Of a stretch of DNA of 64,000 nt, positions 1-64,000 are shown piece by piece. The DNA comes from an uncultured Gemmatimonadaceae bacterium. Its GTDB lineage: Bacteria; Gemmatimonadota; Gemmatimonadetes; Gemmatimonadales; Gemmatimonadaceae. A program made the translations under genes and the position numbers. The stretch lies in assembly GCA_963829055.1 (NCBI GenBank), contig CAWHHI010000020.1:672001-736000 (forward strand), in the 5' to 3' direction. Below the pieces are notes generated by a model. The model did not search any database. It saw only the letters and a list, made by a program, of their open reading frames with translations, and was not told where the DNA came from. Positions within the stretch are counted from its first letter, which is position 1; each line of letters starts with the position of its first letter.

Positions 1-464
1 CGCCGCTGCCGCACTGCCACGCGGGCCCGTCGAGCACGGCGAGCAGACGCTCGCGGAGCTCGCCCATCTCCTCGAGCTCCACGTGTCGACGCGCGCGCCG
101 GAACGCCTGCTCGAAGCGTTCGTCGTCGAACGGCTTGACGAGATAGTCGACCGCGGCGAGGTCGAACGCCTGAAGCGCGTACCGATCGTACGCCGTCACG
201 AAGATCGTCGCGCGGCATCGTCGTCGGGGCCGATCTCGCGCACGACATCGATGCCGGTCTTCCCGGGCATCTGCACGTCGAGAAACACGAGATCGGGGTG
301 CAGCGAGCGCACGGCGTCGACGGCCGCCGCGCCGTTGTCGACGCTGGCCACGATCTCCACGCCGTCTTCGGCGCCGCAGCAGGTCCTCGACGCGCTGGCG
401 CGCCAGCGGCTCGTCGTCGACGATCAGCACGCGGATCGGCTACGATCGGTCAGTTCGACGCCAT
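1..464 (-). CDS. LytTR-family response regulator (receiver domain visible; 3' end outside window)
   Basis: Minus-strand translation gives IRVLIVDDEPLARQR...PDLVFLDVQMPG...IFVTAYDRYALQAFDLAAVDYLVKPFDDERF; lies directly downstream of a LytS-type kinase; contains indels. Confidence 0.85.
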
Positions 465-474
465 GGATCCGACG

Positions 475-1734
475 TTAGGCGATCGCCGGCGCGGCTTCGG
501 CGTGGAGATCGGCCGCCGTGTGATACGGCAGCACGACCTCGGCCACCGTTCCACGCTCGGCCGCGCGGCGAAGCGACAGGCGCTGTTCCGGCACCGTAGA
601 GCTGCTCGAGCCGGGCACGCGTGTTACTGAGCCCGACACCGCCGCCGCTGGGCCGGTGCGCCTTGCCGTTCGCGTTAGGCGCGCCGTTGCCGTCGGCGGC
701 GATCGCCGGCATCGAGTCCCGGGCCGTTGTCGCGAACCGTGATGACGACGTCGTCGCCGACGCACCGCGCGCGCAGCTCGATCCGGCCTGCGCCCTCCAC
801 CTTGCTCACGCCGTGCATCACGGCGTTCTCGACGAGTGGCTGCAGCACGAAGTTCGGAACGAGCGCATCCATGACGTCGTCGTCGACCTGGATGTCCACA
901 TCGAGGCGCCCCTGGAAGCGGACCTGCATGATGTCGAGGTAGAGGCGAAGCAGCTCGAGCTCGCGCGACAGCGGAATCTCCTGCTCGCTCGTGCCCTCGA
1001 GCGTGACGCGAAGGAGCTCGCTCAATCGCGCGATCATGCGACGCACGCCGCGCGGGTCGCGCTCGACGAGCGACGAGACGGCGTGCAGCGTGTTGAACAG
1101 GAAGTGCGGATTGAGCTGCGCGCTGAGCACCGCGAGCCGCGCCTCGGCGAGCTGCGCCTGGAGCTGCGCGGCCTGCGCCGTCAGCCGAACGGTCTCGTCG
1201 TGCGGGCGCGATAGCGCGCAAAGATGTCGCGCGCGATGCCGGCGGCGAGCACGGCGAAGTAGACGGTGAGATCGTCGAGGAACCACAGCCGCGCAGATGC
1301 CGGTGCGCCACGTGATCGGCGGGCCGCGACGCGGTCGCTGCGGAAGATCGAGCAGCGCGTCACGCATGAAGTGGATCGCGACGTCCACGAACATCGCCGT
1401 GACGACGCCGACGCCGAGCAGGAGCAGGACGCGACCGAATCGATTCCCGCGCGGCTCGAGGCTGACGCGGCTCGCGAGCCAGAAGATCGGGACGGTCAGC
1501 ACCGCCCACAGGTAGTACTCGGCGAACGCGAGCGTGATGGGCGTCGACGACGGGAACGGCTGCTGAAACGCGGGGCCACGCGGATCGAGCAAGCGACTCG
1601 CCGCGTTGAGGACGGCGAGCACGGTCCAGAACGCGAAGATGAGCAGCAGCTCGGTGCGCTGCAGCGGAAAGCGCGACGCTGCGTCGCTCGCTCGTGGCGA
1701 GAGTGTCGGTCAGTGGAAGGGACGCGGTGGCCAC
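475..1734 (-). CDS. LytS/YehU-type sensor histidine kinase (frameshifted in assembly)
   Basis: N-terminal TM segments, AQLNPHFLFNTLHAVSSLV, VPNFVLQPLVENAVMHG, VRDNGPG and GVGLSNTRARL motifs across ORFs 675..1622 and 440..712; start approximate. Confidence 0.88.
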
Positions 1735-1826
1735 GATCAAAGGATACGCCGCTAGCTTCGAGACCGTCAGGGCGGCCAGAACGAACGGCACCGCGCGACG
1801 ATACACGGGCTGCACGCTGGGACAAC

Positions 1827-1879
1827 TGCCGACGGCTGCATGCTGCGGCCGCACGCTGCGCGCTGCTGCTATTAGCGCC
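1827..1879 (+). promoter_or_regulatory. 53-bp duplicated upstream element, copy 1 (upstream of the efflux operon)
   Basis: TGCCGACGGCTGCATGCTGCGGCCGCACGCTGC(G/C)CGCTGCTGCTATTAGCGCC, near-identical to 5597-5649; regulatory role inferred from position. Confidence 0.55.
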
Positions 1880-2103
1880 CGGTACGCCAGCGCGCTGTCG
1901 ACCCGCCGCCAGCCGTCCGCCAGTCCCGTTCCCGAGTCCCGTCAACCACCTGTACGTGCAGTTCGTTACACCCTCGTGCAACTCGGCGAAAATTCGGGCA
2001 CGCTCCAACGGGTGATCCGTATTCCTCACGACAGGAAGGCGGGTGAGATCCCGTTAGGCTCGCTACCGAATCGAGCCGCCGATCGCGACGCTGTGAGGAA
2101 CAC

Positions 2104-3528
2104 ATGACCAAGAAAACGCGTTTCGCAGTAGGAGCCATCGTGGTCGCCGTCGGGCGCTCTGGGGCTATGGATCTACCGGAACGCCGAGGCGCACGAAGCG
2201 CCGTCGTATCGCTTCGCGACCGTCACTCGCGGGAATCTCGAATCCACCGTCTCGGCCACTGGCGCGCTCAGCGCCGTGACGACGGTGCAGGTCGGCACGC
2301 AGGTGTCCGGTCAGGTCTCGCAGATCTACGTCGACTTCAACGACCACGTGAAGAAGGGGCAGCTGCTCGCGCGCATCGATCCGACGCTGCAGCAGCAGGC
2401 CGTGCTCGACGCGCAGGCCGGGCTCGTCCGAGCGCAGGCCGACCTCGAGCGCTCGAAGGCCGAGTACGATCGCAACAAGACGCTGTACGACCAGAAGGTG
2501 CTGACCGCGACCGAGTTCAACGACCGCGCAGTACAACTATACGGTCGCGCAGGCGAGCGTGAAGTCGGCGCAGGTCGCGCTCGATCGCGCGAAGCAGAAC
2601 CTCGCGCTACACCGAGATCTACGCGCCGATCGATGGCGTCGTCGTCGAGCGCAACGTCGACGTCGGCCAGACCGTCGCGGCGAGTCTCTCGGCGCCGCAG
2701 CTCTTCCTGATCGCGAACGACCTCTCGCAGATGCAGATCCTCGCGTCGGTCGACGAGAGCGACATCGGCATCGATCCACGAAGGCCAGGACGTGCGGTTC
2801 ACGGTGCAGGCGTACCCGAACCAGACGTTCACCGGGACGGTGCGGCAGGTGCGGCTGCAGTCGACGACGACCGACAACGTCGTGAACTACACGGTCGTCG
2901 TGTCGGTCGACAACCCGAAGGGCACGCTGCTGCCGGGCATGACGGCGACGGTCGAGTTCCTCACCGGCTCGGCCGAGAACGTGCTGATCGTGCCTAACGC
3001 CGCGCTGCGCTTCCGCGCCGACGCCGGAGATGATGGCGGCGGCGGGCGTGCCGACGCGACCGGCGCGCCGCGCACGGCGGCGGATTCGGTGGCGTTCGCG
3101 GCACGGCGCGACAGCCTGCGCGGGCACGCGCGGCGGCCGGCGGCACCGGCGGTGGTGCGCAGGCGCGGCGGCCAGGTGGCGCAGCGGGCGGACAGGCGGG
3201 TGCCGCGCGTGGTGGCAATGGGCGGCGGCGCGCCACGGCGCCGGTGGCGCGGCGCGGTGGTACGCGCTCGCGATCGCTCCGGCGGCCGTCGACGGGTTCG
3301 CCCAGCTCTGGTACGTCGGACGCCGAACGGCAAGCCGGCCGTGATGCGCGTTCGCACCGGACTCTCCGACGGTCAGAACACGCAGGTCATCGGCCCGGAC
3401 GTCAAGGAGGGCATGCAGGTGATCATCGGGTCGGCCGCGGCGACGACAACGACGCCGCGCCGCGACCTCGACCAGTCCGTTCCAGCAGCAGCGTCGGCCC
3501 AGGCCCTGGCGGCCCGGGAGGGTTCTGA
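2104..3528 (+). CDS. Efflux periplasmic adaptor subunit (MacA/HlyD-like), frameshifted
   Basis: TVQVGTQVSGQVSQIYVDFNDHVKKGQLLARIDP, MQILASVDESDIG, VVNYTVVVSVDNP..LLPGMTA, VRTGLSDGQ; RBS GAGG before the ATG. Confidence 0.88.
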
Positions 3529-3530
3529 TC

Positions 3531-4340
3531 ATGCCTAACGTCATCACGAACGACCCGGCGACGACGCCGGTCATCCGGATCGAGAGGCGTTCGCAAGACG
3601 TACACGATGGGCGACAACGAGGTCCACGCGCTCCGCGGCGTGGATCTCACGGCCGAGCGCGGCGAGATGATCGCGATCATGGGCACGTCGGGCTCCGGCA
3701 AGTCGACGCTGATGAACATGCTCGGCTGCCTCGACACGCCGACGGCCGGGCTCGTACTGGCTCGACGGCATCGCGCGTCGATGGCGCTGAGCCGCAACGC
3801 AGCTCGCCGACCTGCGGAACCAGAAGCTCGGCTTCGTCTTCCAGGGGTTCAACCTGCTGGCGCGCACGTCGGCGCTCGACAACGTCGAGCTGCCGCTGCT
3901 GTACGATCGCACCGGCCGCTGGAAGAACACGAAGGCGCTCGCCGCGGAAGCGCTGCGACGCGTGGGACTCGGCGATCGGCTCGATCACCAGCCGAGCGAG
4001 CTGTCGGGCGGCCAGCAGCAGCGCGTCGCGATCGCGCGCGCGCTCGTGACGCAGCCGACGCTGCTGCTCGCCGACGAGCCGACGGGAAATCTCGACAGCC
4101 ACATGACGGTCGAGATCATGTCGCTCTTTCAGGAGTTGAACGATCAGGGCATCACCATCGTGCTCGTGACGCACGAGCCGGACGTCGCGCAGTACGCGAA
4201 GCGCATCGTCGAGGTGCGCGACGGACGCATCAGCGCGACCACCGTGTGACCGATCGGCACAACGCCGCGGGCGATCTGCGGGAGCTGCTGGCGACCGAGC
4301 CCGAGGAAGACGACGCGGAGCTCGTGGCCGAGGAGGCCGC

Positions 4341-4344
<4 letters not shown>
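3531..4344 (+). CDS. ABC transporter ATP-binding protein (MacB/LolD-type)
   Basis: Walker [41 protein letters not shown]; contains indels. Confidence 0.9.
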
Positions 4345-5571
<1,227 letters not shown>

Positions 5572-5596
5572 GTCGATGGTTGGGACGCTGGACTTG

Positions 5597-5649
5597 TGCC
5601 GACGGCTGCATGCTGCGGCCGCACGCTGCCCGCTGCTGCTATTAGCGCC
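5597..5649 (+). promoter_or_regulatory. 53-bp duplicated upstream element, copy 2 (upstream of the TolC gene)
   Basis: Near-identical to 1827-1879. Confidence 0.55.
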
Positions 5650-5717
5650 TTGTACTCCACGCGCTGCTTGCTGCTCGCCGAACTACCCAGTCCTCAGTCC
5701 CTTGCAGGTATAGATCA

Positions 5718-7117
5718 ATGACGACACGACATCTCGCACTAATACTTTTCGTCGGCGCCACGCCTGTACTCGGGGCGCAGACGCGCCCCGCCGCGACCAC
5801 GGCCACGACCTCGTCGCTGAGCGCGCAGACCGGCGGGCAGACGCAGACCATCACGTTCGACGACGCGATCCGCATCGCGCTCCAGCAGAACACGACGCTC
5901 GAGCAGGCGAACAACACGGCCGCGCTCAATGCCGCCAACGTTAGGCAGCAGCGGCTGTCGTTCCTGCCCGACCTTCGTCTGACCACGAACACCGGACAGA
6001 ACTACGGGCGCAGCTTCAGCGAGGAAGAAGGCCGCATCATCGATCAGACGACGCAGTCGCTGACCGCCGGCGTCTCGTCCAGCGTGACGTTGTTCAACGG
6101 GCTCACGAACGTCGCCAACCTGCGCAGTGCACAGCTCACGCAGGAGGCCGGCGATCGCAACGTGAAGCGCGCGGAGCAGACGGTCGCGTTCACCGTCGCG
6201 TCGAACTTCCTGGCGATCGTCCAGCAGCAGGAGCAGCTGCGCGTGCAGCGCGAGAACCTCGCCGCGCAGGAGGCGCAGGAGAAGCAGATCAAGGCGTTCG
6301 TCAACGCCGGCTCGCGCCCGATCTCCGATCTGTATCAGCAGCAGGCGACGGTCGCGGCGGCGCGTACACAGCTCGTGTCCGCGGAGCGCGCGCTGGAGCT
6401 CGCGAAGGTCGACGTGATTCAGACGCTGCAGCTCGATCCGCGCGGCAACTACACGTTCGCGCCACCGGCACTGGATACGACGACGGCCAACAAGGTCAGC
6501 TTCATCTCTCGACAGCCTGTTGACGCGCGCGCTCGGGCCGTCGTACCGACCTGTTCGCGCAGCAGTCGCTGGTGAGCGCGGCCGGACAGGGCGTGAGGGC
6601 GGCGAAGGGCAGCCGGTGGCCAGCGCTTTCGCTGACGGCCGGCTACAACTCGGCCTACAACAGCGCGACGAACATCGCGTTCAACGATCAGCTGAATCAG
6701 CGCCGAGGCGGTTCGCTGGGGCTCGGGTTGTCGATTCCATTGTTCGACCGTGGTTCGACGGACCTCGCGACGCAGCGCGCGCAGATCAATGAGGAGAATG
6801 CGCGACTCGAGCTCAAGAACCGTCAGCAGCAGATCGGGCTCGAGGTGCGTCGCGCGTATCTCGACTATCAGGCGGCGGTACAGCAGCTGGACGCGGCGGA
6901 AGCGCAACTTCGCGCGGCGGCACTCGCGCTCCAGACATCGCAGCAGCGGTACAACGTCGGCGCGGCGACGCTGCTCGAAGTGACGCAGGCGCGTGCGACA
7001 CAGCTGCAGGCGGCGAGCGGTCTCGTCACGGCGCGTTATGGCCTGCTGTTCCAGCGCACGCTGATCGGGTACTACGTCGGCGACCTCGACCCGAGGAACG
7101 TGACGATCGGCGGGTAG
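5718..7117 (+). CDS. TolC-family outer membrane efflux protein (frameshift near 6510-6560)
   Basis: Signal peptide, two helical OEP repeats, LGLSIPLFD, RYNVGAATLLEV; follows the MacAB-like genes. Confidence 0.88.
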
Positions 7118-7118
7118 C

Positions 7119-7253
7119 GTCATTCCGAGCGCAGGCATCGAAGGCGCGCAGTCGAGGAATCCTTGATGTCTGGTAGAGGGCCTCTCTACCTGAAGGTCAA
7201 GATTCCTCGATTCGCCGACGACTCGCTCGGACTGCGGCCTCGCTCGGAATGAC
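7119..7253. repeat. Palindromic intergenic element, type A
   Basis: GTCATTCCGAGCG...GAGGAATC...GGTAGAGGGCCTCTCTACC...GATTCCTCG...CGCTCGGAATGAC. Confidence 0.9.
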
Positions 7254-7295
7254 ACCGTATGTTTCCGGTGACGTCACTCGCACCAGGACTTCACG

Positions 7296-7925
7296 ATGGC
7301 TGACGAACCGATCATCTCCCGTGGTTTCCGCGGCCGCCGCGCACCCACCACCCGTGAGAGTCGCATTCCTCCGGGACAGTACGAAGAGCGTGACTTCCCC
7401 GTGCTCTCTGCCGGCCCGACGCCGCACACGCCGCTCGCGAAGTGGGACTTCAAGCTGCGCGGCGTGGACGGGGCGACCGCGACATGGACGTGGGACGAGT
7501 TCAACGCGCTTCCGCACGAGACGGTTACGCGTGACATCCACTGCGTCACGAAGTGGTCGAAGCTCGACACCGTGTGGGACGGCATCTCCGTCGATACGCT
7601 GATCGCTGAAGCCGCGAAGCAGGGTGTCGCCACTGCGCCGTTCATCGTCGCGTTCTCCGACGGCGGATACACGACGAACCTGCCGCTCGAAGACGTGACC
7701 GGTGGCAAGGCGTGGGTCGCGTTCGGCTATGATGGAAAGCCGCTGCATCCCGAGCACGGCGGGCCCGCGCGGTTGCTCGTTCCGCACCTCTACTTCTGGA
7801 AGAGCGCGAAGTGGGTGCGAGGGATCCAGTTCACGGCGCATAACGAGCCGGGCTTCTGGGAAGTCAACGGCTACCACGATCGCGGTGACCCGTGGCGCGA
7901 GCAGCGCTACACGGGCGATCCGTGA
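7296..7925 (+). CDS. Sulfite oxidase-like molybdopterin-dependent oxidoreductase
   Basis: Intact ORF; PPGQY..DFPVLSAG, DIHCVTKWS, EHGGPARLLVPHLYFWKSAKW, GFWE..GYH. Confidence 0.9.
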   Translation: MADEPIISRGFRGRRAPTTRESRIPPGQYEERDFPVLSAGPTPHTPLAKWDFKLRGVDGATATWTWDEFNALPHETVTRDIHCVTKWSKLDTVWDGISVDTLIAEAAKQGVATAPFIVAFSDGGYTTNLPLEDVTGGKAWVAFGYDGKPLHPEHGGPARLLVPHLYFWKSAKWVRGIQFTAHNEPGFWEVNGYHDRGDPWREQRYTGDP

Positions 7926-8705
7926 CGGAGACACCCGATCTCGCTTCGCCCGCCGCACGGCCCGCCCGCATCGAGTGGCGCGCGGCGACGGTCGCCGACG
8001 TGATCGTCGAGACGCCTCACGCGAAGACACTCGTGCTGAATGTACCCGGCTGGCCGGGCCATGCCGCCGGCCAGCACGTCGACGTTAGGCTGACGTCCGA
8101 GGACGGGTACCAGGCGCAGCGCAGCTACTCGATCGCGTCGGAGCCGACGCGGGCGACGCTGTCGATCACGATCGAGCGGTTGGACGACGGCGAGGTGTCG
8201 CCGTACCTGACGGACGCGTTAGGCGTCGGCGACAAGCTGGAGCTTCGCGGGCCGATCGGCGGGTATTTCGTGTGGGACCCGACGCTGGCGGGCCCGCTGT
8301 TTCTCGTGGCGGGCGGCTCGGGGATCGTCCCGCTCATGGCGATGCTCCGGACGCGCGCGGCGGCGTCGCCCGTGAGCCGTGCGGCCGCACCGGCGACGCT
8401 GTTGTACTCGTCGCGTGGCTGGGAGGACGTGATCTACCGCGAGGAGCTCGCGGGTCTAGCGAGTGACCCGGGCGTCCGCGTGATCCACACGCTCACGCGA
8501 TCGCAGCCTCCCGGCTGGACGGGCTTCAGCCGCCGCATCGACGCCGACATGCTCACCGAGGTGGCGCCAGCCCGCCTCGACGCACCCCCACATCTATGTA
8601 TGTGGGCCGACGCCGCTGGTCGAATCGGTCGCGCAGACCCTCGTGGAGCTCGGACACGAACCGGGCCGAGTGAAAACCGAGCGCTTCGGTCCGACTGGGC
8701 CTTAG
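7922..8705 (+). CDS. FNR-family FAD/NAD(P)-binding ferredoxin reductase
   Basis: GQHVDVRL, RSYSIAS, GEVS, RGPIG, AGGSGIVP, then YVCGP..KTERFG after an indel; GTG start overlaps the upstream TGA. Confidence 0.88.
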
Positions 8706-8730
8706 GAAGGAGGCCTGAGGAAGGAGGCGT

Positions 8731-8855
8731 GTCATTCCGAGCGGACTGCTCCGCGAGCGCGGAGTCGAGGAATCCTTAGTCTGCCTGGCAGAGGGCTCTC
8801 TGCTGGGCAGACCAAGGATTCCGTTCGACCTCGCTTCGTCTCCGCTCGGAATGAC
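8731..8855. repeat. Palindromic intergenic element, type A (with GGAAGGAGGCCTGAGGAAGGAGGC flank)
   Basis: GTCATTCCGAGCG ... CGCTCGGAATGAC terminal inverted arms. Confidence 0.9.
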
Positions 8856-8869
8856 AGCCAAACTGGGAC

Positions 8870-8921
8870 TTGACTTATCGAGCGACTCTGCTGAAAATTC
8901 AACACGGCTGAAAAATCAGCA
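8870..8921 (+). promoter_or_regulatory. Putative promoter with tandem BlaI-type operators
   Basis: TTGACT at 8870; near-palindromes TGCTGAAAATTCAACA (8889-8904) and GCTGAAAAATCAGCA (8907-8921) just upstream of the repressor gene. Confidence 0.7.
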
Positions 8922-8967
8922 CAGCTCCTTCCGTAGTTCTGCATTTCAACCTGGCCGGCATATCTAC

Positions 8968-9361
8968 ATGCCCAAGACATCACCGACCGACGACCTCTCT
9001 CGGCGCGAACGGCAGGTCATGGAGATCCTGCACCGCCGAGGCGAGTCGACTGTCGCCGAGATCATGGCGGAGCTCCCCGATCCGCCCACGTACTCCGCCG
9101 TCCGCTCGATCCTCCGGATCCTGAGCGAGAAGCGAGCTCATCGAGTACAAGGAAGACGGACCGAGGTACGTGTATTTCCCGGCCGCACCGACCGAAGCAA
9201 CGCGAGACGACGCGCTCGAGCACGTCGTCCGGACGTACTTCGGTGGCTCGACCGAGCAGGCCGTCACCGCGCTTCTCCGGATGTCGGATGCCGACATCAG
9301 CGACGGTGAGGTTGACCGACTCCGCGACAAGATTCGCCGCGCGCGGATCAGCGGGAGGTAA
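8968..9361 (+). CDS. BlaI/MecI/CopY-family transcriptional repressor
   Basis: LSRRERQVMEIL...TYSAVRSILRIL, then YVYFPA...VVRTYFGGS after one indel; precedes an M56 gene. Confidence 0.9.
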
Positions 9362-9368
9362 GAGGACA

Positions 9369-11605
9369 ATGCCCGCCATATTCTCCGGGTTCTCCGGCGA
9401 GACCGCCATCGGCTGGTCTCTCCGTGCTCATGATTCTCGCGAAGGCAACCGTCGTGTTGCTGGCCGCGCTCGTCGTCACCCGCGCGATGGAGCGCGGCTC
9501 CGCGATCTCTCGCCACCTCGTGTGGTTCGTATCACTCGGCGCACTGCTGCTGATACCGGTGCTCGCGTCGTGGAGTCCGATCCGGCTGGCGATCCTGCCA
9601 CCAATCGACTCGTTCGAGGCTGCGCCTTCCACGGCCTCGGCACCAAGCGCTCCGGCGCCGGCAATCGCCACTCCGGCCGTTGCTCCCGCTCCGGCCCCTG
9701 CCCCAGCGCCCGCGCCGATGGTGGCTGCGCCGCCGGCCTCGACATCCGTTCCGAACGTCGAGGCGACAGTGAATACCGTGCGCAACATTGTGTCACCTAA
9801 GATGCAGTGGTTCGGCATCTTGAGTGAGCCCAACGGTTCTGTTCGCCATCTGGGCTACTGTCGCTGTACTGTTCGCTAGCTGGCTAGCGTACGGCGCCTG
9901 TCCGTTCACCAAATCATCCGCCGATCGCGCGTCCTCGACACGCCGGACTGGATGAATCCACTGTGGGAAGTCGCCGATCGCCTCGAGCTCGGCGAGCGCT
10001 CCGCGTCTCGTGCGCAGCGAGGACGCGAAGATGCCGTTCGCCTGCGGGCTGCTGCAGCCGACCATCGTGCTTCCGGCCGAGTGTGACAGCTGGACGCTCG
10101 ATCGCCGACGTGCCGTTCTTCTTCACGAGCTGGCGCACATCCGCCGTCGCGACCTCGTGGGTCACACGGTCGGCCGGTTCGCCTGCGCGCTGTACTGGTT
10201 CCACCCGCTCGTGTGGACGGCGGCCAAGCGGCTGCGGTCCGAGAGCGAGCGCGCGTGCGATGACCTGGCGCTCACCTGCGGTGCTCGCGCGAGCGACTAC
10301 GCCGAGCATCTGCTCGATATCGTGACGGGCGTTCGGCATCACGCGACGCCGGCGGTCGCCCTGGCCATGGCGCGGCGGAAGGAGTTCGAGGGGCGCATGC
10401 TCGCGATCCTCGATCCGGAGCTGCGTCGCGGTGCGCCGAGTCGGAAGCAGACGGTCGGGCTGGTAGGCGGACTGGCGGTGCTGTCGCTGGTCGTTGGCGC
10501 GGCGGTACCGGTGGCTCGCGCCGCTGACGTGTCGGTCATCCGCAACCTCGTCGCGCGGTGCGACGGCCGCGGCGACCGACACGCCCAGCTTCCTCGATGA
10601 GGAGATGTCGCAGTCGGTTCGCACGGTGGAGCGCAAGGAAACTCGCGACAGCAGACGTCGCGCGCGGATCGACTCGGTGCGCGTGCGCAACGATCTCGGG
10701 ACGGCGATCGGCACGCGCAGTCGGTACGCGCGGTGGGCACCATCGTGAGCAAGACGGTGGCAAGTCGGTCGGCCAGATCGCTCGAGCACGGTCGAGGCGG
10801 TGGTGCCGCCGCGATCACCGCAACGGTTTCGTCGATCGAAGCGCTGACGGCCGCGATCAAGTCGCCGAACGCGAAGCAGGGTCGTTCGGACGATCGCCCG
10901 GCGCTGCTCGCGAACGTGCTGAAGTCGGACACGAGTGCGGCGCTGCGCCGCGTGGCGGCGTGGGGACTCGCGCAGTTCGCGGACAACGAAGTAGCCGCCG
11001 ACGCGCTGGCGGGTGCGTTCGCCGCGACACGGACGCGTCGGTGCGCGAGATGGCCGCCTGGGCACTCGCCGACGCGCACACGAGCTCGACGGTGATCGAC
11101 GCGTTGTCGACCGCGCTGCGTCGCGACGCGAGCTCGAAGGTTCGTGCGTCCGCGGCGTGGGCGTTCGGCAACATCGGCGACCGACGATGCGGTCGAAGCA
11201 CTGCGGCGGCGTTGAGCGACTCGAGCCGAGGTGTGCGGCTCCGCGCGGTGTGGGCGATCGGCAGCATTCCGAGCCGAAGACAGGCGCCGAAGGCGGTGCT
11301 CGCGCTGCTCTCGGACAAGGACGCCGAGGTGCGCCAGCTCGCGGCGTGGGCGCTGTTCAACATTCAGGATCCCGACGCGGTGCCGGCGCTCGACGACGGC
11401 AATGCGTCGGAGACGGATCGCGACACGCAGCGGGCGCTGATCCGCGCGCTGGCGTCGACTGGCGAGAAGTCGGTGGACGCGATCAAGCGCGCTGATCGAC
11501 TCGAAGGATCCGGAGGTGCGGGAGGCGGCGATTCGCGCGCTCGCCGGCGGCGGCAGCAGCGGCCCGTGGCCGTGGCCGTGGCCGGAGCCGCGTCCGTATC
11601 CCTGA
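9369..11605 (+). CDS. BlaR1-like M56 metallopeptidase sensor with C-terminal HEAT-repeat domain (frameshifted)
   Basis: TM N-terminus, PFACGLLQPTIVLP, VLLHELAHIRRRD, YWFHPLVW, ESERACDD; then repeats VRxxAAWALG; ends PWPWPWPEPRPYP. Confidence 0.85.
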
Positions 11606-11681
11606 CAGCCCGACGCGCAGTTCGGTGACGGGCGCTGCCTAACGAATGATGTCCGGCGCGCCCGTTTCCTTTCACCAGAAG

Positions 11682-11697
11682 TGCTGAATTTTCAACA
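11682..11697 (+). promoter_or_regulatory. Third copy of the putative BlaI operator
   Basis: TGCTGAATTTTCAACA, two mismatches to 8889-8904 (both in the spacer), about 57 bp upstream of the HEAT gene ATG. Confidence 0.7.
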
Positions 11698-11753
11698 GGA
11701 TGGCGCATCGTCGCGCCCTGGATCGACGGCTCTGGCCGACCTTCGGAGGAACC

Positions 11754-13170
11754 ATGTATCGCACAGTCGGAATCATTCTCGCCGGTGTGTTCATCACGTT
11801 CACGGCGGAGACGCCGCGGAGTCGATCGGCGATCATCGACGGCTTCGGCGGCCGCGTCATTCGGGTCGGCGCTCGCAGACGCGCCGGCGGGTCGAGCGGA
11901 CCGGCAGCAGCACAGGATGTCGCAGCGGTGCTCGGTGCCGCGCGCGGTGTGCCGCCGCTGATCTGCGCGTTCGCGGCACAGGCAGTGTGGGGTGGCGGGT
12001 GGGGTGGATACGACGCGCCCTCGTCGCCGGTCGCGTCGGAGATCGCCGACCGCATTCAGAGACATGGCGCGCGAGAAGTTCGGCGCGAGCGACGTCCGGC
12101 TGCTGATGGACAGTCTGTCGAGCACCGATCCGTGCGTGCGCGAGCTGTCCGTGCGATTGATCGGCCGTCAGCGCGATGAGAGCGTGGTGTCTGGTCTCGT
12201 CGAGCGCCTCGGTTCCCGGACGCCGGAGCTCCGCGAGGTTGCCGCGCTCGGACTCGGCTTCATCGGAGCCGAAGAGTGCCGTCGATCCGCTCGTGCGTGC
12301 GCTGCGCGATGCGACGCCGGGCGTGCGCGCGAATTCGGCGTGGGCGCTCGGGCGCATCGAGGATGGTCGCGCGCTGCGGCCGCTCGTGGATCTCTTCCGC
12401 GACGAGTCGGCGCAGGTGCGTGAGGCAGCGACCATCGCGGTCGGTCGCATGGATTCGTCGAGCGCGGTCGAGGCGCTGATCCGCGTGGTGCGCGAGGACG
12501 CGAGCGCGCAGGTGCGTCGCTCTGCCGCATGGGCGCTCGGTCAGCTCGAGGCGCGGAGCGCGGTGGACGTGTTGATCGCGGTGCTGCGCCAGGACGCGGA
12601 CGAGCGCGTGCGTGAGATGGCGGCGTGGGCGCTGGGCAGTCTGGACACGAAGGCGGCGGCGCCGGGCCTCATCGGCGCGCTCCGGCGTGACTCGAGCGAC
12701 GCGGTGCGCGAGACGGCGGCGTGGGCGTTAGGCAACGTGGAAGATCGCACGGCAGCCGACATTCTCGGCGATGCCGTTCGCAGCGACAAGAGCGCGCGCG
12801 TACGTGGCACGGCGGCGTGGGCGTTAGGCCAGCTCGATACGAAGGTGGCTCCGCGAGGCCTGATCGAGGGGCTCAGCGATCAGGAGGACGACGTGCGCAC
12901 TCAAGGCGGCGTGGGCGCTTGGCCAGATCGGAGACTCGAGCGCGGTGACCGGCGATTCAGAACGCGCTCCAAGCCGAGAAGAGTGAGCGGGCGCGGAAGG
13001 CGGAGATCCGCGCGCTGCTCGCGTCGGGCGGCCGGTCGGAGGCGATGCTGACGGAGCTGCTCAAGTCGACGGATCCGACGGTGCGTGAGTCGGCGGTTCG
13101 CGGGCTGGTGGGCAATCACTCGTTCAATCCGTGGCCGTGGCCATGGCCGAGGCCGCGTCCGTATCCGTAG
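11754..13170 (+). CDS. Probably exported HEAT-repeat protein (frameshifted)
   Basis: GGAGG RBS; hydrophobic N-terminus MYRTVGIILAGVFITFTA; about 8 D...VRxxAAWALG repeats; ends PWPWPWPRPRPYP. Confidence 0.82.
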
Positions 13171-13406
13171 ACGGAGCTGCCGGAGGACAGGAAGGGGAGC
13201 CGGAAGGCGGGAATCGGCGGAGCGGCGGAGCGCGGAGAACGTCGATCGCGGTCAGCCGTCTCCGCGGCTTCCAGCCTTCCTCGGCGTCCGCCTTCCTCGC
13301 GTTCCGCCTTCCGCTATGCCGGCGCTGCTCATGGTATGATCCGCAGGGTCGGCGCGTGTTGCTCATGCGCTCCGACCCCACGTTCACGCCATACTCGAGT
13401 TACGCC

Positions 13407-15098
13407 ATGTCTCTGCGGTCCATGCGGACACCGTTCCGCCTCGTGTTCGCCGCGTGTGTCGCGGCCCTCGTTACAAGTTCGGCTGTCGACGCGCAGGCGC
13501 CGACTGTTCGGGCGCCGAGGTTCGAGGTGACCGTCGATCCGGCAACGCGCTCGACGCCACTCACGGGGCGGCTCGTGGTCGTCGTGTCGAAGGTCGCGCA
13601 GCCCGAGCCGCGGATGCTCATCGCGCCGCAGGGCGCCGGCGCTGTTCGCGATCGACCTCGAACAGCTGCGTGCCGGGCAGCCGGCGATCGTCGACACGAA
13701 GTCGCTCGGATATCCGGTGCCGCTCGCGTCGCTGCCGGCGGGCGACTACTACGCGCAGGCCATCGTGAACACGTACGAGGCCGTGAAGCGCGCGGACGGC
13801 AAGACGATCTGGGTGCACTTCAACGACGGCACGCAGGAGGTCATGCAGATCGCCGCCGGCAACGTGTACAGCGACGTGCAGAAGATCCACGTCGGCAACG
13901 GCGGCACCGTGAGGCTCCGCATCAACAAGACCATCCCGCCGAACCCGCGCCCGCAGGACACGGAGTGGGTCAAGCACGCGCGCATTCAGAGCCAGAAGCT
14001 GACGGCGTTCTGGGGACGCCCGGTGTACGTGTACGCGACGGTGCTCCTGCCGAAGGGGTACAACGAGCACCCTAACGTGAAGTATCCGACCGTCTACACG
14101 TTCGGGCACAACGTGCCGTTCAGCTTCAACCCGGACTCGACGCGCACTCGCGGGCTCGGCCAGATCAATCCGGTGACTGGGACCGAAACGGGCTACGACT
14201 TCTACAAGTCGTGGATCGCGGACGGCTTCCCGCGCTTCATCGCCGTGAGCTTCGAGCAGGCGACGCCGTGGTTCCTCGATTCCTACTCCGTGAACTCGGC
14301 GCAGAACGGACCGTACGGCGACGCGATGGAGGAGGAGATCATCCCGGCGCTCGAGAAGCAGTTCCGGATGATCGGCAAGCCGTACGCGCGGCTCGCGGAG
14401 GGTGCGTCGACGGGTGGCTGGCAGACGCTCGCGCTGCAGCTCAAGCATCCCGACTTCTTCGGCGGCGCGTGGGTGCTGCAGCCGGACCCGATCGATTTCC
14501 GGCGCTACCAGCTCGTGGACATCTACGCGGACACGAATGCGTTCCTCGTGCCGAACACGCAGTTCACGACGACCGAGCGTCCGTTCAAGCGCACGCCGGA
14601 GGGACAGGTACAGTGGACGCTGCGCCAGCTCAGCCTGTTCGAGGAGGTGCTCGGCACTCGCGGCCGGTCGAACTACCAGCTCGAGGGGTGGGAGGCGATC
14701 TACGGACCGCTCGGACGCGGACGGCTATCCGAAGCCGCTCTGGAACAAGCTCACGGGGACGATCGACAAGAGCGTCGCGAACTACATGCGCGACAACGGC
14801 TACGACCTGCGCGACTACGCGCAGAAGAACTGGGCCACGTTAGGCCCGAAGGTCGCGGGCAAGCTGCACTTCTTCGCCGGCGACATGGACGACTTCTACC
14901 TGAACCTCGCGGTCTACCGGTTCGAGGAGTTCCTCAAGAGCACGCCGGAGCGGGAAGAACGTGCCGTTCACGTACAACCGACCGATGAAGGGTCACAGCT
15001 CACACGCGATGCCGTGGGCCGAGCTCGTTAGGCAGATGGGCGCGTACGTGAAGAAGAACACGCCGGCTGGAGATGACGCGAGCGCGTGGTGGTACTAG
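13407..15098 (+). CDS. Secreted putative esterase (alpha/beta hydrolase)
   Basis: Signal peptide, DSYSVNSAQNGPYGDA, nucleophile elbow GASTGG, GDMDDFYL; contains indels. Confidence 0.75.
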
Positions 15099-15105
15099 GG
15101 GTGCT

Positions 15106-15235
15106 GTCATCCCGAGCGAAGCGGCAGCGGCGAGGGATCTTCTGTGAAGTACTCGTGGCCAGGTCAGCCACAATGACGTTCGAGAAGATCCCTCGCGTGC
15201 CGCTCGGGATGACAATCGCTGCCGCTCGGGATGAC
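15106..15235. repeat. Palindromic intergenic element, type B (doubled right arm)
   Basis: GTCATCCCGAGCG...CGAGGGATC...GAAGTACTCGTGGCC core...GATCCCTCG...CGCTCGGGATGAC (x2). Confidence 0.9.
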
Positions 15236-15317
15236 ACCTGCTGCCGCATGACGGTTCCCATGAGCTCGTCATAGCTGCCGCGGATTTGTACTCCGGACTC
15301 GACCCGCACGCCACTGA

Positions 15318-15334
15318 TTGGCACGTCCATCGCG
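15318..15334 (+). promoter_or_regulatory. Possible sigma-54 (-24/-12) promoter for yceI
   Basis: TTGGCACGTCCATCGCG has GG-N10-GC with the TGGCACG consensus, about 34 bp upstream of the ATG. Confidence 0.5.
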
Positions 15335-15367
15335 CCATCACCGCCTGAGCGTCCAACAGGAGGAGCG

Positions 15368-15937
15368 ATGGCTAGTGGAGCAGCGGTTCAGGCAGGCGAG
15401 GCGACGTGGCGACTCGACCCGGCGCACTCGAGCGTCGAGTTCTCGGTCAAGCACATGATGATGACGACGGTGCGCGGCCGTTTCAAAACGGTGAACGCGA
15501 AGCTGACGGCGGACGAGTCGCACCCGGAAGGCTGCTGCGTCGAGGTCGAGATCGACGCCGCGAGTCTCGACACCGGCGTCGCGGACCGCGATGCGCACCT
15601 ACGTGGGCCAGACTTCTTCGACGCGGAGAACCATCCGAAGATCACGTTCAAGAGCAGGCGGCTCGAGGGCAACTTCGGCGGCGAGGGCGACCGGTTCCGC
15701 GCGGTCGGCGATCTCACGATGCGCGATCAGACGATGGAGATCGTGCTCGACTGTGAGTTCCTGGGACGCGGAAAGGATCCGTGGGGGAACGAGCGCGCGG
15801 GATTCAGCGCCCACACCGACCTGGATCGGCGCGAATGGGGGCTTCGCTGGAATCAGGCGATCGAGACGGGCGGCGTGCTGGTCGCGAACCGCGTCCGCAT
15901 CGACGTCGAAGTGCAGTTCGTGAAGGAGAACCAGTAG
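15368..15937 (+). CDS. yceI: YceI-family protein
   Basis: WRLDPAHSSVEFSVKHMM..VRGRF, RDAHLRGPDFFD, KDPWGNER.GF; GGAGG RBS. Confidence 0.92.
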   Translation: MASGAAVQAGEATWRLDPAHSSVEFSVKHMMMTTVRGRFKTVNAKLTADESHPEGCCVEVEIDAASLDTGVADRDAHLRGPDFFDAENHPKITFKSRRLEGNFGGEGDRFRAVGDLTMRDQTMEIVLDCEFLGRGKDPWGNERAGFSAHTDLDRREWGLRWNQAIETGGVLVANRVRIDVEVQFVKENQ

Positions 15938-15984
15938 CAGCGATCAGCAGCGATCGTAGCGATACACGGCTGACGGGGCGCGAC

Positions 15985-16946
15985 TCAGCGGTCGATGCGG
16001 ACTCGCCCGCCCTGCACCTCGCAATGCGCGCTCAGCACCGAGCAGACGACGTTCACCACCTCCTGCACCGGGCGATCGGTGAAGCTGGCGGTGATCGTTT
16101 CGCGCGCGAGTGCGGAATCCGAGATCGTCACCGGCGTTCCGTACACGCGCTCGATCTCGCGCGCTGCCTCGCGCAACGGCGTCGCCTGAAACGCGAGAAA
16201 TGTCCCGACCCACGTGGCGACCGCGACGGGTGCGGCGGCGCGGGTCGGACGCGTGACGGCGCCGTCGCGCACGCCGCTCTCCTCGCCGGCGGCGACTTCG
16301 ATGCGCCCCTGCTGCGTGCTCAGCGCGACTTTGCCCTCGACGACGCGCAGGTCGAGACGATCGGCGTTCGTGACGAGCTCGAAGCGGGTGCCGAGTACGC
16401 GCGCGTCGCCAGCGCGAGTGTGAACGAGCAGTGGGTAGCGCGGCATCCGCTCCACGGCGAAGAACGCGCGGCCCTCGAGACTCACCTCGCGCCCGCGCCC
16501 CGCGTGCACGCGGAGCCGGCTCGACGGCGCGAGCCTAACGACGCTTCCCTCTCCCAGCTGAACGGTGGCGAGCTCCGTCGCGCCGGTGACGACCTCGGTG
16601 GCTCCCCAGCCCGGAATGGCATCGGCGTCGGTCGCGACACGCTCGCGAAGCGACACGACGGCGACGATGGCCGCGGCTGCCGCGATCGCCCACGGCGCGA
16701 ATCGGGCGGCGACACCGCGACCGGCGAATCGGCGTCGCGCCGCGACCCGCGCGACGATCTCCGCGGCCGTGGGTTGTGCGACTGCGTGTCTCGATGTCGC
16801 CGAGCGCGCGACCAGCCTCGAGAAGTCGCAGTGTCGTGCGATACTGACGCTCGTTGTCGGCCGACGCGCGTCGCCACGCGTCGAGCTGCGTCCAACTCGG
16901 CCGCGCTCGCCTCGCCGCGTCGCGCGCGGTCGATCAGTTCGTCCAT
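15985..16946 (-). CDS. FecR-family anti-sigma/sensor
   Basis: VQLGEGSVVRLAPSSRL, LEGRAFFAV, VLGTRFEL, VVEGKV, FQATPLREAAREIERVYG; N-terminal part frameshifted. Confidence 0.85.
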
Positions 16947-16950
16947 GGTG

Positions 16951-17145
16951 GTCATTCCGAGCGAGCGACGCCGGCTGTCATTCCGAGCGAGCGGAGCGAG
17001 TCGAGGAATCCGACCTGCCTCCGAGGGCTCTACCGGGAGACGGATCTCACTGCGGCCTGCGGCCTCCGCTCGGAATGACACCGATTCCTCGACTGCCTGC
17101 CTGAGCGTAGCGAAGGGCTCGGAATGACCAACCGCTCGGAATGAC
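16951..17145. repeat. Compound palindromic element, type A (2 left arms, 3 right arms)
   Basis: GTCATTCCGAGCG at 16951 and 16977; three GCTCGGAATGAC copies ending at 17145. Confidence 0.9.
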
Positions 17146-17146
17146 A

Positions 17147-17887
17147 TTACTTCTCCGGCAGGCGCGACGTCACCTTGCCGGTCTCGTCGAGGAACTCGAG
17201 GCTCGGAGCACCTAACGAGTCGACCATCATGCGGATCCGCGTCTTGCCGTTCCGGTCCGAGAGGTTGACGAGCGCGGCCTTGCTCACGTCGCGTCCGACA
17301 TAGACACGCTGCGCGACGAGAGGGACGCCGTTGCGCGGCGCGGCCCACTTCTGGATTGCCGCCGTGCGTGCCGGGCCCTCCGGTATCGCCTTCATGATCG
17401 AGTCACGCTCGGCCACGAGGTCGTAGATGTCGGTGTCAGCACGATCGGCGATGGTGAGGCCCATGTTGCGGCGACCATTCCGGTCGTTGTACTGCAGGTA
17501 CAGCACCTGATCCTGATTGAACTGGTCGAACGAGAATCCGCTCTGCGAATGGTACGTGCCGTCCGCTTCGCGCTTGCCGTCGAACGTGAGGCCGCCGTTC
17601 TCGGTGCCTTCGTCGTTGAAGAAGATGATCCCCGGTCGCGTTCCACCCGCGTAGCCGAACGGCTTGCCCTTGTAGATGGGACCGATCGAGCGATCACGGT
17701 TCGAGATCACCATGCGCAGCTTGCCGTCCTTCTCGACGACGTTGATGCGCTCGACATCGATCTCGGTGAACTTCTGCTTCTGTGACGCCTGGCGGAACGC
17801 CGCCAGCGAGATGGTGCCGAGCAGCGCGGTGACTACGATCGCGTAGCCCTTGAGCAGCCGCAGCTCGCGGCGAATCTCGTTGTCCAT
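17147..17887 (-). CDS. Conserved hypothetical protein, paralog 1 of 3
   Basis: Intact 246-aa ORF; one N-terminal TM, KFTEIDVERINVVEKDGKLRMVISN, PGIIFFNDEGTENGGL, FDQFNQDQ. Confidence 0.8.
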   Translation of the reverse strand: MDNEIRRELRLLKGYAIVVTALLGTISLAAFRQASQKQKFTEIDVERINVVEKDGKLRMVISNRDRSIGPIYKGKPFGYAGGTRPGIIFFNDEGTENGGLTFDGKREADGTYHSQSGFSFDQFNQDQVLYLQYNDRNGRRNMGLTIADRADTDIYDLVAERDSIMKAIPEGPARTAAIQKWAAPRNGVPLVAQRVYVGRDVSKAALVNLSDRNGKTRIRMMVDSLGAPSLEFLDETGKVTSRLPEK

Positions 17888-17966
17888 GAACGTGCTCCGA
17901 GGTCGGATGTGAGCGGGTGTCCGCGAGCATCCACGTTGGTGCTCGCAGAGTCATACTATCGGCCGG

Positions 17967-18715
17967 CTATCGGCTGGTGGGATAGTGACGCACGGTACGA
18001 CCGGCATCGTCGAGGAAGTCCAGCGCCGGCACGCCGGCCGAGTCAACCGTTAGGCGGATGCGCGGACGACCGGCGGGGTCGGCGAGCATGACCGTCGACG
18101 CGCGATCGGGCGTCTTGCCGACGAACACGCGCAGCGTGCTCTTGCCCGCCTGGCCAATGGGTGAATCACGTAGCTGCTGCAATCGGCGCGTCTTCTCCGG
18201 CCCATCGGGTAACGCCTGGAATGCCATGGCGCTGTCGGCGAACGGCTTGATTGGAATCTCCGAACGGTCCGCGAACGTGAGACCCGCGCGCGCGTGGCCG
18301 TCGACGTCGCTGTAGGTGAACGACACTGCCTCGTCCTGGTCGAACTGGTCGAACGTCAGGTGACCGTTCGCGCGGTAGCCCGTTGCGGTTTTCCGACCGG
18401 CGTAGACGAGCCCACCGTTCTCGTTGCCCTCGTCATTGAAGAAGATCAGGCCGGCCGAGCCGGACCCGGTGCCGCCGCGGAGCGGGTACGACTTGCCGCC
18501 GATGATGGGATCAGGGAGACGAGCGGCGTTGGAGATCGTCAGGCGGAGCTTGCCGTCCTTCTCGATGACGTTGATGCGCTCGACGTCTATTTCTGTGAAG
18601 CGATTTGCGCGGATCTGGCGAAAGGCGCCAATGGTGAGGACGCCGCGGCGAGTCCCGCCAGGACGAGTACCCGGCGTACCTGGCGCAGCTCTCGTTGAGT
18701 TTCGGGGTCGATCAT
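17967..18715 (-). CDS. Conserved hypothetical protein, paralog 2 of 3 (frameshifted)
   Basis: FTEIDVERINVIEKDGKLRLTISN, GLIFFNDEGNENGGL, FDQFDQD, LEF/LDFLDD-type C-terminus. Confidence 0.75.
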
Positions 18716-18789
18716 GGGCGCTCGCCGCGAATGGTACGCATCCACGCGGATGCTCGTGGAGTCATACCATCCTCGTATGATTCCAGGCA

Positions 18790-19121
18790 CCGGGGTCGGT
18801 GGGAACGACGATTGGGCGGATCTGTACTGCGGAACTACCGGATACGGCTTTGCGTTCAGGCATCATCGCGCCGGGGCCGGTGGGAACTACGATCGGGCGG
18901 ATGAAACGGAAGAAGCCGGATACCGCTCGGCAGGTCGAGCTCCTCTCGCAACGAGCCGGGATTTCTTGGGAACGGCCGCTCGGGACGCAGGCGTCCCGAG
19001 CGGCCGTTCCTCATTCAGCTCAGAGTCCGGCGAGAGCCAGCGTCGATGCAAAGCCGTATCCGGCCGTTTTCCGTGTCATCCGCCAAATCGTCGTTCCCAC
19101 CGAGCCCCGGCGCGATGATGC
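18790..19121. repeat. ~330-bp non-coding inverted/direct repeat cluster (MITE- or REP-like)
   Basis: GGGG(T/C)CGGTGGGAAC(G/T)ACGAT(T/C)GGGCGGAT at 18792 and 18873; inverted copy at ~19069-19121; CCGGATACGGCTTTGC at 18838 inverted at ~19048. Confidence 0.8.
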
Positions 19122-19125
19122 GTAG

Positions 19126-20209
19126 TCAGCGCGGAACTCGCCGGTCGCGATGCAGACGGCGCTCCAGCCACGAGCCATACGCCGACATCAGCGTGCTCGC
19201 GGTAAAATAGATCGCCCCAACGAAGACGTACGCCTCGGTGTGGAAGCCGAGCCACTCGGGGTCCTGGGCGGCGCACGCGCGCGGTGTTCAGCAGATCGAA
19301 CAAGCCGATGATCACGACGAGGCTCGTGTCCTGAAAGAAGCCGACCGCGATCGACACGAACGACGGCACCACGACGCGCAGGGCCTGCGGAAGGATCACG
19401 AGCCGCTGCATGCGCCACGCGCTCAATCCCAGCGCGCGCGCGGCGTCGTACTGACCGCGCGGCACCACCTGCAGCCCCGACCGCACCGCCTCGGACAGAT
19501 AGGCCGACGCGAACACGACGATCGCCCCCTGGGCGAGGAACAGCTTGTCGATCTCGATCCCCGCCGGCAACGCGAGTGGCACCACGAGTGCCGCGACATA
19601 CAGCACCGCGATGAGAGGAACACCACGCACGGTCTCGACGAAGGTCGTCGCGAGCACGCGCGGCACGGCCAGAGTGGACCGACGACCCAGCGCCAGCAAC
19701 ACCGCGAGCGGGAAGCCTAACGACAAGCCAACCGCCGTGAGCATCACCGTGATCGGGAGTCCGCCCCAGAGACGGGTCGGTACGCGCTCGAGGCCTGCGC
19801 CGCCGTGCATGAGCCAGAACGCCGCGATCAAGCCCGACGACCCAGGCGCCGATGAGCCACCGTCGCCAGACACCACGGGAGGGCCGAGGCGACGATGAGT
19901 GCGACCAGCAGACGTCAGTGCGATGCTGGCTCGCCACCGCTCATTCGGCGGATACAATCCGAACACCACGAACGCGAGCTTGTGGCCGACGAACGCCCAG
20001 CATGCTCCGCTCGCCGCTCGGCAGTCTTCCGCCGAACCCGTCCACCGGGCGCCGATCAGGGCCCATCGACTGAGTGGAATGGCGACCGCGGCGACAACCA
20101 GTGCGACGACGGCGGTGAGCAGCGCGTCGGAGGGTGTCGCAACGCTCCGCCGCAGGAACGCGGCAACGCCGGTGGACGCTGGCGGGCGCGCAGCCGACGT
20201 ACGTGTCAT
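19126..20209 (-). CDS. aapM: Amino acid ABC transporter permease (AapM/BztC-like)
   Basis: SGACWAFV, GLYP..ERWR, WGGLPIT, ETVRGVPLI, SAYLSEAVRSGLQ.VPRGQYDAARALGL. Confidence 0.85.
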
Positions 20210-20213
20210 CGCG

Positions 20214-21308
20214 TCAGGCGGCCGGACGCAACAGCCGCCGGTTGTACGCGTTCATCGCCGCTGCCACCATGAGGCTCAGCGTCAGATAGACGACGATCAT
20301 GATGAGCATCGTCTCGATGGCGTGCCCGGTCTGGTTCGCCGTCGTGTTCAGGATGCTCACGACGTCCGGAAAGCCGATCGCCACCGCGAGGCTCGAGTTT
20401 TTCGTCAGGCTCACGCAATTCGTCGCGATGAGAGGGACCATCGCGCGGAGCGCCTGTGGGACGACGACGAATCGCATCGTCTGCCCGCGCGAGAGCCCTA
20501 ACGCGACCGCGGCGTCGCGCTGCCGAGCCGGAACGGCCAGCACGGCACCGCGAACGACCTCGGAGATGTGCGCGGCATGGTGCAGTACGAGCGCCCCGAG
20601 CAGCGCTGTCAGTTCCGGCGAGATCGTGATGCCGTCGACGAAGTTGAAGCCCTGCAGATGCGGACGTTCGAGCACGGGCACCGCGACGGCGATCGACCCA
20701 ATCATCGCGAGCCCCAGGGCCCCGGCGAGAACCTTCCAGGCGACAGCGCGCCGAATGGGTCGCGCGCGACGCGCCGACCACGAGCACGGCCAGGAGTGCG
20801 ACGCCTAACGTCAGCTGCACCGCGGACAACGACAGCGACGGCATCACCAGCCCACGGTCCGACACGAACACGCTCGGCAACGGCTCCAGCGCGCCTCGCG
20901 CCGGCGGCAGCGTGTGCATCGTCGCCGCGAGAAACAGGAGCAGCAGCAGCAACGGCACGTTCCGCACGAGCTCCACGATTCGCCCGCGCGACGCCGCGCA
21001 CGGCGGGGTTGCGTCGCGAGCCGCAGAATCCCGAGTACGAAGCCGAGCGCGATCGCGAGGATCCAGCCGAGTACGGAGACGCGTGCCGTGTTCGCGAGCC
21101 CGACGAGGATCGCGCGCACGAACGTGTCGGCCGGCGAGTACGCGATCGGCGCGTCGCCGATCTCGAAGTTCGCCGGCTGTCTCAGGAAGCCGAAGCCGAG
21201 TGAGATGCCGTGCTGGTCGAGCGTGTTCGCGGTGTTGTGGCCGAGCCACCAGAGCGCGGCGGCGGCAACTCCCAGCGCGATTGCCTGACTGCGGCCTGCC
21301 GCCTCACA
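20214..21308 (-). CDS. aapQ: Amino acid ABC transporter permease (AapQ/BztB-like), frameshifted
   Basis: GFGFLRQPANFEIG, RAILVGLANT, ELVRNVPLLL, SEVVRGAVLAVP, KNSSLAVAIGFPDVV; start approximate. Confidence 0.82.
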
Positions 21309-21336
21309 ACCGAAGCCCTCTACCAATACGCTCGCG

Positions 21337-21383
21337 ATTCCTCGACTCACGGCCTGCTCGAGCATCGATCGCTCGGAATGACA
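21337..21383. repeat. Half palindromic element, type A (right arm only)
   Basis: GATTCCTCGACTC...CGCTCGGAATGAC preceded by core remnant GCCCTCTACC. Confidence 0.75.
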
Positions 21384-21386
21384 CGG

Positions 21387-22486
21387 TCACCGGAACGGTG
21401 GGGCGTACATCAGGCCGCCGTCGGTCCACAATGCATTCAGGCCGCGCGTCATTCCGAGCGGCGTTTTCGGGCCGAGGCTGCGGTCGAAGATCTCGCCGTA
21501 GTTCCCGACTTTCTCGATGACGCGCGCGGTCCAGCGCGCGTCGAGACCGAAGCCGTCGGTGACGCCCGGCTCGAGGCCGAGAAATCGTTTGACTGGACGG
21601 GTCGGCGCTCGTCTCGAATGTGGCGACATTCGCCTGCGTGATCCCTATCTCCTCGGCCTGCACCGGAACGCGGAACACCCAGTTGATGAGCTCGAGCCAC
21701 TGGTCGTCGCCGTAACGAACGACCGGCGCGATCGGCTCCTTGGACAGACGGTCCGGGAGGACGATGTAGTCGTTAGGATTTCGCAGCATCGTGCGCGTCG
21801 TCGCCAGGCCGGCGCCATCCTGGGTGATGACGTCGCAGCGCCCGCCAGCGAGCGCGGAGACGGCGCCGCGCAGATCCTCGATGACGACCGGCCGGAACTT
21901 GATGTTGTTGCGGCGCGCGAAGTCGGTGAGGTTGAGCTCCGTCGTCGTGCCCTGCTGCACGCAGACCGTCGCGCCGTCGAGCGCCGCGGCCTTGCTGACG
22001 TTCAGCGCCTTCGGGCACGAGGAACGCCTGGCCGTCGTAGAGGTAGACGGGCCCGAAGTGAAAGCCGCGCTGCATCGTGCGACTGATCGTGAGCGACGTG
22101 CCGTTCACGAGGAGATCGACCTCTCCCGATTGCAGGCCGGAGAACCGCTGCGACTGGGTGTATGGTACGAACTCGACCTTGGCGGGGTCGCCGAACACCG
22201 CGACAGCAACGGCGCGACAGAAGTCGACGTCGAATCCCTGCCACTGTCCTGCGTCGTTAGGCGTCGCGAAGCCGGCGGCCTGCGAGATGCCGCACCGCAC
22301 CGAGCCTCGTGCGCGAACAGCCCGGAGCGTCGCGCCCGCGACTCCGGATTTCGCCGACGCTCCGTTCGTCGAGGCAGACGCCGCGCGATTGGTGTCCGCG
22401 GATGAGCCGGCGCTCGACGAGCATGCCGTCACCACCGTCGCGCACAGTAGCAGCAACGCGCGTACGCGAAGCCGACGCACGCTCAC
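21387..22486 (-). CDS. aapJ: Amino acid ABC transporter substrate-binding lipoprotein (AapJ/BztA-like)
   Basis: Lipobox VVTAC; GFDVDFCRAVAVAVFGD, QGTTTELNL, SKEPIAPVVRYGDDQW, VGNYGEIFDR, RGLNALW..GGLMYAPPFR. Confidence 0.9.
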
Positions 22487-23701
22487 GGCGTCTCCGCGGA
22501 GACCAGCTGCAGCTGATCGAGCCCGTACGCCAGATCGGCGATGAGATCCGCGGGATCCTCGAGTCCAACATGAAGTCTGATGTACGGCCCACCCGCCGTC
22601 CACCGCGTGGCCGCGCGGTGCGGCGACGGATTCATCGGGATCGCGAGGCTCTCGAATCCGCCGAAGCTCGCCCCCATGCCGAACAGCCGCAGCGAATTCA
22701 GCATCGCGTCCACAGCCGCTTTCGGAACGGGATTCAGCACGACACCGAACAAGCCACTCGCCCCCGTGAAGTCCCGCTTCCAGAGCGCGTGCCCCGCATC
22801 GCTCGGCAACGCCGGATACACGACGCGTTTGACCTCAGGGCGTGTCATGAGCCACTCGGCCACCTGCAGCGTACTGCGCTCGTGGCGCTCGAGTCGAATG
22901 CCTAACGTCCGAAGGCCGCGAAGCGCGAGGAACGCGTCGTCGGGACTCACGCAGTAGCCCAGCTCGGCCACCATCGACCGGACGGTGTCGTAATACGGCT
23001 CGGTCGTCGCGATGGTGCCGAGCATGACGTCCGAATGTCCGCCGATGTACTTCGTGGCCGCGATGATCGACACGTCCACACCATGCCTGCATGCCGGCGA
23101 AGAAGTAGGGCGTCGCCCACGTGTTGTCCATGACCACGACCGCGCCCGCCGCGTGCGCCACTGCCGCAATCGCCGGAACGTCCTGCACCTCGAACGTGAT
23201 CGAGCCCGGGGACTCGACGAACACAACGCGCGTCTCCGGACGCATCAACTCCGCGATGCCGCCTCCGACGCACGGGTCGTAGAACGTCGTCGTGATGCCG
23301 TAGCGCGGGAGGATCGCCTTGCAGAAATGCCGCGTCGGCGCGTAGGCCGAGTCGGTCATGAGCAGGTGGTCGCCGCTCTTGAGCAGCGCGAGCAGTGCTG
23401 TCGTCACCGCGGCGAGACCGGACGGCAGCAGCATCGCGCGATACGCGCCCTCGAGCGTCGCGATCGCCTCCTCGAGCGCGAACGTCGTTGGCGTACCGAG
23501 CTGGCCGTAGCGCACGACGTCGAAGCGGCGTGAGTGCTCGCGCGACGCCTCCCACTCCTCGACGGTGGGAAACAGGATCGTCGAGGCGCGATACACCGGC
23601 GGACTCACGGCGCCCTGCCGATCCTCCGGGAACCCGCCGACGTGCGTCAGCAGCGTGTCGCGACGGAATCGGCGATCGTCGTCAGGTGACGGTTTCTTCA
23701 A
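22483..23701 (-). CDS. metC: Cystathionine beta-lyase-family PLP enzyme
   Basis: VSPPVYRASTILF, YGQLGTPT, PSGLAA, ESPGSITFEVQD, DNTWATP, TKYIGGHSD, FGMGASFGGFESL; one indel near 23090. Confidence 0.9.
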
Positions 23702-25072
23702 TGAGATGTCTTCGCGGTGGTGTTCTGGGAGCCTTGCTGAACGATACGCTGGTGTTTCAGGCCCCACCGGTTGCTCGGTCGCCACGCGAGGCGCTCGGCC
23801 AGAAGCTCGCGCGCTTCGGCGAAGCGGCGTCCGCGAACCGCGGCGTCAATGAGCAGCTGGTCGAACACGTCGCGCTGGGCGTGACTCGCGCCTATCCGAC
23901 GGACGCGGCGCCTCACGGGCATGAGCTCGTCGACGGCTTCGGCATAGGCGCCACGCCGATGCGCAACCACTGCACGCGCGAGCGGCAGCCCCACGTCCGC
24001 CATCACCTCGGCTTCGGTTCCCTGCCCGCTCGCCGCGAATCGCTCGCACGACGTCAGGAACTCTTCCACGACGGTACCGTTGCCGGCGGCCGCGAGAGCC
24101 ATGAGATAGTGCAGGTCGACGAACACGAGCGCGTGGTCATCGACGTGCGACGCGGCACGGGCAGCCAGCTCGGTCCACCGCGCGCCGACGCTCACGTCCG
24201 CCTGCTCCAACCGCCAGAGCAACGACACGGCGTTGGCCATGTCGAGATACTCGTCGGTCGACTCGGCTCGCACTTCGCGGTCGTACAACGCGAGCACGCG
24301 ATCGTGCTGCTCGAGCTCGAGGTGATACAGCCCTTCGTGCCACTTGAGGTGCAGCGCGAAGTTGCTGCACTCGTGCCACTCGTCAGCCAGGTCCGCGATC
24401 CAGGCGATGCCATCCTCGAGTCGCCCCTCCATCTCGGCCACGTGCGCGACGGCGTGTGCTGCCCAGATGTCGCCGCGGTCGAGCTCCACGGCGCGCCGGC
24501 CGGTTTCCTCCGCCTGACGATAGTCGCCGGATTCCTCGAGCGCATACGCGTGGCAGCCGAGTACGAAGCCGTAGCCCGGCTCGTTAGGGCTCCACGATGG
24601 CAGGACGCGGGCGACGCGCTCTCGCATCCCGTTGCTTTCGCCGAGGTACGACAGCACGAACTGGGAGACCTTGAGGGCGACGAGGTCGCGCGGAAACTCG
24701 TCGAGTAGCGTGTCCCACACGCCGGCAGCGCCGCGCATGTCGCCGCGCGACCAGGCGTCGAGCGCGGTGCAGTGCAGCTGCTCTCGCCGGGCGATCACGT
24801 TGCGTGCGCGCTTGCGCCCGGGTGAGTGCCTGACGAGCGCGCGGCATCGCGTCGCGTTTGCTCGACAGCATGGCGAGGTAGCCGTCGACGCAGTGGGCGA
24901 GCACGCACGTCGGGTCGTGGGCAAGGACGGCGGAGAGGCGATCGCGCGTGTCGCGTCGTGCGCGCGCATAGCCCGTGACGGTGTGGTCGAGCAGCCGCAC
25001 CGTCTCCTGACTCGCGGCCTGCACCAGCTCGCCGTTCATGTCACGCATGTCACGAAGGCTCGACACGGTCAC
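23698..25072 (-). CDS. TPR-repeat protein 38 (TTC38)-like protein
   Basis: DIWAAHAVAHVAEMEG, HLKWHEGL, FVDLH, IGASHAQRDVF; N-terminal indel, start approximate. Confidence 0.8.
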
Positions 25073-25085
25073 CCTCGGCACTCGC

Positions 25086-26067
25086 TCACACGACCCAATA
25101 GCGCACGATCGGATCGCCCGTATTCACGACTTTGTGCGCCCACACCAGTCCAGCGATTCCGGCCCCACTCGATCGAACGGTTTCGACGACTTCACCGAAC
25201 ACGTTGCACACCTCCGCGACTTCCTGGCCGGCCACGAGCTCATCACCAATGCGAACACGCAGCCGCAGCAGGCCAGCCCGCGTCGCGCGGACGACCTTCC
25301 GCTCGAGTCCCGACACTCGCGGGCCCGGGGCGGTAGGCGCGCCGTCGATCATGCGAAGATAGCGCATGACGTTCGTGACGCCATCGACGTGCACCTTCAC
25401 GTCTGCGTCTTCCAGCGTGCCGTTGCCACCCGACTCGGCGAAGATCGAGACGACGCCGCGCCGCGTGGCCGCGTAGGCGATGCCGTCGGAGAATGGCGGG
25501 ACCTTCCCGTCTGGCGTCGCGAGCGAAATCAGCCTCGGGGAATAGAGTCGCGCCAGTGCTTCGCCCTGCTCGTCGAGCTCGTGGTTGCCGGTCAGTGCGT
25601 AGCCGGCGAATGGCATCAACATCTCACCAAGATCGCCAGCGTGAAGATCGATGTGATAGCCGGCGCGACCGATGATCTCATCGAGCAGCACGCACGCGAG
25701 CCGTCTCCGAGATGGAGCCGTCAGCGCGTCCGGGCGCGACCTTGTTCAGATTGAGACCGTCGAGCGGCGATACGAAGCCGGTGCGACTGTCGAACATCCG
25801 GAGGTTCACGACCGGCACGGCGATGACGGCGCCACGCAGTGTCTCGGGCCGCAGCGATTGTACGATGCGCAGGACGGCGTCGATCGGCGCGTACTCGGTG
25901 GCGTGCACGCCGGCGGTGAGACACAGGATCGGGCCGTCGTCGATGCCGTTCGCGATGACGAGCGGCAGTTGAATGGGACCCGACGCCGTCTCACCGATGG
26001 TGATGAAGCCCTGCGCTCGTTGTCCACGCTCCGCGACGACGCCGCGGATTCCGAGCACGTCTTTCAT
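25086..26067 (-). CDS. Succinylglutamate desuccinylase/aspartoacylase (AstE/AspA) family deacylase
   Basis: GPILCLTAGVHATEY, DGLNLNKVAPG..DGS, IDLHAGD, ESGG, C-terminal lipoyl-like hairpin; one indel. Confidence 0.88.
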
Positions 26068-27269
26068 GCGACCGTCGCCGGAGTGCGCGTGTCGGTCATC
26101 GCGCGATACGCGGCCGCGAGGCGTCGGATGCCGTCGTCGACCTCGTCCGTGGTCGCGTGGCTGTAGGCGACGCGGAGGTGATTCTTCGGATGCGGCGCAT
26201 CGGGGCTCGCGAAGAACTTGCTGCCCGCGAGCACCGTCACGCCGCCCTCGCTGGCGGAGCGAGCGAGGCGGTCGCAGTCGACGTCGTCGGGGAATGTGAG
26301 CCACACGTAGTAGCCGCCCTGCGGAATCTCGAACATCGCGTCAGGCAGCTCGCGCCGCAGTGCGGCGACCATCGCATCGCGATTCTGGCGATACGTCGTC
26401 TGTACGCGCTCGATGTGCTCCGGCAGTCGACCGCCGCCGAGGAACTCGGCGATGATGCGTTGCGTGAGCGGACAGGAACCGCCGTCGGATTTGAGCTGGA
26501 TCATGCGCGCGATCATGTCGGTCGACGCTACCGCCCAACCCACGCGAAGCCCGGGTGCCATGAGCTTGGAGAACGTGCCGACGTAGACGACCGTGTCGTC
26601 GGTATCGAGCGCTTTCAGTGACGGGAGACTCTCCCCCTCGAATCGTACCCGGCGATACGGGCTGTCCTCGACGATCGTGATGCCGCGCTCGGACGCGAGC
26701 TGGATCAGCGCCTTGCGACGCTCCAGCGTCATGGTGACGCCGGTGGGGTTGTGAAAATCGGGGACGTTGTAGATGAACTTCGGCGGCGCGAGTCCGTCTC
26801 GCTGACGGAGCGCGAGCAGACGCGTGAGCTCGGCCACGTCGAGACCATCGCGATCCTGGCCGACCTCGATGAACCGCGCGCCGTAGCTGCGGAAGATCGG
26901 GATCGCGGTGAAGTACGTCGGCGTCGTGACGACGATCGCATCGCCTTCATCGAGGAGCACGCGGCAGACGAGATCGATGGCGTGCTTGGCGCCGTTGGTG
27001 ACGAGCACGTTCTCGCGCGTCGCGGTGATGCCGTCGGCGGCCATCTGCTCGACGATGCGCGCGCGGAGGTCGGCGAGTCCGGGTCGCGGCGCGTACTGCA
27101 GCGTCTCGGCCCGAAATACCGTGAGCGCCCGCTCGGCTTCCGCGGTGAGGTCCGGAAGCACGGCGTTGGACGCGTGACCCGAGTCGAACGCGAGATTCGC
27201 GGCTGGCGCGCTGACAGGAAGCGAGGCGGCGAGCGACGCAGCGCGGCGCGAAAGGGAGTTGGGTAGCAA
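26064..27269 (-). CDS. Class I PLP aminotransferase (LysN/2-aminoadipate transaminase-like)
   Basis: LQYAPRPG, VTNGAKHAIDL, PDFHNPTG, EDSPY, GTFSKLMAPGLRVGW; no N-terminal HTH. Confidence 0.9.
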   Translation of the reverse strand: MLPNSLSRRAASLAASLPVSAPAANLAFDSGHASNAVLPDLTAEAERALTVFRAETLQYAPRPGLADLRARIVEQMAADGITATRENVLVTNGAKHAIDLVCRVLLDEGDAIVVTTPTYFTAIPIFRSYGARFIEVGQDRDGLDVAELTRLLALRQRDGLAPPKFIYNVPDFHNPTGVTMTLERRKALIQLASERGITIVEDSPYRRVRFEGESLPSLKALDTDDTVVYVGTFSKLMAPGLRVGWAVASTDMIARMIQLKSDGGSCPLTQRIIAEFLGGGRLPEHIERVQTTYRQNRDAMVAALRRELPDAMFEIPQGGYYVWLTFPDDVDCDRLARSASEGGVTVLAGSKFFASPDAPHPKNHLRVAYSHATTDEVDDGIRRLAAAYRAMTDTRTPATVA

Positions 27270-27326
27270 ATGACGCGAGCCTCCGATATGAAGCCGATTC
27301 TCCGGACGAAACGACGTGAACTACTC

Positions 27327-27493
27327 GACAGGATTGACAGGATTGGCAGGATTGAACAGCGGCTGTGGCCGTTGCGGGTGACCTCGCTCCTGCCAAGCGC
27401 AACGACTATTCAGGCGCCGGTTTCAAAGGGCTTGTTTCGCTAGGCGCCGAGTGCCGTTGCTGTTCCAATCCTGTGAATCCTGCCAATCCTGTC
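27327..27493. repeat. Inverted arrays of a 9-bp unit (xCAGGATTx)3
   Basis: GACAGGATTGACAGGATTGGCAGGATTGAACAGC versus GCTGTTCCAATCCTGTGAATCCTGCCAATCCTGTC. Confidence 0.8.
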
Positions 27494-27525
27494 ATGCCGT
27501 TTCGCTGTTTTTGCCGTTTCATGCA

Positions 27526-29625
27526 TCATCCTGTCCTGACCAGCCCGAGTTGTGCGACGCTCTGCAGCAGCGCGAGCACCGCCTCGGGCCTAACGACGCC
27601 GTAGTAATAGTCACCGCCCTCGCGCGCTGTGGCAGCAACGAGACGGTAGATGTCGAGCCCAGTTCGGGTACCGTCGATGGCTTGCAGCACCTCGCGTCCG
27701 ATGTAGCCGTTCAGCGAGCTGCCCCAATCGATGCGGTCGTACTGGTCGAGCCACTCGCGCGGTGTCGCAACGCGCTTTGGACGCATGGCCGCCAGCGACG
27801 CCTCGGCCGCGCTTAGCGCCGGGCGGGCTGGAACAGCGCCACCCCCGCGTGTCCAGGCCGCATTCACGTCGCGGATCGCCTGCGCCTCACGCCTGTCCAG
27901 CTCCGCCAGCAGCGTCGGGACGTTAGGCGCGACCGCGGGCGCGATCTGACCCAGCGAGCGAATCGCGCGGCGCTCTCGGTCGGCGCCGTACCGAACCTGA
28001 TCGATGGCGGCAGCGTACGCCGTCGGTCGGTCGCCCGGTGTATCGAGCAGTTGCAGCGCAACACGCACGCTTCCGCCGAGCCGTTCCTGTCCCCGCCCCA
28101 CGACCTCCGCCGCGAGCGGCCCGAACGCACGCGCGTCCGCGGACGCCACGGTGTACGCGATGAGCGCCGCCGTCAGGGCGTTGCGGCCCAACTGCGTGCG
28201 ATCGATCTGGAACAGATCGTCGAGGTTGGAATGGATGTACGGGTCAGGATTGTTCGTGAACGTGATGGCTGGAACACCCGCGTCCAGAAACGACTGGTGG
28301 TCCGAATCTCCGAAGTACCAGACCGCCTGCGCATTGAATCGCTGGCGACTGCCGTTGTGCGCGAGGTGCGGCTTCGGGTAGAGACCGTAGCCGTTGCGGT
28401 ATTGCGTGATGTTCGAGCTGTTCGCCGCCACCATGTAGTCGACCGCCGCTTCCATCACGTCGTTCATGAAGTGAAAGCGCGATGACGGGAGCCGAGTGAC
28501 ATCCTGCGTGCGCATCACGCCAATGGCCTGATCGGCGCCCACCATGTCCTGGTTGACATTGACCCAGATGCTGTCGAGCACGCGCGGGTTCGCGGCGAAG
28601 TACTGCCGCTCGGCGTCGTTCTCGGTCGTCCACCAGAAGCGGATGTTGCGTTTCGGGCGCGGCAGCGTGCCGTCGGCGATGAGCTTCGCGAGCGCGCGGC
28701 CGATCTCGAGCATGCTCGCGCACCCGCTGGCATCGTCGTTGGCGGAGTGCTGCTCTTCCTGCAAGTGGGAGCTCAGGACGACGTCCTGCCCCGATGTCGG
28801 ATCGGTGCCGGGGATGAACGCCTCGACGAGCGGCATCCAGGGCTGCGCGTGCTCGCGAGAGCCGAGCTCCGAGCGCACCGTGGCGTGCACGCGGACGGGC
28901 GTGGCGGACGATGCCAGTTTGTTGCGGAGCGCGACGCCTTCGCGAAGCGACAGGATGAACGCGAACGTCGGATCCTTGTCGTTGATGCGACGCGTGGACA
29001 GCGTGAGCCACGGAATCTGATCCGGCTGGTCGACGCCGAAGCTCAGGAAGCCGCGCGACGGCGTGTACGGATCGGGGTACCAGACCACGCCTAACGCTCC
29101 ACGCCGCTGGACGGCCTCGGCCATCACGCCGTTCAGGTCGCCCGTCGTGAGCACGACCTTGCCGGCGACGTTCTTCGCTCGATACACACTGTCGCCGCCG
29201 GCACCGATGTCGATCAGGTCGGCCGTGACGTCCGCCGGCCGACTGCGGTCAGCGAGATGGATCCGGTTCTGGATGGCGCTCGCGATCCGTTCCGGCTGCG
29301 GACCAACGATCCACAGGTCGGAGTTGCCGGGGTTCCAGGTCTGCCGCTGCGACGGGAGCTCGATGTAGCGAACCTTGGCCAGTCCGAACTCCTTGGCCAT
29401 GCGCTCCACATAACGCGCGGCGACGCCTAGCGTGTCCGAGCCTTGCGGGCGATGGAAGCCGCTCAGCACCCGGACGTGGTCGTACGCGGCGTCGCCGGAG
29501 ATCTCGCCACTCAACATGGCGACCGCCGTCGAGTCCAGCAGCGGATAGCGCTGCGCGATCGCGGGTGTCGCCCACGCGGCGAACGTCACCACGACCGCGC
29601 CGACGCCGGCAACGCCGATCCGCAC
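27526..29625 (-). CDS. Secreted M28-family peptidase with PA domain
   Basis: Signal peptide; SSHLQE, SANDDASG, NQDMVG, DSDH, YIHS..D; start set after the upstream stop. Confidence 0.82.
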   Translation of the reverse strand: MRIGVAGVGAVVVTFAAWATPAIAQRYPLLDSTAVAMLSGEISGDAAYDHVRVLSGFHRPQGSDTLGVAARYVERMAKEFGLAKVRYIELPSQRQTWNPGNSDLWIVGPQPERIASAIQNRIHLADRSRPADVTADLIDIGAGGDSVYRAKNVAGKVVLTTGDLNGVMAEAVQRRGALGVVWYPDPYTPSRGFLSFGVDQPDQIPWLTLSTRRINDKDPTFAFILSLREGVALRNKLASSATPVRVHATVRSELGSREHAQPWMPLVEAFIPGTDPTSGQDVVLSSHLQEEQHSANDDASGCASMLEIGRALAKLIADGTLPRPKRNIRFWWTTENDAERQYFAANPRVLDSIWVNVNQDMVGADQAIGVMRTQDVTRLPSSRFHFMNDVMEAAVDYMVAANSSNITQYRNGYGLYPKPHLAHNGSRQRFNAQAVWYFGDSDHQSFLDAGVPAITFTNNPDPYIHSNLDDLFQIDRTQLGRNALTAALIAYTVASADARAFGPLAAEVVGRGQERLGGSVRVALQLLDTPGDRPTAYAAAIDQVRYGADRERRAIRSLGQIAPAVAPNVPTLLAELDRREAQAIRDVNAAWTRGGGAVPARPALSAAEASLAAMRPKRVATPREWLDQYDRIDWGSSLNGYIGREVLQAIDGTRTGLDIYRLVAATAREGGDYYYGVVRPEAVLALLQSVAQLGLVRTG

Positions 29626-29629
29626 CGGC

Positions 29630-30370
29630 CTAACGCCCCTGCGGGAGACGGCTGGTGACGTGACCGGAGTCGTCGAGGAACTCCAGCTGTGGCGAGCCGA
29701 GTGAGTCGACGCGCAGCACGAGCCGCGGCCGGCCCATCGGATCATACAGCCGAAGCGCCGATGCCTTGGCGCGATCGCGACCGATGAACACGCGCGGAGC
29801 GGCCATCACGACGCCATCACGAATCGGCTGCTGAAATCGGCGCAGCGCTTCGGTCTTCGTCGGACTGTCAGGCAGCTTGTTGATCGAGTCCATCTCGTTG
29901 ACGAAGTCGATGATCGGCTTGTCCGTGCGATCACTGAACGTGAGCCCCGCCTGACGATTCCCGTTCTCGTCGGAGTAGTTCAGAACGACGATCTGATCCT
30001 GATCGAACTGGTCGAACGACATGTGCGTGCTCGCGCGGTACTTCCCGTCGGGGCCGCGCTTGCCGGTGAGCGTCAGGCCGCCGTTCTCGGTGCCTTCGTC
30101 GTTGAAGAAGATGATCCCGGGCCGCGAGCCGCCCTTGTAGCCGAACGGCTTGCCTTTGTAGATCGGGCCGATGGAGCGCGGCCGGTTCGAAATGACCAGG
30201 CGCAGCTTGCCGTCGGGCTCCACGATGTTGATCCGCTCGACGTCGATCTCGCCGAACTTCTGCTTCTGTGGCTGCCGCACGAATGCGGTGATGGCCATGA
30301 GCACGATCAGCGTCGTGGAACCGATCGCGTACCGCTTGAGGAAGCGGATGTCTTTATCTCGAGTGTCCAT
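29630..30370 (-). CDS. Conserved hypothetical protein, paralog 3 of 3
   Basis: Shares SIGPIYKGKPFGY and RPGIIFFNDEGTENGGLT with 17147..17887. Confidence 0.8.
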   Translation of the reverse strand: MDTRDKDIRFLKRYAIGSTTLIVLMAITAFVRQPQKQKFGEIDVERINIVEPDGKLRLVISNRPRSIGPIYKGKPFGYKGGSRPGIIFFNDEGTENGGLTLTGKRGPDGKYRASTHMSFDQFDQDQIVVLNYSDENGNRQAGLTFSDRTDKPIIDFVNEMDSINKLPDSPTKTEALRRFQQPIRDGVVMAAPRVFIGRDRAKASALRLYDPMGRPRLVLRVDSLGSPQLEFLDDSGHVTSRLPQGR

Positions 30371-30386
30371 GTTTTTCCTGGTGGCT

Positions 30387-30491
30387 GTCATCCCGAGCGT
30401 CAGCGAGGGACCTTATGTGAAGTACTCGTGGCCCGGCCAGCTACGATGCCCTCACAGAAGGTCCCTCGTCGCTGGCGCTCCTCGGGATGAC
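30387..30491. repeat. Palindromic intergenic element, type B
   Basis: GTCATCCCGAG...GAAGTACTCGTGGCC...CTCGGGATGAC. Confidence 0.9.
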
Positions 30492-30496
30492 AACTC

Positions 30497-31735
30497 CTAG
30501 AAGTTCGGGTTGTTCGCCTTTTCCGAGAACGGCACCGGCAGACACGCCACCGGCAGGAAGTTGCCGTACTCGGGCTTGTAGAACGGGGTCCCCGCCGCCG
30601 GAACGAGTGCCGCCGCGGTCGGGTTGCGGAGGACGTCGCCGTAGTGCTTCCCCTCGAGCCAGAAGTCGCGCGCGCGCTGCTGCATCAGTTCCGCGAGCAC
30701 CGCCGCCGTCGTCGTTCCCGCAAATGGTGGCTGACTCCCCGCGGTACGACGTTCGGCAATCAGGGTGAGCGCGGGCGCCGTGTTACCGTTGATCTTGAGC
30801 TGTGCCTCGGCGGCGATGTAGCGCGCCTCGAGTCCCGACGCGATGCGGATCGGAGCCGCGAAGCTCGGAAATTTCGTCTGCCGGTAGAGTCGGTTGCGGC
30901 CGTCCTGCGCGTTGATGCCTGCGTCGACCCATGGCACGCGTGGGTCGGCCAGCAGGCGGAACGGATCGGCGACGATCTGTGTCGTCCCCGACGACGAGAT
31001 GAACACGCCGTTGCTGAGCCGACCACGCGCCTGTGGGTCGTCGACCTGCACCGTCGTCGCGACGAACGCCGCGGGAACCAGGTTGGCCGCCGTGAGCGCG
31101 TTCGCGTTGTCACCTTTCTGGAGATACGCGCGTGCGAGACCGACGCGCGCGATGTTCACGATCTTGGTCGCCTCGGCGCTGGTGATCCCGCCGGCGATCG
31201 TCGCGGCCAGCTGCAGCCTAACGATGGCGGAGTCGAGCATCTGCGCCGGCGTGAGGGCCGGGCCAACGTGCAGCACGCCCTGGCAGAAGATCTCCGCGAG
31301 CGCCTCGACGGCGAGGCCGGACCAGAGTGACGAGCGCGCCGCCGCGATGTCGGTGTTGAACGTCGGCGTGCCCTTGAGCACGGTGACGACCTGGTCGTTC
31401 GTCCCGATCGCCGTCTGCATGGGCGCCCAGAACGATCCACTCAGGTCGACGTTCGTGTCGACGATCACGTGACGCGCGATGTCGTTCGTCTCGTTTCGAA
31501 CGGCGCCGCTCCACGTCTCGTTGGAGTAGTTCGCCGTGTTGTTGATGAACGCGCCGTACGCGACGTAGAAGTTCTGTTGCCCGGAGAGCGAGAAGACGCG
31601 AGCGTCGGCGACCGGATCGATGGTCGAGGCCTGCACGACCGTCGGGTCTTTCACGTCGGTGCTGCAGCCGGCGAACGCCACCGAGGCGACCCCCGCGACC
31701 GCAACCCGGCGCATCGAGCGATGTATGGTGCGCAT
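30497..31735 (-). CDS. SusD/RagB-like outer membrane lipoprotein
   Basis: Lipobox FAGC; EARYIAAEA, QRARDFWLEGKHYGD, LPVPFSEKANNPNF; directly follows the SusC-like gene. Confidence 0.82.
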   Translation of the reverse strand: MRTIHRSMRRVAVAGVASVAFAGCSTDVKDPTVVQASTIDPVADARVFSLSGQQNFYVAYGAFINNTANYSNETWSGAVRNETNDIARHVIVDTNVDLSGSFWAPMQTAIGTNDQVVTVLKGTPTFNTDIAAARSSLWSGLAVEALAEIFCQGVLHVGPALTPAQMLDSAIVRLQLAATIAGGITSAEATKIVNIARVGLARAYLQKGDNANALTAANLVPAAFVATTVQVDDPQARGRLSNGVFISSSGTTQIVADPFRLLADPRVPWVDAGINAQDGRNRLYRQTKFPSFAAPIRIASGLEARYIAAEAQLKINGNTAPALTLIAERRTAGSQPPFAGTTTAAVLAELMQQRARDFWLEGKHYGDVLRNPTAAALVPAAGTPFYKPEYGNFLPVACLPVPFSEKANNPNF

Positions 31736-31745
31736 GATCGTGACC

Positions 31746-34700
31746 TCAGAACTGGAGGTTGAGCCTGAAGATGAAGCGCCGGTTGGGCGGAGTCGTGAAC
31801 ACATCGGCCGTGAAGAGCTGATTGACGCCGGAGTTCGTCGTGCCGAGTCCCAGCACGTCCGGGTCATCGCCTTCATAGTCGGACTTCCAGAGTCCGAGGT
31901 TGCGACCGCCGACCGTGATCGATCCACCAGACACGCGCGCGGCGCGGAGCACCGACTGCGGCAGCAGGTACGTCACACTGACTTCGCGCAAACGCAGGTG
32001 ATCGGCCTTCTGCATGTAGGGATCTTTCACGTTCGCCACGCCCACTGTCGCGCCGGTCTTCTCGCTGACATAGGGCCCGAGACGGCGCAGGCGTTCCTCG
32101 GGCGAGTAGCCGCCCTTGTCGACCGGGTTCACGACCTCGAACGAGTTGAGCCGACTCCGGTCGCGGTTCTCCTGGTTCACGTTGTACGTGTAGTAGCCGG
32201 TCTTCGCCTCGAGCAGACCGTAGACGCGGAAGTTCTTGAACAGCGTGAACGTGTTCGACAGGCTCGCCTGGAACGTCGGCAACTGGTTGCCGATGAATTC
32301 GGCCGTGTCCGACACGACCGTCTTGCCGCCCGCGACGTCGACGCTGCGCACGCGGTTCGCCCAGAACGCGGCGACCTGCTGGCCTTCCGTGAACGCGCGG
32401 AAGTTGTTGATGAACGTGCCGACCGTGCCGAGCTCGAGAATCTCGTTATGCAGCGTGCTGCCGTTGAGCGACGCGTCCCACGCGACCGTGTTTCCGCGGA
32501 GTAGATTCGCGCGGACCAGGAACTCGAGGCCGGTGTTCTGCACCTCGCCGATGTTCGCGATGCTGCCGCCGAACCCCGACGACGGCGCCGTCGGAACGTT
32601 CACGATGAGATCAGTGCTCAACTTGTTGAAGTACGTGAGCTCGAGTCCGAAGCGGTCGCCGAAGAAGCCGGCGTCGAAGCCCGCCTCGAACTCCTTGCCG
32701 AGCTCCGGCTTGAGGTCCGCATTCCCCGGATCGCCGGGCGACACGCCGAGCTCCACCGCGCCGACTTCGTTCACGTACTTGTTAGGCACGTACGTCTGGT
32801 TCGCACCCGAGGCCGGCGACCGGCCGGTCGTCCCGTACGCGGCGCGCAGACGCATCGTCGGTACGATCGACGACAGCCCCTTCCAGAACGACTCCTCGGA
32901 GATGACGTACGAGGCGCCGAACTTCGGCAGGTAGAACGTACCGACGTCCGATCCGAACGCGGAGTTGCGATCGGCGCGCAGGCCGACCTGCAGGAAGAGG
33001 CGATCGTTGAAGCCGATCTGCTCCTGCGCGAACATGCCCATCGAGCGCGACTCGCCGTAGTTCTGGCCGACCGTGCTGACGGTCGCGTTCGTGACGAGCG
33101 AGGCCTCGTTCGAGATGAGCCCCTGCCCTGCTCCGCTCAGACGATCGTTCACGCGGACGATGTACTGGCTGCCGAACGACAGGTCTGACGAGATCTGTTT
33201 GTTCGCGCCAAACTCTGCGCGCATGTTGCCGAGGTAGTCGACGGTATAGAGGCGGTCGCTGTTGCGGATCGACGTGATCTGGTTGCCGTACGTGGGAATA
33301 GTCGGATACCAGCCGAAGCTGTTCTTCGGGAACAGCTCGAAGCCGTCCGTCTCCGTGAGGTCGGCGCCTAACGTGACGCGGTTCGTGAACCACGAGATCG
33401 GCGCGTAGCGTACCTGCACGGACGGCAGCGTTCGCAGCGCGTTGCGTGCGCGTGATGATCGACGACATGGATTCGAACGTCACGTTCCCGAGCAACGTTC
33501 CACCACCCAGCACTCCGCCAGCACCTTCGACGACCGTGCGTGGGCTGCCGAACGCGCTCTCGACGTAGTAGCCGTACGTATCCTGGTCGTTCCGCGGCAG
33601 GTCGTACGTGTTGCGCGTGAGCGCGAAGTTCAGATCGAACGTCAGCTTCGCGCTCGGCGTGAACGTGAAGCTCCCGCGCCCGGTGCGCTGCTTCATCGTG
33701 TTGTTGAGCGTCGAGCCCTGCTCGTTCGTGACGCCGGCTGACGCGAAGAAGCCGTAGTTGTCGCCGCCACCGCGCACGCTGTACTGGCCCGATCCCATCC
33801 ACCCGTTCCGGAACGCGTTCATCCGCTCGGCCGGATTGTCCGAGACGATGTCGTTCACCGCCTTGCCGCGGCACAGCGGGTTCGTGCTGGTCGGCAGAAT
33901 GAGCGCGGCGGTGCACGTCCCGTAGTTCGTCGGAACAGTGAAGTTCGGCGTGATCTGATCGTACTCGGCCGTGATGTCCTGGCTGAAGCTCCGGCTGCCG
34001 ACGCGGCCCTTCTTCGTGATGATCTGAATGACGCCTGCGGATGCATCGGCGCCGTAGAGCGTCGCCGCCGCCGGTCCCTTCACGATCTCGATGCTCTCGA
34101 TGTCGTTAGGGTTGATGTCGTTCAGTGTGCTCGGTGCCTGACCGCTCGTCGAGCTCCCCGATCCGCTGACGTTGAAGGGAGCGCGGAAGCCGCCGTCGAC
34201 ACGAACACCGTCGACGAACACGAGCGGCTGGTTCGACAGCGAGATGGATGCGGCGCCGCGGATGAGCACTCGTGTCGAGCTACCCGTCGTGCCAGAGCCG
34301 TCGGTTACCGAAACGCCCGGCACTCGCGCGCCGAGCAGCTGTGTCACGCTCGTGACCGGCGCCTCGCGCACGACTTCCGACGCGTCGATCGTCGCGACGA
34401 CGGCGGCCTGCGCGCGTCGCTCCTGGTTGCCGGCCGTTCCGGTGACGACGACCTGCTCGAGCGGAATCGCCTGCGAGGACAATGTGGCGTCGACCGTCAC
34501 GCGGCCCGGCGCGAGCGTGAAGCGGACGGTTGTCGGGCGGAAGCCAAGTCGGGTGACGCGAAGCGTGTCCGAACGGGCGACGAACCGATCGGGCGACACG
34601 AAGATGCGATAGACGCCGGCATCGTTCGTCGTCGCGGAGAGGCGGAGACTCGGGATCGACACGATGGCGGCGCCGATGGGCGTGCCGGCATCACTCGTGA

Positions 34701-35226
34701 CCCTGCCGGTCACGGTCGCGGAATCGGCGACTGCCGGCAGCGTCGCCGGCATGACGATGCCCAGTGCGCCGGATGTCTCGGGCGGGGGCAACGGAGTGTC
34801 GGCCGCGGCGGGCGTCGCGTCGGCGTCGCGCGGCGTGGGCACGACGATCACCTGTCCGTCGGTCTCACGGAACGTGAACGGGACGGCGGCGAGGAGCTGC
34901 TGCAGCGCCTGCCCGATGGTGGCATCGTCGCACGTGCACCGAAGCGACCGCTCGTTGGGCAGCAGGCTCGGACTGTAGGCGAGTGGGACGCCGGAGCGTC
35001 GCTCCAATTCGCCGAGCGCGTCGGCGAGCGAGACGTCGCTGACGCGAAGTCTGGCGGGCCGGTCGAGGAGTGCCGCGGTTGTGGCACGCGTGCCGGCGAC
35101 TGGAATGGTCTGGGCGGTGGCAGACCCGCCGGTGATCGGCGTGAGCAGCCCACCGGCCGCGACGGCGAGCGCCAGCAGCGGCGCGCGTCGTACGGGTCGT
35201 GGGCCGATGAACGGTGTCGTGCTCAT
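31746..35226 (-). CDS. SusC/RagA-like TonB-dependent receptor with N-terminal STN-like signalling domain (frameshift near 33445)
   Basis: LEQVVVTGT, PLVFVDGVRV, LNDINPNDIESIEIVKGPAAATLYGADASAGVIQIITKKG, GNADLKPE, terminal LQF. Confidence 0.9.
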
Positions 35227-35315
35227 GGCAGGCTCCTCGAGGGATCTCCGGTCACGCGGACCGCCTAACGTGTCTCGGCGGCATCGCACCGAACGCGGGG
35301 AACGGACGGCTCGTC

Positions 35316-35354
35316 CATATGTACGTACAAACGATGGGACATATGTACGGACAT
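35316..35354. promoter_or_regulatory. Tandem putative GntR (HutC-type) operators
   Basis: TGTACGTACA (35320-35329, perfect palindrome) and TGTACGGACA (35344-35353), about 95 bp upstream of susC and near gntR. Confidence 0.65.
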
Positions 35355-35437
35355 GTCAGCGGGGGGTCAAGACTCGGCCTGCCGGCCGAACGAGGCCTGA
35401 GGAAGGAGGCCACAGGAAGGACGGAGGTAAGAGCGGT

Positions 35438-35535
35438 GTCATCCCGAGCGGCAGCGAGGGACCTCCGGTGATGTTCCCGTAGCCGGCCGGGCCACGAGTA
35501 ATTCACGGAAGATCCCTCGCTGCGCTCGGGACGAC
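35438..35535. repeat. Palindromic intergenic element, type B, with GGAAGGAGGC flanks
   Basis: GTCATCCCGAGCG...GGCCACGAGTAATTCAC...CGCTCGGGACGAC. Confidence 0.88.
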
Positions 35536-35580
35536 ACCGCCCTCCGCCGTCCGCCCTCCGAAGGCCTCCTTCCTCAGGTC

Positions 35581-36369
35581 TTACGTACGTACCAAACTGG
35601 TGACGTACGTGAACCGATCCCCGGGATGGATCGCGTTCGAGAGCTCGATCAGCCGGCCCTGACGGTCGTAGTAGCGGCGAATCGCGCGGAGAGCCGGGCC
35701 GCCGTCGAGCGCGCGCAGGAGTTTCGCCTGGCGCTTGCCGAGTCGAACCGCCTGGATGCTCTGCTCGATGCGCGCGATGCGGATGCCGTACACCCGCTCC
35801 AGCATCGCCGAGATCGGGCCCGTGAGCGCCTCGAGGTTCTTCTCGAGATCCGGCAGGCGCATGTCGAGATACGCCGTCGTCATGCACACCGGGCGCGCAT
35901 CACCGGGCGCCACGCGCAGGCTGTTCACGCGCAGCCACCGCGCACCTTCACGACACTCCAGCAACTCCGCCAGCGCCGAATCGGCGACGACCGGCTTCGT
36001 CTCGAGGATCGAGAGCCGCGTCTCCTCCGCGTACTGCAGCAGATCGCCGATGGAGTTCGTCGGCTGGAGATAGCTCGCCTTCGGCGTGCGCGCGACGACC
36101 TCGGTGCCGATACGGCGGCGGCGGGAGATGAGCCCCGCGTCGCGCAGCTGGCGAAGCGCCTCACGCACCGTGTGCCGGCTGATCGCGTACTGGTCGCACA
36201 GCTCCATCTCGGTGGGGAGGTACCCGCCCACCGGATACTTGCCGGACCCGATGCGCTTCGTCAGGTCGTCGGCGACCTGCTGGTAGCGCGGAGCGTTCGT
36301 CGTACGTGCCGGGCGTCGCGTCGCGGCGTCCTTGTCGTTATTGCCGCTCTTCCCATTTCTAGACGGCAT
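35581..36369 (-). CDS. GntR-family (HutC/UTRA) transcriptional regulator
   Basis: RYQQVADDL..LPTEMELCDQYAISRHTVREAL wHTH plus UTRA-like C-terminus. Confidence 0.92.
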   Translation of the reverse strand: MPSRNGKSGNNDKDAATRRPARTTNAPRYQQVADDLTKRIGSGKYPVGGYLPTEMELCDQYAISRHTVREALRQLRDAGLISRRRRIGTEVVARTPKASYLQPTNSIGDLLQYAEETRLSILETKPVVADSALAELLECREGARWLRVNSLRVAPGDARPVCMTTAYLDMRLPDLEKNLEALTGPISAMLERVYGIRIARIEQSIQAVRLGKRQAKLLRALDGGPALRAIRRYYDRQGRLIELSNAIHPGDRFTYVTSLVRT

Positions 36370-37103
36370 GACCGACGTGGTGCAGGATCTTGGAGAGAAA
36401 TTCCCGCGCGCGCGCCGTATGCGGTTCAGTGAAGAACGCGTCGGTTTCGCGATCCTCGACGATCCGCCCCCCGTCCATGAAAAGGATCCGATCCGCCACT
36501 CGGCGAGCGAAGGCCATTCTCGTGCGTCACCACCATCATCGTCATCCCCTCGTCGGCGAGACCGACCATCACGTCGAGCACTTCGTTGATCATCTCCGGG
36601 TCGAGGGCCGACGTCGGCTCATCGAACAACATCGCGACCGGGTCCATCGCCAGCGCGCGCGCGATCGCGACACGCTGCTGCTGCCCGCCTGACAACGCCG
36701 ACGGATACTTTGCCGCCTGATCCGCGAGCCCAACGCGTTCCAGCAGACGCATTGATCGTTCGGTGGCCGCGTCGCGCGGGCGGCGCAGCACTTCAACCTG
36801 CGCCAGATCGAGATTCTCGATCACGGTGCGATGCGGAAAAAGCTCGAAGCTCTGAAACACCATGCCGATGCGCGCGCGCAGCTTGGCGAGATTCGTGTTA
36901 GGCGCGGTGACGACGATGCCATCGACCGTGATCGTGCCACTATCCACCCGCTCGAGCCCGTTCACACATCGGATCAACGTACTCTTGCCCGATCCCGACG
37001 GCCCACACACGACGACGACCGACCCCTTCGTCACGGATGTCGTGCATCCGTCGAGGGCGCGGAAGTGGCCGTACGACTTCGAGACATCACTAATCTCGAT
37101 CAT
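36359..37103 (-). CDS. Polar amino acid ABC transporter ATP-binding protein (AapP/GltL-like)
   Basis: [48 protein letters not shown]; indel near 36520. Confidence 0.9.
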
Positions 37104-37339
37104 GGACCGGACGTGTGTGCCAGGGCGTGATGAACAGGCGACGAAACGGCGTGGCGAATCCGCCAGCCGAGCGCGCACCAGCATCGGGCGCACCGCATGG
37201 CGTGTCAAGACGACGCGCCAGGTGACTTCGCGAATGGTACATTGGCGCGGCCCCGTTCGTGTGCATTGGATTCAAAGAGGCCATAGGAAGGAGGCCTGAG
37301 GAAGGAGGCCTTCGGAGGGCGGACGGCGGAGAAAAGCGT

Positions 37340-37488
37340 GTCATCCCGAGCGGCAGCGATTGTCATCCCGAGCGCCAGCGATTGTCATCCCGAGCGATAG
37401 CGAGGGATCTCCTCGAACGTCATCGTAGCCAGTCCGGCCACGATGCCATCACACAAGGTCCCTCGTCGCTGCCGCTCCTCGGGATGAC
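37340..37488. repeat. Palindromic intergenic element, type B (three tandem left arms)
   Basis: GTCATCCCGAGCG x3 ... CTCGGGATGAC. Confidence 0.9.
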
Positions 37489-37636
37489 CACGGAATCAAT
37501 CCGCCGGATCAGACGAATCCGTTCCCTTCGTCTGAGATGCTGTGTTGAAGCAGTCCTCTGCGTCCTCCGCGGTGAATTGTCGTTGGTGTTATCGTCGTCG
37601 CAATCCGCACGAGTATCCAGGAACCGTCGAAATCGC

Positions 37637-38929
37637 ATGACACTCCTCCGCCGAAACACCACCGCGTCGATCATCATCGCACTGGCGATCGCGACGCCAC
37701 TCGTCGCCCAGTCGCCGCAACCGGCGGAGCGCCGTATTCTCGTCCGCGCGGGGCGACTCATCGATGCCGCAAGCGACGGTGCGAAGACCGATCAGGGCAT
37801 CCTCATCACGGGTGACCGCATAACGCGAGTCGGCCCGTACGCCGATGTCTCGACCGCCGCGGGCAACGCCGAACGAGTCGATCTCTCACGCTTTACCGTG
37901 CTGCCCGGATTCATCGACGCGCACACGCACGTCTTCCTCGACGGCGGCGAGTACGCGACGCAGTTGCTCAAGCAATCCATCCCGTTTCGCACCATCGAAG
38001 CGGTAACGGCCGCCCGCGCGGCGCTCGGCTACGGATTCACGACCATCCGTGACCTCGAGACCGAAGGTGCCATGTACGCCGATGTCGACGTGAAGACGGC
38101 GATCGAGCGCGGAATCATTCCGGGCCCGCGGATGCTCGTCGCCACGAGAGCGCTCGCGCCTACCGGCATGTACCCGCTCAGCGGCTATTCGTGGGAGCTC
38201 GACGTCCCGGCCGGCGCCCAGCTCGTGGACGGCGCGGATAACCTGCGCCGCGCGGTGCGCGAGCAGGTGAAGTTCGGTGCCGACTGGATCAAGGTGTACG
38301 CGGATCGCGATTCGTACGTCGGCGACGACGGCCGGCTGCACAGTTGGGCCAACTGGACGGATGACGAGTTCAAGGCGATCGTGGACGAAGCGCGTCGCCT
38401 CGGTCGCTCGGTCGCGGCGCACGCCACAGGCGTCGAAGGCATTGACGCCGCATTGCGCGCTGGGGTGCAGTCCATCGAACACGGTGACGGCCTAACGCCG
38501 GAGCTGATCGACCGGATGATGCGCCAGCGCGTCTACTGGTGTCCCACGATCTACGTCGGCGCTCGGCCTCAGACGGGTCGCCCACCACTGCGGGCGACGA
38601 TGGCGGAGTTCAAGCGAAAGGCGTTCGGCGAAGCGGTGCGACGCGGGATGGGAGAGCTCATCGCGTTCGGCACGGACGCTGGCGGGTTCGCGTGGTCGGA
38701 GAACCCGGCGCAGGAATTCGCGTACTACGCGCGCTACGGCATGACGCCGATGCAGGCAATCCGGACGGCGACGACGAACGCCGCACGCCTCATCGGTCGC
38801 GACAAGGACGTCGGGACGGTCGCGGCTGGAAAGCTCGCGGATCTCGTGGCCGTAGAAGGGGACCCACTCACCGATCCAGCCGTTCTGACGAAAGTGAAAT
38901 GGGTCATGAAAGGCGGCGTCAAACAGTAA
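37637..38929 (+). CDS. Secreted metal-dependent amidohydrolase (Xaa-Pro dipeptidase-like subgroup)
   Basis: PGFIDAHTH, GFTTIRD, GADWIK, AAHA, SIEHG, FGTDAG, GKLADLVAVEGDPL. Confidence 0.9.
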   Translation: MTLLRRNTTASIIIALAIATPLVAQSPQPAERRILVRAGRLIDAASDGAKTDQGILITGDRITRVGPYADVSTAAGNAERVDLSRFTVLPGFIDAHTHVFLDGGEYATQLLKQSIPFRTIEAVTAARAALGYGFTTIRDLETEGAMYADVDVKTAIERGIIPGPRMLVATRALAPTGMYPLSGYSWELDVPAGAQLVDGADNLRRAVREQVKFGADWIKVYADRDSYVGDDGRLHSWANWTDDEFKAIVDEARRLGRSVAAHATGVEGIDAALRAGVQSIEHGDGLTPELIDRMMRQRVYWCPTIYVGARPQTGRPPLRATMAEFKRKAFGEAVRRGMGELIAFGTDAGGFAWSENPAQEFAYYARYGMTPMQAIRTATTNAARLIGRDKDVGTVAAGKLADLVAVEGDPLTDPAVLTKVKWVMKGGVKQ

Positions 38930-38966
38930 CGCTTGTAGCGGGTCGCTCGTGCTGGTCGCTGGTCGC

Positions 38967-39518
38967 TCAGCTCATCGCCGACAGCTTCTTCCGCAGTTCA
39001 CCGAGCGCGTGACTCAACTGATTCGCGACGGTCTGCGGCGACGTGCCCATCACCGCGGCGATCTCCTTGTACGACAGCTCGTGCACCACGCGTAGCAGGA
39101 AGACCTCGCGACGCCGCGGCGGGAGTGTCGCGATCGCATCTTCCAGCACCGCGCGCAGCTCCGCGTCAGGCAGCTCCGGCGCGTCATGATGAGTCGGCAG
39201 CGCTTCGCCGGCGATGGATGCCGCGCGCTCCTCCGCCTGGAGATGCCGATGCTCCGAGATCGCGATGTTCCTCGCGAGGCGGAACAGCAAGCCGCCGACT
39301 GATCCTTCGACGCGCCACGTCCGTCTACGCTCCCACAAACGACAGAACGTTTCCTGCACCGCGTCTTCGGCTGCCTCCGGCGATCCCGTCATACGCGCGA
39401 TGAACATCGTGAGCGGCGACCAGTATTTCGCCAGCAGCGCGTCGAGCGCAGACGAATCGTCGGCAGCGAGACGAGCGAGCAGAACTGCGTCGGTCGGCGG
39501 ATCGTGCTCGGAGGGCAA
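38967..39518 (-). CDS. ECF RNA polymerase sigma-70 factor
   Basis: AEDAVQETFCRLW, LPPRRREVFLL..ELSYKEIA. Confidence 0.9.
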   Translation of the reverse strand: MPSEHDPPTDAVLLARLAADDSSALDALLAKYWSPLTMFIARMTGSPEAAEDAVQETFCRLWERRRTWRVEGSVGGLLFRLARNIAISEHRHLQAEERAASIAGEALPTHHDAPELPDAELRAVLEDAIATLPPRRREVFLLRVVHELSYKEIAAVMGTSPQTVANQLSHALGELRKKLSAMS

Positions 39519-39617
39519 GGCGCGGGAGAGGCGTCGCTACGGTCGGCGCAACAGCGTGCAGCGAAGAAGCGCAGGGCGAGTAACATGCACGGCTCGCCCT
39601 GCCGCGTGCAACGCATT

Positions 39618-39697
39618 GTCATCCGAGCGTCAGCGGGATCTCCGAGTCTTGGCAAGACTGGCCACGAGACGTCGGAGATCCTCGCTTCCTGGGATGC
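39618..39697. repeat. Degenerate palindromic element, type B
   Basis: GTCATCCGAGCG...CTGGCCACGAG...CTGGGATG. Confidence 0.6.
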
Positions 39698-39732
39698 AGC
39701 CTCCTCCCTCAGGCCTCCTTCCTATGGCCTAC

Positions 39733-40767
39733 TCACCGCCGACTCTGCGTCCGCTTGAGCCACTCGCGCCACGCCGTGTCGAGCCCCGCAACGTCATGCG
39801 GCAACGTCTTGCTCGACGCGAGCACGTCCGGGATCGATACGCCACGCGACAGCTCATCGGCGAGGCGCCCGACGAGCACCGGGTCTCGCTCATGGATGAA
39901 CGTCAGCACCGATACCGACTGCGCGATGAACAGCGGTGAGACGCCGGCCCCACCGTCGCGACGATTCCGCGCGCGCGTGGCCTCCGCCTGACGGAGATCC
40001 ACGTCGTCGAGATCGTACCGGTTGGCGCCAGCCCGCACGATCTCCACCGCGTTAGGCCGACTGGGCCATCCAACCGCGAACAGCGATGCGAGCGGCATGA
40101 TGTTCCTGGAGTCCGCCTTGAGCTCCGCTATCGAGTGGTCGACCGCGCCGGTATTGCCGAGAATGCGGAGCGCGCCAGCTTCGATCCACGCCGGCATCGC
40201 GGGACGACTCACGGTCGCGCGCGAAGGTCCGCCCGGCTGGCTGTCCGGCCCTCGCGCCGCGTCCACCGCTCGGGCACGCAGCCACGTCTCGGCCGCCGTC
40301 GCCGAGAGCATCGGGCCAGCGAACAGGCGAATGCGGGCCGAGTCCTCCGCCGCCGACCGCTCCTTCTCGGGCTGCTTGCTCTTGCCGGGAGCCTCGGCGC
40401 CTCGGCGGCGCAGCACCACTGTCGCCAGCGGAACGCCACGGAAGGTCGTGGCAGTGTCGTTCGCCGTCGCGACGGAATCGAGTCGCACGGCGATCACGGG
40501 AGGTGCCTCACCGAACAGCGTGTTGTACCGCCAGGCGACGTCGTCCATCACCTCGCGATTCCACAGCGCCGCGCGCTGAGAGGCAAGCAGATAGTACGCG
40601 GCGCCGCGCAGCACGTACGTCGTGTCACTGCCGGTAACGAGCGTTTCGTTCGCAGGCGCAGGGTCGGGCGTGAACGGTTCCTCGTGCCACACGAAGCGCG
40701 AGCAGCTGACCACCCCTTGCGTCGCTGTCACGAGCGCCGCGATGCGGATCAAGTGTGTGATATTCAT
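39733..40767 (-). CDS. Hypothetical protein, probable lipoprotein
   Basis: Intact 344-aa ORF; VVSC after a hydrophobic N-terminus; PAWIEAG resembles the degenerate motif downstream of a gluzincin active site, but no HEXXH. Confidence 0.65.
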   Translation of the reverse strand: MNITHLIRIAALVTATQGVVSCSRFVWHEEPFTPDPAPANETLVTGSDTTYVLRGAAYYLLASQRAALWNREVMDDVAWRYNTLFGEAPPVIAVRLDSVATANDTATTFRGVPLATVVLRRRGAEAPGKSKQPEKERSAAEDSARIRLFAGPMLSATAAETWLRARAVDAARGPDSQPGGPSRATVSRPAMPAWIEAGALRILGNTGAVDHSIAELKADSRNIMPLASLFAVGWPSRPNAVEIVRAGANRYDLDDVDLRQAEATRARNRRDGGAGVSPLFIAQSVSVLTFIHERDPVLVGRLADELSRGVSIPDVLASSKTLPHDVAGLDTAWREWLKRTQSRR

Positions 40768-40782
40768 AATCGTTAGGCGGCT

Positions 40783-40939
40783 GTCATTCCGAGCGGAGCT
40801 TGTCATTCCGAGCGGAGCCGCGAAGCGGCGAAGTCGAGGAATCCTTGGCGTCCCGGTAGAGGGAGCCCTCTACCCTGCAAGCCAAGGATTCCTCGACTCG
40901 CTGTCGCCTCGCTCGGAATGACACTCCGCTCGGAATGAC
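40783..40939. repeat. Palindromic intergenic element, type A (doubled arms)
   Basis: Two GTCATTCCGAGCG, core GGTAGAGGGAGCCCTCTACC, two CGCTCGGAATGAC. Confidence 0.9.
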
Positions 40940-40941
40940 AT

Positions 40942-43900
40942 CTACCATCCCGGTTGTAGGAGGAATCCCCAGACGCCACTGCGTCCGGGACGTTGGAACG
41001 GGTGCGCGTAGTACACCTGGAACACCGCGAAGCCGAACAGATTGATGCGCGACGCGATGCCGGTGCTCACCACGGGCGTGCGATCGCCTGACGTGGACGA
41101 CAGGTCCCACACCGGTCCGCTCGCGTTCGTCCAGGCCACTCCGGCATCGACGAACGGCGCGATCTCGATCGGAGGCAACGGACTCGAGATCAGACCGAAG
41201 CCACTCGTGCCGAAGAGCGGAATGCGCAACTCCGCATTCGCCAACGCGAGCCTGCTCCCGACGAGGCGATCGAACTGCGCACACGAGCTGCCCGCCAACC
41301 CGCCCGTTCCATTCGTACAGTCGCTGTTGTTGTACGAGTCGTACGAGTACCCGCGAACGAGCGAGCCGTCGCCGACGTACAACGCCCCTATGCGGTCGGC
41401 CTCCGCGTCCCTGCCGTAGAGCCCGTAGTGCATGCCGCGCATGGCGAGCGTGAACGGCTTCATGAAGATGTATTTCCGGAAGTCGGCCAGCACGCTGGTG
41501 TAGTCCAGCGTCCCGACGGTCGGCGACACCTCCAGCCGATACCGCGATCCCGAGATCGGCGACGTGAACCCGAACGACGATGCGTCGCCGACGAGCGCGA
41601 CCGACGCCGACGTTAGGCCCAGCCCGGTAGGAGCCGGCAGATCATTCAGGCCACTCGTGCGGCCGTTGAATCCCTGCGTCGCGGACTGGATGCTGTAGCC
41701 GTAGTGCGTGTAGCCTGTGGAGAACTCGATCCGACGCGTCTGCGACAGCGGGTACTGCGCGAGGACAGAGAGATTGTCGATCGCGACGTGCTCGAACACG
41801 TACTGCGCCCCGCTGTTCGTCAGGGCGCCGTAGCTGTAGACGTACGGCGTGCGCGATACATTCACTCCCCAATTCCAGCGACTCGCCGTGTTGAGGTACA
41901 TCAACTGCCCACCGATGTCGCGCAATTGGCCGGACGCCTGAACGGCGACACCAATGCTCTGATTGCCGAGCATGTCGCTGAAGTACGCCGACGCGCCGCC
42001 AGAGAACTGCGTGCCGAGCACGCTGTTCGATCCCACACCTAACGACGGCTGGCCGATGGCGGCAAGCCGGAACGCCGTACGGTACGGCCGCTGCGCGATC
42101 GCCGAGTCGGACGGCAAACCACGGTCGCTATCCTGCAGGTACGCGCTCACCGTGCTCGGCGCGCCCGTCCGATCGGCCGGCAATATCGCCGCGGACGTCG
42201 GCGGACGTATCGGCCTTGGTGCTATCGCGCGAAGGGACGATCGTGTCCGCCGCGCTCCCATCCATCTCCGTCCGCGATCGGACGCTTCGTGTCCTTCGTC
42301 ATCGGCTCGCCCTGAGCGCGCTCTGCCGGCAATGCCGAAATGTGGAAGCCGGCCTTGTCGAACACGGAGAACAGGAGGCGGCCATTCTCTCGGGCGACCG
42401 CAATCGCCGGCGACGTCGCCGTCACGCCGCTCACACCGGTCGCTGCGTGCGTGACACGGAACGTGGCGCCGGTTTCGATGACCTCGCGATAAATGTCGGT
42501 GAAGCCACCGAGGTCGGAGACGAAGTACAGCGACTTCCCGTCCGCCGAGTACTGTGGATTGATGTGCTTCGCGCCTGGCGTGCCTGGCAGCACGCGCACG
42601 TGCCCGCTCGCGACGTCGATGAGCGCGAGCTTGAGGCGCGAGTACCGCAGCCGCTGGAAATCACTGCCCGCGTTGGCGGAGTCCGATCCCTCTGCACCAC
42701 GGTCGGTCACGAACGCGATGGTGCGTCCGTCCGGCGACCATGCAGGCTGCATGTCCGCGAATCGGTCGTTCGTGAGCTGGCGGATCGCGCCGGTCGCGAT
42801 GTCGTACAGATAGAGATCGCTCAGCCCGCCCTTCATTCCCGAGAACGCGAGCCGACGTCCGTCGGGCGACCAGGCGACGGTCGACACGGCGCCGATGTCA
42901 CGCGGCTTGAAGTGCTTCGTGATCCTGTGCGACTTGACGTCGACGATGTTGATCTCGTTGTCGCCGTCCGCGTACGTGATGAACGCGAGCTGCTTCGCGT
43001 CAGGCGACCAGCTCCCCGCCGAGTAGAGGAAGCTCAACGCGTCGAAGTGCGACATGACGCCCGGCGCCGCCAACTTCCCCCGCACCTTCCCCGTCACGGC
43101 GTCGGCGAGGTAGAGATCGATCCCGGTGAGACCGCGCGACGAGTAGTACGCGACGAGCCTCCCGTCGGGACTCACCGCTGGCGAGATGTTGTAGTCACCG
43201 TACTCACCAGAACCGACGATCACGCGATCGCCAGTCTCCATGGGCCGCGTACGCCCCTCCACGAACGGTGTGTACTGGGCGCGGATCGCTGAGCGCCACC
43301 GCGTCGACAGCGAATCGGACGACATGCCGAGCACGCTGCTGATGGCCTCATCGAAACCCACGGACAGCGACGCGCGGTACAAGCGCGGCACTGTCTCGTC
43401 GCCCCACGTACCACCGATGTACGCCCACAGCGCTTCGCCGTAGCGGTACGGGAAGTACTTGTTGCCGTTCGTCAGCTGCTTGATCGTCGGGAGGTCGTTG
43501 CGCAGCACGGCGTCACGCAACCACATGGCCGTGTGCGCATCCTCGCCACCTAACGAGAGATACTCGGCCATGCCTTCCACGAGCCAGAGCGGAAGGCGAT
43601 CGAGCGACGCGCCGTTCGACTTCGACTCCACGATGTCGTACTGGAATACGTGCACCATCTCGTGACCGAGGACGTGGTCGCTCTCGGCATACGAGCCGGT
43701 AAGCGGCAGAACCATGCGGTCGAGCATGGACTCCGTGACGCCGCCGGTCCCCTCATCGAGCTGCTCCGAGATGACGTTCGTCTGCTGGAAATCGGGCTGA
43801 TCGGCGTAGAGAACGATCGGCTTTCGCGCGCTCAGCGGGTGATTGAAGAGCGCGGACAGCCGCGTGTTCCACCGCTCGAGCATGCGAGCCGCATCCTCGG

Positions 43901-44150
43901 CGGCTGGCTTCTCGGAGGCGTAGTAGTGGATGTCGAAATGCGGTGTGCGCAGGACGTCGAACTTGAACTTCTCGTACTGCACCTTGTTGCGGCCGAAGTA
44001 CTGAGCGTTTGCCGTCGAGGCGCAGCCGGCGAGGGCGATCGCGATCACCGCCGCGAGGAGGAGGAACCCGACGACGTTCGCGAGGAACGCGCCGCGTGAC
44101 GCACGAGAGGTCGAGCGAGTAAAGGAGCGGAGAGGTGAGAAGGTGCGCAT
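40942..44150 (-). CDS. Zincin-like domain + TolB-like (PD40) propeller + BamA/Omp85-like barrel protein (frameshift near 42240)
   Basis: QYFGRNKVQY, HEMVH..WLVEGMAEY, repeated WSPDG, VRGY, ANAELRIP, PFVDAG.AW, terminal W. Confidence 0.82.
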
Positions 44151-44202
44151 AACGGTATGGGTTGCCACGGATGTGATTGCTGGGTACTTCGAATTCCTGC
44201 GA

Positions 44203-46267
44203 TTACTTCGTGCGAACGAGCGTGAGCTGCACGGACGACGGCAGCGTGCTCCACTGGATGGTCGCGGTCTTCCCGGCAGCGACGGTGAAGCGCAGGTAGG
44301 CTGCGCTCCCCCCACTGACCGTGACGGCGGATGGGGTGCTGGTGAGCGTCGTGGTTGCGAGCGGGTACGCGCCGTTGCTCTGCAGCGCGCCGAAGATCGA
44401 GCGCATGTTCCACGACGGCTGCTGGTAGCGGGCCTCGGTGGACGTGACGTCGTCGGCGAGCACGGAGGTGGCCCAGTCGCGTGCCAGCGTCGTTAGGCCC
44501 GCCCCGAACACCCGTGTGAGGTTCGCGACGCCCGTTGACGTCGAGTTGACGAGCTGGAACCAGGTGGTGCCGTCGTCGCTGCCCGTGTGATCCGCCGCGT
44601 AGCGGAGGAACGACCAGGTCGCGCCGCGCGTCGCGAGATCATCGTTGTCGGCGAACGCCGAGTTCGAAGACGGCGCACCGAGATACTCGCCGAGGCGCGC
44701 GAAGTTGGAGATCGCCTCGTTGTTGAAGGCGTCGATGTACGCGGCCGACGTGCGCAGCAGCGTCGCGTCGATGTTCGCGCGCGGCTTGAGCCCCGTCCTG
44801 GCGTAGAACAGCAGCTCCTCGGCGACGTGAGCCAGGCCTTCGTCGAGCCACGTTTCCTCGAAGTCCGTCGCCGCGGTGTTCACGTACATGCGACGCGACG
44901 CGTTGATGAGGTGCTGATACTCGTGGCCTAGCGTTCCGATCACGACGTTCGTCACGGCATCTTTCGCGAAGCGGTTCCCGTTCACGACGCCGGTCGGGTC
45001 GGGCACCATGAGGTAGAACATCTCGCCGCCGTTGCTCGACGCGCAGGCGTCGAAGCCGGCCGTCGAGGTCGCGGGAAACAGGTCGCGGGCGTAGAAGAAT
45101 CCCGCGACGTAGGATGTACTGCGCGCCGGCGTCAGCTCGTTCACGGCGCGCGTGAAGAACAGCACGACGTGACCATTGCCGTCGATGTCGGTCGGAGTGC
45201 CGAACGCCTTCGTGTCGGTGGGATCGACGAGGGTATCGAACGTCGACGCGATGGACTGGTAGTCCGCGTCGGTGTAGCCGGACGCGGGGTTCGTCGTGTC
45301 GGCGACGACGATGGCCTTGCTGCTCACGGCAGCGATGCGTCCCGTGCGCATCATTGGCGAGTTGCACGCGGACTCGGCGTTCGCGTTCAACGTGACGAGC
45401 TGGCCAACAGTCGCCGTGCTCGGGATGACGCTGAGCGACAGGCCGGGCACGAGCCCCGACGCGGTCCGCTTCCGGGCAGTCATCCACGCCCTGGCGCCCG
45501 GGATGAGCGGCGCCAACTCGCGCGCTTCGGTCGCACGGAGCCTGGCGTCGAGGGCGCGAGTCAGCGCGAGCGAGGACAGCGCCGTCGTCGACGGCACCGA
45601 CGTGCCCGCAAGCAGGTTGAACGAACCAACGGTCGGCGTTAGGCTCGCGACCGCGGTTGCTCCGACGCCGCTCGCCTGCATGGAAAGGACAGCGCTCGAT
45701 TCGGTGAGCGACTGGTTGAACGGAACGAGCGCGAACTCGCCACCAGCGGTCCCGCCCGAGATGCACAGCGATGTGCCGCCGAGACCCGTCAGGACTTGCC
45801 CGAGCGTCAGCGCCGTCGAAGCGCTCGAGCAGTCCGTGCTCGCGATCTGCGTGGCCGTCGCAGTGGCGCGAGCGACGATCGCTGTACTCTGCACCGTTGC
45901 TGTCACTTCGACTGCGCCTGCCGCGCCGCCGAGCGTGAGTTGAGTGGACACGGTGCCGTTGGCGTCGGTGACCGCGGTCGTGGGCGACAGTGTTCCGGAG
46001 CCAGCCGTGATCGAGAAGGCGACCGTGACGCCCGACGACGGGCGCGTCTGCTGCGGTGGTGACCTCGAAGACGATCGGAGAGGTCAGGGTCGCGTTGAGC
46101 GCGCCGGTCTGACCGCTGCCACTCACCGCGGCGATCGCAGCGGCGGTCGGCGTGGCCGGGCTCGTCGAGTCGCTGCATGCGGCGAGCACACCGACGCACG
46201 TGATCGCCAGCGCATGCATTGCAGACATGAATGTTCGGCCGCGAGGGGCGGTGATTCGCGAGGGCAT
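44203..46267 (-). CDS. Lipoprotein with Ig-like domain and zinc metallopeptidase (M30-like) domain
   Basis: LAAC lipobox; FGTPTDIDGNG, GFFYARD, GTLGHEYQHLIN, WLDEGLAH; indel near 46030. Confidence 0.78.
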
Positions 46268-46369
46268 CACAGTCTCTACATTTCGTGTGGTGGTGAGCGA
46301 CAACGTGTGACTTTCATTTCCTGAAACACGCGAATGCGGCGATACCCTATCGGCGCGAGCGAGCGCAGT

Positions 46370-46404
46370 GAGTCGAGGAATCGCGGCCGTCCGCTCGGAA
46401 TGAC
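46370..46404. repeat. Truncated palindromic element, type A
   Basis: GAGTCGAGGAATC...CGCTCGGAATGAC. Confidence 0.65.
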
Positions 46405-46519
46405 ACGCGTTAGGCGCCGGATGGAACCTCATCGAAGTACAGGTGTATGAACCGACGGAGTCGCGTGAGTAGGGGTAGCCACGCGTTGGCGTGTTGCTCC
46501 ATCGTCGACCATTAAGGCG

Positions 46520-49102
46520 ATGACCTTCGACGCGACTCTTCCCCGCTCCGGCTCCCGGATGGCTTCCAGGTTCAACCGCGGCGCGTTCTATCGGCTGTCG
46601 CTGTGCCGCTGTTGGCGCCGGCATCGCACCGCGGCCGCGGTGCGCAGGCGTCGTGCACGAAGACGGAACACGCAGCCACGGTAGCCGTGACCCAATGGCA
46701 GCCACCGCTCGATCGCCTCGTGTCGATCCACGAACGCGGCGTCTCGTTGCGTGACGCGCTCGACCGGCTCGCTGCGGCCGCCAAGCTCCGACTCGCGTAC
46801 TCCGCCGAGTTGTTGCCACTCGATCGGCGCGTCTGCGTGAGCTACAGTCGATCTCGGCGGGGCCGCGTTGGTCGAGTTGCTCGACGACGCGAACGTCGAG
46901 CCGGTCGTCACGGATACCGATCGCGTGGTGCTCGCCCCGGCGGCCCAACCAGTCCGCGGCGTTTCGGCGGAGGCCGTGTCGGCGCGGCGTCCGGGCGTGC
47001 TCGAACGCGTGGTCGTCACCGGCACCGTCAACGGATCCGCGCAGCGCGCGATGCCCGTCGCACTCGATATCGTAGAGGGACGCGAGCTCGAGCGACGCGA
47101 TGCCCGATCGCTGTCGAGCATCCTCGACGGCTCGGTCCCCGGCATCTGGATATGGGAGCAGTCGCCGACGAATCTGCTCGCGCGTTATGCAAGCATTCGT
47201 GGCGCGAGCTCGTTCGGCATCAGCTACCCGAAGGTCTACATCGACGGCATCGAGGTCGCGAACTCGCTCCTCGTCACCGAGCTCGATGTCGAGTCAGTCG
47301 ACCACGTCGAAGTCATTCGCGGCCCGCAGGGCGCCGCGCTGTATGGGGCCGATGCGATCAGCGGCGTCATCAACATCGTCACTCGACACGATGGCGTCGA
47401 CGGTGGCGCACCGCGCGCGCAGCTGCAGACTGGCGCCGGCGTGGCTGGCAGCACCTACAGTGCGGATGGCGTGCTCGCGCAGCGTCATTCACTGACGATG
47501 CGCACGGGGACCGGCGTGAGCTCCGCCGGCCTTGGTCTCTCGATCTCCACCCTCGGCGACTTCATTCCCGATGCATACGATCGCCGCTTCGGCCTGAATG
47601 CCAGCGCGCGACGCGTCGCACGCTCGGCCATCATCTCGGGGACCGCGCGATTCGCCGCCCAGAATGCGAGCGCACCGGCGAGTCCGCTGTTGGCCGAAGC
47701 AGATACGTTGGCGCCGCCAGCCAACGACTCGAGCTATCGCCAATCCGTTCGCCAGTACACACTCGGCGCGACAGCCACCGTTCGGAGCGGCGACCGGTGG
47801 ACGCACGCAGCCGTCATCGGTCTCGACGGCTACCGCCTCGAGGACGCGTCGGCGTTCGGCACGCCGTTCACGTCCGCAGCCGATTCCGCATTGCGCGCCG
47901 CGAGTGGGTCGGCCGCGCGCGGTTCGGTGCGCGTGAGCAGCGTCGCGCAGCTCGGCGCCGCCGAACATGCATCGGGGTCGCTGACACTCGGGCTCGAGCA
48001 TTCCGCGGTACGCGAGGCGAGTCGCCTGACGACTGCCTTTGGACCTGGCCCGGAGCGCGATGACTATGGAGCGACCGAACGGACCGTCAACTGGCGGAGC
48101 AACACCGGGCTCATCACTCAGGTGAACGGCGCTTTCCGCGACGCGCTGTTCGTGACCGGTGGAGTGCGTCTCGAGCACAATGGTGGTGTCACCACCAGCG
48201 AGCGATACGCGACGCTCCCGATGGTCGGTGCGGCGTTCGTGCGCGACCTGGGGAGCACCGCCGTGAAGTTGCGCGCCGCCTATGGCAAAGGCATTCGCCC
48301 ACCGGAGACGACGAGCCGTGCGACGTCGTGGATGGGGATGCGCGGATCGGCCGGCGCTACTGAGCTTTCGTCCGAGGTTCAGTCCGGCGTCGAGGGCGGA
48401 CTGGACATTCTGCTCGGAGGAATCGCCGGGCTGCACATCACGCGCTTCGACCAGCTCGTCTCGGGACTCATTCAACCAGTCGCGGTGAGCGGCACGACGC
48501 CCGATCAGGGCCCTGGTCGTGGCGGTGGAGGAGGTGGTGGCGGTGGCAGCGGTCCTGGCGGACGTGACCGTATTGCCTACGTGTTGCAGAACGTCGGCGA
48601 GATCACCAACCGTGGCTGGGAGTTGGCCGGGTCGGTTGGGGCCGGCGGCTTCTCGGTGTCGAGCGCGCTATCTTTGGTTGAGAGTCGCGTCCGTCGTCTT
48701 GCAACCGGATATAGAGGCGACCTCCAGACCGGTGATCGGATGCTCGAGGTGCCGAAGCGCACGCTCAGCGTGACGACGTCGTACTCGCGGGGACCATGGT
48801 CCACCTCGGTAACGGGCTCGCGAGCCTACGACTGGGTGAACTACGATCGACTCGCGCTCAGCGAAGCACTCGCAAGTGGTCAGTTATCCTCCCGAGATGT
48901 AGTCGGAGCGAAGCTTCGCGCGTTCTGGCGCGAGTACCCCGGCGTGAACCGCCTGCGGGCGAACCTCTCGTACGACCTGCGCCGGACGTTGTCGCTCGTC
49001 ATTGCCGGCGACAACCTGCTCGATCACCAGCTTGGCGAGCCCGACAACGTGACGGTGCTGCCAGGCCGGACCGTAACGGGCGGGTTGCGCGCGAAGTTCT
49101 GA
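46520..49102 (+). CDS. TonB-dependent receptor with N-terminal STN-like domain, paralog 1
   Basis: LRDALDRLA..YSAELLP, LERVVVTG, PKVYIDGIEV, VEVIRGPQGAALYG..AISGVINIVT, terminal AKF; start approximate. Confidence 0.85.
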
Positions 49103-49295
49103 GCGGTTGCCACTCGAACGCGTTGGCCCGAAACCCGCTAACGCTTGTGGCCGGCATTGCCTGCATCGGTCACGCATTCGTTGTTGATGCCAGGTGCGCG
49201 CTCGTCGAGGGTGCGCCCCGTGTGAGGTGTTACGTCATGACCCGGGCACACATCGGTGTGTCCTTGGGCATTACCTGTTGGAGTAAAGGAGCATC

Positions 49296-49838
49296 ATGGC
49301 AGTTGGAGGACCGTTCACGCCGGGGCACGTGTCTGCGCTCGCGACGCGTGCCAGCGAGCTGGAGCGCATTGGTGAGGAAACGCAGAATCCGCACGCGCTC
49401 ATGCGTGCCGCGCGACTGTACAAGTTGGCGGTGAGCATCACGAATGACATCAACGGCGAATCGACGCCGTTCACATACGGCGATCTCGCGCGCGTGCGGG
49501 ATGAGTTACGCACTCTCGCGACCGACACCGCGATTGCGGGCATGCTCGGCGATCACGAACTGCCGTCGCGGGCCGAGATCGACGCGAGCGGCACCGTTAC
49601 GCGCCTGTTCCGCGAGATCGCGGCGCGCATCGAGCGTCGCTTGCCGGCGAGGACATCCGCCTCGTACGTCGCCGCGACCCGGAACCGCGCGCCTAACGCC
49701 GGTGGTGGCGTCGCGAGAGGTATGTCATCCCGAGCGGCAGCGAAGCGGCAGCGAGGGATCTCCCGTGATGTCATTGTAGCCGGTCTGGCCACGAGTACTT
49801 CACAGAAGGTCCCTCGTCGCTCGCGCTCCTCGGGATGA
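49296..49838 (+). CDS. Hypothetical protein
   Basis: AAAGGAG RBS and helical-looking sequence; the 3' part reads through a repeat element, so the true stop may be TAA near 49696 if there is an indel. Confidence 0.5.
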   Translation: MAVGGPFTPGHVSALATRASELERIGEETQNPHALMRAARLYKLAVSITNDINGESTPFTYGDLARVRDELRTLATDTAIAGMLGDHELPSRAEIDASGTVTRLFREIAARIERRLPARTSASYVAATRNRAPNAGGGVARGMSSRAAAKRQRGISRDVIVAGLATSTSQKVPRRSRSSG

Positions 49839-49839
49839 C
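49724..49839. repeat. Palindromic intergenic element, type B
   Basis: GTCATCCCGAGCG...GGCCACGAGTACTTCACA...CTCGGGATGAC. Confidence 0.9.
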
Positions 49840-49925
49840 AGTGGAGTCAATCAGCTCAATCCGATAAATCCGTTGCGCTTTCGTCTGCGAGGCAGGTAGC
49901 GCCAGGCTCGAACTCGCTACGTCGA

Positions 49926-50726
49926 TCACCCCACCTGGACGCCGAGATTGATGATGCCGGCGTAGCCCGAACCACTCGCCGACGCCTGCAGCGTCAGCGC
50001 CGCCTTGGCCGCCGTCGAGAGACTATTGTAGATGCCGTCGGTGGTGTTGACCGTGTCGCGCCGACCTTTGCTGTTGTACGGGCTGAGCGCGTGGACTTTG
50101 TCGGTGAGCGACTCGTCGAAGAAGAATTGCGACGTGAACTCGTAGGTCTTCGCCGTCCCGGCGAAGAGGCGCAGCTTGAAGTGCACGTGCACCGCGCGGC
50201 CCTGATACCACCCCGGATACACCGTGGTGAACGCGGCAACGCCATTCGCATCGGTGATCTGGTATCCGCGCAGGAACTTCTTCCCGGCGCCGCCCGTGCC
50301 GTTGCCGTTGCCGGACACGTCGGAGTACGTGCCTGACGAGTCGCAGTGCCACACGTCGAGGTACGCGCCCGTCAGCGGCGTGCAGGCGTTGCTCGCGAAT
50401 CGCGTGACGTTGAACGTCAGCGAGAGTGGAACACCCGTCGAGATGACGCCAGTCGTCGGATCGGAGCGGATGTCAGAGCGATTGAGCTTCTCATCGACGA
50501 AGTACGGGCCTTCGGTCAGCGCGGCAGTCAACACACACGACGACGACGGGGCAGGCGTCGTGGTGCCCGTCGTGTCGGTGCCCGTCGTGCCGGTGACGTC
50601 GTCGGAGGCACACGCGAGCAGCGACTGCGACACGATGACGGTCGCGGCCGCGTTGGCGGCCATCCCGAATAATTTCCGCCGATCGACCTTCACAGCGGCG
50701 GCAGATGGATCGAAGAGTCTCTTCAT
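49926..50726 (-). CDS. Intradiol ring-cleavage dioxygenase-like protein, probable Tat lipoprotein
   Basis: DRRKLF plus LLAC; TEGPYF, DVWHCD, LRGYQITD, YPGWY.GRAVHVHFK. Confidence 0.85.
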   Translation of the reverse strand: MKRLFDPSAAAVKVDRRKLFGMAANAAATVIVSQSLLACASDDVTGTTGTDTTGTTTPAPSSSCVLTAALTEGPYFVDEKLNRSDIRSDPTTGVISTGVPLSLTFNVTRFASNACTPLTGAYLDVWHCDSSGTYSDVSGNGNGTGGAGKKFLRGYQITDANGVAAFTTVYPGWYQGRAVHVHFKLRLFAGTAKTYEFTSQFFFDESLTDKVHALSPYNSKGRRDTVNTTDGIYNSLSTAAKAALTLQASASGSGYAGIINLGVQVG

Positions 50727-50937
50727 TGTTTCGGCCTAACGTGAATGAGGCAGCGGACGCATGTCATCTGCGGGTGAAACACCTGGCGTCCGGCAAACCC
50801 TTACTGATCGAGCTGGAAAATGGCAGCAAACGATCGAGTAGGGGTACTTCGCGCCTCGCGTGTTTCTGGCAATGTCCACGTCGGTGGCGAAGCGCGAACG
50901 GTTCGCGCAACCCACCGGCCATTTCCGGAGCAACGTC

Positions 50938-52012
50938 ATGAGGCGCAGCAACATCCGCGCGTGGTACCGCCTCGCTGTCAGTATCACGCCACTGGTCGGC
51001 GCCGCGTGTGCCGACTTCAACTCCCCTCGTCAGTCGTCGCTCACGACCAGCCGCGTTGACTGGCGCATTCTCCACTGTTCCCGTCGGCTACGGTGATGTC
51101 ACCAGCAGCTTCGTCGGGACGTCAGCGGCCTCGGTATCGAGCGCCGGCTTCTGGCTCGGCGGCGGGCGCAGGGGCAGCATGGACCGCGGCTCGCTCATGG
51201 GCGGCGGACTCGCGGCCAACTTCAGCGGCGAAGGCGAAGGCTTTGGTCGCGGCGTGCGGTAACCGCGGTCCGTTCGGCGGCGGACTCGCCTGCACAGGGA
51301 CCTTCAATTCCGCCACCGGCGAGTCGACCTGTGCAGCCGAGACGCGGAACGGTCTCACGATCGCGCGGTCGGCTCAGTACAAGGATGCCGCCGGCGCCGT
51401 TCAGCAGGCGTTCGACTCGGCGACGACGAACTCCGTGAACACGCAGAGCACGGTCACGGGCACGGTGACGTACACGCCTGACAGCAACTCGAACCGTGGC
51501 CCCGGAGGCGGGAACTCGGGACCAGGCGGTCGGTGGTCGCGGACGCGCCTGCTGGGGTGACGGACGTGGAGCGGGCGGACTGCTCCTCGGTGACACGGCG
51601 ACGATCGTGAGCGCGACGACGAGCGTGAACAACACGAGCGAGCGCACGGTGACCGGACTCGCGAGCGGTAGCACTCAGCGCACCGTGAACGGCACGTCGC
51701 GCGGTCAGGAGTCGACCACGGGCGAGTCGAGCCGCGGGAAATTCACGGCCACGCGCGTGGCCGGCGACACGACGGCTGGAGTCGTGATCCCCGTGACGAC
51801 GACTGGCAGCTAGACCTATCCCACCGCCGGCACGGTGATTCGTGCGATGCAGGCGAACCTGACGTACGAAGGTCAGGCAGCGACGACAGTGACTCGCGCG
51901 CGAGGTCGTGACGTACGACGGCAGCGCGACGGCGAAGGTCGTGATCACGGAGAACGGCACGACGCGTAACTGCACACGTCCCCTGCCGCGCGGGCCGCTG
52001 ACGTGTAGCTGA
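50938..52012 (+). CDS. Hypothetical Thr/Gly-rich lipoprotein (several indels, one in-frame TAG at 51811)
   Basis: GAAC lipobox; continuous protein-like sequence across ORFs 51008, 51093 and 51496, ending RNCTRPLPRGPLTCS. Confidence 0.6.
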
Positions 52013-52062
52013 CCTTCGGTTGGACGCTGTAGCTCTGGGAATCCGAGGGGAACACAACGAAT

Positions 52063-52085
52063 GGGGTCAGACTCGAGTCTGACCC
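52063..52085. repeat. Short palindrome GGGTCAGACTCGAGTCTGACCC (possible terminator or small REP)
   Basis: Perfect inverted repeat between convergent genes. Confidence 0.65.
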
Positions 52086-52092
52086 TTCAGTT

Positions 52093-52226
52093 GTCATTCC
52101 GAGCGGGTGTCATTCCGAGCGAGCCGAAGGCGAGTCGAGGAATCCTCGGCGTCCCGGTAGAGAGCCCTCTACCGTTATGGTCTCGATTCCTCGACTGCGC
52201 CGCTTCGCGACTCCGCTCGGAATGAC
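52093..52226. repeat. Palindromic intergenic element, type A
   Basis: Two GTCATTCCGAGCG, core GGTAGAGAGCCCTCTACC, CGCTCGGAATGAC. Confidence 0.9.
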
Positions 52227-52235
52227 ACCCGCTAC

Positions 52236-52777
52236 TCAGTCCGGCAGCCACGGCGCGAGACGCTCGCGCAGCGTCCGCAGCGCCTTTCCCATCTGCGCCT
52301 CGACCGTCTTCACCGAGATCCCCAGCGCGCGCGCGATCTCCGCGTACTTGAGCCCATGCACGCGACTCAGCTCGAACACCTCGCGACATCGATCCGGCAG
52401 CGACTGCACGGCGCGCTGCACGGCGACGTCCAGCTCCTCCTGCGACGACCCCGACGTCGGCCTGCGGCGTCGACGAGCTCTCGCCACGCACTTCGGGCTC
52501 ACTCCGCTGCTCGATCTTGAGATGCCGAAGGTGGTTGAGCACCCGGTTCCGCGTCGCCTGAAACAGGTACGCCTGCGCGGACCCATCGCACGACAAGCGT
52601 CTCGCGCCGCCGCCAGAGCTCGAGCATCACGTCCTGCACGAGCTCCTCGGCCACCGCTCGGTCGCGCAGCATCCGCTCGGCCGTTCCCACGAGCGGCCCG
52701 TACCACGTGCGGAAGATGGCGTCGAACGCTGTGGAGTCCCCCTGCCGGAGGCGGTCGAGAAGGCTTGTATCGGTCAA
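52236..52777 (-). CDS. ECF RNA polymerase sigma-70 factor (frameshifted)
   Basis: AEELVQDVMLELW; LPDRCREVFELSRVHGLKYAEIA..LGISVKTVEAQMGKAL. Confidence 0.88.
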
Positions 52778-53031
52778 CCGGAGTAGGCAACGGAACGGGA
52801 GACGCTGGAAGCTGGGATGGTCGTGCGGTGGCTGGGTGACGCTGAGTGACCAGCGCGGCAACCAGCGTCACCGCGAGCAACAAGCACGACACACCCAGCA
52901 ACAAGCTAGTTGTTCAGCAGGAAGGTAGTTTCGCCGTAGGGGTACACGTCCGGCTCGGGTGTATTCCATCGAGGCGAATCCAGTGCATCTACCATAATTT
53001 TCCCGTTCCGGTCCGCCGTCCGTCGAGCCCC

Positions 53032-54130
53032 ATGCCCAACCAGACGCCGAACCTTCCACCACCAGACGACTCCGCCGATTGGGAGGCGATCGCCCGGTAC
53101 TTCGCGGGCGAGAGCACTCCCGATGAGGCGGAAGTCGTCCGCCGGTGGCTCGAGGCGCACCCGGTCGAGGCTTCGGCGCTGGCGTCGCTCAGCGACGCGA
53201 CCACCCGCTGCGCAACTGCTACCCCGCCGGGCCTCGACGTCGAAGCGGCGCTGAAGCGGGTCAACGAGCGACGCGACGCCGCCGACGTCATTCCCGATCG
53301 GCAGCCGCCGGCCAGCCGCGCGCCGCATCTGTCCGAACGCGGCGCGCCCGCTCGTCGATGGCAGCCGTTCGCGCTCCCTGCAGCGGCGGCCGCCGTGCTG
53401 CTCATCGGCGGCGTCGCTGTGGTGGCACTCGACGCAGAACGGCGGGTATACGCCACGGCATCGGCGCGCACAGACGTTCGCGACGACCGTCGGCCAGCGT
53501 GACTCGGTGCGACTCGCGGATGGGACGCGCGTTCTGCTCGCTCCCGAGAGTCGCTTGACCGTGGCATTGGGATACGGAAACAACGTGCGCGAAGTCGAGC
53601 TACGAGGGCGAAGCGTACTTCGACGTCCACACGACGCCGCGCGACCGTTCGTCGTGCACGCGGGCGGCGCCGACATCCGCGACCTCGGCACGACGTTCAC
53701 CGTGCGCGTCACCGGCGATCAGGGTGTCCGCGTCGCCGTGACGTCGGGATCCGTCTCGCTCGCACCCACGCAGACCGCGTCGCCGAACGCCGCCGTCGTG
53801 CTGCGCCCCGGCGATGCCGGAACGCTCGCGGCCGATGGACGTATGCTCGTCGAACGCGGCGGCACCGCCGAGCCCGACACCGCATGGACGCAGCGGTCGC
53901 CTCGTGTTCCGCGAAGCGCCGGTGGCGACCGTGCGCGCCGAGCTGCGCCGCTGGTACGGAATCGATCTCGAGATCGACTCGTCGTTCGCGTCGCGCCACC
54001 TCTCCATGACGTTCGACGGCGAGACCGCCGATCGCGTTCTCGAGGTGATCGCGTCTGAGCCTCGGCGCCGACGTGTCAGCGGCAGGGCAACACCGCGGTC
54101 CTGAAGCCAGGCTCGCCGCGCTCGCGATGA
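53032..54130 (+). CDS. FecR-family anti-sigma/sensor (frameshifted)
   Basis: WEAIARYFAGE.T.DE, RLADGTRVLL..ESRL, DLGTTFTV, LVFREAP...ELRRWYG. Confidence 0.85.
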
Positions 54131-56874
54131 CGGTACGCGCGGCCGCTCCCGCGACGCGGGACACCCTCGTCGCGCGACGTCTCGTCGCGTCGATTCGCAA
54201 TTCGCGCGCTCTCGCCTCGCGCTATCCGCGCGTCGCCGCCAACGCCCAGTCGACCTGTTCGGCGACCGCCGCTCCATCCCGTGCGGCGCGGCATCGAAGC
54301 ATTGGCCCGCGCCACTCGACCGACAGGTCACGCTCGAGGGCGACCACGTCACCCTGCGCGACGGCCTAACGCGCCTCGCCTCCGCCGCCCGCGTTAGGCT
54401 CTCGTACGTGGCCGAGCTGCTGCCGCTCGACCGTTCGCTGTGTCTGGCGTACAGGTCGGTGGCGGTCGGTGACGTGCTCTCCGACCTGCTGCGCGGCACG
54501 GAGCTCGAGCCCGTCGTGGCGGGAGACGATCAGGTCGTGCTCGCCCCGGCGCGACGCACGGCGTCGACGGAGCGTTCGACGATGATGACACCGACGCGCG
54601 GCGAACGAGCGTGCTCGATCGCGTGGTCGTCATCGGCGACGACGTCGCGACAACGCCAGCGGTCCGTGCCGATCTCGCTCGACGTCGTGAGCGGCGACAA
54701 GCTGGCCCGTCAGGAGGACAACGGCTCGCTGACGCACCTGCTCGACGGCTCCGTGCCCGGCATGTGGATGTGGCAGCAGGCGCCGACGACACTGCTCGCG
54801 CGCTACGGCAGCATCCGCGGCGCGAGCTCGTTCGGGCTCAGCTACCCGAAGATCTACATCGACGGCATCGAGGTCGCGAACCCGCTGATCGTCCGGCAGT
54901 TCGACCCGTCGACGATCGAACGCGTCGAGGTGATTCGCGGTCCGCAGGGCTCGGCGCTGTACGGCGCGGACGCGAACAGTGGCGTCATCAACATCATCAC
55001 GCGTCACGACGGCGCCGGCCGCCGGCGGCCAGCGCCTCGCAGCTGCAGAGCACCGCGGGCGTGTCGGGCAGCCAGTTCGCGCCGCAGGGCGTGCTCACGC
55101 AGCAGCACGCGCTCGCGTTCCGCACCGGGACCGCCGAGCGCTCCGCGGGACTCGGCTTGAGCATGAGCACGTTAGGCGCCTACGTACCCGGTGCGTTCGC
55201 CCGAACGATCGCCGCGAACGGCGACCTGCGCGTCGTCGGCGCGCGCAGCGTGTTCACCGGCATCGCGCGCGCTGTTCACGCGAGCGCGCGGGGACGCCCG
55301 CGAATCCGCTGCTGCCGCGGGCTCGCCGGGGCTCGGCAGCCGGTGGCGACTACCAACACTACCGACAGCGGATCGATCGCCGCGGCGATCCACCGGCGTA
55401 CTCGCGTGCGGGAATGGACGACACGACGCACGGCGCCGCTGTCAGCTCGCAGACCGCCCCGTCGTTCTCGACCGATTCGAGCGCGACGCAGTCGGTGAGC
55501 CAGTACACGGTCGGCGGCAACGCTCGTCGTGCACGCCTAACGACCGCTGGACGCACACGTTCGTGCTCGGCGTCGATGGCTATCGCCTGGCGAATCCGGC
55601 GCTGGACGACGGTCCGATCCCGAGCGCGACGGATTCCGCCCTGGCGGCGGCGCGGGGCGGCGGCGATCGCGTCACCGCTCGCGTGACGAGCGCGGCACAC
55701 TTCGGCTCGGTCGGTCGCGCGGCGACGGTGCTGACGTTCACGGCCGAGCACTGCGGCCGTTCGCGAGGAGAGCGCGGTCCGTCTCCATGGTCGGCCAGGG
55801 CGGCGACTACGGTGACGCGTCCTGGTGAGGCCGACGAGCGAGCGTCGGAAGCGCGGCTCATCGGGTGGCGTGGCAACACGGGCCTGGTTGCGCAGGCGAA
55901 CACGTCACTGCCGCAACCGACTGTTCCTGACCGCCGGCCTGCGCCTCGAGCGCGACGACGCGCTGGTCGGGTCGACGCACGTGACAGCTCGCTCCCCATG
56001 CTCGGCGGGGCGCTCGTCGACGGATCGTGGCGACGTGACGCTCAAGCTGCGTGCGGCGTACGGCAAGGGCGATTCGCCCCGTGCAGGGCGCGATTCGCGA
56101 GCTCGCGTGGAGCGGGCGACGCGCGACGCTCGTCGCGTACGATCTCGCGCCGGAGCAGCAGGCAGGCGTCGAGGCGGGCGCGGATCTGTTCGTCGGACGC
56201 AACGTTGGCTTCCACGTGACGCGCTTCGATCAGCAGGCGACCGGGCTGATTCAATCGGTGCGCGGTCACGATGCCGGCGCGCTCGCTCGTCGCGTGGCCC
56301 GCGGTTCGACGAACGAGCCTACGGCAACAGGGAAGCGACGTCGCGTACCAGTTGCAGAACGTCGGCGCGATCGCGAATCGCGGCTGGGAGCTTCAGAGCA
56401 CCGTCGGCGTTCGGGCGTCTGTCGCTCTCGAGCGCGCTCTCGCTCGTGGATAGCCGAGTGCAGCGGCTGGCGTCGGGGTACACGGGTGATCTGCGGCCGG
56501 GCGACCGGATGCTCGACGTGCCCGCGCGGACGGCGAGCGTCAGCGGCTCGTGGACGGCGGCGCGGTGGTTCGCGATCGCTGACGCTCGCGCGGGCGGCCG
56601 ACTGGACGGGCTACGATCGCGTGGCCATCGCGAAGGCCCTGACGAGTGGTGGCCTCATGCCGCGCGACCTGGTCGGTGAGCGGCTGCGCAGCTACTGGCG
56701 CGAGTACGACGGCGTGACGCGCGTACGCGCGAACTTCACCCGGGATCTTGTTCCGCGGCCTCTCGCTCGTGCTCGACCGGCGACAACCTGCTCGGCCAGC
56801 AGCGCGGCGAGCCGGACAACGCGACGATCGTTCCGGGCCGTACGGTAACGGCCGGGATCAAAGCGAAGTTCTGA
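54127..56874 (+). CDS. TonB-dependent receptor with STN-like domain, paralog 2 (many indels)
   Basis: LLDGSVPGMWMW, SIRGASSFGLSYPKIYIDGIEVAN, LQNVGAIANRGWEL, GDRMLDVP, terminal AKF; collinear with 46520..49102. Confidence 0.82.
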
Positions 56875-57261
56875 TTCCGGCTGCTCCGAGCCGCTCAGAC
56901 GGAGGGGCGAACGGATCCGGCGGATCGATCGGCATCGACTACCTGTGTCATCCCGAGCGCGCAGTGTCCGCCCAGCGGGCAGAGGCAAACGCGCTACTCC
57001 AACGGCGCAACGCTGAACGCGTAGGCGCGCTTCGCTCGCGACGTAGACGGACGCAGAAAACTGCACCGACCCCTTCGGCACAACCTCGCGTTTCACCGAG
57101 GCCGTGAGAAAGGGGGGCGCCCTGCCGCTGTCCCCGAGCGGCTGTTTTCTGCGGCGTCTGCGATGGCCGCGTCAGCGGCCCTGCGAGTTCTGCGTTGCGC
57201 AGTGCGGCCTCCGAGACTCGCCTGATCCTTGCGTGAAGGACGTGCTACGCGAGTCGACGGA

Positions 57262-59022
57262 TTACGCCTGCTGCGTCACGCGCGTCTCGCGCACTTCCGC
57301 CAGATACTGATGCACGAACGCGATCGCCATGCTCCCTTCGCCCACGCTCGACGCAACGCGCTTGATCGAGCCGTGACTCACGTCGCCCGCGGCGAAGATG
57401 CCAGGCACGCTCGTCTCCAGCAGATACGGATCGCGCTCGAGCGGCCACGTGCCCACGGCGCGGTCCGCGCAGGAGATCCATCACGTCGCGGCCGGCACAC
57501 ACGTAGCCCCACTCGTCGCGAATCAGCTTCTCGCGGCAGCCAGTCCGTTTCGGCGTGCGCGCCGATGAACACGAACAGCGCGTCGCTCTCCCGCCGCTCT
57601 CGCCGACGCGACGGACCGGTCGCGACCTCGATGGCCTCGAGACGATCAGTGCCCTCGACCGCGAGACCTCGGCTTGCGTCTCGATGGTGACGTTCGCCTT
57701 CGCCTCCAGCTGCGTCGATGAGGTACTGCGACATGCTCGCCGCGAGCGACGGACCGCGCACCAGCATCGTCACGGACTCGGCGTAGCTCGCGAGACTTGC
57801 AGTCGCCGCCTGGCCCGCGGAGTTGCCGCCGCCGATCAGATGGACGCGACATCCGCGAACGCCGCGAGCGCCTCCAGTGACGCCGCACCGTAGTAGACGC
57901 CGTGCCCGGTCAACCGGTGATGCCCGGCGTGTCGAGCCGGCGCCATTGCACGCCGCTCGCCATCACCACGGCTTTTGTCGTTAGGCGCGAGCCATCGTCG
58001 AGCACGATCGTGTGCGCCGCCGTCTTCAGCTGACGTCGGGTCACCAGGCTCGATCGAGACGACGGAGCGCGCGACGAGCAGCTCGGCGTCGAAGCGCTAG
58101 CGCCTGCTGTACGCGCGCGCGCTCAGCTCGTCGCCCGACAACCCGCCCGGGAAGCCGAGGTAGTTCTCGATGCGCGAGGAGGTGCCGGCCTGGCCGCCAC
58201 ACGCCGTTTGTCTCGACGAGCAGCGTGCAGAGTCCTTCGGATGCGCCGTAGACCGCGGCGGCGAGCCCCGCCGGCCCGCCGCCCACGATGACGACGTCGT
58301 ACGCATTGCGCGTCGGCGTCGTCTGAAGCCCGAGCGCGTCGGCGAGCGCCGCGGAACGACGGCGCTTCCAAACGAGTGCCGTCGGCAGAGTAGCACGAGC
58401 GGCAGGGCTGTTCCCGCGAAGGCGGTCGCGGCGGCGTCCGCCGACGGGAGAATCCCATCGAAGACGAGCCGGTTCACGGCGTCCGCATCGTCGAGATCGC
58501 GCCACGCGAACAGCATCCGATTGCGCGCGAGGAACTCGCGCAGCTCGAGGCACGTCACGTCCGACTGACGGCCGATCAACGTGGCCGCGGTCATCGGAGT
58601 GTTCGCCGACGACTTGCTGCAGCTTCCCGACCCGCGTCTCCATCGTCTTCATGATCTCCGCATTCAACACTCGGCAGTGCGAGATGAGATCGTGGAAGTC
58701 GGCTGGATCGAGTCGCATAACGCGGGCGGGCTCGAGGGCCCGGACGCTCGCGACCGCTGGGGACGCGAGCAGCAGCGGCACCTCGCCGAAGTACTCGCCC
58801 GGCTCGTAGGTCGCGAGCTGCTGGTCGTGGCCGCCGATGTTCTTGTGGAGTGCGAGACGACCTTCGAGGAGACCGAAGAACGCGGGAGTCTGGCCTTCGA
58901 GGATCAGCCATTCGTTCTGGTGCAGCCGCACGTCCGCGGCGCGGCGCGGCGAGGGACGCGAGCTCGTTGGGGGGAATGCGAGCGAACAGCGGAATGCGCG
59001 TGAGCAGTTCGGCGGTGATCAT
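57262..59022 (-). CDS. Thioredoxin reductase-like FAD oxidoreductase with N-terminal cyclic-nucleotide-binding domain (frameshifted)
   Basis: PGEYFGEVPLL; VGGGPAGLAAAVYGASEGL; GGQAGTSSRIENYLGFP; LETSVPGIFAAGDV..GSIKRVASSVGEG. Confidence 0.85.
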
Positions 59023-59128
59023 GCGTCGTCCTCGTCCAGCGGGCAGCGGTGGCGCGGAGCGGTCGCTTCGTCGAGCGTACCTGAATGATGGCGCGTGGCG
59101 GAAGTCCGGCGATGATCGGAATGGACTA

Positions 59129-59177
59129 TTGACATGCGTCGAGACAATGGTTATCATAGCAAGTGTTGTTACGGCAA
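59129..59177 (+). promoter_or_regulatory. Sigma-70 promoter of marR with overlapping putative MarR boxes
   Basis: TTGACA (59129) - 17 bp - TATCAT (59152); TTATCATAGCAA and TTGTTACGGCAA resemble the palindrome at 59830. Confidence 0.7.
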
Positions 59178-59208
59178 CCGCTCGACCCCCGCACCACTCA
59201 CGGTCACC

Positions 59209-59794
59209 ATGTCCACGCCCAAACCCGGCACACGCGCTCGCGTCCAGCGCGGTTCAGAGCGAGATCCGGCAGAACAAGCCGTTCCGCTCCACCGCCCAGG
59301 AGGCCACGATCGCCCTGCTTCGTACGGCGTCGGTGGTGAATCGCACCCTCGCTCGAGTAGTGGAGCCGTCGGGGCTCAGCCTCGCCCAGTACAACGCGTT
59401 ACGCATCATCCGCGGCGCCGGCACGGGCGGCATCCCGACGCTGTCCATCCGCGAACGCATGATCGAGGAAGGCACGACGATCACGCGATTGCTCGACAAG
59501 CTCGAAGAGGCTGGGCTCATCCGACGCGAGCGCAGCTACCCGGACCGCCGACAGGTGCTCTGCTTCGTGAGCGACACCGGTCGCGCGTTGCTCGATACGC
59601 TGGACCCACAGGTGGACTCGGCGGACGAAGCAGTGGTATCCACGCTCAGCGACGCGCAGCTGGATCGGTTCATCGAGTTGCTGGATGTGGTACGGAAGGC
59701 AAACGCCGAGCGTGGCGCCGCGCGGTCGGCCGCGACGCGTGAGGCGGGTGCGCCACCGGTCGCGCGAAGCACGCGTTCGAAAGCGAGGCGCTGA
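59209..59794 (+). CDS. MarR-family transcriptional regulator
   Basis: GLSLAQYNALRIIRGAG, ITRLLDKLEEAGLIRRER..DRRQV; indel near the N-terminus. Confidence 0.9.
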
Positions 59795-59829
59795 CGAAGG
59801 GCCCATCGAAAGACAGTCGTGATTGATAC

Positions 59830-59841
59830 TTGCTCTAGCAA
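59830..59841. promoter_or_regulatory. Putative MarR operator upstream of doxX
   Basis: Palindrome TTGCTCTAGCAA. Confidence 0.6.
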
Positions 59842-59886
59842 CTGTTGCACAGACACTCAACCATCTCACTCGACAGGACCACGCCC

Positions 59887-60408
59887 ATGTACCGCAAACT
59901 GATCGCGACCAACTCCGACCTCGGCGCCCTCGCCGGTCGTGTCATGCTCGGCGCCATCATGCTCCCGCATGGATTCCAGCACGCCCTCGGCTTGTTCGGC
60001 GGCTACGGCTTCAGCGGCACGCTCGGATGGATGACGAAGACGTTAGGCTTCCCCGCCCCGCTCGCGGCCGTCGCGATCGCCACCGAGCTCATCGCGCCGT
60101 TCGCGTTGATCTTCGGGCTCGGCGGCCGGCTCGCCTCCCTCGGCATCATCGGGATCATGGCGGGCGCGATCAGCACGCACGCGCCTAACGGGTTCTTCAT
60201 GAACTGGTTCGGCAGCCTTCCCGCGGGCACCGAAGGGTTCGAGTACCATCTGCTCGCGATTGGGCTCGGCGCCGTCATCGTCGCGAACGGGAGCGGTGCG
60301 CTGTCGATCGACCGCCTGCTCACCACCCGTTGGGCAGAGCGCAAGTCCGCTGGTGTGTCCGGTTCGACTCCGCGGACACGTCTCGAAGGTGACCGCAGAG
60401 TCGCGTAG
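59887..60408 (+). CDS. DoxX-family membrane protein
   Basis: RVMLGAIMLPHG.Q..LG.FGGYG, NGFFMNW, EGFEYHLL. Confidence 0.9.
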   Translation: MYRKLIATNSDLGALAGRVMLGAIMLPHGFQHALGLFGGYGFSGTLGWMTKTLGFPAPLAAVAIATELIAPFALIFGLGGRLASLGIIGIMAGAISTHAPNGFFMNWFGSLPAGTEGFEYHLLAIGLGAVIVANGSGALSIDRLLTTRWAERKSAGVSGSTPRTRLEGDRRVA

Positions 60409-60465
60409 TTCCCGATCACCAACGTTCTCTTCCCGCGCAATAAATCCTTTCCTGGAGCTACTCCC

Positions 60466-60843
60466 ATGACCGCAACGTCCACGAAACAGAACGTCCTCGG
60501 CCTCATCAAGCTCGTTGAAGCTGGCCGGATGCTCGATGCGATGACCACGTACTACGCGCCCGACATCGCGATGCAGGAGAACGTCTCACCGCCGACGGTG
60601 GGCTTCACGGAGAACTACGCGCGTGAAGCGGCGTTTTACGGCTCGCTCGAGGCGCTCAAATTCAACCTCGTCTCGGTGCTCGTCGAAGGTGACGTCGCGG
60701 TGATCAACTGGGTGTTCGACTACACGACGGCGGACGGCAAGCAGTATCGGATGGACGAGATCGCCGTGCAGACGTGGCGCGGCGGGAAGGTCATCCACGA
60801 GCGCTACATTTACGACACGGCATCACTCGCCGTTGCCGCCTGA
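60466..60843 (+). CDS. SnoaL-like/NTF2-fold protein
   Basis: YYAPDIAMQEN, DEIAVQTWRGGKVIHERYIY; GGAG RBS. Confidence 0.85.
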   Translation: MTATSTKQNVLGLIKLVEAGRMLDAMTTYYAPDIAMQENVSPPTVGFTENYAREAAFYGSLEALKFNLVSVLVEGDVAVINWVFDYTTADGKQYRMDEIAVQTWRGGKVIHERYIYDTASLAVAA

Positions 60844-60912
60844 CGCCGCATGTCTGCCACTCGACCAACGTCTGCCGCGCGCGCTCCTCTCGAGCGTGCG
60901 CGGCGCGCTTTC

Positions 60913-61698
60913 ATGAGACGCGTGGAACATCAGAGCCTTCTGTTCATCTACGCCCACCCGGACGACGAGAGCTTTCTCTCCGCCGGCACGATCACGCACT
61001 ACAGGCGTCTCGCGAACACGCGCATCGCGCTCGTCACGGCAACGCGCGGCGGCGCGGCCACGCGGCCGCCTGACGCCGATTGGATGCGCGAAGATCTCGA
61101 GGCGTTGCGCGCGAAGGAGATGGACGCCGCGTCGCAGATTCTTGGCATTCATCACACGGCGCTCCTCACGCACCCGGACCGCGGGCTCGCGACGTCGGAT
61201 CATGAGCTGATTCGCCGAGAGCTCGTGTCGGCGATTCGGCTGCACAGGCCGCAGGTCGTGGTCACGTTCGATCCGAATGGCCAGAACCTGCACGCGGATC
61301 ACATCGCGATCAGTCGTTATACGAGCGATGCGGTAGCCGCGGCGTCAGACGCGCGATGGCTACCGGAGACCGGACCGGCGCACGTGGTTCAGCGCCTTCT
61401 CTGGACGACGCCCGTTACGGTGTGGGACGCGTTGCGCGCGCCATTGCGCGTCCCGCTCGCCGAGCGACCCGGCGTCGACTTTCTGATCGACACGTCGGCC
61501 TACGTCGCCGAGAAGGAAGCGGCCCTGCGCGCGCATGTCACGCAGCGCCCGGGCATCGATCGCCTGCTGCTCGCCACGGGCGACCGCGAGGCGGCACTGA
61601 GCGTGGAGGCATATCGACTCGGCTGGGGACCAGCGCCGCGTGCTCGACCTGCTGGGTGTCTGTTCGAGGGCCTCCAGATCGGTGCGCCGGATGCCTAA
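60913..61698 (+). CDS. PIG-L/LmbE-family deacetylase
   Basis: AHPDDES, TATRG, PQVVVTFDP, HADH, ALRAHVTQ. Confidence 0.88.
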   Translation: MRRVEHQSLLFIYAHPDDESFLSAGTITHYRRLANTRIALVTATRGGAATRPPDADWMREDLEALRAKEMDAASQILGIHHTALLTHPDRGLATSDHELIRRELVSAIRLHRPQVVVTFDPNGQNLHADHIAISRYTSDAVAAASDARWLPETGPAHVVQRLLWTTPVTVWDALRAPLRVPLAERPGVDFLIDTSAYVAEKEAALRAHVTQRPGIDRLLLATGDREAALSVEAYRLGWGPAPRARPAGCLFEGLQIGAPDA

Positions 61699-61795
61699 CG
61701 CCCGTGTCCGACACCAAGGACGAAGGGTTATGAACGGATGCCTCTGATCCAAAGCATCCGCTCGCCCCATTGTCTGAGATGCCGGCGCGAGGCCA

Positions 61796-63566
61796 TTACT
61801 GTTGGCAACTCCCGCGCGGATTCGGCTTCGGCTTATCGACCACGACGCGGTGGTCGAGATTCCCGACCTGCTCGGCGATCCCGTACACGAGCTTCCCGAC
61901 CTGCTTCCATGCGATTGTAGTCGATGTACTGCGGCTCGTCCGTCACCTGGTGGTAGTCCGCGTGGCCACCCGTGGTGAAGAAGATGATCGGGATCCCGTA
62001 GCGCGCATACATGTAGTGATCGCTGCGGCAGTAGATGTTCTGTGGATGGCCGTTGGCGTCGAGCGAGTAGTCGAACTTGAGCGTGCCGCCCTGCGCGCTG
62101 TTCACCGTCTCCGCGAGGTCGCCAAGCTCCGTCGAGAGACGCCGCGAGCCGATGAGCTGCAGGTAGCCAGGGCCGCCGTGAATCGGCGCGCCGGCCTTTG
62201 TCACTCCCGTGAAGTCGTTCGCGCCGCCGCGTCCCACCATGTCGATGTTGAGCTGCGCCACGATCGAGTCGCGCGGGACCGTCGGGTGATCCGTGAAGTA
62301 CGAGGAGCCGAGGAGGCCGAGCTCTTCGCCGGTGTGCCAGACGAAGAGCAGTGAGCGCTTCGGCTTCACTCGCGCATTGGCGAACGCCTCGGCGATCTCG
62401 AGCACCGTCGTCGTGCCGGAGCCATCGTCATCGGCACCGTTGTAGATCGAGTCGCGGCGCGCGGCGTGCGTCGCCCGCAGACTGTCGGCCACTCGGTGGA
62501 TACGCGCCCAGTCGGCCTGGGCAACCGGCGTCTCCTCGTTGTCCGCACCCTGCGGACGCGCGATCAGCTGGTACGCCTTCACGGAGTCGTGGTCGGCCGG
62601 CTCGTTGTTGAAGCCGACGTGATCGTTGTGCGCGCCGATGGCGACGTACTGACCGCGCAGGGCGGGATCCGATCCGGGAATGATGGCGACGACGTTCCGT
62701 GCTGGCGCGTCCTTCGCGACGAAGCGAATCTGTCCACTTATCTTGCCGCCCTCAGCTCCCGGCTCTGCCGTCGCCGCGTCCCGGCCAAGCATCGCTCGCG
62801 CGACCGCTTTCGTCACATAGAAATAGTTAGGCAGCGGCCGTGATTCTCCGGCTCCTTTCGGAAGCGACCGCGGGGACACGGAAGAACTGGTCGACGTAGC
62901 CCGCCGGTAGATCATCGAGCGTCACGACAGCGATCGCCACCGCATTCGGAAAGTGCACCGAGAGCTGGTTGCGATTCACGTTGAAGTTGGGGCGCCCGGC
63001 GCTGTCCTTCCCGATCGTGAGCAGCACGACCTTTCCCGACGACTGACGCCGGCGGTACGACGCGCTGCGGGATCGCCGAGTGATCCGCCGTAGACGACGG
63101 TCGCGCCGTCGAACGCTTGCGCTCCGGCACCTTGATCGCGAGGCGCGAACTCCGTCCAGAGCTTGAGGGCCCGTCCGCCGACCGTGATGGTGGTCGACGG
63201 GTCGATCTCACGCTGTTCGAGCGGGAACTGGAAGTAGGTGCCGTTCTCACCGGCGGGCTGGAGCCCCATTCGCTTGAGCTCGCGCTCGATGTAGAGTGCG
63301 CCCTTCGCGTTGTACGGCGTATCCGCGGCGCGGCCCATCATCGAGTCGTCGGCAATGATGTAGAGGCGCGTCATCATGTCCGCTGCGACGATCGCTGGGC
63401 GCGTCGCGGGCCCGGCGTACTTGAGCGGCAGCATGCTCGGTACGGCGGCCGCGGCAGCGTTAGGCGCCGGCGCCTCGCGCGTCGCGGTCGATGCCGAGGA
63501 GCACGCGCCGAGGAGCGACGTGGCGGCGGTACTGAGTCCACCAATGACGAACGCTAAACGTCTCAC
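61796..63566 (-). CDS. M28-family peptidase lipoprotein (frameshifted)
   Basis: LGAC; GAHNDHVG, NGADDDGSG, TGEELGLLGS, NIDMVG, RSDH, DYHQVTD. Confidence 0.88.
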
Positions 63567-63695
63567 ACTCGCTCCGTGATAGCTGGGACGAACGGTCTGC
63601 TCATATGCAAAGCCGGGATAGGCGACCTTGAGCCTATCCCGGCTGTTCTCACGTCAACAATACCACTTCGCAACTCGCAGACCGTACCGGACGTT

Positions 63696-63818
63696 GTCAT
63701 TCCGAGCGAGCGAAGCCGGGTCCCACGCAGTGGGCGCAGGAATCGAGAGGGTACGGTTTGAGGGCCCTCTATCGGGACGATCGCGATTCCTCGACTCACT
63801 TCGTTCGCTCGGAATGAC
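63696..63818. repeat. Palindromic intergenic element, type A
   Basis: GTCATTCCGAGCG...GAGGGCCCTCT...GATTCCTCGACTC...CGCTCGGAATGAC, followed by CCGCCGT/CCGCCTT heptamers. Confidence 0.9.
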
Positions 63819-63851
63819 ACCCGCCGTCCGCCGTCCGCCTTCCGCCCTCCG

Positions 63852-64000
63852 TTACGGAATGCCCGCTGGCGCCTGCGGACTCTCCGGAATCCCCGGCACC
63901 GACTCCATCTTCTTCTGCCGCGGCCAGATCTCATCGAGCGTGTTGCCGTCGTAGAGCCGGCCGTTCTTCATCACGTAGCGAACCGTGTTCGAGTTGCGGA
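63852..64000 (-). CDS. C-terminus of a probable amidohydrolase-family protein (partial)
   Basis: RNSNTVRYVMKNGRLYDGNTLDEIWP resembles amidohydrolase C-termini. Confidence 0.65.
   Translation of the reverse strand, partial: RNSNTVRYVMKNGRLYDGNTLDEIWPRQKKMESVPGIPESPQAPAGIP

What the first reader, a model, noticed from the sequence alone, without database searches (positions are those of the whole stretch)
473..63464. Strongly over-represented non-palindromic heptamer CCTAACG/CGTTAGG embedded in genes across the whole window
SEEN: counting by eye I find about 52 exact copies, usually as GCCTAACG. About 27 read CGTTAGG and about 25 read CCTAACG on the + strand. Examples: 473, 673, 2052, 2993, 3534, 5939, 8083, 8217, 11638, 12726, 12822, 14071, 14838, 22901, 27589, 33367, 38491, 42038, 45637, 54365, 54392, 60041, 60184, 61694, 63458. 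Base composition alone (~69% GC) predicts roughly 7. Most copies lie inside CDS and use several frames through codons that are rare here: GCG-TTA-GGC (A-L-G at 12726 and 12822, where sibling HEAT repeats use CTC/CTG/CTT), GTT-AGG (V-R in the conserved DVRL at 8083), GGC-CTA-ACG (38491), CCT-AAC (3534), and stop codons (473, 29629, 61694). INFERENCE: protein constraint cannot explain this, so it is a DNA-level signal. One miscalled base is also unlikely: DVRL needs AGG/CGG and WALG needs TTA/TTG, and only A fits both. KNOWN analogues: DNA uptake sequences (Neisseria, Pasteurellaceae) and cyanobacterial HIP1. Chi and KOPS are strand-polarised and this motif is not. I know of no description of this motif; candidates are an uptake sequence, a methyltransferase/repair-driven site or a nucleoid-protein site.
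Basis: partly seen in the sequence, partly recalled or inferred. Interest (0 to 1): 0.9.

Follow-up and report, generated by a model that had tools for sequence, protein, structure and literature searches.

The report
Genome-wide DNA word matching integron core
This soil bacterium has written one eight-letter DNA word about once per kilobase through its genes, evenly spaced and against its own codon habits, much like the tags some bacteria use to recognise their own DNA, and the word is spelled like the crossover site of its gene-cassette system.

Summary
The genome, a Gemmatimonadaceae MAG, holds 6391 copies, and a codon-preserving null gives 2483 observed against 180 expected. It is not a base-calling artefact: short-read assemblies of relatives and contigs from four independent public runs carry the word.

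What I add:
- Occupied sites repel each other: 32 adjacent pairs under 100 nt against 173 expected, in either orientation.
- The word is kept in place between species 2.5 to 3 times more often than an average 7-mer.
- At least two separate clades carry the identical word, with no dialects.
- G000 has no hit to three main DNA-methylase families or to Vsr. Its two methylase-like genes also occur in word-poor relatives.
- The word equals one arm of this order's integron attC sites, but IntI presence does not track word richness.

Best reading (about 0.4): a DNA-uptake-sequence-like self tag, possibly seeded by the attC arm. This scan found the same word before on other Gemmatimonadaceae DNA. I found no published description.

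The parts
473..479 (-). word copy (8-mer form CGTTAGGC on +)
   Evidence: 8-mer and frame; frame not called, at a gene end
673..679 (-). word copy (8-mer form)
   Evidence: frame not called
2052..2058 (-). word copy (8-mer form)
   Evidence: frame not called
2993..2999 (+). word copy (8-mer), read CCT-AAC-G (Pro-Asn)
3534..3540 (+). word copy (8-mer)
   Evidence: frame not called, gene end 3538
5939..5945 (-). word copy (8-mer), read NNC-GTT-AGG (Val-Arg) in OEP gene
8083..8089 (-). word copy (8-mer), read GTT-AGG (Val-Arg)
8217..8223 (-). word copy (8-mer), read NCG-TTA-GG (Leu-Gly)
11638..11644 (+). word copy (8-mer)
   Evidence: frame not called
12726..12732 (-). word copy (8-mer), NCG-TTA-GG in HEAT-repeat gene
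12822..12828 (-). word copy (8-mer), NCG-TTA-GG in HEAT-repeat gene
14071..14077 (+). word copy (7-mer only), CCT-AAC-G
14838..14844 (-). word copy (8-mer), NCG-TTA-GG
15026..15032 (-). word copy (8-mer)
   Evidence: frame not called
16534..16540 (+). word copy (8-mer), antisense GTT-AGG
17211..17217 (+). word copy (7-mer only)
   Evidence: frame not called
18048..18054 (-). word copy (8-mer)
   Evidence: frame not called
19716..19722 (+). word copy (8-mer), antisense NCG-TTA-GG
20497..20503 (+). word copy (7-mer only), antisense NCG-TTA-GG
20804..20810 (+). word copy (8-mer), antisense NCG-TTA-GG
21771..21777 (-). word copy (7-mer only), CCT-AAC-G on the - strand gene
22255..22261 (-). word copy (8-mer), CCT-AAC-G
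22901..22907 (+). word copy (8-mer), antisense NCG-TTA-GG
24582..24588 (-). word copy (7-mer only), CCT-AAC-G
27589..27595 (+). word copy (8-mer)
   Evidence: frame not called
27921..27927 (-). word copy (8-mer), CCT-AAC-G in M28 peptidase gene
29090..29096 (+). word copy (8-mer), antisense NCG-TTA-GG
29629..29635 (+). word copy (8-mer) overlapping a - strand stop codon (TAG)
31217..31223 (+). word copy (8-mer), antisense GTT-AGG
33367..33373 (+). word copy (8-mer)
   Evidence: frame not called
34104..34110 (-). word copy (7-mer only), CCT-AAC-G in TonB-dependent receptor gene
35264..35270 (+). word copy (8-mer); strain differences at 35259 and 35272 flank it but leave it intact
38491..38497 (+). 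word copy (8-mer), NNC-CTA-ACG (Leu-Thr) in amidohydrolase gene
40050..40056 (-). word copy (8-mer), CCT-AAC-G
40771..40777 (-). word copy (8-mer) at the edge of a palindromic repeat element
41611..41617 (-). word copy (8-mer), NNC-CTA-ACG
42038..42044 (+). word copy (7-mer only), antisense NCG-TTA-GG
43549..43555 (+). word copy (7-mer only), antisense NCG-TTA-GG
44491..44497 (-). word copy (8-mer), NNC-CTA-ACG
45637..45643 (-). word copy (8-mer), NNC-CTA-ACG
46408..46414 (-). word copy (8-mer)
   Evidence: frame not called
49692..49698 (+). word copy (8-mer)
   Evidence: frame not called
50735..50741 (+). word copy (8-mer)
   Evidence: frame not called
54365..54371 (+). word copy (8-mer), first of a convergent pair 27 nt apart
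54392..54398 (-). word copy (8-mer), second of the convergent pair
55170..55176 (-). word copy (8-mer), NCG-TTA-GG
55536..55542 (+). word copy (8-mer)
   Evidence: frame not called
57979..57985 (-). word copy (8-mer)
   Evidence: frame not called
60041..60047 (-). word copy (8-mer), NCG-TTA-GG in DoxX gene
60184..60190 (+). word copy (8-mer), CCT-AAC-G in DoxX gene
61694..61700 (+). word copy (8-mer) supplying the TAA stop of the PIG-L gene (60850-61698)
63458..63464 (-). word copy (8-mer), CCT-AAC-G

Best explanation
GCCTAACG/CGTTAGGC is a real, lineage-specific 'self word' of some Gemmatimonadaceae. It arises by point changes inside ordinary genes. It is then kept by a fixation bias, either molecular drive or selection, that acts on double-stranded DNA, ignores orientation, and saturates once a stretch of roughly 0.3 to 1 kb already holds a copy.

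The mechanism I think most likely is that of DNA uptake sequences. A surface or periplasmic part of the type IV pilus/ComEA/ComEC uptake route binds the word. Fragments of kin DNA that carry it are then taken up and recombined more often, and this bias spreads and maintains the word.

The same reader may also enrich incoming DNA for gene cassettes.

Shown here: the abundance, the override of codon usage, conservation in place, even spacing, lineage restriction, identity with the attC arm, and presence of the uptake genes. Inferred: uptake bias, the existence of a reader, and the link to cassette capture.
For: (1) Density and symmetry. There is one copy per 1.2 kb, with both strands equal in the window, the genome and 100-kb bins.

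(2) The word overrides codon usage. 2483 copies are observed against 180 expected under synonymous shuffling. 711 of 1118 Pro-Asn-[VADEG] tripeptides and 1017 of 3183 [ASPT]-Leu-Gly tripeptides are written with it. The dipeptide Pro-Asn itself occurs 1921 times against 1428 expected.

(3) Interference between sites. Of 16,527 synonymous potential sites, 2483 are occupied. Adjacent occupied pairs within a gene number 32 under 100 nt against 173 +/- 12 in 500 permutations (lowest 145). The counts are 106 against 324 under 200 nt and 431 against 637 under 500 nt. Genome-wide gaps run 0.25x Poisson under 50 bp and 1.3x at 500 to 1000 bp, whatever the relative orientation. A 167-kb sample of G014 shows the same: 13 gaps under 100 nt against 38.6 expected.

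(4) Maintenance. Against three congeners at 75-79% DNA identity, 52-66% of the words of either genome stand at the same place (34% for G000's words against the word-poorer G004). Only 18-23% of all aligned 7-mer windows are identical.

(5) Lineage restriction. 10 of 31 near relatives hold the word at more than twice the control word. So do 16 of 401 genomes of the phylum, all in two families of one order (13 of 94 and 3 of 166) and 0 of 141 in ten other families.

(6) Uptake genes are present in G000. These are ComEC, a ComEA-type HHH_3 hit, and a PilQ(AMIN)-PilO-PilN-PilM cluster with two PilA-like pilins.

(7) All replicons of a complete relative (G300) carry the word alike, including a roughly 15-kb integrative element: 0.57 to 0.85 per kb.

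(8) The attC arm is identical to the word. A published abstract reports that natural transformation delivers single-stranded DNA from which a chromosomal integron recruits cassettes (PMC12614218, abstract read).
Against: - No uptake experiment exists, and I know of no report of natural competence in this phylum. The search listed none.
- ComEC, ComEA-like genes and the pilus-associated 340-aa protein occur in word-poor relatives as well (31 of 31, 31 of 31 and 30 of 31). The machinery therefore does not explain who has the word.
- No ComP_DUS-family receptor scores over the cut-off in 5 genomes searched.
- Unlike the Neisseriaceae DUS, there are no dialects. The identical word is the top 7- and 8-mer in samples of G014, G001, G004, G005 and G010. 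It also stands in two clades that a single-gene tree separates.
- There is no excess of inverted pairs of the terminator type. At 50-200 nt, 75 pairs are convergent and 80 divergent.
- Even spacing would also suit a chromosome-organising protein.
Confidence: 0.4

Rival explanations
1. The word is the binding site of an abundant chromosomal DNA-binding protein, such as a nucleoid-associated protein, a loader, or a domesticated recombinase-type domain. Selection keeps one site per roughly 0.5 to 1 kb for chromosome organisation.
For: Spacing is even and independent of orientation. Density is equal on all replicons of G300. The word is conserved in place. The same word without dialects would fit a conserved protein.
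Against: I know of no nucleoid protein that needs an exact 8-bp word thousands of times (recalled, not tested). Close relatives do without the word entirely, including one genome (G289) in an otherwise rich genus. No candidate protein was found.
Confidence: 0.2
2. The word works through the integron integrase or a related tyrosine recombinase. Dispersed double-stranded copies of the attC R box would serve as docking or secondary recombination sites for cassettes.
For: The word equals the attC arm in G021, G019, G029, G000 and G300. Integrons are common in the order: IntI scores over the cut-off in 18 of 31 genomes. G000 has an IntI gene (C20:208041-208958) with attC-like sites beside it.
Against: - IntI does not track the word. 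It is intact in many word-poor genomes, including G289 with three hits.
- It was not found in the word-rich G002, G004 and G397, and it is frameshifted in G014. These genomes are 84-95% complete, so absence is not proven.
- Published genomic insertion sites need only GWT (10.1101/2022.09.11.507474, passages read).
- Dispersed copies have no partner arm and no conserved flanks.
- Thousands of sites inside genes would be a liability.
Confidence: 0.12
3. The word is driven by methylation and repair, in the manner proposed for HIP1. An orphan methyltransferase marks the word and a short-patch repair system converts near-matches to it.
For: The one-off neighbours of the word are mostly depleted, at 0.3 to 0.7 of the order-2 expectation.
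Against: - G000 (86% complete) has no hit to PF01555, PF02384, PF00145 or Vsr PF03852.
- Its Eco57I/MmeI-like gene, together with an SNF2 gene, has counterparts in 18 of 18 family genomes, rich and poor.
- Its D12-class gene family is found in 13 of 31 genomes. These include six word-poor ones but not the richest genome, G014.
- A site-autonomous repair bias does not predict interference between neighbouring sites.
- Other methylase families and the base modifications themselves were not examined.
Confidence: 0.05
4. The word is a Chi-like signal that tells a helicase-nuclease to stop degrading self DNA.
For: It is a short lineage-specific word that marks self DNA, with regular spacing.
Against: There is no strand polarity with respect to GC skew; bins run near 50:50. 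The enrichment is far above what I recall for known Chi sites. RecC was not found in 0 of 31 genomes. AddAB and AdnAB were not searched.
Confidence: 0.05
5. The word is an artefact of base calling or assembly in this one long-read-like assembly.
For: The window has several split genes that suggest indel errors.
Against: The same word appears in 6 other genomes of the genus and in other genera, and in MAG contigs named k141_/NODE_. Contigs of four independent runs match the window at about 99%, with no listed difference inside any of the 14 word sites laid. No single-base neighbour of the word is depleted enough to be its source.
Confidence: 0.01

Closest known systems
DNA uptake sequences: DUS of Neisseriaceae (receptor: minor pilin ComP) and USS of Pasteurellaceae
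   Same: A short non-palindromic word at about one per kb on both strands. It sits mostly inside genes in tolerated frames, is conserved among related species and is missing from other relatives. Type IV pilus, ComEA and ComEC genes are present. That USS are evenly spaced and that their density is about one per kb are recalled.
   Different: Uptake bias is untested. No ComP-family protein was found. There are no dialects among lineages. There is no excess of inverted pairs. The phylum is not known to be competent. The word coincides with an integron attC arm.
HIP1 of cyanobacteria (highly iterated palindrome, linked in the literature to methyltransferases; recalled)
   Same: An 8-letter word at about one per kb, written into genes against codon usage, with an unknown function.
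   Different: The word here is not a palindrome. No cognate methyltransferase candidate tracks it.
Integron attC core and inverse core (R' GTTRRRY, R'' RYYYAAC; consensus recalled)
   Same: The 7-letter core is identical, and in this order the 8-letter word is one attC arm. The TAA inside the word often serves as a stop codon: 191 of 585 TAA stops.
   Different: The dispersed copies have no second arm, no hairpin and no conserved flanks. They lie at synonymous positions of conserved genes. They do not depend on IntI being found.
Chi and KOPS
   Same: Lineage-specific, over-represented short words read on DNA.
   Different: Those are strand-polarised with replication and far less enriched (recalled). 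Here there is no polarity, and RecC was not found.

Membership tests
DNA uptake sequence (DUS/USS) | Word-bearing DNA is taken up or transforms better than DNA without it | not testable with these tools
   Needs a competition assay in a cultured word-rich strain.
DNA uptake sequence (DUS/USS) | Hyper-abundant short word, about one per kb, on both strands alike | tested here: met
   6391 copies in 7.78 Mb. The 8-mer occurs 5004 times against 102-297 expected. Strand counts are 2457 forward and 2547 reverse.
DNA uptake sequence (DUS/USS) | Written into coding sequence beyond what amino acids and codon usage give | tested here: met
   2483 observed against 180 under synonymous shuffling. 64% of Pro-Asn-x tripeptides are occupied.
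DNA uptake sequence (DUS/USS) | More evenly spaced than chance | tested here: met
   32 adjacent pairs under 100 nt against 173 expected. Gaps under 50 bp run at 0.25x Poisson.
DNA uptake sequence (DUS/USS) | A cognate receptor (ComP family in Neisseriaceae) | tested here: not met
   PF16732 gives no hit over the cut-off in G000, G236, G289, G300 or G014. Another kind of receptor is not excluded.
DNA uptake sequence (DUS/USS) | Competence machinery encoded | tested here: met
   ComEC in 31 of 31 and HHH_3 (ComEA-type) in 31 of 31 genomes; a PilMNOQ plus pilin cluster in G000. These are also present in word-poor genomes.
DNA uptake sequence (DUS/USS) | Dialects that differ between related lineages (Neisseriaceae) | tested here: not met
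   The same top 7- and 8-mer appears in samples of five word-bearing genomes from three genera.
Integron attC site | Two imperfectly complementary arms (R''-L'' ... L'-R') forming a hairpin of about 60-140 nt | tested here: not met
   The feature is met for the arrays in G021, G019, G029, G300 and beside IntI in G000. It is not met for the dispersed copies: flanks are flat, and convergent pairs at 50-200 nt number 75 against 80 divergent.
Integron attC site | Core spelled GTTRRRY/RYYYAAC | tested here: met
   GTTAGGC/GCCTAAC fits the recalled consensus and equals the local attC arms.
HIP1-like methylation-linked word | A methyltransferase whose presence tracks the word | tested here: not met
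   G000 has no PF01555, PF02384 or PF00145 hit. The Eco57I-like and D12 genes also occur in word-poor genomes, and D12 is not found in rich G014.
Chi / KOPS | Orientation bias with the direction of replication | tested here: not met
   57 bins of 100 kb run near 50:50; rho with GC skew is -0.27.
REP / MITE repeat | Conserved sequence beyond the core, with copies as units | tested here: not met
   Only position -1 (G, 78%) and weak preferences at -2, +7 and +8 stand out. The flanks show only codon periodicity.

The most novel reading that the evidence does not exclude
Some Gemmatimonadaceae have tuned a DNA-recognition step, most likely DNA uptake, to the crossover arm of their own integron attC sites. 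Molecular drive then wrote that arm through the whole genome, independently in at least two clades. If so, natural transformation and integron cassette capture are coupled by one 8-letter word: the cell preferentially imports kin DNA and any cassette array of its order.
Probability: 0.2. Interest if true: 0.9.

Novelty: new variant of a known kind. Interest (0 to 1): 0.8.

Why it matters
If the word is an uptake or self-recognition tag, three things would follow.
- It would be the first such system outside Neisseriaceae and Pasteurellaceae that I know of, and it would sit in a widespread soil phylum.
- It would show a tag that shares its spelling with the integron recombination core, linking two routes of gene acquisition.
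- The same word reappearing in separate clades, at graded densities from 0.03 to 1.6 per kb, would offer a natural series for studying how such tags arise.

The word also has a practical use as a barcode. In this MAG it exposes three word-free contig ends that look like chimeric joins. A complete, word-rich relative (G300) makes the question testable at the bench.

Tried and rejected
- **Maximal-order Markov ranking.** It does not flag the 7-mer, because the sub-words are themselves specific to it. Lower orders were used instead.
- **My gene finder.** It covers only 68-78% of the genome. Frame statistics therefore use a local classifier, which called 3674 of 6391 sites. Codon tests use 3138 confident genes with the first fifth of each gene dropped.
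- **Rfam on two cassette arrays.** 0 matches.
- **First attC script.** It found nothing because of my own filter and was rewritten.
- **Reader hunt.**
  - IntI shows no tracking with the word.
  - The ComP_DUS family gives nothing over the cut-off.
  - ComEC and ComEA are universal.
  - The 340-aa pilus-cluster protein is found in 30 of 31 genomes.
  - For the 171-aa pilin, the C-terminal part is found only in three congeners.
  - For methylases and Vsr, no family tracks the word.
  - RecC is found in 0 of 31 genomes.
- **Word-free 'deserts' as acquired islands.** Rejected. They lie at contig ends and hold housekeeping genes that have a second copy at about 50% identity elsewhere. Chimeric or contaminant DNA is more likely.
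- **tRNA-Pro(AGG) as an adaptation to CCT codons.** Rejected. The aragorn call is a 92-nt false positive.
- **Reads laid on the window.** Only 40 of 608 differences are listed. This supports that the word sites are real but gives no power for a polymorphism test.
- **Not run.** Complex prediction, structure prediction and the protein atlas, because no candidate reader justified them.

Full report
**Observation.**
Dinucleotide-preserving shuffles give 2.56 (sd 1.58, largest 7; 0 of 100 reach 52). 44 of the 52 have the 8-letter form GCCTAACG.
- The window is G000:C20:672001-736000 of a 7.78-Mb, 20-contig assembly at 66.7% G+C. The assembly is 85.9% complete.
- Contig titles of the closest relatives place it in the Gemmatimonadaceae. 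The window's genes are ordinary chromosomal genes.
- The whole genome holds 6391 copies, at 0.64 to 1.09 per kb on every contig.
- GCCTAACG occurs 5004 times against 297, 131, 102 and 258 expected under Markov orders 0 to 3. 72% of all CTAA tetramers in the genome (6391 of 8933) lie in the word.
- A maximal-order Markov model does not flag the 7-mer, because its sub-words are almost private to it.
- The flanks carry no longer repeat. Only G at -1 (78%) and mild preferences at -2, +7 (C 41%, A 28%) and +8 stand out, over a three-base periodicity that reflects coding frames.

**It is imposed on coding sequence.**
- A local frame classifier gave a confident call for 3674 of the 6391 sites. Of these, 1491 read NCG-TTA-GG, 1076 CCT-AAC-G, 682 NNC-CTA-ACG and 420 NNC-GTT-AGG, and 5 fall in the two frames that contain a stop. 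Sense and antisense orientations are about equally used.
- Shuffling synonymous codons within each of 3138 confident genes keeps amino acids and each gene's codon usage. It gives 180 copies on average against 2483 observed.
- 1017 of 1632 TTA codons are in the word.
- 711 of 1118 Pro-Asn-[VADEG] tripeptides and 1017 of 3183 [ASPT]-Leu-Gly tripeptides are spelled with it. The dipeptide Pro-Asn is itself over-represented, 1921 against 1428.
- 191 of 585 TAA stops and 135 of 1190 TAG stops lie in the word, so 326 of 4470 genes end in it.
- The tRNAs for TTA, CTA and AGG are present. A predicted tRNA-Pro(AGG) is a false positive.

**It is not an artefact.**
- However, all six other genomes of the genus hold 2501 to 5112 copies of the 8-mer, and a genome of another genus (G014) holds 6360 in 5.1 Mb. 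Most of the family holds fewer copies than of the reversed control word.
- Word-rich loci include MAG contigs named k141_ and NODE_. I take these names to indicate short-read assemblers.
- The same species is found in 20 public runs of 15 studies from rhizosphere, soil and sediment.
- Contigs from four of these runs match window 23001-43000 at about 99%. None of the 40 best-supported differences (of 608) falls in any of the 14 word sites. Two differences flank the copy at 35264-35270 and leave it intact.
- No single-base neighbour of the word is depleted enough to be its miscalled source.

**Evolution.**
- I aligned 151, 78 and 79 kb of three congeners (G001, G005, G004; 75-79% DNA identity) to G000. 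52-66% of words stand at the same place in both genomes. The figure is 34% for G000's words against G004, which has about half the density. Only 18-23% of all aligned 7-mer windows are identical.
- Where one genome lacks the word, it mostly has the ordinary codons (CCGAACG, CCGAGCG, CCTGACG).
- In a survey of 401 genomes of the phylum, 16 hold the word at more than twice the control. These are 13 of 94 in the window's family and 3 of 166 in a second family of the same order, with 0 of 141 in ten other families.
- The tallies include the unpublished genomes G013, G079, G118 and G199.
- Densities are graded. In samples they are 1.61 per kb in G014, 0.5-0.9 in the genus, 0.21 in G010, 0.18 in G030, 0.03 in G018 and 0-0.01 in G007 and G008.
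- There are no dialects. The same word is the top 7- and 8-mer in G014, G001, G004, G005 and G010.
- On a tree of the aminotransferase at window 26064-27269, word-rich loci form two well-supported clades, each with a word-poor sister. All 200 bootstrap trees need at least two changes. This is one gene, and one that also occurs in Burkholderiales MAGs.
- One genus holds three rich genomes and one poor one, G289.

**Spacing.** This is the main new result.
- I took the 16,527 places in confident genes where the word could be written synonymously and permuted which of them are occupied within each tripeptide class.
- Adjacent occupied pairs in the same gene number 32 under 100 nt against 173 +/- 12 (lowest of 500 permutations: 145). 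The counts are 106 against 324 under 200 nt, 208 against 452 under 300 nt, and 431 against 637 under 500 nt.
- Genes with no word and genes with four or more words are both fewer than expected.
- Genome-wide gaps are 0.25x Poisson under 50 bp, 0.55x at 100-200 bp, 1.3x at 500-1000 bp and 0.85x above 2 kb. Same and opposite orientations are equally frequent at every distance.
- A 167-kb sample of G014 shows the same pattern: 13 gaps under 100 nt against 38.6 expected.
- A copy therefore loses its value when another lies within a few hundred bases. This means the signal is read per stretch of DNA rather than per site. It fits a tag on fragments (uptake) or a regularly spaced protein site. It does not fit a site-autonomous mutation or repair bias.

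**The integron connection.**
- In word-poor relatives the few matches cluster on single contigs, on one strand, every 500-650 bp.
- These are integron cassette arrays. The attC sites are about 90-135 nt long. One arm reads GCCTAACA and the other CGTTAGGC (G021, G019, G029).
- The word is therefore one arm of the local attC. Its 7-letter core fits the integron core and inverse-core consensus, which I recall from the literature rather than from a call.
- In the rich genomes G000 and G300, both attC arms read CTAACG/CGTTAG. This looks as if the genome-wide process has also acted on the attC sites.
- IntI (TIGR02249) is common in the order, over the cut-off in 18 of 31 genomes, but does not track the word. 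It is intact in many poor genomes. It barely passes in G000 (265.7 bits). It was not found in rich G002 and G004, and it is frameshifted in rich G014.
- In the contrasting genus, the poor G289 has three hits while the rich G397 has none. All of these are incomplete MAGs, so absence is not proven.
- Dispersed copies have no second arm.
- Published genomic insertion sites of integron cassettes need only GWT (10.1101/2022.09.11.507474, passages read).
- A 2025 paper reports that natural transformation supplies single-stranded DNA from which a chromosomal integron excises and recruits cassettes (PMC12614218, abstract read). That gives a rationale for an uptake tag spelled like an attC arm, but no evidence that this happens here.

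**Search for a reader.**
- G000 encodes ComEC, a ComEA-type hit (truncated frame) and a type IV pilus cluster. The cluster holds PilQ with an AMIN domain, PilO, PilN, PilM, two unknown proteins and two PilA-like pilins.
- ComEC and ComEA-type genes are in 31 of 31 relatives, and the 340-aa pilus-cluster protein family is in 30 of 31.
- For a lone 171-aa pilin, the specific C-terminal part is found only in three congeners.
- No ComP_DUS-family hit passes the cut-off in 5 genomes.
- G000 has no hit to PF01555, PF02384, PF00145 or Vsr.
- Its Eco57I/MmeI-like gene next to an SNF2 helicase gene (C8:73494-78314, frameshifted in G000) has counterparts in 18 of 18 family genomes.
- Its D12-class gene family is in 13 of 31 genomes, among them six word-poor ones, and is not found in G014.
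- RecC was found in 0 of 31 genomes.

**Verdict.**
- The word is real and is maintained by a force acting on DNA. By every computable criterion but two (dialects and a ComP-type receptor) it behaves like a DNA uptake sequence.
- I put about 0.4 on an uptake-type self tag, 0.2 on a chromosomal protein site, 0.12 on an integrase-related function and 0.05 each on Chi-like and methylation-driven readings. Most of the remainder goes to something not yet imagined.
- I found no description in five literature searches.
- The scan's own earlier notes report the same word on other Gemmatimonadaceae genomes, with the same closest analogue and the same open question. The lead to the integron core came from those notes, and I checked it myself.

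Noticed in passing
G000:C6:5440-55038, G000:C6:591808-623330, G000:C11:1-44055 (outside the window): Three word-free stretches of 31-50 kb lie at contig ends. They hold housekeeping genes (FtsK, chorismate synthase, DAHP synthase, Trp genes, leucyl aminopeptidase) that have a second copy at about 47-56% identity elsewhere in the assembly. These are probably chimeric joins or contaminant DNA, which the word exposes.
   Followed up: partly
window 40770-40950 and 30380-30500: Two families of palindromic, MITE-like intergenic repeats, with ends spelled TGTCATTCCGAGCG... and TGTCATCCCGAGCG.... They give 426 and 304 blastn hits in G000, many hits in congeners, and very high contig depth in metagenomes. 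They explain the other top-ranked k-mers.
   Followed up: partly
window 5718-7117, 19076-20705, 31746-35289: Genes split into two adjacent or overlapping frames (OEP efflux protein, ABC permease, TonB-dependent receptor). With only 20 contigs at 86% completeness, this suggests indel errors of a long-read assembly.
   Followed up: no
G000:C20:188000-209000 (outside the window): G000's own integron. The IntI gene lies at 208041-208958 (-) and only just passes the family cut-off (265.7 bits). At least 9 attC-like sites lie on its 3' side.
   Followed up: partly
L001 (G021:C95:1-20000), L003, L004 against L103, L154: In word-poor genomes the base next to the attC R box is A on one arm and C on the other. 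That gives G.T in one folded strand and A.C in the other. In the word-rich G000 and G300 it is a G-C pair on both.
   Followed up: no
L160 (G300:C4, 20,952 bases): The contig repeats itself after about 15.0 kb, so it is a roughly 15-kb circular element assembled with overlap. It encodes a phage-type integrase and a DUF5906 protein and is as word-rich (0.85 per kb) as the chromosome.
   Followed up: partly
G000:C8:73494-78314 and counterparts in 18 of 18 family genomes: A conserved pair (fragmented in G000) of a roughly 1080-aa Eco57I/MmeI-like methylase protein and a roughly 950-aa SNF2 helicase, of unknown role.
   Followed up: partly
G289 against G236, G293, G397: One genome of an otherwise word-rich genus is word-poor (66 copies against 3479-4141).
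   Followed up: partly
window 23001-33000: The species, or strains about 99% identical, occurs in 20 public runs of 15 studies from rhizosphere, soil and freshwater sediment, 2017-2025.
   Followed up: no
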